Source of the DNA: Microbotryum violaceum
Lineage: Eukaryota
DNA: 64,000 nt
Direction: 5' to 3'
Assembly: GCA_001244265.2 (NCBI GenBank)
Contig: CDLV01000004.1
Location: forward strand, 2,976,001-3,040,000
Made by a program: the position numbers and the translations under genes. The notes under the pieces are model-generated. The model had not been told where the DNA came from. It ran no database searches and saw only the letters and a list, made by a program, of their open reading frames with translations. Position 1 is the first letter of the stretch; each line of letters starts with the position of its first letter. This document shows, piece after piece, positions 1 through 64,000 of this stretch.

Positions 1-14
1 TGTTCCAGTGCTCT

Positions 15-1151
15 GTGGCGTTGCGCAAATTTCATCTCGAGGTGATTGCCTACAAAACCAGTCGGGAGAAGCTACTTTCGACGGGTCGTGGCAAGGGAGG
101 TGCAAAGCTAGGTCAACGAGCGGTCAGCAAAGCTCGTGCTACAGACGGCAAGATTTATTCTGGCGCGGAAAAGGCTCGCAAGACGTACAAGAAGGCCGTT
201 GAGGCCTTCCGTCTCGCGATGGGATCAACACCTTCGAGCCTACTCAACAATCTCAGGATTTCCGACAGCTTGAAGTCTGCGATCGACCTCGATGAGACGG
301 ACCCGTTCTGGCAGGACGGCTTTTTCACGCACGTTGAAGCTGCTTGGGCTGTCAATCCTTGGGTCAAGCGAGGAGTAACAGCTGTGCGCGCCAAGGATCG
401 AGTCGGTGAGGAGAAAGCGCGGATCGGCGCCGAGGTGCGGCAAGCTTTGGCTTGGCTCGAAGATGAGAAAAATCGTCTCACTAATTGCCAGACACTTTGG
501 ACTAACGTGTCGGGTAAGTTTTCGACACGGCGTGCTCCATATCACCTCTTAGGTCGCCCTAACATCTTTCAAACCATCTCAACAGATACCCTTCCTGAAT
601 CCATCGACCCAGCTGATGCCAAGTCCATATTCGGCACTGAAGATGTTGAAGAGATCCGAGGCCGCGCGCTCATCCTACTAGATCGCCGGATGGAGCTTCT
701 GCAGCTGCGCGAATGTTCTTGGTCCCAGAACAACTATTTCTTCGATGTTTGGCTCAAGACTCGCGGGCAGTCAGAGGGCCATTCCGAGCCCATGCCTCCT
801 GCACTGTCAGAACTTCGTGGTTTACATCAACGATTGAACGCAACGGGAAGAGCTGTCAAGAAGGCAAAACATCACGAGCGACCTGTACATAATCGATCCA
901 GAACACGCGGTACTATGGAGAGATCTGGCCTCGACGACTCGGCGGGGCCTCCACCGCTGGCCCGTGACGTTCAGCAAGTGCGGGCCATTGAGGCACAAAT
1001 GGATATGAGCGACGGGGCTGAACTCGCAAAGGAGGTAGGGCCTCTCTCCGCACAACTCCTCGAGCAGGACGGTGAGATGGGCAGCTCTTCAAATAAAAGC
1101 TACGGCGATGACTTCGCTGGTCAGGAAGACGAATACTTCTCGGACGTTTAG
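15..1151 (+). CDS. KDZ transposase, C-terminal region (5'-partial; probable in-frame intron ~513-584)
   Basis: AVRAKDRVGEEKARIGAEVRQALAW...KSIFGTEDVEEIR is near-identical to 57865-58371(-), which is contiguous with KDZ catalytic motifs. Acidic C-terminal tail; GTAAGT...CAG intron signals. Confidence 0.7.
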   Translation: MALRKFHLEVIAYKTSREKLLSTGRGKGGAKLGQRAVSKARATDGKIYSGAEKARKTYKKAVEAFRLAMGSTPSSLLNNLRISDSLKSAIDLDETDPFWQDGFFTHVEAAWAVNPWVKRGVTAVRAKDRVGEEKARIGAEVRQALAWLEDEKNRLTNCQTLWTNVSGKFSTRRAPYHLLGRPNIFQTISTDTLPESIDPADAKSIFGTEDVEEIRGRALILLDRRMELLQLRECSWSQNNYFFDVWLKTRGQSEGHSEPMPPALSELRGLHQRLNATGRAVKKAKHHERPVHNRSRTRGTMERSGLDDSAGPPPLARDVQQVRAIEAQMDMSDGAELAKEVGPLSAQLLEQDGEMGSSSNKSYGDDFAGQEDEYFSDV

Positions 1152-1320
1152 ACCAGCTTTGTAAATTGAATTAGTGAAGCAACTTAATGTTGAAACAATG
1201 GAAATGGTGTTTGCAAACTATAGTCGTCTCAATTGCGGTGGGTGAGAGTAATAACACCGTCTTCTAGGAAGAAATATTGTCAGACCTAATCTCTGGGCTG
1301 CGCCTGCCTTACTAGGCTCC

Positions 1321-1865
1321 TGCCGGGTGACTTGCCGGGTGACTTGCCGGGTGACTTTTCAATCAAAGCGCATGCAATTGCTCGAGTACCTAGAATGTCT
1401 ACCACGTGAAAATGGGTGAGTGGGTTCTATCACTATAGAGAATGTATCTCTTACCCTCGGACAGGGTTGAATAGCAAAGTTGGCATGTGCGTGCAAGCCC
1501 TTCTTCCGAACAAGATGGCTCGGCGGTTTCCCTTACCAGTGCCGGGTGACTGTCCAATCAAAGCGCATGCAACTGCTCGAGTACCTAGAATGCCTTCCAC
1601 GTGAAAATGGGTGAGGGGGTTTGATCAATATAGAGAATGTATCTCCTACCTTCGGACAGGGTTGAATAGCAAAGTTGGCATGTGCGTGCAAGCCCTTCTT
1701 CCGAACAAGATGGCTCGGCGGTTTCCCTTACCAGTGCCGAAGGTCATTTCAGTCAAAACACATGCAACTGCTCGAGTACCTAGAAAGTCTACCCCGTGAA
1801 GATGGGTGAGTGGGTTCGATCATTACAGAGAATGTATCTTCTTCCGAACAAGACGGCTGGGCGGC
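1321..1865. repeat. 12-bp tandem repeat x3 followed by 195-bp tandem repeat x~2.6
   Basis: TGCCGGGTGACT at 1321, 1333 and 1345. Units 1345-1539, 1540-1734 and partial 1735-~1865; the near-identical ORFs at 1416 and 1611 are offset by 195. Confidence 0.9.
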
Positions 1866-3363
1866 TCACTCTCTCTGAGAATTCCCGCTCGAAGGACTCG
1901 ACTTTCTGCCATGTCGCGGCCAAAGAACCTTTGCACCAATCCCCATCCCTGCTACTGAGACTTGCGCCTGTTTTAAGAAAAGCTTGGTGTCAACAAGTCT
2001 ATGCTTGACGGGAAGTCGGAGATCGTTTTTCCTCACCTCCTAGACTGCGCACACCGGTGACGAACAAGACCTTTCATGGCGTCAAATCAATTAGATCCGC
2101 GCATACAGCAATCAGAGATGACGATGATGCAACTATAACCCTTAGTTAGGAGCTTCAGGAGACCCATCCGGGAAGTCAGGTCAACCATTAGTGGACCGCT
2201 CGATGCTGCGACACTCTTCGGACGGCTCTCATGGCCGACAATACATCAGAGCCCGGGTAATATCATAGAGTCATAATCTGAGAACATGCCTAACTCGAAG
2301 ATCGCGATGAGAGCTGAATGGCCTCATACCGCCGAGTCTTTGTACATTCGGATTCACCAGAAATGCCACTGACAATTCATCTTAATGCGGCGAACTTAAT
2401 GCAAGAATTCTCTCTGCTTTGAGCACTTACCATGTGGTCTGAGGATTGGCGGCCTATCTCATTGACGAGAAGGAATGTTTCTCAAGTAAGAGGTAGGTAT
2501 GAGCGGCCCTTCGAGAACTTTCCAGTTTCAGACGCTTTCAAGTCAGCCGCCAGGTCGGCTGCCGATTTGCCACTGCATCGATTACTGTGTCTCGGAGTCA
2601 ATTGGGCTTTTTGGCCCAAAAGCCTGTTACAAGCCTAAGCCTTCCATGTTCTCACCGAATGTATTATCGAGTACGACCCGCCTCTCATCAAGCACGTATT
2701 TCGTCGCTACTTCGCTACTTACGACTGATTTCCTACGTGTTCCGCTCCGCTTCATTTGCGCGTTCAGGCTCAGCTTCTTCTAGGAGCGCGCGCCGCTTGA
2801 AGTCAATCGGCCGGGGGTCGTCACCGTGGCCCAGCAGTTCTGATTGGCACTTTGGCGAAGACCGAGCCCGGCCAGATGCAACCCTTGCCCGTTCACTTTA
2901 GTGCTGATAGATGATAAGAAGATGCTAACATACACTGCAATTTGTGGAATCGCGTTGCGAATTCTGTTCAATCATTCTTTGCTCAAAGAGTCACTTCCGG
3001 AAAGCAGACGCTCCGTCTGGACCACGGATCAGGGAGCACTCCATTCTCACTGGGCAATTCAACTCTACATAACACTTCGGAAACAAAACAGAACAAGAAA
3101 GATGATGTTTGTGAGCAGGATTACGTCACTGGCACATCCCACGTCAACAAGGAGAGGTCGGTCTCGAGCGGCCCAGGGGAAGGTTAGGCACGAAGGGCCA
3201 ACGAACAATAACCCTCTCCGCCTTTAGTCACCAAGAGCCGGATGCATATGAAGGAAAACTATGACATAGCGACTGTGGTGGCCTGTGTTGTCCAACGAAT
3301 TCTGGCCCTTCAGCATGCGCGTCGACGAGTCCGGCTGGCCCTGAGCGCTCGGCCATCGTCACC

Positions 3364-5009
3364 TCACTCGCTGTCCTCGTCGGAGCTCGTGTTCCGAGTT
3401 CGTCGGTCAGCATCGCTGTCGCCACCTTCATCGCCGTCGGCCATTGCCTGGTCGGCATTTGACCCGATTACCTCTTCCTCCAGCATGAAGCTCAGCTCGC
3501 CTGCACGCAGCAATGGGATGATCCGATCCAGGTCGGGTCCCAACAACTTGAGCTTGCCACTCGGGCTTCGAAAATCCGCTTTGCGAAGGAGCGCGCCGCG
3601 CTGAACAATGATTCTGGCGTTGTCCCGGAGGGCCTTTACGTTATAGACGAACTTGGGCGATTGGATTTTCTCGCCGTCTAGTACGGAGCGTCGGCACAGC
3701 GCGGACTCTGAAGACAGTGAGCCGGGTCAAGATTAGGCACCGTGTATGGAAGAGTAGGCAGGCTGCACTCATTGTACTCACGGAACAATTCCTTGAGGAT
3801 GAGGCTGTACCATTGGCATTTGGTCTCAACGTTCTTGTCGGCCACGGGTGCGTTCCAAGCTGTGAGCAGACATTCGCGATACATCAATTGACCTCTACTA
3901 GCTGTTGCCCTTTCCTGAGATCCGGTAAAATCTCGCCACTCACCGGCGCTGACAATGCCGGCCCGCTTGTCTGCTATAATCGCTGTGCCTGCGACGCAAT
4001 GCGCAAAGTCGCGGACCAGCGGTCCCTGCTCCTTGTCGGCCCAACCCTGTCGAAGCGCAAACGCCGCCCCGCCCACGGAAGCGACCACAAAGTGCTCTTT
4101 GTTGGTCTCGGGTAAATTCGAGGAGGCGATAGCAAACATCTCGATGCCGTAGTTGTCCGAAAAGATATTGGCCTTCCGAAAAGGGAACGGTGAAGAATCG
4201 ATAAGCAAAAGGGCCTCCGATCTGAAGCTTGGACTCAGAAGGACTCTCACCAAGGATGTCAAGGATGCTTGCAGTCCCTGCCTCGCCTTTTTGATCATGG
4301 CCAGGTTCTTCTGCTTCGAGGCTGCGGAGCCGATGCAAGGTGGGCCGCTCGAAGCGGTGGATCCGATGAAAGGTGCGCGGCCGCATCGTCCTCGGCCTGC
4401 TCCAATGCAAGAGCCGCGAGACACTCCGCCTTCTCAGCCTCACTGCTGCAGATTCTGTTCCAATACACGCGCGCTAGGTCCTTCCTTTGCATCAATTTGG
4501 TTGGAACTGAATGTATTTCTAGAATGCATTGCTCAGCGTTGAGTTGGTCAGGATAGACGAGAAGGCCGAAGTTGAAGCGCTGGCTTACCGGTATGCCCGT
4601 CGTTGATCAGAAGCGCTGCAAAGAATCGACTTTTCTGAAAGTCGTTCCATGGGTTGCTCGCCGACAGCCGGCTAACGGGCGAAGTGACCTGTCTCAAGTC
4701 GTCCGGCCGAATCTTATTCTCGATGCAGTATTCGAATTCTTCGTACAACCTCTGCACAGCCCACGCCTTATGTTGTTCTCGTTCCGTCTTGTTGGGGTTG
4801 CGCGTATCAGCAGAGTACGCCTGCTCGTATAGCTCCTCCGGCAACAGCCTCTTCGCCGGCGTCCAACTTGCTGTCCTCCGCTCGGTCGTCGAAGCCGGGA
4901 GCTTTTGCGGTGCATTGGATGGTATTCCGGTCGGAGCGAACTGGTAAGGTGCTGTGGAAAGAAACGACTGATGGACCATCGAACCGCCGGCACCGTCCTC
5001 TGCAGACAC
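3364..5009 (-). CDS. Multi-exon protein of unknown function inside the KDZ element (NPWNDF motif, helical, acidic tail); start uncertain, possible frameshift ~4330-4380
   Basis: Collinear minus-strand ORFs 4548-5009, 4295-4495, 3678-4424 and 3364-3546, with GTAAGC/GTGAGA donors and YAG acceptors between several of them. Confidence 0.55.
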
Positions 5010-6679
5010 TGACTGCGGGGACGCTCGCGGGTGGTTCAGCGATGCGCGGCCTGCCTCCTCGTTTTGGGAAACTTGTGCGGCCCGCGACGTTTGGCGATTG
5101 TGAGCGGAAGGCTAAGTAGTATTTGGCAAACCTGCCGCGTCAAAGACAATACCCGTGCTGTCGGAATTGTTTCCTCCTTGTTCGACCATACTTGCGATGC
5201 TTGCGAAATTGTTGCTTGTTGGCGGAGCTAGATATGGGCCATCGATGCGTCCAGGATCGGGGAACGTGGGACGGTAAACTGGTTGATTGGACGAAGCAGA
5301 TCCCGGAGACGATGGATAGTTGTACGACGCAGGATTCGAGATGGCCGTTACGCCAGCGGAAGTAGACGCTGGATCGGGTGCACGACGGTGTAACGTCAGA
5401 ACAGACCGATGCTATACGCGATCGACGCGACGGCCACCCACGGACCCGAATAGTCGTTATATGCGGACTGATAGGGAGTCCAAGGCAAGGTACACGACTC
5501 GTACCTAGAGGTAGCTTCTGAACCTATGTGTCAGATGTGATCGTGAGCCGGTAGTCCAGGCAGAGCACCCGTGTCGATCGGCGGCAAACATACTGCTGTT
5601 CATCGCCGGAGCGCCAAACGTTGGCTGCGGTTCGGGAGGTGGTTAAGTTGATTGATTGGATTGACTCATCATGGTAGGAGCAGCAGAAGTACGATTGATC
5701 CGGTGTTTCGAAGCGGGCGCTCATTTCAGACTGTCGCAAGGTCACGGATGCTCGTTTCTAGTTCGTTACTTCGTATACGTAGTAGGGGGCGATTGAGCAA
5801 AGCAAAAGAATGGGCGGTATGCGCGAGCGCGACGCGTCGCGGCCCTCTCCAGCGTCTCCGGAGTCGTGACGCGTCGACGTCCCGGCCAGTCCCGGCCCCA
5901 ATTGTTCCGCGCGACCCGTGCCGAATCACGTGTTCGAGGTAGAGCTCTTGTCCAGCTTGCAGAGGACAATAGTAACGCTCAAAAATATGCAAAAATCCGA
6001 ATGCACTATTACTCGCCGACTGTGCCTTTTTTTCTGGGTTTTCCACCGAGTTATAGTGGGAGTGAACGTCTCGGTAGCTCGACATCGAGGTGGGCATACC
6101 TCAACGGGGCCAAGTCGGCGCCCTGGGTAGCAAGGGTACACCCGCTGGGGCAGTGACTTGAAAGGCACTTGAGGGGGCGCTGCGCGCGCACCTGTTTAGG
6201 CGCATTTTTTATGTTTGCCCGAGGTGTTGGGATCACATCGATGCGGACTTTGGGATCACATCCGAGGTCATTCTTGTACCACGTTCATGGGGACTTTGGT
6301 ACCACATAGTATAGACGCCTGTATCTCTTGCAATGTGTGATGTATCACTCTGGGAACAGTAGTTTGATGCATGTATAGGTCTATAGTACTTCTGGCCGGT
6401 GAGACGAAGCGGACGAAGCAGTAGCTACTACATCGATGTTCTGCCCCGCCTGGCCTCTCCGCGCACGTGGTGTCAGCGGTACGGCGCCCGAACCGCCAAG
6501 GCCGACACTCCCGAACGTGATTGCGCCGACTCGGATTAGACCAGAATTGGCACCGGTCCCTCGCTTCTCTCATCCATGAAGAATAGTTTATAGAGATCGA
6601 GCGAAGATACAGATTCTAATAAGTCACGCTTCGACATCGGCGGACTTTTGCTTGTGTGATCATTGCAGTTGAACGATAT

Positions 6680-7100
6680 TTAAACGGATTCATATGTAAA
6701 AACTTGGCTCGCTTTACCTCTCCTTTTCTTAGTGCAGCTGCTCAAAGCGAACAAACCAGTTGTCAGCTCTTTCTTGGTATGATAAAATATTAGACTGTAC
6801 CTACTTCGAGCATGGATGACCTAGATCACACTTCAACTTTCGGTCTCGACACTGCGAGCAAGCTTTCCGCCGACTGGAGCTCGGCGTCACGCTTTCCGCT
6901 GCCGAATGACGCCGTTTGCTGGGAGTAACAACAGCGGAAGGGCTACTCTCTTGAGGAACCGCAGAGTACTTGCATTTCTTTGGTAAGTGTTCGATATCGC
7001 GCGCGGCGAATACTGGCGAAAATGAAGGAAAGGCGAGCGTTGGTCGGTTTAGGGGCGAATTGGATTGGTCCGATGCAAGACGAGTTCGTGCTGTCGACAT
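6680..7100 (-). CDS. Small Zn(II)2Cys6 (GAL4-type) binuclear-cluster protein; sixth Cys apparently replaced by Phe
   Basis: RRKACSQCRDRKLKCDLGHPCS, then intron (GTAGGT...GCTGAC...CAG, ~6804-6739), then CTKKRRGKASQVFTYESV*. ATG at 7100 (MSTARTR). Confidence 0.65.
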
Positions 7101-7639
7101 GTTGTTTCCTTGTACAGATCCCACGTGTGACAAACCGCCAGGTTGTGGGTGCTGGATAATGACTGTGTCAGCAGAGGACGAAACATTCCTTGCAAGTCTC
7201 GACCCCTCGAAGGTTACGGATCTCGTAGACACAGGGGTGGAAACTAGAGCGGCGCAGACACGAAGAGAGGAAGGATCATTGAGTAACAATCTGGTATCAA
7301 GGGCACGAGCAAAGCCAAGAAGTTGCTTTTTCTGTCCTGGAACTTACTGTGATGTTGTGAGACTTCTTCCGCGTCGTCACTGCTGTAGCCTGCGCACGAA
7401 ACAATGGCCGGGTGATGAGATCAGGGGTGAGTCATTCCGAAACAAGGGACATGAGGAGAAGAGCAGAGCTCCATAGGACAATAGAGCATACAGGAGCAAT
7501 ATCCTATTCGAACTCACGAACGTGATCTCCAGGCTGTGTATTGCCAGGAGGCTTCCTGCTATCCATTGCGTTGTCTGGATCACGAGTAGCACACGAGACG
7601 GTTGGAGACTCCGGCGAGCCCGAAAAAACCAAGACGAGC

Positions 7640-10600
7640 TCATGTCGCATCGTAGACGAGAGTGCAGGGTGACATCCAACATATAGTCTCGAAGCTCCGA
7701 ATAAAATCTTCCCGGCTCAACCTGTGGGCCCCAGCTCCAATCGGGTTCCATTTTGGCGACTGCTGCGCATACCAGGGTTTCCATCGCTCGGCACACGAAC
7801 GCCCCACACGCGTTGCCATCAGTCTGTTGAGGATATCTATCCGGTTGAGGCTGATCGCCGGCCTTCGCCGCTTTGACAATCAATCGCTTCCAATTTCTGT
7901 ACGGGACCGTTGGTCGATCGATGCCTCCAGTGATGCGCTCTATCGGTCCTTCTGCACGAGTTTCCAAGAAAGTGATGATTGACTGGCAGGCAGAAAGGGC
8001 GAATGACGTCAGCAGCTGCGTAGAGTTTGAGTGCCTTTGAAAGTGCTTTGTGATGGTCATGGGGATGAACTCACATCGAGACTTTCGTTTGCCTCCTTGC
8101 ACATGCTCTCCCTGCCAAAAAGAGAGTCGTACACCCGAAATGTACAATCCGAAAGGCGTGCCTCGATAAGTATCCAATGATTGGTGACATGAGTTGGGAA
8201 GAGTAGAACTGGTGTTCGAGAAAGGATAATCTGGTAAAGGGGCAGCGCAAACGAAGAGGCAGGCCTCCTGTCAATAATGATAGAAAGATATGCTCGCGAA
8301 CTCCCATCCGAACTCACCCCCTACTGCCGCTCGGTTGGTCGAGTGCCTCCAATTCCCTTGGCGCACTTTCCTCCTTCGAGATAGAATGCGTAGGATGTTG
8401 GTTCAAGGTCAAGAACCTCTTTTGACCGACCATTGAAAGGCAATTGGCCTTGGAACCGATTGATAGCGCTGCTGAAAGCATCGATGTGCGAAGCCCTCAA
8501 CCACAAATTAGCGTTGGCCACTTCGCGCAAGGAGCTCAAGTTCAGACCTGGTGCGTGGTCGCCGGCGTGAATGTCCAGGAATACGTCCCAATCAACCTTC
8601 TGAACCTCGTTGGGAATGCGCTTGATAATGTCCTTAACGGCGGAAACATTGCTACGGCGCTCCTCCGGCTGAACTGTATCGTAGATGTCGAGTGGAAGAC
8701 GTCCTTCTTGTAACGGCGCGAGCTGGCATGGTGGCCTCTCGTCGTCGCTTAGTTCTTCCATGCCTATGACCTCGGGAATGGCCGCCATTCGCTTGGCAGC
8801 CGCGTGATCTTTGGTCGAGGATAAGCTGTTGGAAAATTTCGTCTCACGTGGGCGTCCACGGGTCTTCCCAAACTGAGTGGTTCCGTTCTCAAAGATGGTG
8901 TGTTTGGAAGTTTTTGGACGAAGCTGATCAGGATTGAGCTTGTCGCGTATCAAACGTCTAATTGCTGCCGTTGCTTTGCCATCGACTCTCCCCGAGTGCT
9001 CGAGCGTGACCCCTGAATTTGACTTCGATTTTGAGAGTTTCGGTTTGGCTGTCTTCTTGCTACCATGGGGTTGCAATGGCCGATTCCTGGCCGATCTGCC
9101 TGTGTGACAGAACAAGACCAGATTGGAACGAAAGTCTCCGTTCCGGCAAGGCGTTCACACATTGCTCACCTTTGACAGTTGAGCAGTTGGGCTGAAATTC
9201 AGCAACATCGGCTATATCGGCAGCGCGTTCGTCCTCGTCCTCGACGTCCGAATCCACCTCGTCGAGTTCGTCCTCTGACAAGGGCTCGTCTGGCTCGTTG
9301 TCGTCCTCCAAAGCCGATGGCATTTCAGAGTCCAATACTTTGTCGACCAAGGCTTCGACGGAGGCGTCGTGGAGCTTGCTTGATTTTGTTCCGTCCCGCA
9401 TGTCCGACCTTGCTTTTGCCGCTGCTGCTGCTGCCATGATGCGGTCTGCAAGAGAAATCCCACACCAATTGTCAGATTTTAGGCGTGTGAAGCCGCTACG
9501 AGGGTGATCAAAGCTTTCGGACGCACTCATCGCTGTGTGGTAGTCGCCATTGTGAACCAGCAGATCGCACGCCCAAAGATGAGCGCATTTATTTCCTGTT
9601 TGCTTGAATGCGCGACAAGGACAATAAGGCGCGCGAGTATCGAGAGTGATTGATGAATCCATGGATCTGAGTTTGAAATCCGAAGCATTCTCGCGTCAGT
9701 AAGGGCTTGGTAGCCAAGGCACTGGTACCCGTAAAACCTCACCGTAAACTAAGCACCCACTGGCCCTCCTTTTCGGTAGGGCGGAACTGTCCAAGCTCCC
9801 AGATGTCCATCGAATTTGCCAGAGTATCTCAAAGAACAGGTTTTGCATTCGATACGTTCTTCCAAATGTCATAAACTAGAGCACTGTTGGGTAAGACCAC
9901 AACGAGATTGTTGATCCTAGCAGGTGCAGAGCGCAAGCAGAATTGTCAGCTCTTCCGTCGAGATTCGCTCCTTGAGTCCGGTGCTACGCAATACCTCTTG
10001 TTGGCTCGGCCGTGGAGATGCTCTTGCTGGATGGTCTTGAAGGCTCGTTCAGTCACGTTGTTGGTGCTGATGGTTTCCCGTGAAACGCCAAGGGGTAAAC
10101 CATCATCTGTGTATGTTTCTTCAGAATTGTGGAAATGCGTGAGCCAAAAAAACTGTGAGAGAACACGTAAAGAAGGAATAAGTAAGACTCACCAATCCAC
10201 TCTTGTACAAACCAGTTGACATTGAAATACGCCCGAAAGTTATCCTTCTTTGCTTGTAATTGGTCTTCTTCTCGGCTGTTGCAACCCAGTTCCGACTTCT
10301 TGGTGACGTCTGATTTGTTTGCTGCTGGCTTGCGACGACTTCGGAACTCTTTGTCGATCCATGCGTCCAATTTTTCAAAGAACGCCCGCTTCTTCCCTTC
10401 GAACTCAGCCGAGCGCCGAGCTGTCGCCTCGGCATCTGTTTCATGCTCGGTGCGTATAAAACGAAAGCGCTGGATGATGGATCGAAATTCGTACAAAATG
10501 TTGATCAACGTCTTGCGAGCAATCCGAGAAGGCTTGACGGTGTTGCCCCTTTCGCCGTCATTCCTGTCACTCGACCACCGAATAATGGCCTGAAGCACGT

Positions 10601-12070
10601 GGAATTGGCAAAGGCGTATGTGAAAGTTGAGGTTGTGCTTTTCTTTCCCTATAGTAACGTAGATGCAGAAGACGACGATCATCAGGAATTCAAAATCGTG
10701 AGAGCAGTCTGCACATCTCATATAGTAGCCCTAGCAAGCAGCGGCGCTTACAGAGTGTCAAGGCGTTGAGCTCAGTCCGACATTTGTCGATCATGAAATT
10801 CGGTGGCTGCCACTGATTTTCCAAGATGAATTCGGCATTTTGGAGAAGATTTGGCAACCTGGGGGACGAGCCGGGTAGATTGGGCCCATTCTCACGAGCT
10901 TCTGAAGTACGCATGCAAATCGTCGACGGTACAGAAGGGCGTGAGCGACTCCTCTCAAAACTGTCGTGACGCGCAGCACACCCTGGTCAACCCATCTTAC
11001 AACGCACTCCTTACAAGGATCGCGGCGTGCTCCTCGACCAGCCTCTTTACCGTGTCCAAGTAGATGGCGAGAGTATCTGCCTTCACATCACTGGAGAGAA
11101 GCATAGGACCTGAAGAAGACAATACATAAGCGATGAAATGAGTCTTTGTACTCGTCCGGACCTTCCTTTCAAGTGCTTCCCGGGCTCTCACCTAGCGCAA
11201 GTTTGTCTTTCAAGTTAGTCGCGACGAGGGCGGTGAGGGGGGCGCGGTTCTCGTTCAGGTATCGCCAGCTTGAGTCAAGTCCAACAAACCGCGACCAATC
11301 GCCTGAATCGTTCCCAACTGTGGCGAAGGAAATTAACACGTCGATGGAGTGGAGGGAGGCAAGGACGCAGATCAACGGCTGCTTCGTTTTCTCATTAAAA
11401 GGTTGAAAGCTGACAAGGGTAAATACCTCCGTCGCTTGTTAGCTCATCAGATCGGCAAGCAGCTTAGATCGTGATCACTCACTAGGCCACTCCACGTGTC
11501 TCGGGCTCCGTTGCATTTTGAAGGGTGAACGGTCTCAGCTCAGCCATGCGCGGCTAGCGAGTACAAGGAGGATCCATGCTGCGCGTTCTGTCGACCTTTT
11601 GCCCTGAACATATTGCGCAGCTGCTTTGCGCCGACTTTCCTGTACTGCGGGAGAATGATCTCGTTCTGTTTCTCCCAGAACGACATCCGCTGGTTCATAT
11701 CTGTGAAATGATCGAGTCCATTATCGAGAAAGGAACTGATGGTCAGTCTTGAGAAGTGAAAACTAACTTCTTGCAAACTTGGAGCACACACTCACTTTGA
11801 AATGCAAGCGTGGGCGTGTTGGCCTGCCGAAAGACTTCCTGATGCGCCAACGCACGAATGAAAGGGGCTGGACGTCGGACGTTCGGCGGTGGTTGGCGTC
11901 CTTCATGGTTGCCGAGGGTGTACACCAGCGCCAATGAAAGATCGTCGGCCTGAACGAGGATCTACACAAGGGACGAAGAAGGTAACAGAGAGTCTTATCA
12001 GCCACCCAACCCAAGCTCCTTTGATTTCCTATCCGGGATGATCACCTTGAGTTGAGTAGAGCATGTTTTC
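7640..12070 (-). CDS. MULE-family DDE transposase with SWIM zinc finger and C-terminal Ulp1/peptidase C48 domain (multi-exon, some frameshifts)
   Basis: In order: C..LKV...NH (12060-11905), GLDSSWRYLNENRAPLT, FMIDKCRTELNAL, RLCQFH, STNNVTERAFK (~10040-10070), SWIM CPCRAFKQTGNKCAHLWAC (~9565-9625), Ulp1 WLRASHIDAF / NHWIL...VYDSL / QQTDGNACGAFVC. Confidence 0.8.
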
Positions 12071-12222
12071 CCGGGGTCCTTGTCATTGTCTCGTTTCTTG
12101 TATCAGAAGTCTGGATCCCGACTCAAGCAGTTGAGTACGAGCGCAAGATGAGGATGGAAGATAGATGGAGAAGGGACAGAGACGAGCGCCCGCAGGGCGC
12201 GCGACTTCAGCCGAATCCGACG

Positions 12223-12368
12223 TGTCAACCGGAACTCCATCAGGCGCTGGGATCTGGCAGGTGCAGAACGACGAATTGAGGAGGGATGAAGCTAGCTAGT
12301 ACGAATGAAATAGGGGCATGGAAGTGAATAGTATTAAGAGATAATAAGGTATGATTGGATTCTTGACA
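12223..12368 (-). repeat. 146-bp 3' LTR of a Copia element
   Basis: TGTCAA...TTGACA termini, preceded on the minus strand by a G7 polypurine tract (12369-12375) just after the ORF stop at 12391. Confidence 0.75.
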
Positions 12369-13185
12369 CCCCCCCGTGCTTTCATGCCACTCAAGCTGCG
12401 ACATCTGTGGGCAAGGATTGAAAGCAATTGACAGTGGGCCAAACCGGGCGGTGTGGAAGATGTTTGACTTTTGGGGGTTGTACGCCTGTAAGGAGCAAGT
12501 TGGAAAAGGGTTGTTGAATGTCGAGGCTGTAGTGATCTGATGACGTGACGGTAGCTGTTGCGAATACGATGGATTTGAATGTGAGTCGGACGTGGTGACC
12601 TCTGAAGGATGTGTGGACACCTTTAGCGGCCATCTGGAAAACAGAGACGATGTTGGCCGGGACGTCCGGCGCGAAATGGACATTGGTGAGTTTCACTGAG
12701 GCACCTAGATTGGTGCGTAGTTCGATGGAACCGATTCCTGTGACTGCGGTCTGGCCGCCGATGCCACTGATGTGACGCGAAGTAGGCATGAGGTTGCCCG
12801 TGAATAGAGAGCGATTGTTGACGATGTGGTAAGGCGAGGCGGAATCCAGGAGGAACTGTGCTGGTTGTGTAGGAGTGTCCGTTGCCGAGATGTGGAACGA
12901 CAAGAAAAAGTCGTCGAGTTCTTGGTGCCGAATGTGGCGCCGTCATTGTGGTTGAACCGTAGTTTGTGATTGTTGGCTTTGCGATGGCTGCAAATGCCGG
13001 GAGCTGTTCTGAGGCTGGTGCTTGGGTGACTGATTTCTTGTTTTTGAGGTCGCGAAGTGCTGATTTGAGCTCGAAGTATTTGTTGCGGTGTTCGGCATCA
13101 GGGCATTGATCAGCCCAGTGTTTGCCCTCGTCGCAGTTTTACTACCTGAGTTGGCTTTTCTAGTCCAACGCGTAAAACACGTCAT
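12223..13185 (-). mobile_element. Internally deleted, 5'-truncated Ty1/Copia element (gag zinc-knuckle remnant plus protease, no IN/RT)
   Basis: FLLDSASPYHIVNNRSLF...LTNVHFAPDVPANIVSV is a Copia protease region; CDEGKHWADQC knuckle remnant at ~13103-13135; runs directly into PPT and LTR. Confidence 0.75.
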
Positions 13186-13584
13186 AATGTTTTACAGTTG
13201 TTCTTAGAGATCAAACAGAACACACTCCCCTAAGGGGCGATGTTCGTCTTTTCCAATGTATCATTGACTTCCTAGGAATGGGAAGTATTAAACCTAAGTT
13301 TCTTTTTTTTAGCTTTTCCTTATCGAAACTAAAGCCAAGCGCCCAGCGGGTTTTGGTTTTTTTTTTTTGCTTTTTTTTTTTTTTGCTCTTTTTTAGAAAA
13401 ACTAAAAAAAAAAGGAGAGTCCTTTTTCGAAACTAAAGGACAAAAAGATAAAAATAATAAACTAGAGAGATGAAAAAGGGAGGGAAGGCAAGATCGCCCT
13501 TTTCCCATTTTTACCCTTATTACTACCTCTATATATATATAAAAAAGGTGAGTTAAGGAATGTACCTAAAATCGCTGTTTTTAA

Positions 13585-13608
13585 CTAGGTTGCGGCCCGG
13601 AGGGCCGC
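13585..13608 (-). mobile_element. Helitron-type 3' terminus of a second family (5' end not identified)
   Basis: Minus strand reads GCGGCCC-TCC-GGGCCGC hairpin + AAC + CTAG followed by T, the same architecture as the end at 19492. Confidence 0.5.
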
Positions 13609-14154
13609 CTGTGGTGGATGTACCAGCATACTGTTGTGTCTGCCGCACCTGCCTGTGGCGTCGGGGTTCCGATCAGAAGTCATGTACAAGCCCTGTGGTG
13701 ACTTTTGTGCTTTCCACGCGGTTCCAACGAAGCTACAGCGCTCCTAGTATTTTCTTTCCTTTTTCAGTTGACGTCAAACAATGCTTACACTTATTTTTCA
13801 TTTAATGGACGGCAAGCGCGTGGCTTTGCATGTCATTGCTTCTACAGCACAGCTCCGCCTGGCGCCCGGCGGCGGACGCGCGGGGGACGAGGTGACGAGC
13901 TTGAGGAGGCGAGGCACGAGGATCACGTAATAATGTTGAGCTGAGGATCACGTAATAGAGCTTGGTTGATGATCACGTAAGAGTCGGGGGCGAGAGGGTT
14001 GTGAGTGTGTAGTTGGAGGAGAAGAAAGCAGTGCAGGTGCCGAAGCGGGGAGAGGAGGTCCGAGGCGCGGGAAGGCCGAGGTCACGCGGATGACGAGAGT
14101 GCTGAGAGGCCGAACTCGGAGTGGCGAGCTTCCATTCGTGACAGTACCCCCGGG

Positions 14155-14760
14155 TTAATCGTCGAGCTCCACAAAGGGCACGACTTGTGGCCAGTTTGTT
14201 TGTTCTTCAGTGACAAGCTGTCGCATTGCTGCATTCATGTCACGATGGACTCGCTCAATTTTTCCGTTTGTTTGCGGGTGGTATGAGGTGGAGAAGGACA
14301 ATGTAGTTCCCAGGAGTTGCCACAAGTTTTGCCAGAAGGCTGCGCGGAAAACCTTATCATTGTCCATTGTGATCTCCTTTGGGATACCCCATCTAGGATA
14401 AACAAAGGCAATGAATAATTTCGCTGTTTTTTCCGCGGTGAGTGCGGTTAAATTGCACGGGATCATGATGACTTCGCCGGTGAGGCGGTCAATCGCGTTG
14501 AGGAGGTAGTCCACGTTGGCGCCGTTGATGTCTCGGGCCTTGGGGAACGGGCCCTGAAAATCCAAGTGAATGTTGTCATATGGGTGATCAGGTACCGGAA
14601 GGGAGTGTAGCAGCCCCATAGGGGTGGGGGGCTTGCATGCCTGGCATGATGGGCAAGTCATTCCAAATTTCTTTGCTTGCATTGCCATTCCTGGCCAGTA
14701 GAACTTATCTTGAAGCCATCCGACGAGGCGGTACGCCTCGGCGTGTCCAAGCACGGTGCG
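14155..14760 (-). pseudogene. Ty3/Gypsy integrase fragment
   Basis: LGH..FYWPGM..CPSCQ, IHLDFQGPFP, ITMDNDKVF, STSYHPQTNGKIERV (integrase zinc finger plus DDE core); truncated at both ends. Confidence 0.9.
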
Positions 14761-14807
14761 GTAAGGATACGGGAGGTGCGGTAAGGATACGGGAGGTGCG
14801 GTAAGGA
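14756..14807. repeat. 20-bp tandem repeat x~2.6 at the breakpoint of the integrase fragment
   Basis: GGTGCGGTAAGGATACGGGA repeated. Confidence 0.85.
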
Positions 14808-14940
14808 CACAGAAATTTTGAATCACTACAAGTCTTGCAATACACATGCTATCATGTAGTCCACCATTCAGAAATAGTTATATGTTGATGTTACAATATC
14901 AAGATGAACAGATTTGGTTGTGTATTGGCGTTAACTCATG

Positions 14941-15714
14941 TGTAAGGATATATCCTTACATGTGTCGTGGCCGAAGCGCGCGCGACCTCTACCCTCCTTG
15001 CAGTAAGCCGTGCTCGCACGCCTGCCCCTCTTGCAATAAGCCGTGCGCCGCACGCCTGCCTCGAGCCTTGGTCTGTAAGCCGCACTTGCGCAAGAGTTTA
15101 CCAATCCAGCTCCTGCCGCACCTTTCAGTTCCCACTGCTTGCCGTTGCCGTACCAGTATCGCTGTGTACCTCTGCCACCTCCTGCCAAGGTCAGTGGCCT
15201 TCCTTGAACTCTTCCTGCCGCCAATTGGCTGACAGGTTCCGAGCTTCTCACAGGACCCCCCCCCCCCCCCCCCCCCCCGGCGATACCGTACAGCTTCCGC
15301 CTTCCAGTCTTCTGCCTTACCAGTTGACGACGAACAGCTGCCACTGTGTATGCCTCTCTTTTTCAACACTCCTTGTTGGATGGTTGACTGACGCTCCATA
15401 CTTTGTATGCAGCCGTCTGCCCGCATCTGCCAGTGCTGCGCCTCTTTCGGGTTCGCCTGCGTCTCGCTCGAAGAGCTGAGGTACATCACCCCTTTCAGGC
15501 TCTACCTTAGGGTACTCCTGCTTTCGACTGTCCTTGTTGGACACGTTGACTGACTTGGCTACCTTGCTACACAGACCCAACCTCGACGTACCAGCGTCCG
15601 AGGTCTGTTTCCTTTGCTGTCTTGTCTCCAAGCGACACGCTTTACAAGCATAGGTATGCCATAGTCCTCAGAGTCTTTGCAGTATTCCGAGTACTAATAC
15701 AATCGCGCTTTACA
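14941..15714. repeat. Possible solo LTR-like segment
   Basis: Starts TGTAAGG, candidate ends ...TTTACA at 15646 or 15714, short internal tandem repeats and a long C-run. No TSD found. Confidence 0.25.
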
Positions 15715-15989
15715 AGCATGGTCGTTCTATCTTCGTCTCCTCCCACCCACCCTTCAAAATAAATAAATACAAAAACAGCCTTGTTGGTCTATTTCTTTCC
15801 TTTACTTTCTTATCTATGGTCTCTCGTGGGTAGATTTTCAACCCATCCCGTTTGTTACGGGATGCCTGGTTCTTATGCTGCAAATCCGACTCCATCCCAG
15901 CTATTTCGGTTCGCATTGCGCTCTTACGATGGAGTCGACGGAACTAAGGGAGATGCTGCCCAGTATGCACGATGATGACCACAACCAGA

Positions 15990-17340
15990 TTTTTTTTTTT
16001 TTCTTTGACTGGGGCTCATAAATTGCTATCCTTCGGGTTGGCTGGGACCGCTACAAAAAGAGCTAAAGGAGGTTATAAAGCAACGACGGCAAGCAGTTGG
16101 GTGAAAGTCAAACCCCTGCGCGCAAAGAGCGCTGCGCAGATCAAAACCCGCCGAGCACCTAACGCGGACTCCAACGGGCGGTGAGTACTGCTGCCGCTTC
16201 ACGTCCCAAGAGCGGGAGCAAAGATACTCGAAAACCAGGCAAGAGCGCCTAGAGAAAGAAGGGGAGAGTATACAGAAAGTCACAACTGGGGATACGGAGA
16301 ACCAGGAATACTAAGACAGAGAGGAGGGGAACACACCCGAGGGGCCAAAGGAGGGGGTCGAAGCCGGAGGTAGAGGTCCCCAGGGACTAACAGGCCGCAG
16401 CCAAGCCCCAGCTACTCGTCACCCCGACAGCGCCTGATGTCCTCCCTTGGCTAAATCTCGAGTGCTGGCTGTTGAGCCGTCGGGGCCGAAAGAAAAGCGA
16501 TCCAGTACAACGAAACGAGCCTCGCCTTGACGCGAGGATATTGACCAGAAACGAGCGACCTTCCTTCCCGAGCCATGCCGTAGATCTTGACCAACGCGAA
16601 CGAACGAACCATTCAACGGAACCCAACACACGGCTTAGGAGTAAAAGGAGAAGTGGCTGAAGCGTAGTCAACAACGGAGCAACAGGAACGAGAAGAGGAA
16701 GGGAAGGGGAAAAAGGGGGGAAAGGAGAGGGAAAAACTTCACAAAGCCTCCAACGCAAAGACAATCAACCTGGCTTGCCGATCCATCCAAGAACAAAAAA
16801 CCGCTACTGCGCAAAGTAGAGAGAGAGAGAGAGAGGTGCGCAGCCTTCCACTGCGCAACAAGTTCCAAGACAGTCAGCTTCTAAAAGAGGAGTCGACCTC
16901 CGAAAAAGAAGGGAGGAAAGGAGGGGAGGAAAATGGGAAGGAAGGACTTAACTCGGTCATCACACCTCCCAATCTCGAGCCCCAGGCACAAAACCCGCTC
17001 GAGAGAGAAAATCTCGCTCGAACGCTCTGAGTGCACTGGGGAGCGAGGGAGGGGCCACGACCTTGTCCAGCTCGAACCGTTGATGAACGCGCCAGCGGAG
17101 CAGGTGCAGCCGCTGGAAGCCGATCGCGCAGGCCAGCCGAACCCACATCCATCTCGAGGTCGTTCTCCCACGACCCCGCAAAAGGGGGAGCCCCATAGTC
17201 AGCTGCTCCGGAGTGAACGTCGACGGATCGACGTCGGTATCCTCGATGCCGAGCTTGTCGAACAGAATGCGAAGCACCCCACCCCAGAAGCGCTTCCTAT
17301 CGCTCTGAGAAGTCCCATCACGGAGAACATCAGTCTCTTA
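15990..17340 (-). mobile_element. 5'-truncated non-LTR retrotransposon remnant (ORF C-terminus, long 3' UTR, poly-A)
   Basis: A13 tail on the minus strand (15990-16002). ORF 16960-~17300 (RFWGGVLRILFDKL...LHLLRWR) resembles the region after the LINE ORF2 zinc finger. Confidence 0.4.
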
Positions 17341-18092
17341 TGTAGAACAAAGTTTTTTGTTTTTTTTGTATGAAACTCATCGCTAATTTGCAAGACGAGA
17401 AACCCCCCTACGGAACTAAAGGTGATGTTGCCCAGTATGCACGTTGATGACCACAACCGCCGCTCGATGCGTTGTAACTAGCAGAACAGACCAACCCGAT
17501 ACATCCGAGTTCAAGTCCCCCCACCCACGGTTGCTCCCTCCCAGAGACGAATGAAAGGAAGATTGAAGATAATACACGGGGAATCTGGAAACGATGGAAG
17601 AAATGTTGGTGGTGGTACATGTGTTGTACAGGTGAATCCGATCATAGTTGTACAGTTGAACCTTCTTCGATCTTTTGACTTCAGACCCCCCTGAGACTGC
17701 CATACTCCTTGAGGCCCTTAATTCTTTGAGACGCGTCGAACAAGGCCTCCGATGGCACAAACATCCCGCTCAATCCGAATGATTCACGTGGTCCAAAAGG
17801 GGAATGTAACCCCTGCGACCGCAGCAATCACATACCCCTTGTACCCGTCTGCGCTGGATCTCCACCGCGGAGTCCAACCCCCTTTTCGGTTACCAAAGTC
17901 TGCCCCCCCCTCGCGACCGCACGACCCCAGATCACCCCCATTTCAATGACTGCAACTGCGAAACAGGCCTACTTCGCACAAAAACACACAATCCAGAGAT
18001 TTCCGGGGAAAGTCATGGAGCATGTGACAGTCCATTGGACAGGTCTAAGGGGAAGTGTGGAAGGTGTTAGTAGACCTTGCACTGATATCAGG

Positions 18093-18164
18093 GGCCGGAT
18101 AGCTTAGTGGTCAAAGCTTTTCCGATTAGTGGAAGCGACCCAGGTTCGACTCCTGGTCCAGCCA
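18093..18164 (+). tRNA. tRNA-like 72-nt cloverleaf with non-canonical anticodon loop (pseudo-tRNA or SINE head)
   Basis: Acceptor GGCCGGA/TCCAGCC (one mismatch), D arm GCTT/AAGC with A-box TAGCTTAGTGG, stem TTTCC/GGAAG with loop GATTAGT, T arm CCAGG-TTCGACT-CCTGG, T8 run at 18171. Confidence 0.7.
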
Positions 18165-18214
18165 TTCTTATTTTTTTTGTTGATCATTTCGGGATCATCG
18201 TTGATTCCAACACG

Positions 18215-19491
18215 AACAAATCTCAAGCTTGGAGGTGAAGAACTGCGGGCCCGTTGCACTTGCCATGCGATATTGAGACTGCGTGCTGCTGGTGCAGGTT
18301 GACTCAACGAACCAGTTTGCGCGATGTCGTGTTGATCGGTTTCGCGCTGCTGCTTCTCGCGAAGGCGTCGTTGCCGCTGAGCTTCGGTGATTGTTCGAGG
18401 TTGCTGGCGGCGGTGTCTGTGCGATTAGAGCGGGAGTCGGGAGGAGTCGGAATGTGCGGAGGAGGAACGCGAGCAGCTGCCGACGTCTCTGCTGCCCCGC
18501 TGCTCTCCGTGAAGATTGTTGTACAGGAGACGGGATGTGAAAGCTTGCAGATGACTCTTCGGCAGTGGCAGAACTGGATGGTTGAAGGGACTACGCTACG
18601 ATGTGGCAGGCACGCAAAACAGGTTGTCTGGGAATGAGTAATATCTTTGCTCTTGCTCACTGTGCCGTCGTTGGGCGGGGCTCATGCGATACGTCCGGGT
18701 CGTGCTATAGACGGTGGGGGAGGATGTTAGTCACTCCCCTTTTATGACGCTCTTCATTGAGTTCTCATCGTTGTCGAGGTCGCACGTTGGGCGGTCTCGT
18801 CTCGTCGCGCGGGCGCTCGAGATCTTGAATACCTGATCTCGGGTATCGAGCTCTATTTCAAGTTCACATCGCTGACCGTACTCACTTCCTTGTTCGATCA
18901 ATCTTAGACGGAGGCCAGGGTGGCGTGAGTGTCACGACACGTTCAGTTCTCATCGGTGCATCAGCTAACCTCTTGCCCTTCCTACCCGATGTCACACAGT
19001 ACGGTGGAGGAGGATGTAAGTCACCTTTGACACTAATGGCATCCTACCCGTCGTTGTCGGCAGACAAGCTTCGCTTTTCTGTTTCTGTCGAACACACGCG
19101 ATTGCTCTGTGCTCGGGGCATTGGCTGACCTCGTAACTCGTCCTGGCTCCCACTAGACGGTGGAGGATACGGCCAACAGCAGGGTGGCTACGGCGGCCAG
19201 CAGTCCTACGGCTCGGGCGCCCCCTACGGCCAGCAATCTTACGGCCAAGCTGGCTACGGTGGCCAGCAAGGTTACGGCCAACAACAAGGAAGCAGATAGT
19301 CATGTGCCAGGCCGCTTTGATGGTGAATGGAGCCTCGGCGAACGTGGACAAAACGACCTGTGGCTGGCCAAACCATTCTGAACAGCGCTAGCTAGCTGGG
19401 ACGCGCTGGACCGAGAGCTGGCTATGACGTCACGCCACGTGGTTTGTCTCGTTCTAGAACGTTCTTTGTCTCGACAATGCTTTTTATTTTA
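18215..19491 (-). mobile_element. Non-autonomous Helitron copy C (3' end missing) with internal captured gene fragment
   Basis: 18215-18633 and 19290-19480 are homologous to Helitron B (21790-22400) in element orientation, and share the 5' subterminal motif AGACAAACCACGTGGCGTGACGTCAT. Confidence 0.75.
18634..19289 (+). pseudogene. Captured fragment of a Gly/Tyr/Gln-rich low-complexity protein gene (glycine-rich RNA-binding-protein-like tail) with micro-exons
   Basis: Exons 18711-18725, 18908-18924, 19000-19015 and 19157-19289 have GT-AG introns with GCTRAC branch sites and splice in frame to YGGGGYGGQGGYGGGGYGGGYGQQQGGYGGQQSYGSGAPYGQQSYGQAGYGGQQGYGQQQG. Confidence 0.8.
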
Positions 19492-21723
19492 CTAGGTTCG
19501 GCGGCGCGCTCCGCGCGCCACCTCACATTGAGAATCAGCAGTTGCAGATGGCTACGGTTCTACGCTGCTTTCATCTATCTTCTGATCTCCTGGAGGTGGA
19601 CTGATTCGTCGTGATTTGGCAAAGTGAGGGTCGGGCAGAGAACTGTGCAGGACCGGAACGGAACGCTCTCGCTCAAGACTTTCCTGTTGACGACGTCTTT
19701 GCTGATCTTGAGACCTTCGAGAGATCGCAACGTTCGCAGGTGGTGGATCCATTGGATGAAGTTGATTTTCCGGCAGTGGAAGCAGTGCAATTGGTGACTG
19801 TGCGGCGACATCCACCGGGACAGAGTGGACGTTGGGCGTTGGCCGAGGTGGAGGCGATTGATTGATAGAATCAAATTTGCTGCCTTTCCCGGAGTCTCCG
19901 CAATTGTTGTGCCCTAAATCTTCTGGAAATAAAATGATCCGTCGATGTTGATGCGGTAGAGGCAGGGTTCGGCGAAAAACTGTGTGGGACCGGACCGGAA
20001 CGCTCTCGCTCGAGCCTTCGTCGTTGCTGGCCTTCAGACCTCCGAGACGTTGTGCAACTATCATTATTCTTGCTGTTGTCCATCTCTAGCAAGGGCAGTA
20101 AAGACTCACATTTAGTGTGCCAATGACCCGGATTCTCAACCGTACGAAGTCAAGCAGCACCCCAACTTCCCCCCAGAAGTCAGCATTCCATGAAGCAAGC
20201 GTCGACGATTTATGCAGGCGATGACTTGAGAATAACGGGAAGGCATTGCTTCGGTTTCCTGTGATGTTACAGTCCAACCGGTCAGTTATTCATGCTGCCC
20301 TGCGCTTTGCTTTTGAAAGATTGGCACACACTTGCCAACGCGATGGTCACCCCACCAAACCGAGCCATGGAATAACGGGATGGCATTGCTTCGGATCCCC
20401 TGTGATGTTACAGTCGATGTTACAGTCCAACCAGTCAGTCAGTCATGCTGCCCTGCGCCTTGCTTTTGAAATATTGGCACATACCTGCCAACACGACGGT
20501 CACTACACCGAACCGAGCCGTGGAATAACGGAAAGACATTGCTTCGGATTCCCTGTGCTGTTACAGTCGAACCGGTCATTAGTCATGCTGCCCTGCGTTT
20601 TGCTTTTGAAAGTTTCGCACACACCTGCCAACGTGATGGTCACCCCACCGAACCGAGACATTGAGGACCTGCCACGGGATGGTGAGCCGCAAGTCACGCG
20701 ACCAGAGCCTGTTTTCTGGCATGATTCGTTACAACTATCAGTATTCTCGCTGTTGTCCATCTGTAGCAATGGCAGTGAAGACTCACATTTAGTGTCCCAA
20801 TGACCCGGCGGATCTTCAACCGTACAAAGTCAATCCTTCCGCTGTTTCACTGACGTTCAATGTCTGTTTTTGGTGTCAGTTTTTCCGTCATATCTAAGAC
20901 TGCACAGCCATGTCAAGGGAGGACCCACGTATGCAATGTCACCAGCTGAAGGTGAAGAAACAACTCGAGGGTTGACACTCCTCGAAGAGGAAGTGTTGAA
21001 TGGAATTTCTGCTTGGTAGTTTTCCATTAGCTTCTGAACAACACAGCAAGAGCACAATCCATGAAGTTACTTACTCGAATTCGTAGCTATGTTGCTTGCA
21101 GCCATTTCTTGATTCCGTATTCGTTGCAGAGCTTCCACGGCAACCGCTTCGGATGTCGGAAGCTTGAGGTGGCGACGGGATGAGGTGCGATGGGTAAGGT
21201 GTGAAGAGCAGGAGGGAGAAAGATGGAGAAGCCTGCGCCTCAGTTTAAACCGGACTCATAGAATGTCGCGGAAGGCTGCGGAACATTGTGGAGTGAAGCC
21301 CGAAGCAGAGGGTCACGTGCCCAGCTGCTTTGATGGGAAATGGAACCTCGACAAACGTTGGAACCTCGGCGAACGTGGACGGAACGGTTTGTCGCCACGT
21401 GGTTTGTCTCCCGTTCTCTGACGTTCTTTGACATTGACGTGGTAGACTTTATAGTCGTTGAACGTTTCCTATACATACCAGTTTCTTGCTTCGCGCGCTT
21501 CCTTTTAAAAAATCAAAGATAAGCAAACCGCGATGCTTTAACAGCATTGTGAAATTTCCTAAACGGTCTGAAACAGCGCTAGCTAGCTGGGACGCTGGAC
21601 CGACAGCTGCTATGACGTCATGCCACGTGGTTTGTGCCACGTGGTTTGTCTATGTCTCAGGACGTTTTTTATTTTATAAGTTTTAAGGATTAAGGATAAG
21701 GATAAGGATTTAAGGATTAAGGA
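19492..21723 (-). mobile_element. Non-autonomous Helitron A, copy 1
   Basis: Minus strand starts A|TCCTTAATCC and ends GGTGGCGCGC-GGA-GCGCGCCGCC hairpin + GAAC + CTAG|T. No Rep/helicase motifs seen. Confidence 0.85.
20232..20657. repeat. ~140-bp internal tandem repeat x3 in Helitron A (present in every array unit)
   Basis: Recurring GGCATTGCTTCGG...GTTACAGTC...CATGCTGCCCTGCG...GCTTTTGAAA...CCGAACCGAG. Confidence 0.85.
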
Positions 21724-21725
21724 TA

Positions 21726-24257
21726 TCCTACTATCCTACTATCCTACTATAATACTCTAATATATATATATATACTCTAAAACCGACTGTTGTCTAGACA
21801 AAGAACGTCAAAGAACAAAAGACAAACCACGTGGCGTGACGTCATCGGCAGCTCTCGGTCTAGCGCGTCCCCGGAACTAGCTAGCGCTGATTCAGCATGG
21901 GGCCAGTGACAGACCGTTTCGCCTACCTTCGCCAAGGTTCCATTTCCCATAAAAGCGGCCTGGCACATGCCTCTCTGCTCCCCAGACGACCGGTTTTGCG
22001 TGCTTGCCACATCGTAGTGTAGTCCCTTCAACCATCCAGTTCTGCCACTGCCGAAGAGTCATCTGCAAGCTTTCACGTCCCGTCTGCTGTACAACAATCT
22101 TCACGGAGAGCAGCGGGGCAGCAGAGACGTCGGCAGCTGCTCGCGTTCCTCCTCCTCCGCACAATCCTCCTCCTCCCGCCTCCCGCTACAATCGCAGACA
22201 TCGCCGCCAGCAACCTCGAACAATCGCCGAAGCTCAGCGGCAACGACGCCTTCGCGAGAAGCAGCAGCGCGAAACCGATCAAGACGACGTCGCGCAAACT
22301 GGTTCGTCAATTCAACCTGCACCGGCAGCAGGCAGCCTCAAATGTCGCACGGCAAGTGCAACGGGCCCGCAGTTCTTCACCTCCAAGCTTGAGATTCGTT
22401 CCTCCACGCTTTGAAGCAGTTCCAGACCTCGGGTAGCGTCGGCCAGTGCGCCAATTCCGCCGTTAGGGGCCCGCCAGCGTGTCACGGGGCTTCACTCCAC
22501 GGCGTTCCGCGACATTCTATGAGCCCGGTTTAAGCTGAGACGCAGGCTCCTCCGTCTTTCTCCCTACTGCTCTTCACACCTTGCCCATCGCATCTCATCC
22601 CATCGCCACCTCGAGCTTGCGACATCCGAAGCGGTCGTTGTGGAGGCTCTGCAACAATTACGGGATCAAGAAATGCCCGCCGCATGCAACATAGCTACGA
22701 ATCCGAGTAAGTAACATCATGAAGTGTGCTCTTGGAGTGGGATTGTTCAGAAGCTAATGGAAAACTACCAAGCAGAAATTCCCTTCAACACATCCTCTTC
22801 GAATGTCAACCCTCGAGTTGTTTCTTCACCGCCAGCTGGTGACACGCATACGTGAGTCATCCCTTGACATGGCTGTGCAGTGTTAGATATGACGGACAAA
22901 CTGATACGAAAAACAGACATTGAACGTCAGTGACACAGCGGAAGGGTTGACTTTGTACGGTTGAAGATCCGCCGGGTCATTGGGACACTAAATGTGAGTC
23001 TTCACTGCCATTGCTACAGATGGACAACAGCGAGAATACTGATAGTTGTAACGAATCATGCCAGAAAACTGGCTCTGGTCGCGTGACTTGCGGCTCACCA
23101 TCCCGTGGCAGGTCCTCAATGTCTCGGTTCGGTGGGGTGACCATCACGTTGGCAGGTGTGTGCGAAACTTTCAAAAGCAAAACGCAGGGCAGCATGACTG
23201 ACTGACCGGTTGGACTGTAGCATCACAGGGGATCCGAAGCAATGCCTTCCCGTCATCCTCAACGGCTCGGTTCGGTGGGGTGACCATCCTGTTGGCAGGT
23301 ATGTGCCAATATTTCAAAAGCAAGGCGCAGGGCAGCATGACTGACTGACTGGTTGGACTGTAACATCGACTGTAACATCACAGGGGATCCGAAGCAATGC
23401 CATCCCGTTATTCCATGGCTCGGTTTGGTGGGGTGACCATCGCGTTGGCAAGTGTGTGCCAATCTTTCAAAAGCAAAGCGCAGGGCAGGATGACTAACGG
23501 ACCGGTTGTACTGTAACATCACAGGGGTTCCGAAACAATGCCTTCCCGTTATGCCACGGCTCGGTTCGGTGGGGTGACCATCCCTGCCAATCTTTCAAAA
23601 GCAAAGCGCAGGGCAGCATGATTAACTGACCGGTTGGACTGTAACATCACAAGGGATCCGAAGCAATGCCTTCCCATTATTCCAAGCCATCGCCAGCATA
23701 AATCGTCGACGCTTGCTTCATGGAATTCTGACTACTGGGGAGAAGTTGAGGTGGTGCTTGGCTTCGTGCGGTTGAGAATCGGGGCCCGGCTCAGTTCGGT
23801 GGAGTAACCGTCGTGTTGGCAGGTGTGTGCCAACCTTTCAAAAGCAAAGCGCAGGGCAGCATGACTGACTGACCGGCTGGACTATAACATCAAGGGCCAA
23901 GTTTTCTCAAGATCCCTTCCCATTATTCCCAAGTCATCGCCTGCACAAATCGTCGACGCTTGCTTGATGGAATGCTGACTTCTGGGGGGAAACAGCAAGA
24001 ATACTGATAGTTGCACGACGTCTCGGAGGTCTGAAGGCCAGCAACGACGACGGCTCGAGCGAGAGCGTTCCGGGCCGGTCCCACACAGTTCTTCGCCGAA
24101 CCCTGCCTCTACCGCATCAACATCGACGTCTGTGAGGTGGCCGCCGAACCTAGTATATATATTATAATAAAATAGGCCGTCGAGACAAAGAACGTTCTAG
24201 CACGAGACAAACCACGTGGCGTGACGTCATGGCGCGCGAAGCGCGCCACCGCACTAG
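21726..24257 (+). mobile_element. Non-autonomous Helitron B, copy 1 (composite with a 104-bp mini-Helitron at 24154-24257)
   Basis: Starts A|TCCTACTATCCTACTA. Hairpin-less CTAG at 24150-24153; second end GGCGCGC-GAA-GCGCGCC + ACCGCA + CTAG|T at 24231-24257. Internal sequence is an inverted homolog of A. Confidence 0.85.
23128..23930. repeat. ~140-bp internal tandem repeat x~5 in Helitron B (inverse of the repeat in A)
   Basis: Recurring TTCAAAAGCAAAGCGCAGGGCAGCATGACTGACTGACCGGTTGGACTGTAACATC. Confidence 0.85.
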
Positions 24258-26283
24258 TCTCCCAAAGTCGCTGCACCCCCAAGCCGCCCCCCAGCGCTGA
24301 GATCGTCGTCAATTTCCCAAGCCCGCGCCGCCGAATTTTTCTGGAACAAACCTTCAGCTCTAAAGAGCTTCAGGGATAACCAGGCACGCGGTAATACCTC
24401 CCAGCTGGGTATTTACTTTGACACATGGGTAATATCTGCTTGGATGGCTATTCCCCCGGCCTCCGGGTTTCCGTACGTGCAGCGTAGTTATTACCGGGTT
24501 TGGGGGTTATTGCCACCGCAATACCACCCCACGGATGTCTAGAACTTCTCTGTAACACTCTAGCCTCTGGCAGTGGATGAAACAGCGGGGAATGCCCATT
24601 CAGATGGGTATTCCCCACCAAAAACGTCGCTCAGTGAAAATCCGGCAAAATTGCCGATTTTGGACCTCATTTGTCCACCGTTTTTTGGAATTTCGCCCAA
24701 AAAAGTCACCAAAATGTCCAGTCCATCTACGCGCCTAAGAAAATAGCTCTAGGACTGCTTCAAATGCTCTTAAACATCTCCAAAAATCGCGAAAACGCCG
24801 TCAGGACGCTTTTCGCCCGGACCGAATCGCCGGAGCCCGCGCGCGCGCTAGCCGTTTCGGTTCTGCTTCGCCGAGGGCTCCTCACCTGCACTTACTGCCT
24901 GCCTCTTTGCCTATGCTATAACGTGGCCATGGTATGCATGTAACGTACCACGAGAGGTAGATCGATTGCAGTCACTCTGCGAAGCAGTAAGCTAGCTACC
25001 GTGAGGTGTTCAAACCAAATCCAATCGACAGTTGTTCTTCTCCTATGTTGCTGGCGTCACAACTGACAGGTATCGTGCCTCGTTTCAATACAAAGCAGAC
25101 AAGAGACCCAATTTTCAAGGCGCAGCTGACGTGACGTTTCCGTCGATCGACCCAAACGGTGGGATCTTGGCGAATGCCGTGTATTGCCTTGCTCGCAATT
25201 GCATCCGTACCTGGGCAAGAATGAACATTATTGATGAGCACTCTCTGGGCCATATGTGCAGAGCACACAATTGCAGCTCACTTCTTTACGTCCGTCTTCG
25301 ATGTATCCTATGTTTTCCGTTTCGTTTGCGGTCAAAAAGCGACTGAAGGTCCCTTGTCCTGTTCAACGAATGGACCTCGCCTCGCAACTCCTGACACGCG
25401 CGGTAACCTTGCTTACGCGCCGCAGTAATTGCTCCACGATCCTTGAACTTGGACCTCCAAGCATCGAGCGGCCTAAGAAGAGTATCACACTCGAGAAGCT
25501 CGTCTGTCGACCACGAAAGCTGTATCTGGGTTATCTGGGTGTCTGCAGTGGGTTGTCGAAGCGGAAGGCGAGAAGCTCAAGACACCCTCACGTCCTAGAA
25601 GGGTGCCATTCGTTCGAAATCATCGTCAAGGAGCTCGATATCCAAGTTGTCTAGATACATCTCGTCGAAGTTGGTTGAAGCGAGAGCCTAACCTAGGATG
25701 TTGATGACGATGATGGCACAGACGACGCGACGCGGCGGGGGAGGCAAGAGACGGCGCACTCGGACGAGACGCCTCGTTCAACCAGCCAAGAGGCTTATAA
25801 TTGCAAAATCGATCCATTAGAGCCCTTCTTGTGAATTCGGTACAGGCCCGAGTGTTTCGCGCGCGCTCCGCACGTTCTTGAGGGTCGGCAAACTCTGGCG
25901 TACCAAGCCGAACGTGGCTGAAATGGGCCCAGATTTGCCCAGCACCTAGGACCTCACCCGCACGGCGCACCCTGATTTGTCCACCTCCGACTACGCGCCT
26001 TCGCGATTTTGGCCCATCTGAGGCCCACATTTTGTCCAGTCAGGCACTACGCGCCTCAGGCCGGGCTTTCGGGGGTCCTTCCAGGGCTCTCCAGGTGGAG
26101 GCGCCAGATGCAGTAGTAGGCAGTAAGCCACGTTCTTCGCTGCCTAACCTCGTCCACGTCGGCGGCAGGCACCCCCCGCCTTCATCACAGACAGGCCCGA
26201 TTCGAATAAACGAGCCGGGCAAGAATAGACGAAACGAGAGGAGACGACCGCTTTCGCTCTTGTCGAGACCATCTTGCTTTCGA

Positions 26284-27098
26284 ATGAGCGACAATCTAGT
26301 ACGTGATGGTCCAGCAAGTCTCCTCCTCGGCCCTGAGCGCTGAGCTCCTCTCGACGCCCCCGACCCGCGCGCCTCGCAAAGCTCTTGGGCTGGCTGACTC
26401 GCTTCTTGTACTGACGATGACCACCCTTCTCGGTGCAATTGCAGGGTCGAGGTGGCCGGGGCCGTGGCGGTGGCGGTGGTGCGGCCCGCGGCGCACGGTC
26501 CACGCCCGGGTCTCGCGACGACAAACCGCGCCGCGAAGCGATACTGGATCTGAGCAAGTTCATTGACAAGCAGATCCGTGTCAAGTTCACAGGAGGTCGC
26601 GAGGGTGCGGCCCTACTCCCTTTTTTGCAGTGTGGTCGGTTCGGATCTGACCCTGTGCTCCTCCCCTTCGCCGGGGACGCCTCGTGCATGATCTCCGTTC
26701 TGCAGTCACTGGCACGCTGAAAGGGTACGATCAATTGCTCAATCTCGTCATGGACGATATCGAAGAAGCACTACGAGGTACGAGGCCCGTCGGATCGGAT
26801 GCATCGGGACTGCTCTCGCGAAGTGCACAGCCGACTTTATTACGCTCTTGTTCGATTCTGACCACTGGCTTCTGTCGGATCTCGCAGATCCCACCACCGG
26901 TCTCCTGCTCGCACCGAGGAGAACACGCTCACTCGGGCTCGCCGTCGTCCGCGGCACCAGCCTGATTGTTCTAAACCCACTTGACGGGTAACTTCTGCTG
27001 CGGTTATCAAGTCTCTTTACTGCATGATCACCCGGGTTCTTGACATCCTTGCACTCTATCATCACAGGTCCAAAGAGATCGCCAATCCATTTGCGTAG
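26284..27098 (+). CDS. LSM7: Sm-like protein Lsm7 (U6 snRNP / mRNA decay), 5 exons, intact; copy 1
   Basis: MSDNL|GRGG...KPRREAILDLSKFIDKQIRVKFTGGRE|VTGTLKGYDQLLNLVMDDIEEALR|DPTT...RSLGLAVVRGTSLIVLNPLDG|SKEIANPFA*; four GT-AG introns with consistent phases. Confidence 0.95.
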
Positions 27099-27154
27099 TG
27101 TGGTTCCGCAGATGTGTTCTGTTTCCGCAACGGGATAATGTGCACATTCTCGAA

Positions 27155-29011
27155 TCACAAGAAATAGCTCTGACTCACAGCATGTGGAAAGCCGTCAGCC
27201 ACTATTGCAGCTGTGCTTTTCGAAGCTCCCACTTACCGAGGCTGCAGACCGATTTGGAATGCTCTTGTCCTGATTGGGCACTGTGGCCAGAAAAGCAGCA
27301 TAGTGATACGAGAGTGGAGTGAGTCAGGTGGGTGAGGATCGGTGGATACGGTATTGTACGGCATGACGCGAAGAAGCGAAAATTAGTGGCGGCCAGAGGG
27401 AGACCGACATCAGCGGGAGGCTAAGTCTCTACACAAGAAAAGCCCTTGGTTTCGGGTCTTGGCTTTGACAGGAAAATGCGCACCTGCTTCGAAGATCTTG
27501 AAGCTATCCCTGTCAACGACTGTGCCCTCACGTACTTGCATCACGCTCGCGACGTTGCCACAACGGTAGCAATAATTCGGGGCTGACCAGACGGTCACGA
27601 GGTTGTTCTCGGGCGCGAACATGAACTTGTAGCCTTCCTGGACCAGTTGGTGGGCCCGCGCAATCAAGGTGAGCTGGTTCACAAGATTGAACTTTTGATA
27701 AACCCGACAACATAGCAGAATGCGACGTCAGCCATGAGAATGTGTGGGGTTCGCTCGAGTTGCGGGAAATCTTGCCTCATTGGTCACGCGCGCCCCGAAC
27801 AGCCACCCGGCACCTCGAGGTGATATGGACCATGTCTCGACCTCGTCGGGGTCGGACCACATCAGATCTAGATAAAGGACGACCATTTCGAAGCGTAAGT
27901 GCATGAAGCGTAGATGCGGACCGAGTTCTATCTCGCATTCAAAGGCGTACCGCAGAATGCGCCTTCGTGGGGAATCTCCTGGGCCCGCGCGATAACTCGT
28001 ATTTGGTCCAAAGTACGGAGCTCAGGAGAGAGACCGCCGTGTACACACAATATGGACCCATCCACGACCTAGACATCCACAAGGCCAAAGGCTCAATTGG
28101 TCAGTCCGGCGGACCTCCCTCTATATAGAGCGTTAAACATGCTTCGTTAAACATGCTTACAGCTGCGAGATTCAGGTAATCGAAGACCGAGCAACACGCC
28201 TTCCATACGTTGGCATTGCCGTACTTTTGTAGGCACTCGTCTGCGCACGGCGCAGGGGTTCGATCCGCACCCAAGTTCAGCTCGTATTGCACGCCTGATG
28301 AGCGAAATATGGCGAGGAGACGGACCATAAAAGCCATACACTTGCGTGATTTGTCGGGACTCGTGGTTGCCCCTGAGTAATGTCACGCGGTCCGGGTACC
28401 TGCCCGAATACGAAAGCCACGTATGGGAACACTGCCAACATTTGAAGTCGATCGAGGTCGAATGGGTATGAACCAGCTCTAAGAAGAGCGACTCACTTGG
28501 CCTTCAACGTTAGCAACAGTGAGAGCGTCTCTAGGCTGTAGTACCCCCGGTCAACGAAATCGCCCTTCTCGGGGGGGATGCCCCGAAAATTGAAAATAAG
28601 AGGGACTGTCAGACGCTTACGGCGCTTTTTGTACGAGCAAGCTGTACACCGCTTACCATGAAGATATAGGATGTCGAAGGACAATCCCCTCCCACCCGGA
28701 GTAGCTCGAGCAGGTCCCACAACTGTCCATGGATGTCGCCGCAGACGGTCACGGGGGAGGACACGGGCTGGACATTCGACTCCTCCATCAGCAGCGCGAG
28801 CACAATGTTGCACAGCTGCTTCATTACGGATTCGGGAAGATGTCGGCACTGGCGCAGTTGAGAAATGTACAGGTCGGGATTGAAGTCGCGCTGCAACAGC
28901 AAGTGTCGGGCCACTGTGAGGATTCTGGTGTCTACTACGGCGGTGGAGCGAGAAGCAGTAGGGGTGGCGGAGGGGAGACTCCAGAGGACGACGAGTCCGA
29001 AGGCTCACCAT
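27155..29011 (-). CDS. SIT4: Sit4/Ppe1/PP6-type Ser/Thr phosphatase catalytic subunit, multi-exon, apparently intact; copy 1
   Basis: [94 protein letters not shown]-terminal [12 protein letters not shown] and GAGWLFG favour Sit4/PP6 over PP2A, Pph3 or Ppg1. Confidence 0.9.
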
Positions 29012-29577
29012 GGTGAATGACCATACAAATGCGGACCCGACACGGCGTACCGATGTTACGAAGCTGTCGACAAAGCGTGAAGGTCTTGGCAGAGTGCAAG
29101 CGTGCTGATAGCCTAGCCGATACGTCCTGCAGCTGCTAGTGGTGCGCTAGATCGAGCCTGTGCGGGTTGATGATGAGCTATGAGGTTCGTACAAGACACA
29201 CGAGGTGTGCAGAGTGTGGAAAGAAGGAGGCGCAGAACTGTGGCGTTTGCCGTTGTCCAAATGGGTAGCCGTGGTGGTGATCATCGCTGCAAGAGAAGCT
29301 GAAGCCCGAATCGTGGGCAGCCTGCGGCGCGCCTCGTGGGAGCCTTGTACTATGGGCCGCCGTTTGTCGTTTTATTCCGAGTGAACACGCGCGGCGCAAT
29401 GACAATGCGCGCGAGACCGCTTTACAGCACACACCGGACATAACTGACACGCGTACGCGCCAGACCCTCTGTGACATACCTCGACGCATTGAACACACGC
29501 GTCAGCGCTATCTTTAACCCACGACGTAGCATTTATACACTCCTTCGCACTTTTCACTTGTTTCCTACCCATTTTGA

Positions 29578-31808
29578 CTAGGTTCGGCGGCGCGCTCCGC
29601 GCGCCACCTCACATTGAGAATCAGCAGTTGCAGATGGCTACGGTTCTACGCTGCTTTCATCTATCTTCTGATCTCCTGGAGGTGGACTGATTCGTCGTGA
29701 TTTGGCAAAGTGAGGGTCGGGCAGAGAACTGTGCAGGACCGGAACGGAACGCTCTCGCTCAAGACTTTCCTGTTGACGACGTCTTTGCTGATCTTGAGAC
29801 CTTCGAGAGATCGCAACGTTCGCAGGTGGTGGATCCATTGGATGAAGTTGATTTTCCGGCAGTGGAAGCAGTGCAATTGGTGACTGTGCGGCGACATCCA
29901 CCGGGACAGAGTGGACGTTGGGCGTTGGCCGAGGTGGAGGCGATTGATTGATAGAATCAAATTTGCTGCCTTTCCCGGAGTCTCCGCAATTGTTGTGCCC
30001 TAAATCTTCTGGAAATAAAATGATCCGTCGATGTTGATGCGGTAGAGGCAGGGTTCGGCGAAAAACTGTGTGGGACCGGACCGGAACGCTCTCGCTCGAG
30101 CCTTCGTCGTTGCTGGCCTTCAGACCTCCGAGACGTTGTGCAACTATCATTATTCTTGCTGTTGTCCATCTCTAGCAAGGGCAGTAAAGACTCACATTTA
30201 GTGTGCCAATGACCCGGATTCTCAACCGTACGAAGTCAAGCAGCACCCCAACTTCCCCCAGAAGTCAGCATTCCATGAAGCAAGCGTCGACGATTTATGC
30301 AGGCGATGACTTGAGAATAACGGGAAGGCATTGCTTCGGTTTCCTGTGATGTTACAGTCCAACCGGTCAGTTATTCATGCTGCCCTGCGCTTTGCTTTTG
30401 AAAGATTGGCACACACTTGCCAACGCGATGGTCACCCCACCAAACCGAGCCATGGAATAACGGGATGGCATTGCTTCGGATCCCCTGTGATGTTACAGTC
30501 GATGTTACAGTCCAACCAGTCAGTCAGTCATGCTGCCCTGCGCCTTGCTTTTGAAATATTGGCACATACCTGCCAACACGACGGTCACTACACCGAACCG
30601 AGCCGTGGAATAACGGAAAGACATTGCTTCGGATTCCCTGTGCTGTTACAGTCGAACCGGTCATTAGTCATGCTGCCCTGCGTTTTGCTTTTGAAAGTTT
30701 CGCACACACCTGCCAACGTGATGGTCACCCCACCGAACCGAGACATTGAGGACCTGCCACGGGATGGTGAGCCGCAAGTCACGCGACCAGAGCCTGTTTT
30801 CTGGCATGATTCGTTACAACTATCAGTATTCTCGCTGTTGTCCATCTGTAGCAATGGCAGTGAAGACTCACATTTAGTGTCCCAATGACCCGGCGGATCT
30901 TCAACCGTACAAAGTCAATCCTTCCGCTGTTTCACTGACGTTCAATGTCTGTTTTTGGTGTCAGTTTTTCCGTCATATCTAAGACTGCACAGCCATGTCA
31001 AGGGAGGACCCACGTATGCAATGTCACCAGCTGAAGGTGAAGAAACAACTCGAGGGTTGACACTCCTCGAAGAGGAAGTGTTGAATGGAATTTCTGCTTG
31101 GTAGTTTTCCATTAGCTTCTGAACAACACAGCAAGAGCACAATCCATGAAGTTACTTACTCGAATTCGTAGCTATGTTGCTTGCAGCCATTTCTTGATTC
31201 CGTATTCGTTGCAGAGCTTCCACGGCAACCGCTTCGGATGTCGGAAGCTTGAGGTGGCGACGGGATGAGGTGCGATGGGTAAGGTGTGAAGAGCAGGAGG
31301 GAGAAAGATGGAGAAGCCTGCGCCTCAGTTTAAACCGGACTCATAGAATGTCGCGGAAGGCTGCGGAACATTGTGGAGTGAAGCCCGAAGCAGAGGGTCA
31401 CGTGCCCAGCTGCTTTGATGGGAAATGGAACCTCGACAAACGTTGGAACCTCGGCGAACGTGGACGGAACGGTTTGTCGCCACGTGGTTTGTCTCCCGTT
31501 CTCTGACGTTCTTTGACATTGACGTGGTAGACTTTATAGTCGTTGAACGTTTCCTATACATACCAGTTTCTTGCTTCGCGCGCTTCCTTTTAAAAAATCA
31601 AAGATAAGCAAACCGCGATGCTTTAACAGCATTGTGAAATTTCCTAAACGGTCTGAAACAGCGCTAGCTAGCTGGGACGCTGGACCGACAGCTGCTATGA
31701 CGTCATGCCACGTGGTTTGTGCCACGTGGTTTGTCTATGTCTCAGGACGTTTTTTATTTTATAAGTTTTAAGGATTAAGGATAAGGATAAGGATTTAAGG
31801 ATTAAGGA
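29578..31808 (-). mobile_element. Non-autonomous Helitron A, copy 2
   Basis: Same as 19492-21723 apart from one C-run length difference. Confidence 0.85.
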
Positions 31809-31810
31809 TA

Positions 31811-34342
31811 TCCTACTATCCTACTATCCTACTATAATACTCTAATATATATATATATACTCTAAAACCGACTGTTGTCTAGACAAAGAACGTCAAAGAA
31901 CAAAAGACAAACCACGTGGCGTGACGTCATCGGCAGCTCTCGGTCTAGCGCGTCCCCGGAACTAGCTAGCGCTGATTCAGCATGGGGCCAGTGACAGACC
32001 GTTTCGCCTACCTTCGCCAAGGTTCCATTTCCCATAAAAGCGGCCTGGCACATGCCTCTCTGCTCCCCAGACGACCGGTTTTGCGTGCTTGCCACATCGT
32101 AGTGTAGTCCCTTCAACCATCCAGTTCTGCCACTGCCGAAGAGTCATCTGCAAGCTTTCACGTCCCGTCTGCTGTACAACAATCTTCACGGAGAGCAGCG
32201 GGGCAGCAGAGACGTCGGCAGCTGCTCGCGTTCCTCCTCCTCCGCACAATCCTCCTCCTCCCGCCTCCCGCTACAATCGCAGACATCGCCGCCAGCAACC
32301 TCGAACAATCGCCGAAGCTCAGCGGCAACGACGCCTTCGCGAGAAGCAGCAGCGCGAAACCGATCAAGACGACGTCGCGCAAACTGGTTCGTCAATTCAA
32401 CCTGCACCGGCAGCAGGCAGCCTCAAATGTCGCACGGCAAGTGCAACGGGCCCGCAGTTCTTCACCTCCAAGCTTGAGATTCGTTCCTCCACGCTTTGAA
32501 GCAGTTCCAGACCTCGGGTAGCGTCGGCCAGTGCGCCAATTCCGCCGTTAGGGGCCCGCCAGCGTGTCACGGGGCTTCACTCCACGGCGTTCCGCGACAT
32601 TCTATGAGCCCGGTTTAAGCTGAGACGCAGGCTCCTCCGTCTTTCTCCCTACTGCTCTTCACACCTTGCCCATCGCATCTCATCCCATCGCCACCTCGAG
32701 CTTGCGACATCCGAAGCGGTCGTTGTGGAGGCTCTGCAACAATTACGGGATCAAGAAATGCCCGCCGCATGCAACATAGCTACGAATCCGAGTAAGTAAC
32801 ATCATGAAGTGTGCTCTTGGAGTGGGATTGTTCAGAAGCTAATGGAAAACTACCAAGCAGAAATTCCCTTCAACACATCCTCTTCGAATGTCAACCCTCG
32901 AGTTGTTTCTTCACCGCCAGCTGGTGACACGCATACGTGAGTCATCCCTTGACATGGCTGTGCAGTGTTAGATATGACGGACAAACTGATACGAAAAACA
33001 GACATTGAACGTCAGTGACACAGCGGAAGGGTTGACTTTGTACGGTTGAAGATCCGCCGGGTCATTGGGACACTAAATGTGAGTCTTCACTGCCATTGCT
33101 ACAGATGGACAACAGCGAGAATACTGATAGTTGTAACGAATCATGCCAGAAAACTGGCTCTGGTCGCGTGACTTGCGGCTCACCATCCCGTGGCAGGTCC
33201 TCAATGTCTCGGTTCGGTGGGGTGACCATCACGTTGGCAGGTGTGTGCGAAACTTTCAAAAGCAAAACGCAGGGCAGCATGACTGACTGACCGGTTGGAC
33301 TGTAGCATCACAGGGGATCCGAAGCAATGCCTTCCCGTCATCCTCAACGGCTCGGTTCGGTGGGGTGACCATCCTGTTGGCAGGTATGTGCCAATATTTC
33401 AAAAGCAAGGCGCAGGGCAGCATGACTGACTGACTGGTTGGACTGTAACATCGACTGTAACATCACAGGGGATCCGAAGCAATGCCATCCCGTTATTCCA
33501 TGGCTCGGTTTGGTGGGGTGACCATCGCGTTGGCAAGTGTGTGCCAATCTTTCAAAAGCAAAGCGCAGGGCAGGATGACTAACGGACCGGTTGTACTGTA
33601 ACATCACAGGGGTTCCGAAACAATGCCTTCCCGTTATGCCACGGCTCGGTTCGGTGGGGTGACCATCCCTGCCAATCTTTCAAAAGCAAAGCGCAGGGCA
33701 GCATGATTAACTGACCGGTTGGACTGTAACATCACAAGGGATCCGAAGCAATGCCTTCCCATTATTCCAAGCCATCGCCAGCATAAATCGTCGACGCTTG
33801 CTTCATGGAATTCTGACTACTGGGGAGAAGTTGAGGTGGTGCTTGGCTTCGTGCGGTTGAGAATCGGGGCCCGGCTCAGTTCGGTGGAGTAACCGTCGTG
33901 TTGGCAGGTGTGTGCCAACCTTTCAAAAGCAAAGCGCAGGGCAGCATGACTGACTGACCGGCTGGACTATAACATCAAGGGCCAAGTTTTCTCAAGATCC
34001 CTTCCCATTATTCCCAAGTCATCGCCTGCACAAATCGTCGACGCTTGCTTGATGGAATGCTGACTTCTGGGGGGAAACAGCAAGAATACTGATAGTTGCA
34101 CGACGTCTCGGAGGTCTGAAGGCCAGCAACGACGACGGCTCGAGCGAGAGCGTTCCGGGCCGGTCCCACACAGTTCTTCGCCGAACCCTGCCTCTACCGC
34201 ATCAACATCGACGTCTGTGAGGTGGCCGCCGAACCTAGTATATATATTATAATAAAATAGGCCGTCGAGACAAAGAACGTTCTAGCACGAGACAAACCAC
34301 GTGGCGTGACGTCATGGCGCGCGAAGCGCGCCACCGCACTAG
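31811..34342 (+). mobile_element. Non-autonomous Helitron B plus mini-Helitron, copy 2
   Basis: Same as 21726-24257. Confidence 0.85.
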
Positions 34343-36368
34343 TCTCCCAAAGTCGCTGCACCCCCCAAGCCGCCCCCCAGCGCTGAGATCGTCGTCAATT
34401 TCCCAAGCCCGCGCCGCCGAATTTTTCTGGAACAAACCTTCAGCTCTAAAGAGCTTCAGGGATAACCAGGCACGCGGTAATACCTCCCAGCTGGGTATTT
34501 ACTTTGACACATGGGTAATATCTGCTTGGATGGCTATTCCCCGGCCTCCGGGTTTCCGTACGTGCAGCGTAGTTATTACCGGGTTTGGGGGTTATTGCCA
34601 CCGCAATACCACCCCACGGATGTCTAGAACTTCTCTGTAACACTCTAGCCTCTGGCAGTGGATGAAACAGCGGGGAATGCCCATTCAGATGGGTATTCCC
34701 CACCAAAAACGTCGCTCAGTGAAAATCCGGCAAAATTGCCGATTTTGGACCTCATTTGTCCACCGTTTTTTGGAATTTCGCCCAAAAAAGTCACCAAAAT
34801 GTCCAGTCCATCTACGCGCCTAAGAAAATAGCTCTAGGACTGCTTCAAATGCTCTTAAACATCTCCAAAAATCGCGAAAACGCCGTCAGGACGCTTTTCG
34901 CCCGGACCGAATCGCCGGAGCCCGCGCGCGCGCTAGCCGTTTCGGTTCTGCTTCGCCGAGGGCTCCTCACCTGCACTTACTGCCTGCCTCTTTGCCTATG
35001 CTATAACGTGGCCATGGTATGCATGTAACGTACCACGAGAGGTAGATCGATTGCAGTCACTCTGCGAAGCAGTAAGCTAGCTACCGTGAGGTGTTCAAAC
35101 CAAATCCAATCGACAGTTGTTCTTCTCCTATGTTGCTGGCGTCACAACTGACAGGTATCGTGCCTCGTTTCAATACAAAGCAGACAAGAGACCCAATTTT
35201 CAAGGCGCAGCTGACGTGACGTTTCCGTCGATCGACCCAAACGGTGGGATCTTGGCGAATGCCGTGTATTGCCTTGCTCGCAATTGCATCCGTACCTGGG
35301 CAAGAATGAACATTATTGATGAGCACTCTCTGGGCCATATGTGCAGAGCACACAATTGCAGCTCACTTCTTTACGTCCGTCTTCGATGTATCCTATGTTT
35401 TCCGTTTCGTTTGCGGTCAAAAAGCGACTGAAGGTCCCTTGTCCTGTTCAACGAATGGACCTCGCCTCGCAACTCCTGACACGCGCGGTAACCTTGCTTA
35501 CGCGCCGCAGTAATTGCTCCACGATCCTTGAACTTGGACCTCCAAGCATCGAGCGGCCTAAGAAGAGTATCACACTCGAGAAGCTCGTCTGTCGACCACG
35601 AAAGCTGTATCTGGGTTATCTGGGTGTCTGCAGTGGGTTGTCGAAGCGGAAGGCGAGAAGCTCAAGACACCCTCACGTCCTAGAAGGGTGCCATTCGTTC
35701 GAAATCATCGTCAAGGAGCTCGATATCCAAGTTGTCTAGATACATCTCGTCGAAGTTGGTTGAAGCGAGAGCCTAACCTAGGATGTTGATGACGATGATG
35801 GCACAGACGACGCGACGCGGCGGGGGAGGCAAGAGACGGCGCACTCGGACGAGACGCCTCGTTCAACCAGCCAAGAGGCTTATAATTGCAAAATCGATCC
35901 ATTAGAGCCCTTCTTGTGAATTCGGTACAGGCCCGAGTGTTTCGCGCGCGCTCCGCACGTTCTTGAGGGTCGGCAAACTCTGGCGTACCAAGCCGAACGT
36001 GGCTGAAATGGGCCCAGATTTGCCCAGCACCTAGGACCTCACCCGCACGGCGCACCCTGATTTGTCCACCTCCGACTACGCGCCTTCGCGATTTTGGCCC
36101 ATCTGAGGCCCACATTTTGTCCAGTCAGGCACTACGCGCCTCAGGCCGGGCTTTCGGGGGTCCTTCCAGGGCTCTCCAGGTGGAGGCGCCAGATGCAGTA
36201 GTAGGCAGTAAGCCACGTTCTTCGCTGCCTAACCTCGTCCACGTCGGCGGCAGGCACCCCCCGCCTTCATCACAGACAGGCCCGATTCGAATAAACGAGC
36301 CGGGCAAGAATAGACGAAACGAGAGGAGACGACCGCTTTCGCTCTTGTCGAGACCATCTTGCTTTCGA

Positions 36369-37183
36369 ATGAGCGACAATCTAGTACGTGATGGTCCAGC
36401 AAGTCTCCTCCTCGGCCCTGAGCGCTGAGCTCCTCTCGACGCCCCCGACCCGCGCGCCTCGCAAAGCTCTTGGGCTGGCTGACTCGCTTCTTGTACTGAC
36501 GATGACCACCCTTCTCGGTGCAATTGCAGGGTCGAGGTGGCCGGGGCCGTGGCGGTGGCGGTGGTGCGGCCCGCGGCGCACGGTCCACGCCCGGGTCTCG
36601 CGACGACAAACCGCGCCGCGAAGCGATACTGGATCTGAGCAAGTTCATTGACAAGCAGATCCGTGTCAAGTTCACAGGAGGTCGCGAGGGTGCGGCCCTA
36701 CTCCCTTTTTTGCAGTGTGGTCGGTTCGGATCTGACCCTGTGCTCCTCCCCTTCGCCGGGGACGCCTCGTGCATGATCTCCGTTCTGCAGTCACTGGCAC
36801 GCTGAAAGGGTACGATCAATTGCTCAATCTCGTCATGGACGATATCGAAGAAGCACTACGAGGTACGAGGCCCGTCGGATCGGATGCATCGGGACTGCTC
36901 TCGCGAAGTGCACAGCCGACTTTATTACGCTCTTGTTCGATTCTGACCACTGGCTTCTGTCGGATCTCGCAGATCCCACCACCGGTCTCCTGCTCGCACC
37001 GAGGAGAACACGCTCACTCGGGCTCGCCGTCGTCCGCGGCACCAGCCTGATTGTTCTAAACCCACTTGACGGGTAACTTCTGCTGCGGTTATCAAGTCTC
37101 TTTACTGCATGATCACCCGGGTTCTTGACATCCTTGCACTCTATCATCACAGGTCCAAAGAGATCGCCAATCCATTTGCGTAG
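36369..37183 (+). CDS. LSM7: Lsm7, copy 2
   Basis: Same exons as copy 1, offset 10085. Confidence 0.93.
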
Positions 37184-37239
37184 TGTGGTTCCGCAGATGT
37201 GTTCTGTTTCCGCAACGGGATAATGTGCACATTCTCGAA

Positions 37240-39094
37240 TCACAAGAAATAGCTCTGACTCACAGCATGTGGAAAGCCGTCAGCCACTATTGCAGCTGTG
37301 CTTTTCGAAGCTCCCACTTACCGAGGCTGCAGACCGATTTGGAATGCTCTTGTCCTGATTGGGCACTGTGGCCAGAAAAGCAGCATAGTGATACGAGAGT
37401 GGAGTGAGTCAGGTGGGTGAGGATCGGTGGATACGGTATTGTACGGCATGACGCGAAGAAGCGAAAATTAGTGGCGGCCAGAGGGAGACCGACATCAGCG
37501 GGAGGCTAAGTCTCTACACAAGAAAAGCCCTTGGTTTCGGGTCTTGGCTTTGACAGGAAAATGCGCACCTGCTTCGAAGATCTTGAAGCTATCCCTGTCA
37601 ACGACTGTGCCCTCACGTACTTGCATCACGCTCGCGACGTTGCCACAACGGTAGCAATAATTCGGGGCTGACCAGACGGTCACGAGGTTGTTCTCGGGCG
37701 CGAACATGAACTTGTAGCCTTCCTGGACCAGTTGGTGGGCCCGCGCAATCAAGGTGAGCTGGTTCACAAGATTGAACTTTTGATAAACCCGACAACATAG
37801 CAGAATGCGACGTCAGCCATGAGAATGTGTGGGGTTCGCTCGAGTTGCGGGAAATCTTGCCTCATTGGTCACGCGCGCCCCGAACAGCCACCCGGCACCT
37901 CGAGGTGATATGGACCATGTCTCGACCTCGTCGGGGTCGGACCACATCAGATCTAGATAAAGGACGACCATTTCGAAGCGTAAGTGCATGAAGCGTAGAT
38001 GCGGACCGAGTTCTATCTCGCATTCAAAGGCGTACCGCAGAATGCGCCTTCGTGGGGAATCTCCTGGGCCCGCGCGATAACTCGTATTTGGTCCAAAGTA
38101 CGGAGCTCAGGAGAGAGACCGCCGTGTACACACAATATGGACCCATCCACGACCTAGACATCCACAAGGCCAAAGGCTCAATTGGTCAGTCCGGCGGACC
38201 TCCCTCTATATAGAGCGTTAAACATGCTTCGTTAAACATGCTTACAGCTGCGAGATTCAGGTAATCGAAGACCGAGCAACACGCCTTCCATACGTTGGCA
38301 TTGCCGTACTTTTGTAGGCACTCGTCTGCGCACGGCGCAGGGGTTCGATCCGCACCCAAGTTCAGCTCGTATTGCACGCCTGATGAGCGAAATATGGCGA
38401 GGAGACGGACCATAAAAGCCATACACTTGCGTGATTTGTCGGGACTCGTGGTTGCCCCTGAGTAATGTCACGCGGTCCGGGTACCTGCCCGAATACGAAA
38501 GCCACGTATGGGAACACTGCCAACATTTGAAGTCGATCGAGGTCGAATGGGTATGAACCAGCTCTAAGAAGAGCGACTCACTTGGCCTTCAACGTTAGCA
38601 ACAGTGAGAGCGTCTCTAGGCTGTAGTACCCCCGGTCAACGAAATCGCCCTTCTCGGGGGGATGCCCCGAAAATTGAAAATAAGAGGGACTGTCAGACGC
38701 TTACGGCGCTTTTTGTACGAGCAAGCTGTACACCGCTTACCATGAAGATATAGGATGTCGAAGGACAATCCCCTCCCACCCGGAGTAGCTCGAGCAGGTC
38801 CCACAACTGTCCATGGATGTCGCCGCAGACGGTCACGGGGAGGACACGGGCTGGACATTCGACTCCTCCATCAGCAGCGCGAGCACAATGTTGCACAGCT
38901 GCTTCATTACGGATTCGGGAAGATGTCGGCACTGGCGCAGTTGAGAAATGTACAGGTCGGGATTGAAGTCGCGCTGCAACAGCAAGTGTCGGGCCACTGT
39001 GAGGATTCTGGTGTCTACTACGGCGGTGGAGCGAGAAGCAGTAGGGGTGGCGGAGGGGAGACTCCAGAGGACGACGAGTCCGAAGGCTCACCAT
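37240..39094 (-). CDS. SIT4: Sit4/PP6 phosphatase, copy 2; 1-nt homopolymer deletion in exon 2 as assembled
   Basis: Same as copy 1 but G4 at 38837-38840 versus G5 at 28753-28757, shifting the frame at SSPVTVC. Confidence 0.8.
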
Positions 39095-39660
39095 GGTGAA
39101 TGACCATACAAATGCGGACCCGACACGGCGTACCGATGTTACGAAGCTGTCGACAAAGCGTGAAGGTCTTGGCAGAGTGCAAGCGTGCTGATAGCCTAGC
39201 CGATACGTCCTGCAGCTGCTAGTGGTGCGCTAGATCGAGCCTGTGCGGGTTGATGATGAGCTATGAGGTTCGTACAAGACACACGAGGTGTGCAGAGTGT
39301 GGAAAGAAGGAGGCGCAGAACTGTGGCGTTTGCCGTTGTCCAAATGGGTAGCCGTGGTGGTGATCATCGCTGCAAGAGAAGCTGAAGCCCGAATCGTGGG
39401 CAGCCTGCGGCGCGCCTCGTGGGAGCCTTGTACTATGGGCCGCCGTTTGTCGTTTTATTCCGAGTGAACACGCGCGGCGCAATGACAATGCGCGCGAGAC
39501 CGCTTTACAGCACACACCGGACATAACTGACACGCGTACGCGCCAGACCCTCTGTGACATACCTCGACGCATTGAACACACGCGTCAGCGCTATCTTTAA
39601 CCCACGACGTAGCATTTATACACTCCTTCGCACTTTTCACTTGTTTCCTACCCATTTTGA

Positions 39661-41891
39661 CTAGGTTCGGCGGCGCGCTCCGCGCGCCACCTCACATTGA
39701 GAATCAGCAGTTGCAGATGGCTACGGTTCTACGCTGCTTTCATCTATCTTCTGATCTCCTGGAGGTGGACTGATTCGTCGTGATTTGGCAAAGTGAGGGT
39801 CGGGCAGAGAACTGTGCAGGACCGGAACGGAACGCTCTCGCTCAAGACTTTCCTGTTGACGACGTCTTTGCTGATCTTGAGACCTTCGAGAGATCGCAAC
39901 GTTCGCAGGTGGTGGATCCATTGGATGAAGTTGATTTTCCGGCAGTGGAAGCAGTGCAATTGGTGACTGTGCGGCGACATCCACCGGGACAGAGTGGACG
40001 TTGGGCGTTGGCCGAGGTGGAGGCGATTGATTGATAGAATCAAATTTGCTGCCTTTCCCGGAGTCTCCGCAATTGTTGTGCCCTAAATCTTCTGGAAATA
40101 AAATGATCCGTCGATGTTGATGCGGTAGAGGCAGGGTTCGGCGAAAAACTGTGTGGGACCGGACCGGAACGCTCTCGCTCGAGCCTTCGTCGTTGCTGGC
40201 CTTCAGACCTCCGAGACGTTGTGCAACTATCATTATTCTTGCTGTTGTCCATCTCTAGCAAGGGCAGTAAAGACTCACATTTAGTGTGCCAATGACCCGG
40301 ATTCTCAACCGTACGAAGTCAAGCAGCACCCCAACTTCCCCCAGAAGTCAGCATTCCATGAAGCAAGCGTCGACGATTTATGCAGGCGATGACTTGAGAA
40401 TAACGGGAAGGCATTGCTTCGGTTTCCTGTGATGTTACAGTCCAACCGGTCAGTTATTCATGCTGCCCTGCGCTTTGCTTTTGAAAGATTGGCACACACT
40501 TGCCAACGCGATGGTCACCCCACCAAACCGAGCCATGGAATAACGGGATGGCATTGCTTCGGATCCCCTGTGATGTTACAGTCGATGTTACAGTCCAACC
40601 AGTCAGTCAGTCATGCTGCCCTGCGCCTTGCTTTTGAAATATTGGCACATACCTGCCAACACGACGGTCACTACACCGAACCGAGCCGTGGAATAACGGA
40701 AAGACATTGCTTCGGATTCCCTGTGCTGTTACAGTCGAACCGGTCATTAGTCATGCTGCCCTGCGTTTTGCTTTTGAAAGTTTCGCACACACCTGCCAAC
40801 GTGATGGTCACCCCACCGAACCGAGACATTGAGGACCTGCCACGGGATGGTGAGCCGCAAGTCACGCGACCAGAGCCTGTTTTCTGGCATGATTCGTTAC
40901 AACTATCAGTATTCTCGCTGTTGTCCATCTGTAGCAATGGCAGTGAAGACTCACATTTAGTGTCCCAATGACCCGGCGGATCTTCAACCGTACAAAGTCA
41001 ATCCTTCCGCTGTTTCACTGACGTTCAATGTCTGTTTTTGGTGTCAGTTTTTCCGTCATATCTAAGACTGCACAGCCATGTCAAGGGAGGACCCACGTAT
41101 GCAATGTCACCAGCTGAAGGTGAAGAAACAACTCGAGGGTTGACACTCCTCGAAGAGGAAGTGTTGAATGGAATTTCTGCTTGGTAGTTTTCCATTAGCT
41201 TCTGAACAACACAGCAAGAGCACAATCCATGAAGTTACTTACTCGAATTCGTAGCTATGTTGCTTGCAGCCATTTCTTGATTCCGTATTCGTTGCAGAGC
41301 TTCCACGGCAACCGCTTCGGATGTCGGAAGCTTGAGGTGGCGACGGGATGAGGTGCGATGGGTAAGGTGTGAAGAGCAGGAGGGAGAAAGATGGAGAAGC
41401 CTGCGCCTCAGTTTAAACCGGACTCATAGAATGTCGCGGAAGGCTGCGGAACATTGTGGAGTGAAGCCCGAAGCAGAGGGTCACGTGCCCAGCTGCTTTG
41501 ATGGGAAATGGAACCTCGACAAACGTTGGAACCTCGGCGAACGTGGACGGAACGGTTTGTCGCCACGTGGTTTGTCTCCCGTTCTCTGACGTTCTTTGAC
41601 ATTGACGTGGTAGACTTTATAGTCGTTGAACGTTTCCTATACATACCAGTTTCTTGCTTCGCGCGCTTCCTTTTAAAAAATCAAAGATAAGCAAACCGCG
41701 ATGCTTTAACAGCATTGTGAAATTTCCTAAACGGTCTGAAACAGCGCTAGCTAGCTGGGACGCTGGACCGACAGCTGCTATGACGTCATGCCACGTGGTT
41801 TGTGCCACGTGGTTTGTCTATGTCTCAGGACGTTTTTTATTTTATAAGTTTTAAGGATTAAGGATAAGGATAAGGATTTAAGGATTAAGGA
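39661..41891 (-). mobile_element. Non-autonomous Helitron A, copy 3
   Basis: Same as copy 2. Confidence 0.85.
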
Positions 41892-41893
41892 TA

Positions 41894-44425
41894 TCCTACT
41901 ATCCTACTATCCTACTATAATACTCTAATATATATATATATACTCTAAAACCGACTGTTGTCTAGACAAAGAACGTCAAAGAACAAAAGACAAACCACGT
42001 GGCGTGACGTCATCGGCAGCTCTCGGTCTAGCGCGTCCCCGGAACTAGCTAGCGCTGATTCAGCATGGGGCCAGTGACAGACCGTTTCGCCTACCTTCGC
42101 CAAGGTTCCATTTCCCATAAAAGCGGCCTGGCACATGCCTCTCTGCTCCCCAGACGACCGGTTTTGCGTGCTTGCCACATCGTAGTGTAGTCCCTTCAAC
42201 CATCCAGTTCTGCCACTGCCGAAGAGTCATCTGCAAGCTTTCACGTCCCGTCTGCTGTACAACAATCTTCACGGAGAGCAGCGGGGCAGCAGAGACGTCG
42301 GCAGCTGCTCGCGTTCCTCCTCCTCCGCACAATCCTCCTCCTCCCGCCTCCCGCTACAATCGCAGACATCGCCGCCAGCAACCTCGAACAATCGCCGAAG
42401 CTCAGCGGCAACGACGCCTTCGCGAGAAGCAGCAGCGCGAAACCGATCAAGACGACGTCGCGCAAACTGGTTCGTCAATTCAACCTGCACCGGCAGCAGG
42501 CAGCCTCAAATGTCGCACGGCAAGTGCAACGGGCCCGCAGTTCTTCACCTCCAAGCTTGAGATTCGTTCCTCCACGCTTTGAAGCAGTTCCAGACCTCGG
42601 GTAGCGTCGGCCAGTGCGCCAATTCCGCCGTTAGGGGCCCGCCAGCGTGTCACGGGGCTTCACTCCACGGCGTTCCGCGACATTCTATGAGCCCGGTTTA
42701 AGCTGAGACGCAGGCTCCTCCGTCTTTCTCCCTACTGCTCTTCACACCTTGCCCATCGCATCTCATCCCATCGCCACCTCGAGCTTGCGACATCCGAAGC
42801 GGTCGTTGTGGAGGCTCTGCAACAATTACGGGATCAAGAAATGCCCGCCGCATGCAACATAGCTACGAATCCGAGTAAGTAACATCATGAAGTGTGCTCT
42901 TGGAGTGGGATTGTTCAGAAGCTAATGGAAAACTACCAAGCAGAAATTCCCTTCAACACATCCTCTTCGAATGTCAACCCTCGAGTTGTTTCTTCACCGC
43001 CAGCTGGTGACACGCATACGTGAGTCATCCCTTGACATGGCTGTGCAGTGTTAGATATGACGGACAAACTGATACGAAAAACAGACATTGAACGTCAGTG
43101 ACACAGCGGAAGGGTTGACTTTGTACGGTTGAAGATCCGCCGGGTCATTGGGACACTAAATGTGAGTCTTCACTGCCATTGCTACAGATGGACAACAGCG
43201 AGAATACTGATAGTTGTAACGAATCATGCCAGAAAACTGGCTCTGGTCGCGTGACTTGCGGCTCACCATCCCGTGGCAGGTCCTCAATGTCTCGGTTCGG
43301 TGGGGTGACCATCACGTTGGCAGGTGTGTGCGAAACTTTCAAAAGCAAAACGCAGGGCAGCATGACTGACTGACCGGTTGGACTGTAGCATCACAGGGGA
43401 TCCGAAGCAATGCCTTCCCGTCATCCTCAACGGCTCGGTTCGGTGGGGTGACCATCCTGTTGGCAGGTATGTGCCAATATTTCAAAAGCAAGGCGCAGGG
43501 CAGCATGACTGACTGACTGGTTGGACTGTAACATCGACTGTAACATCACAGGGGATCCGAAGCAATGCCATCCCGTTATTCCATGGCTCGGTTTGGTGGG
43601 GTGACCATCGCGTTGGCAAGTGTGTGCCAATCTTTCAAAAGCAAAGCGCAGGGCAGGATGACTAACGGACCGGTTGTACTGTAACATCACAGGGGTTCCG
43701 AAACAATGCCTTCCCGTTATGCCACGGCTCGGTTCGGTGGGGTGACCATCCCTGCCAATCTTTCAAAAGCAAAGCGCAGGGCAGCATGATTAACTGACCG
43801 GTTGGACTGTAACATCACAAGGGATCCGAAGCAATGCCTTCCCATTATTCCAAGCCATCGCCAGCATAAATCGTCGACGCTTGCTTCATGGAATTCTGAC
43901 TACTGGGGAGAAGTTGAGGTGGTGCTTGGCTTCGTGCGGTTGAGAATCGGGGCCCGGCTCAGTTCGGTGGAGTAACCGTCGTGTTGGCAGGTGTGTGCCA
44001 ACCTTTCAAAAGCAAAGCGCAGGGCAGCATGACTGACTGACCGGCTGGACTATAACATCAAGGGCCAAGTTTTCTCAAGATCCCTTCCCATTATTCCCAA
44101 GTCATCGCCTGCACAAATCGTCGACGCTTGCTTGATGGAATGCTGACTTCTGGGGGGAAACAGCAAGAATACTGATAGTTGCACGACGTCTCGGAGGTCT
44201 GAAGGCCAGCAACGACGACGGCTCGAGCGAGAGCGTTCCGGGCCGGTCCCACACAGTTCTTCGCCGAACCCTGCCTCTACCGCATCAACATCGACGTCTG
44301 TGAGGTGGCCGCCGAACCTAGTATATATATTATAATAAAATAGGCCGTCGAGACAAAGAACGTTCTAGCACGAGACAAACCACGTGGCGTGACGTCATGG
44401 CGCGCGAAGCGCGCCACCGCACTAG
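41894..44425 (+). mobile_element. Non-autonomous Helitron B plus mini-Helitron, copy 3
   Basis: Same as 21726-24257. Confidence 0.85.
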
Positions 44426-46448
44426 TCTCCCAAAGTCGCTGCACCCCCAAGCCGCCCCCCAGCGCTGAGATCGTCGTCAATTTCCCAAGCCCGCGCCGCC
44501 GAATTTTTCTGGAACAAACCTTCAGCTCTAAAGAGCTTCAGGGATAACCAGGCACGCGGTAATACCTCCCAGCTGGGTATTTACTTTGACACATGGGTAA
44601 TATCTGCTTGGATGGCTATTCCCCGGCCTCCGGGTTTCCGTACGTGCAGCGTAGTTATTACCGGGTTTGGGGTTATTGCCACCGCAATACCACCCCACGG
44701 ATGTCTAGAACTTCTCTGTAACACTCTAGCCTCTGGCAGTGGATGAAACAGCGGGGAATGCCCATTCAGATGGGTATTCCCCACCAAAAACGTCGCTCAG
44801 TGAAAATCCGGCAAAATTGCCGATTTTGGACCTCATTTGTCCACCGTTTTTTGGAATTTCGCCCAAAAAAGTCACCAAAATGTCCAGTCCATCTACGCGC
44901 CTAAGAAAATAGCTCTAGGACTGCTTCAAATGCTCTTAAACATCTCCAAAAATCGCGAAAACGCCGTCAGGACGCTTTTCGCCCGGACCGAATCGCCGGA
45001 GCCCGCGCGCGCGCTAGCCGTTTCGGTTCTGCTTCGCCGAGGGCTCCTCACCTGCACTTACTGCCTGCCTCTTTGCCTATGCTATAACGTGGCCATGGTA
45101 TGCATGTAACGTACCACGAGAGGTAGATCGATTGCAGTCACTCTGCGAAGCAGTAAGCTAGCTACCGTGAGGTGTTCAAACCAAATCCAATCGACAGTTG
45201 TTCTTCTCCTATGTTGCTGGCGTCACAACTGACAGGTATCGTGCCTCGTTTCAATACAAAGCAGACAAGAGACCCAATTTTCAAGGCGCAGCTGACGTGA
45301 CGTTTCCGTCGATCGACCCAAACGGTGGGATCTTGGCGAATGCCGTGTATTGCCTTGCTCGCAATTGCATCCGTACCTGGGCAAGAATGAACATTATTGA
45401 TGAGCACTCTCTGGGCCATATGTGCAGAGCACACAATTGCAGCTCACTTCTTTACGTCCGTCTTCGATGTATCCTATGTTTTCCGTTTCGTTTGCGGTCA
45501 AAAAGCGACTGAAGGTCCCTTGTCCTGTTCAACGAATGGACCTCGCCTCGCAACTCCTGACACGCGCGGTAACCTTGCTTACGCGCCGCAGTAATTGCTC
45601 CACGATCCTTGAACTTGGACCTCCAAGCATCGAGCGGCCTAAGAAGAGTATCACACTCGAGAAGCTCGTCTGTCGACCACGAAAGCTGTATCTGGGTTAT
45701 CTGGGTGTCTGCAGTGGGTTGTCGAAGCGGAAGGCGAGAAGCTCAAGACACCCTCACGTCCTAGAAGGGTGCCATTCGTTCGAAATCATCGTCAAGGAGC
45801 TCGATATCCAAGTTGTCTAGATACATCTCGTCGAAGTTGGTTGAAGCGAGAGCCTAACCTAGGATGTTGATGACGATGATGGCACAGACGACGCGACGCG
45901 GCGGGGGAGGCAAGAGACGGCGCACTCGGACGAGACGCCTCGTTCAACCAGCCAAGAGGCTTATAATTGCAAAATCGATCCATTAGAGCCCTTCTTGTGA
46001 ATTCGGTACAGGCCCGAGTGTTTCGCGCGCGCTCCGCACGTTCTTGAGGGTCGGCAAACTCTGGCGTACCAAGCCGAACGTGGCTGAAATGGGCCCAGAT
46101 TTGCCCAGCACCTAGGACCTCACCCGCACGGCGCACCCTGATTTGTCCACCTCCGACTACGCGCCTTCGCGATTTTGGCCCATCTGAGGCCCACATTTTG
46201 TCCAGTCAGGCACTACGCGCCTCAGGCCGGGCTTTCGGGGTCCTTCCAGGGCTCTCCAGGTGGAGGCGCCAGATGCAGTAGTAGGCAGTAAGCCACGTTC
46301 TTCGCTGCCTAACCTCGTCCACGTCGGCGGCAGGCACCCCCCGCCTTCATCACAGACAGGCCCGATTCGAATAAACGAGCCGGGCAAGAATAGACGAAAC
46401 GAGAGGAGACGACCGCTTTCGCTCTTGTCGAGACCATCTTGCTTTCGA

Positions 46449-47263
46449 ATGAGCGACAATCTAGTACGTGATGGTCCAGCAAGTCTCCTCCTCGGCCCTG
46501 AGCGCTGAGCTCCTCTCGACGCCCCCGACCCGCGCGCCTCGCAAAGCTCTTGGGCTGGCTGACTCGCTTCTTGTACTGACGATGACCACCCTTCTCGGTG
46601 CAATTGCAGGGTCGAGGTGGCCGGGGCCGTGGCGGTGGCGGTGGTGCGGCCCGCGGCGCACGGTCCACGCCCGGGTCTCGCGACGACAAACCGCGCCGCG
46701 AAGCGATACTGGATCTGAGCAAGTTCATTGACAAGCAGATCCGTGTCAAGTTCACAGGAGGTCGCGAGGGTGCGGCCCTACTCCCTTTTTTGCAGTGTGG
46801 TCGGTTCGGATCTGACCCTGTGCTCCTCCCCTTCGCCGGGGACGCCTCGTGCATGATCTCCGTTCTGCAGTCACTGGCACGCTGAAAGGGTACGATCAAT
46901 TGCTCAATCTCGTCATGGACGATATCGAAGAAGCACTACGAGGTACGAGGCCCGTCGGATCGGATGCATCGGGACTGCTCTCGCGAAGTGCACAGCCGAC
47001 TTTATTACGCTCTTGTTCGATTCTGACCACTGGCTTCTGTCGGATCTCGCAGATCCCACCACCGGTCTCCTGCTCGCACCGAGGAGAACACGCTCACTCG
47101 GGCTCGCCGTCGTCCGCGGCACCAGCCTGATTGTTCTAAACCCACTTGACGGGTAACTTCTGCTGCGGTTATCAAGTCTCTTTACTGCATGATCACCCGG
47201 GTTCTTGACATCCTTGCACTCTATCATCACAGGTCCAAAGAGATCGCCAATCCATTTGCGTAG
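46449..47263 (+). CDS. LSM7: Lsm7, copy 3
   Basis: Same exons as copy 1, offset 20165. Confidence 0.93.
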
Positions 47264-47319
47264 TGTGGTTCCGCAGATGTGTTCTGTTTCCGCAACGGGA
47301 TAATGTGCACATTCTCGAA

Positions 47320-49174
47320 TCACAAGAAATAGCTCTGACTCACAGCATGTGGAAAGCCGTCAGCCACTATTGCAGCTGTGCTTTTCGAAGCTCCCACTTA
47401 CCGAGGCTGCAGACCGATTTGGAATGCTCTTGTCCTGATTGGGCACTGTGGCCAGAAAAGCAGCATAGTGATACGAGAGTGGAGTGAGTCAGGTGGGTGA
47501 GGATCGGTGGATACGGTATTGTACGGCATGACGCGAAGAAGCGAAAATTAGTGGCGGCCAGAGGGAGACCGACATCAGCGGGAGGCTAAGTCTCTACACA
47601 AGAAAAGCCCTTGGTTTCGGGTCTTGGCTTTGACAGGAAAATGCGCACCTGCTTCGAAGATCTTGAAGCTATCCCTGTCAACGACTGTGCCCTCACGTAC
47701 TTGCATCACGCTCGCGACGTTGCCACAACGGTAGCAATAATTCGGGGCTGACCAGACGGTCACGAGGTTGTTCTCGGGCGCGAACATGAACTTGTAGCCT
47801 TCCTGGACCAGTTGGTGGGCCCGCGCAATCAAGGTGAGCTGGTTCACAAGATTGAACTTTTGATAAACCCGACAACATAGCAGAATGCGACGTCAGCCAT
47901 GAGAATGTGTGGGGTTCGCTCGAGTTGCGGGAAATCTTGCCTCATTGGTCACGCGCGCCCCGAACAGCCACCCGGCACCTCGAGGTGATATGGACCATGT
48001 CTCGACCTCGTCGGGGTCGGACCACATCAGATCTAGATAAAGGACGACCATTTCGAAGCGTAAGTGCATGAAGCGTAGATGCGGACCGAGTTCTATCTCG
48101 CATTCAAAGGCGTACCGCAGAATGCGCCTTCGTGGGGAATCTCCTGGGCCCGCGCGATAACTCGTATTTGGTCCAAAGTACGGAGCTCAGGAGAGAGACC
48201 GCCGTGTACACACAATATGGACCCATCCACGACCTAGACATCCACAAGGCCAAAGGCTCAATTGGTCAGTCCGGCGGACCTCCCTCTATATAGAGCGTTA
48301 AACATGCTTCGTTAAACATGCTTACAGCTGCGAGATTCAGGTAATCGAAGACCGAGCAACACGCCTTCCATACGTTGGCATTGCCGTACTTTTGTAGGCA
48401 CTCGTCTGCGCACGGCGCAGGGGTTCGATCCGCACCCAAGTTCAGCTCGTATTGCACGCCTGATGAGCGAAATATGGCGAGGAGACGGACCATAAAAGCC
48501 ATACACTTGCGTGATTTGTCGGGACTCGTGGTTGCCCCTGAGTAATGTCACGCGGTCCGGGTACCTGCCCGAATACGAAAGCCACGTATGGGAACACTGC
48601 CAACATTTGAAGTCGATCGAGGTCGAATGGGTATGAACCAGCTCTAAGAAGAGCGACTCACTTGGCCTTCAACGTTAGCAACAGTGAGAGCGTCTCTAGG
48701 CTGTAGTACCCCCGGTCAACGAAATCGCCCTTCTCGGGGGGATGCCCCGAAAATTGAAAATAAGAGGGACTGTCAGACGCTTACGGCGCTTTTTGTACGA
48801 GCAAGCTGTACACCGCTTACCATGAAGATATAGGATGTCGAAGGACAATCCCCTCCCACCCGGAGTAGCTCGAGCAGGTCCCACAACTGTCCATGGATGT
48901 CGCCGCAGACGGTCACGGGGAGGACACGGGCTGGACATTCGACTCCTCCATCAGCAGCGCGAGCACAATGTTGCACAGCTGCTTCATTACGGATTCGGGA
49001 AGATGTCGGCACTGGCGCAGTTGAGAAATGTACAGGTCGGGATTGAAGTCGCGCTGCAACAGCAAGTGTCGGGCCACTGTGAGGATTCTGGTGTCTACTA
49101 CGGCGGTGGAGCGAGAAGCAGTAGGGGTGGCGGAGGGGAGACTCCAGAGGACGACGAGTCCGAAGGCTCACCAT
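47320..49174 (-). CDS. SIT4: Sit4/PP6 phosphatase, copy 3; same 1-nt homopolymer deletion as copy 2
   Basis: G4 at 48917-48920; otherwise as copy 1. Confidence 0.8.
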
Positions 49175-51368
49175 GGTGAATGACCATACAAATGCGGACC
49201 CGACACGGCGTACCGATGTTACGAAGCTGTCGACAAAGCGTGAAGGTCTTGGCAGAGTGCAAGCGTGCTGATAGCCTAGCCGATACGTCCTGCAGCTGCT
49301 AGTGGTGCGCTAGATCGAGCCTGTGCGGGTTGATGATGAGCTATGAGGTTCGTACAAGACACACGAGGTGTGCAGAGTGTGGAAAGAAGGAGGCGCAGAA
49401 CTGTGGCGTTTGCCGTTGTCCAAATGGGTAGCCGTGGTGGTGATCATCGCTGCAAGAGAAGCTGAAGCCCGAATCGTGGGCAGCCTGCGGCGCGCCTCGT
49501 GGGAGCCTTGTACTATGGGCCGCCGTTTGTCGTTTTATTCCGAGTGAACACGCGCGGCGCAATGACAATGCGCGCGAGACCGCTTTACAGCACACACCGG
49601 ACATAACTGACACGCGTACGCGCCAGACCCTCTGTGACATACCTCGACGCATTGAACACACGCGTCAGCGCTATCTTTAACCCACGACGTAGCATTTATA
49701 CACTCCTTCGCACTTTTCACTTGTTTCCTACCCATTTTGACTAGGTTCGGCGGCGCGCTCCGCGCGCCACCTCACATTGAGAATCAGCAGTTGCAGATGG
49801 CTACGGTTCTACGCTGCTTTCATCTATCTTCTGATCTCCTGGAGGTGGACTGATTCGTCGTGATTTGGCAAAGTGAGGGTCGGGCAGAGAACTGTGCAGG
49901 ACCGGAACGGAACGCTCTCGCTCAAGACTTTCCTGTTGACGACGTCTTTGCTGATCTTGAGACCTTCGAGAGATCGCAACGTTCGCAGGTGGTGGATCCA
50001 TTGGATGAAGTTGATTTTCCGGCAGTGGAAGCAGTGCAATTGGTGACTGTGCGGCGACATCCACCGGGACAGAGTGGACGTTGGGCGTTGGCCGAGGTGG
50101 AGGCGATTGATTGATAGAATCAAATTTGCTGCCTTTCCCGGAGTCTCCGCAATTGTTGTGCCCTAAATCTTCTGGAAATAAAATGATCCGTCGATGTTGA
50201 TGCGGTAGAGGCAGGGTTCGGCGAAAAACTGTGTGGGACCGGACCGGAACGCTCTCGCTCGAGCCTTCGTCGTTGCTGGCCTTCAGACCTCCGAGACGTT
50301 GTGCAACTATCATTATTCTTGCTGTTGTCCATCTCTAGCAAGGGCAGTAAAGACTCACATTTAGTGTGCCAATGACCCGGATTCTCAACCGTACGAAGTC
50401 AAGCAGCACCCCAACTTCCCCCCAGAAGTCAGCATTCCATGAAGCAAGCGTCGACGATTTATGCAGGCGATGACTTGAGAATAACGGGAAGGCATTGCTT
50501 CGGTTTCCTGTGATGTTACAGTCCAACCGGTCAGTTATTCATGCTGCCCTGCGCTTTGCTTTTGAAAGATTGGCACACACTTGCCAACGCGATGGTCACC
50601 CCACCAAACCGAGCCATGGAATAACGGGATGGCATTGCTTCGGATCCCCTGTGATGTTACAGTCGATGTTACAGTCCAACCAGTCAGTCAGTCATGCTGC
50701 CCTGCGCCTTGCTTTTGAAATATTGGCACATACCTGCCAACACGACGGTCACTACACCGAACCGAGCCGTGGAATAACGGAAAGACATTGCTTCGGATTC
50801 CCTGTGCTGTTACAGTCGAACCGGTCATTAGTCATGCTGCCCTGCGTTTTGCTTTTGAAAGTTTCGCACACACCTGCCAACGTGATGGTCACCCCACCGA
50901 ACCGAGACATTGAGGACCTGCCACGGGATGGTGAGCCGCAAGTCACGCGACCAGAGCCTGTTTTCTGGCATGATTCGTTACAACTATCAGTATTCTCGCT
51001 GTTGTCCATCTGTAGCAATGGCAGTGAAGACTCACATTTAGTGTCCCAATGACCCGGCGGATCTTCAACCGTACAAAGTCAATCCTTCCGCTGTTTCACT
51101 GACGTTCAATGTCTGTTTTTGGTGTCAGTTTTTCCGTCATATCTAAGACTGCACAGCCATGTCAAGGGAGGACCCACGTATGCAATGTCACCAGCTGAAG
51201 GTGAAGAAACAACTCGAGGGTTGACACTCCTCGAAGAGGAAGTGTTGAATGGAATTTCTGCTTGGTAGTTTTCCATTAGCTTCTGAACAACACAGCAAGA
51301 GCACAATCCATGAAGTTACTTACTCGAATTCGTAGCTATCACCACCACCTCAACTGAGGGCGACACGC

Positions 51369-52788
51369 ATGAACAACCACAACAACAACGACACCAGCAA
51401 TGCCACCCCCGGTGCTATAGCACCTAATCGCCCTCCCGACCCCACCGGCGTCACCGTCACCGCCCAAACCAAGTCGTACTCCGCGGCCGTCTCCGCCCGT
51501 TCCCATGCGAAGACCAACGCCACCCCCGCCACCGCCACGACTGTTGCCTCCCACCCGATGATTCACAACATCGCCAACTGTGTAATCATCAAAACCCCTC
51601 CCGCGACCACCTCCGAGAAAGTGCTCTCAGCACTCGATCACCACTACCCGGCCCTTGCAGGCGCCATGCCCTGCGTCATCAAGGGACAACACGGCATCCG
51701 ATTCCCTAAGGACGCCGACATCGCCGACCTGGTCGCGAATGGTCTGACCGTTGGAAAGACCTTGTGCCAAGTCGAGAAACTATTCTCAGCCACTACTGGT
51801 CTAATTCAATGCACCCTTTCTGGCTTCTTCTCCGATGTAGAGGGCCTCCGCCTCTTTGATGAGCAGATTGCCGAGTACGGCAAGGTCCTCCTTCGCCGCA
51901 CTCATTACATTGGCAAGACTAGGCACATCTCTGGGGTGTATGACTTTGTTCTTGCCCTCGGGGACCCAAACAAATTGCCTCCTGCATCCATCTCCATTGA
52001 ACGCGACGGCGTGACCGAGCGTATCCCGCTCAGGATCACCGGTGGCATGCGCCACTGTGTTTTCTGCCGTTCCGCGGCCCATGTCCGTAAGGACTGCCCC
52101 GTCGCCCCGGCGTGCAAGTCGTGCGCAAGCACCTCGCACGCCAGCCAGCATTGCCCGGGCCGCCGCTTCGCGTCGAGCCCCCAGGGCACTCCCGAGTCAC
52201 GTGCCGCGCAAGCCTCCACCATGACCAAAGCCCCCCCGGCCTCCAAGTCGATCCCTGCGCCACCCGCGCCCGACCGCTCGTTGAAGACCAAAAAACGTCG
52301 AGTGAACCCAGACCAGGACCTGGCTGCCCAGCCCCAAGATCCATCTAACAGGGCTCAGCCTGAACCCCTGTCGGAGACTCCTCGCCCCGGTTTCTCCTTC
52401 AATTTCCCTCCCAACTCCGCCCCCCTGCCCGCCTCCAACCAGTCAACTGCCCCTCCCCTCGTTGAAAAATCCTCCGAGTCCCCCAGCTCGGAGACGACCC
52501 CTTCGCCCCCAAGCCCTGCTCCGGCCACACCAACGCCAAAGACGATCATCACTCGTTCCCAGTCAATTGCTGCCCTCTCCACACCAGCCACTCGTGAAGA
52601 CCCGCCCACTCCGCCTGCCCCGAAGCCTCCGAGCCGAACCCCCGGCCCTCCTCGCCGTTGCCCTCAGCGATCAAAGCCCGACCCGATGCCACCGACGCCG
52701 ACGAAGATGCCGAAGAAGAAGGCAAAGACCAAGAAGCACCCCCGAGGACGTGGACGACGTTATGGAGCAAGACGATGAGCACAATTAA
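51369..52788 (+). CDS. LINE ORF1 (gag-like, two CCHC knuckles); frameshifts at C-runs near the 3' end
   Basis: CVFCRSAAHVRKDC and CKSCASTSHASQHC; Pro/Ser-rich tail, then an acidic end EDVDDVMEQDDEHN* spread over three frames. Confidence 0.85.
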
Positions 52789-55700
52789 GATCCCAAACGT
52801 GTCTTTTGTTGCTGCCAACGTGCAGTCAATCAATGAAGATCGTAAGCGTGCCTCTCTTTTCTCCAATCTCCGCTCCCATAACGCCGATGTCTTTCTCCTG
52901 AGCGAAACGGGCCGACCTTCCCCGGAAAGGGTTGCCCAGTGGACTCAGGAGTGCCAAGACTTAAAGCTCTCCGCTCTTTTCACTCCTCTCAACAACACCG
53001 CTATACTCTGGAAGAGCGACTCCGTGGTCATCACTATTGATCCCGAGTCACCTCCCAACACTCTTCGTGCCTCTTTCGCTTTCCCCGACCGAGTCATCGA
53101 CGCCACCTTTCGCGTGGGAGACTCAAAAATCCGGGTTGTATCAATGTACGCGCCTTCCTCCGACAAGCCAGACAAAAAGCGTTTCCTCTCACATCTCAGC
53201 ACAGCCCTCCGACAAGTCGTGCGCGACGAGCCCTCGCCGCCTGCGCTCTTAGTCGGGGGGACTGGAATTGTGTTGAGTCCCAACCCCTCGATTCGGAGAA
53301 CCAAAACGGGACGAATTATGGGGGCCAGGAGATGCGCGACCTTGCCACGGCCAACAACCTCTTTGATGTCTATCGGCTTCACCATCCCAAAGGACGAGCC
53401 ACGACGAATCGCTCAGCGCCCGGCACGTGCCGTCGCCTTGACCGCATCTATGTCTCGCCTGATTGGGTCGACCTCTTCCACGACCACAAAATCTGGGCTC
53501 CTGTCCTCAAATCGACGCACTCGATGGTGGCGGCGCGGTTCCAAGTGCCGGGCGCAATCGACATCGGTCCGGGTAAATTCAAGTTGGGTTTGCACGTGAT
53601 CGAGGGCGACGCGACCTGCGAATACCTCACTTCCACTGTCCAGGCCCTCTACAATGAAGCCCTCCTCCAGACGCCCGACGACCCATCAGCAGCTTGGACG
53701 TCCACCAAACAACACTTGCTGCCCGAGCTTCAGGCTCTGGCTCGCACACTTGCCCGCTTCCGACGTGGAGGATCGGAGGAGGCGAAGGCAGATCACTCGC
53801 GCTACGGCGCGGCGCTGCGGTCCCGCATTGATCCTTCCCTCGCGGGCCCATCTTCCATCTTCATCCGCCTACGCAAAGTGCGCGCATCCGACCTCATCCC
53901 TTCCCTCTCGGTCGACAATGTCGTCCACTCCGACCCCGACTCGATGCTTGGAGCCGCTAGCAAGTACTTCGAAGGGGTCTACGAGGATCGCGCTATCGAT
54001 GACGACGCCTTGGAGAAGATTATCGACGGTCTCGCCTCGACTCGCCTATCCCCTGCCGATTCGGACAAGCTCGAAGGAGCGTACCCCCTAGAGGAGATAA
54101 CAAAGGCACAAGAGGCGTGTAAGTCGAACTCCTCGCCTGGACCCGACGGTCTCCCGGTCGAGTTTTACCGCGCAACGTGGACAGCCACAGGCCCCATCCT
54201 CCGCGACGTCATCAACTCGATCCCCACCGACGACGCCAGTTCTCGAACGTCGGCCCGCCACACTGCCCACATCCACCTCATCCACAAGCGCGGCGAGAGG
54301 GATCGGCTGGTGAACAAACGCCCCATATCACTCATCAACGCTGATGAACGCATCATCTCCCAAGCCCACAACCAGCGCCTTGCCCCTCTGCTCGAGACCC
54401 TGATCGGCTCGACCCAGCGCGGTTTCATTCCGAACCGCTGGATTGGCACGAACATCGCCGAGGTGCAGTGTCTCATGGATCCTGGGCTCCCGGGTTCAGA
54501 GCCGGTGTCCGGTCTGCTCGCAGTGATGGACTTCGAGAAGGCTTACGACCGTCTTTCCCACACCTACATCGATGCAGTCCTCAGCGCCGTTGGCCTTGGC
54601 CCGAAAGCCTGCCAATGGTACCGAGCGACCTATACAAACCAATCCGCCTCAATCTACCTCAACGGATGGCTCTCGGCCGCGTTCGATATCCTCTCGGGAG
54701 TTCGACAAGGCGACCCGCTGGCTCCGTCGCTCTTCGTTCTCGCAATTGAGGGCTTCGCCGTACAGTTGCGGTCACAAGTCAAGGGCATCGCGAGCCCGGG
54801 ACTCCCAACCATACGAGAACTTCTCTTTGCCGACGATGCCTGCTGTGCTCTCCACGACACCTCGGACCTCGACCACCTCAATCGGGCGATCGAGCTGTAC
54901 GAGCGGGCAAGTGCCAGCAAGCTCAGCAACGCCAAATCTTTCCTCTACCCCCTCGGGTCATTCAGGGACCGTCCGATCCCTTCACACCTCGGGTCCTGGC
55001 GTCTCAGCGACTCGCAGTTTCGTTACCTGGGAGTGCAGGTTGGGGTGGACATCGCCGAGGATGCGGGCTGGGAGGAGGTCAAGTCCGCGACCGTCGCCCG
55101 GATACGATCCATCCCAATGTACGACCTTCCGTACGCAGCGAAATGTTCGATAATCAATATCTACTGCTACACGAAGATTCTCTACCATAATCGTTTCATC
55201 CCAGCTTCCAAGAGCGTCGTCAAGGAGATCGAGGACGCGGTCATGATCGCTATCCACGGTCGAGCCTCGGACGGATCTCAGAAACCCCGAAGGTCTCTCG
55301 GCTGCGCCTCTGCACCCCTCTCGACCACGGCGGCTTTGGCTTGATTGACTTACCTCGGCGCCTCGCGGTCGATCACGCCAAGTGGGTCTTTCATCTTCGG
55401 GACCCGGACGGCTGCTTCATTCAGCACCTCTTCGACATCCGCACTCGCCTTCAGGCGGCGAACGAACGCACCCCCTTTACCTTGCCCAAATCAGGCCCCA
55501 ACCCACATCGTCGCTCGTGGGTCTGGATCTGGTGGGCCTACTTTTGCCACCCTCCTCCACAGTGGGAACGCGCAGTGAGGAAGACGAAGGCCCTGCTCCC
55601 TCCACGATGGATCCGCTTTTTCGAAGCCTGGGATTTGGTGACAACGCTGAACCCCCCCGAACTTTCCAAGAGCCCGAATCTGGAGCGGTGGGCAACACAC

Positions 55701-56345
55701 GTCCTCTACTTCCCAGCAGGCCACGGAATCCGACTCTCGGTGAACCCGACGCTTTTCCGAGGACCCGATGGCGAGGTGATGACTCCGTCTTCGTTTGTGA
55801 ACGCGTCCAAACGCCACCAAGCCTTCCTCTACCCTCCTATCCTCCCTCTCGGTCATCAGAGGGTTTTCTGTCTCCCCGAGCAACGCTGGAATGCCTGGTG
55901 GAAGGCGCTACGCAAGATTCGCAGGGTTCATTCGGACGCCGAAGACACGGCCCACCTCCTCTCCCTAGGTTCACTTCATCCAGGTAGCCAAATCGCTTCT
56001 CCGAATAGCCGTTCTCTCCACAATCGATCTACCGCATGTGTCATGTGCCTGTCGGAGGCTCCGGAGACCCTGGCACACCTTGCGGTCGGTTGCCCGTTTG
56101 CCCGCCGCCTCTGGTCTGCGCTCACTCCTATCCCACACCCCGACTTTGTTCAGTTCGTGTGCCCGGTCGTTTCTCGCTCGGAACGCCGACCCGTCGAGCT
56201 GCGTCTACTCTTCTTCCACGCGATCTGGAAGCTCTCTCGTCGCCGTCGATTTTCGTCGGATCCTCTGGAGCCGATCGCCGAAACGGCATTTGAGGAGCTC
56301 CGCGCGTCCATCCAGGAGTCCAAGGGACGACTGGTTTCGCTGTAA
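52775..56345 (+). CDS. LINE ORF2: APE endonuclease, reverse transcriptase, C-terminal zinc finger; frameshifts at ~53255 and ~55285
   Basis: AANVQS, LLSET, GGDWN (across a G-run), RRLDRIY, SPGPDGLP, RPISLIN, DFEKAYD, GVRQGDPL, LFADD, YLGV, GGFGL, CVMC...ETLAHLAVGC. Confidence 0.95.
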
Positions 56346-57490
56346 CCGCCTAAGGGGGTTTTAGTGGGTATGGTTGATTTTGTTCCAAGGTCAACGAGTC
56401 CCACACTACTGGCCTCGCCAGTGTGCTTAACTGCATTCCCTCCGTCTTTTCCGAGGATTTTTAGGCATTAATATAGATATGCTGTTAATGAAATCTATTA
56501 GATAAAAAAAAAAAATGTTGCTTGCAGCCATTTCTTGATTCCGTATTCGTTGCAGAGCTTCCACGGCAACCGCTTCGGATGTCGGAAGCTTGAGGTGGCG
56601 ACGGGATGAGGTGCGATGGGTAAGGTGTGAAGAGCAGGAGGGAGAAAGATGGAGAAGCCTGCGCCTCAGTTTAAACCGGACTCATAGAATGTCGCGGAAG
56701 GCTGCGGAACATTGTGGAGTGAAGCCCGAAGCAGAGGGTCACGTGCCCAGCTGCTTTGATGGGAAATGGAACCTCGACGAACGTTGGAACCTCGGCGAAT
56801 GTGGACGGAACGGTCTGTCGCCACGCGGTTTGTCTCCCGTTCTCTGACGTTCTTTGACGTTGACGTGGTAGACACGCAAAACAGTCTACTTCGAGACACA
56901 GAGGGTCACGTGCTATTCAATGGAAGCTCGACGAACGTAGGCGAACGTAGGCGAAACGGTCTGAAACAGCGCTAGCTAGCTGGGACGCTGGACCGAGAGC
57001 TGCTATGACGTCATGCAACGTGGTTTGTGCCACGTGGTTTGTCTATGTCTCAGGATGTTTTTTTATTTTATATAAGTTTTAATAAGGATTAAGGATAACA
57101 CTCTTTCGCACTTCAAGCGCACTCAAGCGAGATTCTCACGCTCACCAGATTTATATATGATCACACACGCCAGACCACATCTGAACACACACGTAAGCGA
57201 CTTGAACTCTTCTCCGACATCTCAACACACGCGCCAGAAAATGAAAATGATTTTCAGGATATCTTTCCCGGATTCGAGACCCCGCACTCACTCACCTCGG
57301 GCAGACATAAAAAATACGCCTCAACAGGCGCCCGCGCAGCGCCCCCTTAAGCGCCTTCCAAGTCACTGCTCCAGCCCGAGGCCTGAAAGGTGAGAGAGAG
57401 GGATGGCCCGGAGGTCCATTGTCGTCTGACATGACAACCGATGGCGATGACTTGTCCGGGGTTAGTGAGTCAACACCGTCGTCAAGGTAT

Positions 57491-57890
57491 CTACTGCCAA
57501 GAGGCAGAACCAGCCACTGATCCGGCCGCTGCCACAACGAGACGTCCTCCCTGTTGGAGGTGACGGTTCGGGCAGACAGCACTATTAGCTGCGTGCCCAC
57601 CCTTGCAAGATGAGCAGATATGCCTATAAAGGCAGTCCTCCTCAATGTGGCTCTCGCCTCTGTTGAACCTTTTGCAGGCATTGTTGCATTTTTTCTTGGG
57701 TGGGATTGAACCCTGACGAGAGTGCGATGAGGAGCCGCGGTTTGCCGCAGGTGGGCCCTTGTTGCGAAAGTGAGTCGTCTGAGCTAGCCACCTGCTGATC
57801 AGTTTCGCATAGACACTAGTCATTGAGGCCAGATGTCTCCATAGGACCGCGTGTTCTTGATCGATTATATGCAGGTAGTTGGCGATGTAC
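57491..57890 (-). pseudogene. Gag-like zinc-finger fragment resembling ORF1 of DIRS/Ngaro tyrosine-recombinase retroelements
   Basis: CKRFNRGESHIEEDCLYRHICSSCKGGHAANSAVCP (CCCH-like plus CCHC pattern). Confidence 0.55.
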
Positions 57891-59930
57891 TGCCTTGTTG
57901 ACAATCCTTCCCGTTGCATTCAATCACTGATGTAAACCACGAAATTCTGATAGTGCAGGACGCATGGGCTCGGAAGCGCCCTGACTGCCCGCGAATGTCG
58001 AGCCAAACATCGAAGAAATGGTCGTTCAGGGACCAAGAACATTCGTGCAGCTGAAAAAGCTCCATCCGGCGATCCAGTATAATGAGCGCGCGGTCTCGGA
58101 TCTCTTCAACATCTTCAGTGCCAAATATGGACTTGGCATCAGCTGCGTTGATTGATTCAAAAAGGGTATCTCTTGGGATAGTTTGAAAGATGTCAGTGCA
58201 ACATAAGACGTGATATGGAGCACGCTGTATCGAAAACTTACCCGACACGTTAGTCCAAAGTGTTTGGCAACTAGTGATACAAGTCTTTACATCTTCGATC
58301 CAAGCCAAAGCTTGCCGCACCTCGGCGCCGATCCGCGCTTTCTCCTCACCAACTCGATCCTTGGCGCGCACAGCTGCTACTCCTCGGAATGAGCGACCGT
58401 AGCCCGCTCAACAATCGCTCACAGCCCTCTCCATCAGTCAACCCGAAGTTCAGAATGAGGCGGGGGTTGAACTCGACTTGGCAGGACCAGATATGGGTGT
58501 ATGCATGGAAGACGCTCGTGGCAAACTCCAGTCGCTTGAAAAGCTTTGGCAGGAGCTGCCTCTGGTGACAAATGATTAGAAAGTAGGCACATTTGGTCTG
58601 TGCCAACGAGACTAAGGAGGAAGGGACGCATCATGATCGAAGCATACCTTTTCAATATGGTGCTTAAAGTTACAAGCAATGTCGTATAAGACTCCGATCT
58701 TGGCGTTTTCAGGAAGGCGCTCTGAGATGTACTTGAGGATGGCAAGCGCATAGTACAATCTGAATGGTCGGAGCAGCTCCGTCGTCGGCAGCCTTCCGCG
58801 ACTCTGTGCACGCCTATGACGGTGGGTGGGTGTAGAGGTAAGCGATCCCATTAAGGCAAATGCAAAGAGCGGCATTACTCACTTTTTTGGTCGGTCGCAC
58901 CGAAGCTTCAACCTCGGCCTTCATCGCCTGAACCTCTTCCTCAGCCAAGAAAATGTCCGGAACAATCTGGTCGTGGTTCGAGTTTTTCTCACGCGTTTGC
59001 TGAAAGTTGCCGTCGTATGCAAGCACGCAATCCAATGTGACGTCGTGACAAGGTTGATTAAGTCACGTTGGCCCGAAGCACGCGGGACACTTGTTGGAAC
59101 GAATCGACGGTGCCTGCGAGAAGGTCCCCGCTGTCCTCCTCGCATGTTTCGAGAGCGCGGTACTCGTCGATCGCGTTGCTTCCGAAGGTCTTTGTCCTGT
59201 ATGCGCGGAAGGCAGGCTTTAAGCATGTGCCCATGAGACGATGGCGGCGTCCAAACTCACCCAAGAATGTCCCGTATAGTGACCCCGACCCCACCCACAA
59301 CGGGAGTAATATACTCTTTGAGGCCGTCCGCATAGCCGGTGATGGCGCGGGGCTGACCTTCCAGCTCGCGTGGGCCTGCTCGACCAGTCGAAATGAGAAG
59401 GTGGTCATCGGCATTGAAGCGGTCGAAGAGATGAACCCTAGTTGGGCCAAGCGTTCGACGTCCGTAGCACACCGCGACTCGGAAGCACAGAAGGTGACCT
59501 GCAATTTGTAGACCGACGGTTTGGACTTGTATCTTCTCTTCGGCGGCATGGCGATGCCGAGTCAAGTGCATGAGCAAGAGGACGAACGCGAGCCGTGGGG
59601 CCTGTACAGTCGATGGCGACGCTACAAGGAGCTGTAGCGAAAGCAACGAGGTGAGGCGGCGAGTCAAGTGGAAGGTCCCTCGCGTGTTGCGCTAGGCCTC
59701 GGCGCGCGTAGCCGACTGCCGACTGCCGCCAACGCGTGTGCTCGGACCCTTCGATCTCGGGACCGAAATCCCGCGCGACAGCTTTGGACACGTGACATTG
59801 ACAACATCCGAAAGATGCGTGAAAACTATGAAGGAAGGAATGCATCTACTACCCACTTTCCTAATCATGTCTGAGAAGCTTTGGAACTGCTTGAACCATT
59901 CTTGCCGGATTTCGCGGCCTCCAACACAAT
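57890..59930 (-). pseudogene. CxC1-like plus KDZ transposase with internal deletion and frameshifts
   Basis: VTFC...LAQLGFISSTASMPMTTFSFRLV, CVLAYDGNFQ, VLYDIACNFKHH, FHAYTHIWSCQVEFNPR, GLTDGEGCERLLSGL, then a direct jump at ~58383 to GVAAVRAKDRVGEE. Confidence 0.85.
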
Positions 59931-59938
59931 CTAGCAGC

Positions 59939-60343
59939 TGTTAGAGTGATGTGTGTACATAGAATCGACTCGAAGCAGAGAGTTGGGTGTAACCTGGGCA
60001 CGCTGGCACCCAGGTACCAGAGGCAATTCCACTTTGACACACCCTCAAAGGACTACCCAACCACTCTTCTCCTTTCTTTGACTTCGTCGCTGGGCAGGCT
60101 CCCAGGACCACTTGCTCGAACATCCTTCACCGTCGAGCGACTCGCAACCATCACGGAAACTCAGTGTGGAAGCACCGCGTGCAGCGGTGCTCCAGAACGA
60201 TAGACAGGATCAAACAATAGTAATTCACTAGAACCTCGGGTCAGTGAGCTGGCGAAAGTCAAGGGAGGTTCTAGGCGCGCGCAAGCTATTCAACTAAGCC
60301 AAAAGTTCTATTGCCTTCCATTGTACCTCGGGCAAAGGCCTCA
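59939..60343 (-). repeat. Probable 3' LTR (~405 bp) of the Gypsy element
   Basis: Minus strand TGAGG follows the polypurine tract GAAGAAGAGGATGGAGGGAGGG (60365-60344); candidate end ...CTCTAACA at 59939, where KDZ-like sequence appears to resume. Confidence 0.55.
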
Positions 60344-60363
60344 CCCTCCCTCCATCCTCTTCT

Positions 60364-64000
<3,637 letters not shown>

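Follow-up and report, generated by a model that had tools for sequence, protein, structure and literature searches.

The locus described here spans positions 19492-57095 of a 64,000-nucleotide stretch of Microbotryum violaceum DNA (the window, meaning the whole stretch that was analysed) and consists of three tandem units. Each unit carries two complete genes, LSM7 and the gene for a SIT4/PPE1/PP6-type phosphatase catalytic subunit, together with a copy of a small Helitron that we call X. The copies at the left and right edges are referred to as X1 and X2, respectively, and a slash within a sequence marks a boundary. The features are as follows:

19492-29577: unit 1, bounded by Helitron-end CTAG (self-BLAST and MAFFT)
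29578-39660, minus strand: unit 2, with a Helitron X copy at 29578-31781
39661-49740, minus strand: unit 3, with a Helitron X copy at 39661-41864
19492-21696, minus strand: Helitron X copy 1 (X1), 2205 bp, non-autonomous (BLAST, motif and hairpin)
49741-51339 and 56515-57095, minus strand: Helitron X copy 4 (X2), 2180 bp once the LINE is subtracted
51340-56514, plus strand: LINE (non-LTR retrotransposon) of 5175 bp inside X2
21697-21723, minus strand: 5'-end stub of an older Helitron (H_L), holding the second TCCTTAATCCTTA motif
21727-24153, plus strand: H2, an older and inverted member of the X family of Helitrons, 5' end position approximate
24154-24257, plus strand: mini Helitron remnant, head-to-tail behind H2
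24838-25972: high-copy repeat of 1.13 kb upstream of LSM7, in all three units
26284-27098 (unit 1), 36369-37183 (unit 2) and 46449-47263 (unit 3), plus strand: LSM7, complete CDS, 5 exons
27155-29011 (unit 1), 37240-39094 (unit 2) and 47320-49174 (unit 3), minus strand: SIT4/PPE1/PP6 catalytic subunit, complete CDS

Self-BLAST of the window gave a tandem period of about 10,083-10,085 bp over three units, and the stretch 19486-41258 matched 29571-51339 with 99.95% identity over 21,776 columns (0 mismatches, 10 gaps). In a MAFFT alignment of all three complete units with the beginning of the fourth, seven differences were seen inside the units, none of them a substitution; each was one base more or less in a homopolymer of 4-7 C or G, at unit-1 positions 20169, 24275/6, 24453, 24502, 26071, 28571 and 28753. 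With G' standing for the remainder of each unit, the array can be written X-G'-X-G'-X-G'-X, with four Helitron X copies for three units. An earlier interpretation made from the letters of the window (the sequence-only reading) had described three near-identical units plus a partial fourth; the three units stand, whereas the supposed fourth is only a Helitron copy with its LINE. That reading had also placed the left edge and every junction at the hairpin and CTAG end of a Helitron, which was borne out by CTAG at 19492-19495, 29578-29581, 39661-39664 and 49741-49744. The copy number of three is taken from the assembly alone. A full-text literature search found no paper describing the array, and LSM7/SIT4 were not paired with Microbotryum in it.

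The genes were identified by homology searches and tblastn, Pfam being mostly blank on single short exons. For LSM7, the tblastn match covered residues 6-123 of the 123-aa Microbotryum protein, with MSDNL/ located upstream, and Pfam returned an LSM domain match (E 2.5e-6). For SIT4/PP6, residues 2-292 of the 311-aa Leucosporidium orthologue were covered by tblastn, and the first exon (ATG/GTGAGC) and the last exon (SYFL followed by the stop) were read by eye. Both genes were closest to Microbotryum proteins in the homology searches. They are convergent with stop codons 57 bp apart, and the claim that every unit holds two whole, intron-containing, convergent genes was thereby confirmed. Exon 1 of SIT4 has one G fewer in a G5 run in units 2 and 3, which is either a frameshift or a homopolymer error.

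With regard to the Helitron, X1 reads on the minus strand 5'-TCCTTAATCC, then a hairpin (19503-19519) and finally GAACCTAG-3'. All X copies end in CTAG, in agreement with a CTRR-3' terminus, as do H2 and the mini element. The hairpin lies 8 nt before CTAG and has a 10-bp stem (-13.3 kcal/mol, z -3.4, none of 200 shuffles as good). The true 5' end of X is at 57095 in X2 and at 21696 in unit 1: a 5'-TC terminus, TCCTTAATCC, opens the minus strand of X2 at 57095, a boundary given by the empty-site joint described below, and the same 13-mer occupies the X1 end at 21684-21696 (7 matches in the window against 0.02 expected). The family 5' module is present in five copies in the window. Terminal inverted repeats were not found, as TCCTTAATCC... 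and ...GAACCTAG are not complementary and self-BLAST gave no terminal inverted pair. X1 contains 153-bp tandem repeats (20263-20661), and its ORFs matched no Pfam family. Among all window ORFs, the Pfam search returned no RepHel gene, Helitron helicase or Rep match; Helitron helicase genes are reported in Microbotryum in the available part of PMC5967549.

Comparison with relatives was based on contigs of four public runs (run X1, run X9, run X11 and run X15) from 20 listed. All 20 consist of contigs, with a best share of window words of 0.85, and the stretch compared leaves out the left flank, i.e. the site of Helitron X1. In all four runs position 49738/49740 was joined to 57094/57096 at approximately single-copy depth and with a 2-letter ambiguity, the segment 49741-57095 being wholly absent at the corresponding place. 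The empty site reads ...TTTTGA/TAACAC..., with a shorter-side anchor of only 24 letters and the letters between marked as not known. Because the flanks are joined directly in all four runs, X is a discrete Helitron of the form A/TC...hairpin...CTAG/T, and the X2 insertion on the minus strand, A/TC...CTAG/T, has no target-site duplication. The 2.2-kb element X is a discrete, canonical, non-autonomous Helitron.

The empty site has two further consequences. Since all four related runs have it, they lack this array. Moreover, the host right flank directly follows the SIT4 upstream region in each of them, and the genes are therefore at their native locus and were not brought from elsewhere. The SIT4 upstream end and the right flank share no similarity beyond a 22-nt chance match. 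The gene-core contig of run X1 had 0 other letters in 3340 relative to the window, indicating that this strain belongs to the same species. As judged by depth in the relatives, only about 3.5 kb of each unit (approximately 26054-29577) is single-copy host DNA; the remaining 6.5 kb consists of nested Helitrons and other repeats, and bins covering X reached about 7-32 times the depth of gene-core bins in all four runs. At several X positions (e.g. 41225 and 41227) none of the runs carries the window letter, so that no outside copy roots X1 versus X2. In run X15 the gene-core contigs had a depth of 579-736 against 212-250 for the neighbouring single-contig joints and the right-flank contig, i.e. 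about 2.8 times, compared with a ratio of about 1 in runs X1, X9 and X11. We count this ratio neither for nor against a triplication: run X15 has the empty site and only non-window letters at several X positions (e.g. 41225/41227), its contigs total 30.4 million letters against 21.2-22.9 million in runs X1, X9 and X11, and an equal ratio would be expected from a sample that is mixed or heterozygous.

The four X copies in the array were then compared with one another. Over 1861 bp, to either side of the LINE, no difference separates X1, X2 and the two internal copies. The last ~340 bp of X2 differ from X1 by 5 transitions in 81 bp and by an 80-bp segment in place of a 113-bp one, and the last 140 bp show about 94% identity to X1. 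The internal copies carry the X1 version of this ~340-bp end, the X2 version being private. The LINE gave an RVT_1 match (E 2.2e-20) and weak endonuclease and zf-RVT matches, has a 3' poly-A and a target duplication of 0-2 bp, and is represented by near-identical high-depth contigs in all four related runs. It was considered as the boundary of a conversion tract and rejected as such, because the identity of X1 and X2 extends 263 bp past it.

X1 itself lies in an older Helitron. At its 5' side TCCTTAATCCTTA occurs twice, 27 bp apart (21684-21696 and 21711-21723), and the family 5' module resumes directly after its 3' CTAG. Because the two flanks rebuild the 5' end of the family, X1 is a discrete insertion at A/T about 20-27 nt inside H_L. 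Beyond X1, H_L continues leftwards from 19491 and reaches at least 19291, probably 18214. H2 is about 92.6% identical to X over 1 kb and has its 3' CTAG at 24150-24153, with a T next to it; it no longer has its hairpin (z +1.45). The mini element joins the family 5' module to a 3' hairpin (24231-24247; -11.5 kcal/mol, z -2.9) and CTAG (24254-24257), again with a T behind it. Members of the X family seem to have inserted repeatedly about 20 nt inside the 5' ends of their own relatives, giving head-to-tail nests. The 1.13-kb repeat has no terminal repeats and no Pfam match; it is absent here in the relatives, all four runs joining 45003 to 46158 at a depth like that of single-copy DNA, where 23 letters similar to 25975-25997 stand in its place.

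We consider that the array probably arose by unequal homologous recombination between the direct copies X1 and X2. X1 lies in the older Helitron and X2 inserted at an A/T 566 bp upstream of the SIT4 start codon, so that X stands in the same orientation on both sides of a stretch of about 8 kb, in which the native LSM7 and SIT4/PP6 genes are accompanied by older nested Helitrons and one more repeat. In the proposed course, an unequal exchange of X1 with X2, on sister chromatids or homologues, would have doubled the unit of X plus 8 kb, and a further unequal exchange inside the array would have produced the three units of X-G'-X-G'-X-G'-X2. An identical product would have come from template switching or break-induced replication that used this homology. 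We infer the order of these events, including the time at which the LINE entered X2. The presence of n+1 X copies (four) for n units (three) is the form expected from exchange between flanking direct repeats, and the inner X copies fit a hybrid with an X2 left and an X1 right part, which would look exactly like the copies found. Unequal crossover between direct Helitron copies was one of two options in the sequence-only reading, and it agrees with all that was found, including the n+1 repeats, the X2 empty site and the hybrid-like inner copies. If X2 came from another master copy, one more event, gene conversion or a chimeric origin, would be needed to explain 1861 bp of perfect identity beside about 6% divergence in the last 340 bp. 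That transposon repeats serve as a substrate for tandem gene copies through non-allelic homologous recombination is an established idea, as set out in the accessible portion of PMC10470754. The transposon-driven increase in dosage is something that we only infer.

Four other explanations were weighed against unequal recombination. The X homology may have been used without a crossover, by reintegration of an excised circle of X plus 8 kb or by template switching or break-induced replication. The end product would equal that of unequal crossover, with nothing in the sequence to separate the two, and the strong 3' hairpin of X could stall replication; we nevertheless regard this route as unlikely.

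Somewhat more doubtful is an assembly artefact, in which a long-read assembler would have looped through identical Helitron copies beside one or two real LSM7-SIT4 blocks. The 0 substitutions in 3 x 10 kb would suit such a loop, as would the array-defining state being found in none of the four related runs, all of which have the empty site; moreover, a 30-kb array exceeds many long reads, so that one unit too many or too few may have been assembled. However, the three units do not share the same residual homopolymer errors, a pattern that polishing of each unit with its own reads would produce. For a false loop there would also have to be reads that pass from the SIT4 upstream region through X into an X1-type right part, and a single-copy arrangement with the LINE 1.6 kb from the X2 end would give no such reads. 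Finally, assemblers collapse tandem repeats more often than they invent them, which likewise speaks against an invented array.

The whole 37.6-kb array (19492-57095) might also be a giant composite Helitron in the making, amplified locally after X2 had landed by SIT4 through the Helitron transposase and not through the recombination machinery of the cell. On one strand, intact Helitron ends enclose it, the 5' end being that of X2 and the 3' end, with hairpin and CTAG, that of X1, but we hold this reading to be very improbable. If true, two complete, essential, intron-containing genes would be movable to new sites by bypass of the 3' end, and the sequence of events would be that proposed for ToxB-HLE of Pyrenophora tritici-repentis (10.1101/2025.11.13.688278), here with canonical ends and base-level boundaries. 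In the part of that preprint available, ToxB-HLE resembles our array in being a complete gene that is tandemly amplified with Helitron-like ends at the unit boundaries, and its model starts with an insertion that brings a 3' terminus beside the gene and includes unequal crossover. In contrast to the canonical ends found here, the ToxB-HLE ends are described there as non-canonical (TGTC..., CTATAT, T/T target), and rolling circle is proposed as the main driver, whereas the evidence here points away from a rolling-circle unit.

Such a unit, a 10-kb composite Helitron amplified by rolling circle, had been the other option of the sequence-only reading, which pointed out that the junction on the minus strand reads CTAG/TC. 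The transposase would have copied the unit as a head-to-tail concatemer or, in a variant, read through between the two X copies. The region is indeed a nest of head-to-tail Helitron ends; according to the accessible text of PMC4778049, a Helitron may run past its 3' end and take neighbouring DNA with it, and the same preprint, in the part at hand, proposes rolling circle for the tandem duplication of a whole fungal gene by a Helitron-like element. The junction does read CTAG/TC, yet the TCAAAATGGG... found there differs from the family 5' end TCCTTAATCC and runs on into the right flank in all four related runs; owing to this continuity, the TC is host DNA at an ordinary A/T target, its T being part of that target and its C a coincidence. 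In addition, the last copy is a complete 2.2-kb X rather than a truncated 10-kb unit; it ends flush with the 5' terminus of X, and its 5' 340 bp have diverged. A concatemer of a composite running from the X2 5' end to the X1 3' end would be expected to contain X/X junctions of the form CTAG/TCCTTAATCC, none of which was found in the window: a search allowing up to 3 mismatches gave 3 matches, all in a TAAGGA repeat, a number equalled in 3 of 100 shuffles. With the 5' TC being host DNA, no X/X junction in the window and no RepHel gene in the window, we consider this option the least probable of all. CTAG/TC at a repeat junction is accordingly, as a caution, not proof of a head-to-tail Helitron.

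X shares with canonical Helitron1-type elements (Helibat/Helraiser) the 5'-TC, the CTAG-3', a GC-rich hairpin 8 nt before CTAG, A/T insertion without target duplication and the lack of its own coding capacity, and with other Microbotryum Helitrons a position just upstream of genes (the available sections of PMC4778049, PMC4469406 and PMC10502011). Helitrons make up 10% of transposon sequence in Microbotryum and are enriched upstream of genes, as stated in the accessible part of PMC4469406. Unlike canonical Helitrons, X has no RepHel partner in the window, and its family seems to insert into the 5' ends of relatives. Tandem copies with direct repeats of one transposon at their flanks and one repeat between units are likewise the arrangement discussed, in the available text of PMC10470754, for effector genes of Erysiphe necator and Blumeria; here, by contrast, amplification concerns two conserved regulators, an Lsm ring subunit and a PP2A-like phosphatase, and both flanking insertions are delimited to the base. 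The locus also has the starting layout of read-through gene capture by Helitrons, known from maize, bats and Fusarium: on one strand, a Helitron 5' end (57095) is followed by host DNA and then by a 3' end (19492), as set out in the portion of PMC4778049 at hand. Such capture usually carries fragments to new loci, whereas whole genes at their native locus are involved here.

Amplification between flanking transposon copies is a textbook mechanism and a familiar route, of which this array is a further example. What is newly established is the empty site of X with its true 5' end at 57095, and the host origin, upstream of SIT4, of the TC at the junction. In the anther smut, a fungal plant pathogen, the landing of a small non-autonomous Helitron beside a gene would have set the stage for whole genes to change in copy number, with both flanking insertions resolved to the base, one of them through the empty site in relatives. 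The amplified genes are not the usual effectors but dosage-sensitive regulators, a PP6/Sit4-type phosphatase and a subunit of the Lsm2-8/1-7 ring, and if the array is real, it would provide a natural test of tolerance to threefold dosage.

Tandem Repeats Finder was blind to the 10-kb period, registering internal 153-bp arrays that repeat every ~10,083 bp, and the array was traced by self-BLAST and multiple alignment. Phased on the Helitron end, the full units are:

19492-29577, unit 1
29578-39660, unit 2
39661-49740, unit 3

Self-BLAST of 29571-51339 against 19486-41258 gave 99.95% identity in an alignment of 21,776 columns that had 10 gaps and 0 mismatches. When the three full units were aligned together with the beginning of the fourth, no substitutions appeared between units. 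The 7 differences within units were all one-base length changes in C or G runs, which match the error profile of long-read assemblies, and the copies are therefore effectively identical. This confirms the three near-identical tandem units with Helitron ends proposed in the sequence-only reading; the existence and copy number of the array rest on the assembly.

Each unit was also claimed to hold two whole, convergent host genes, and this was borne out by mapping both in full, in unit 1 as follows:

26284-27098, plus strand, LSM7, complete gene (homology)
29011 to 27155, minus strand, CDS of SIT4/PP6, complete gene (tblastn with Microbotryum-search proteins)

The genes are convergent, with 57 bp between the stop codons. 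Exon 1 of SIT4/PP6 is the ATG alone, followed by a GTGAGC donor, and the terminal mini-exon reads SYFL*. In single-exon protein searches the phosphatase exon showed 97% identity to a Microbotryum saponariae protein and the Sm-domain exon 100% identity to an M. lychnidis-dioicae protein (alignment over 23% of the query), matches that place both genes in Microbotryum. In units 2 and 3 a G5 run in SIT4 exon 1 is shorter by one G (a possible frameshift), which we tentatively read as an assembly error because the gaps of related-strain contigs against unit 3 equal the homopolymer deficits of that unit in each interval (3 in 46219-49555, 2 in 47518-49409).

Contigs of four related public sequencing runs (X1, X9, X11 and X15; run X1 is not the Helitron copy X1) were positioned on 39001-59000, the left flank of the array lying beyond that stretch. 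Two of the runs share the species label of the best-matching runs, and the other two represent one each of two further labels. In all four, single-copy-like low depth was confined to 46338-49672, the remainder of the unit being high-depth repeat, and the host share of the unit is thus ~3.5 kb (~26054-29577 in unit 1). Upstream of LSM7, each unit has a high-copy repeat of 1.13 kb (24838-25972, 34923-36057 and 45004-46138) that all four runs lack at this place; it has neither terminal repeats nor a Pfam match. In run X15 the LSM7-SIT4 core (46217-49555), split into four contigs, had ~2.8x the depth of neighbouring single-copy-like contigs; this run also has the X2 empty site (see below), and at several X positions (e.g. 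41225/41227) only letters unlike those of the window. The depth excess could stem from variation in copy number between other boundaries or from mixing in the sample, and since a mixed sample would explain it, no inference was drawn from this run.

With regard to the boundary repeat, every unit ends on the minus strand in ...GGTGGCGCGCGGAGCGCGCCGCCGAACCTAG, then T, and the hairpin near this 3' end shows significant folding. The repeat, X, is a ~2.2-kb non-autonomous Helitron; its left copy, X1, lies at 19492-21696, whereas the fourth, X2, occupies 49741-51339, is broken by a 5175-bp LINE, resumes at 56515 and is traceable to 57095. Each of the four runs has contigs in which 49738 meets 57094 (2-letter ambiguity), and in runs X1, X9 and X11 their depth approximates that of the gene core. 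The anchor is 24 letters and flagged 'between: not known', and the joint was accepted despite this short anchor because all four runs place it exactly on canonical ends. The SIT4 upstream region is therefore continuous in these genomes, ...CATTTTGA|TAACACTC..., and the window-only segment reads A|TCCTTAATCC ... CTAG|T on the minus strand. X thus shows the features of a canonical Helitron as outlined in PMC4778049: it begins 5'-TC and ends CTRR-3', has a subterminal hairpin, and sits at an A|T target without duplicating it. The 13-mer TCCTTAATCCTTA is confined in the window to the X2 5' end and the corresponding site in each of the three full units, and no recognisable protein was found in X. 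The earlier identification of the boundary repeat as a Helitron is thus confirmed and sharpened, and X is a separate 2.2-kb insertion. Two related claims had to be given up. The junction TC, taken for a Helitron 5' end, consists of the first two host bases upstream of SIT4, its T being that of the A|T target, and does not mark where a 10-kb element starts; the supposed partial fourth unit is a whole X.

The array lies in a nest of Helitrons. One conserved 5' module (...GACAAACCACGTGGCRTGACGTCAT...AGCTAGCTAGCGCTG...) has five copies in the window (alignment A1), two of which, those of X1 and X2, begin TCCTTAATCC. Two modules stand directly behind the 3' CTAG of another Helitron:

19491 downward, left flank of the array
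104-bp mini element after H2 (~21727-24153 in unit 1), an older inverted copy inside each unit

The terminal 13-mer is found twice on the 5' side of X1, 27 bp apart, and together with the module arrangement this places X1 in an older Helitron, ~20-27 nt from its 5' end, at A|T. The two X targets are alike on the minus strand (TTA|TAAAAT and TTA|TCAAAAT), which hints at a target preference. H2 retains GAACCTAG (24120-24160), but its 3' palindrome (GGTGGC-CGCC) has lost the central part and no longer folds. Left-flank segments 18214-18632 and 19291-19477 show 92.7% and 82% identity to the inverted unit centre (22401-21790), relative to which the flank has an extra 659 bp. The additional piece holds a short ORF, rich in Gly, Tyr and Gln, that ends at 19298. 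The stretch is probably the body of the older Helitron subfamily. The window as a whole is very transposon-rich, and its other features include:

6804-7343, fungal Zn2Cys6 exon
12243-15501 and 60915-63998, LTR-retrotransposon remnants (integrase, RNase H, protease)
59061-59561, CxC1/KDZ-transposase fragment

An inverted repeat pair (369-939 versus 58386-57818; 88% identity, 57 kb apart) brackets most of the window, a 195-bp tandem repeat (2.5 copies) lies at 1345-1839, and ARAGORN called a tRNA-like gene with anticodon TTA (which would read UAA) at 18093-18164 in the left flank, which may be spurious or a pseudo-tRNA.

The LINE in X2 (51340-56514, 5.2 kb) has a poly-A tail and a 0-2 bp target duplication. 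LINE contigs with 0-2 differences were present under two species labels (runs X1, X9 and X11) at ~15-25x the depth of each run's gene-core contig, which suggests recent activity of the family. The second ORF of the LINE is spread over three frames, which may be due to homopolymer errors.

The array has the form X-G'-X-G'-X-G'-X2, G' being the rest of each unit. A stretch of 1861 bp that extends to either side of the LINE is identical in X1, the inner copies and X2; the LINE entered X2 after this identity to X1 had been gained, either before or after the amplification. The final ~340 bp of X2 differ from X1, and the inner copies have the X1 version. Over 81 bp (21353-21433 versus 56779-56859) X1 and X2 show 5 differences, all transitions, 4 at CpG and in both directions; these are reminiscent of the CpG/TCG-directed mutation that has been reported in repeats of Microbotryum. 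In its 5' region X2 has an 80-bp segment in place of a 113-bp segment of X1, and its last 140 bp are ~94% identical to X1. The X1-private 113-bp segment, at 41614-41680 (= 21447-21513), was found with unlike flanks in runs X9 and X11 (two other species labels), and X1 may have received it as a foreign insert. The mix in X2 of 1861 perfect bp and a ~6% different 5' end could reflect a local hop with later conversion, or a chimeric origin.

An unequal exchange that paired X2 with X1 would yield inner copies with X2 at the left and X1 at the right, the outer copies retaining their private ends, and the observed pattern is exactly the one so predicted. Of the two mechanisms offered by the sequence-only reading, this end pattern backs unequal crossover between direct Helitron copies, which we regard as the reasonably probable origin of the array. 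Other homology-driven routes would give the same end product, and we consider them rather unlikely. The second mechanism offered, a 10-kb composite Helitron amplified as a rolling-circle concatemer, fits worse: host DNA forms the supposed 5' end of the unit, the array closes with a whole X and not with a truncated unit, and a composite of the X2 5' end and the X1 3' end would give CTAG|TCCTTAATCC joints, none of which occurs in the window.

Full-text literature searches found no description of the LSM7-SIT4 array. Tandem gene duplication by non-allelic recombination on transposon repeats is a standard idea, as presented in PMC10470754, and a 2025 preprint on the ToxB gene proposes Helitron-like tandem amplification and then, in a second step, unequal crossover (10.1101/2025.11.13.688278). 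In the relatives the right flank directly follows SIT4, and the genes are thus at their native locus; the candidate mechanism is narrowed to homologous exchange between a pair of Helitron copies.
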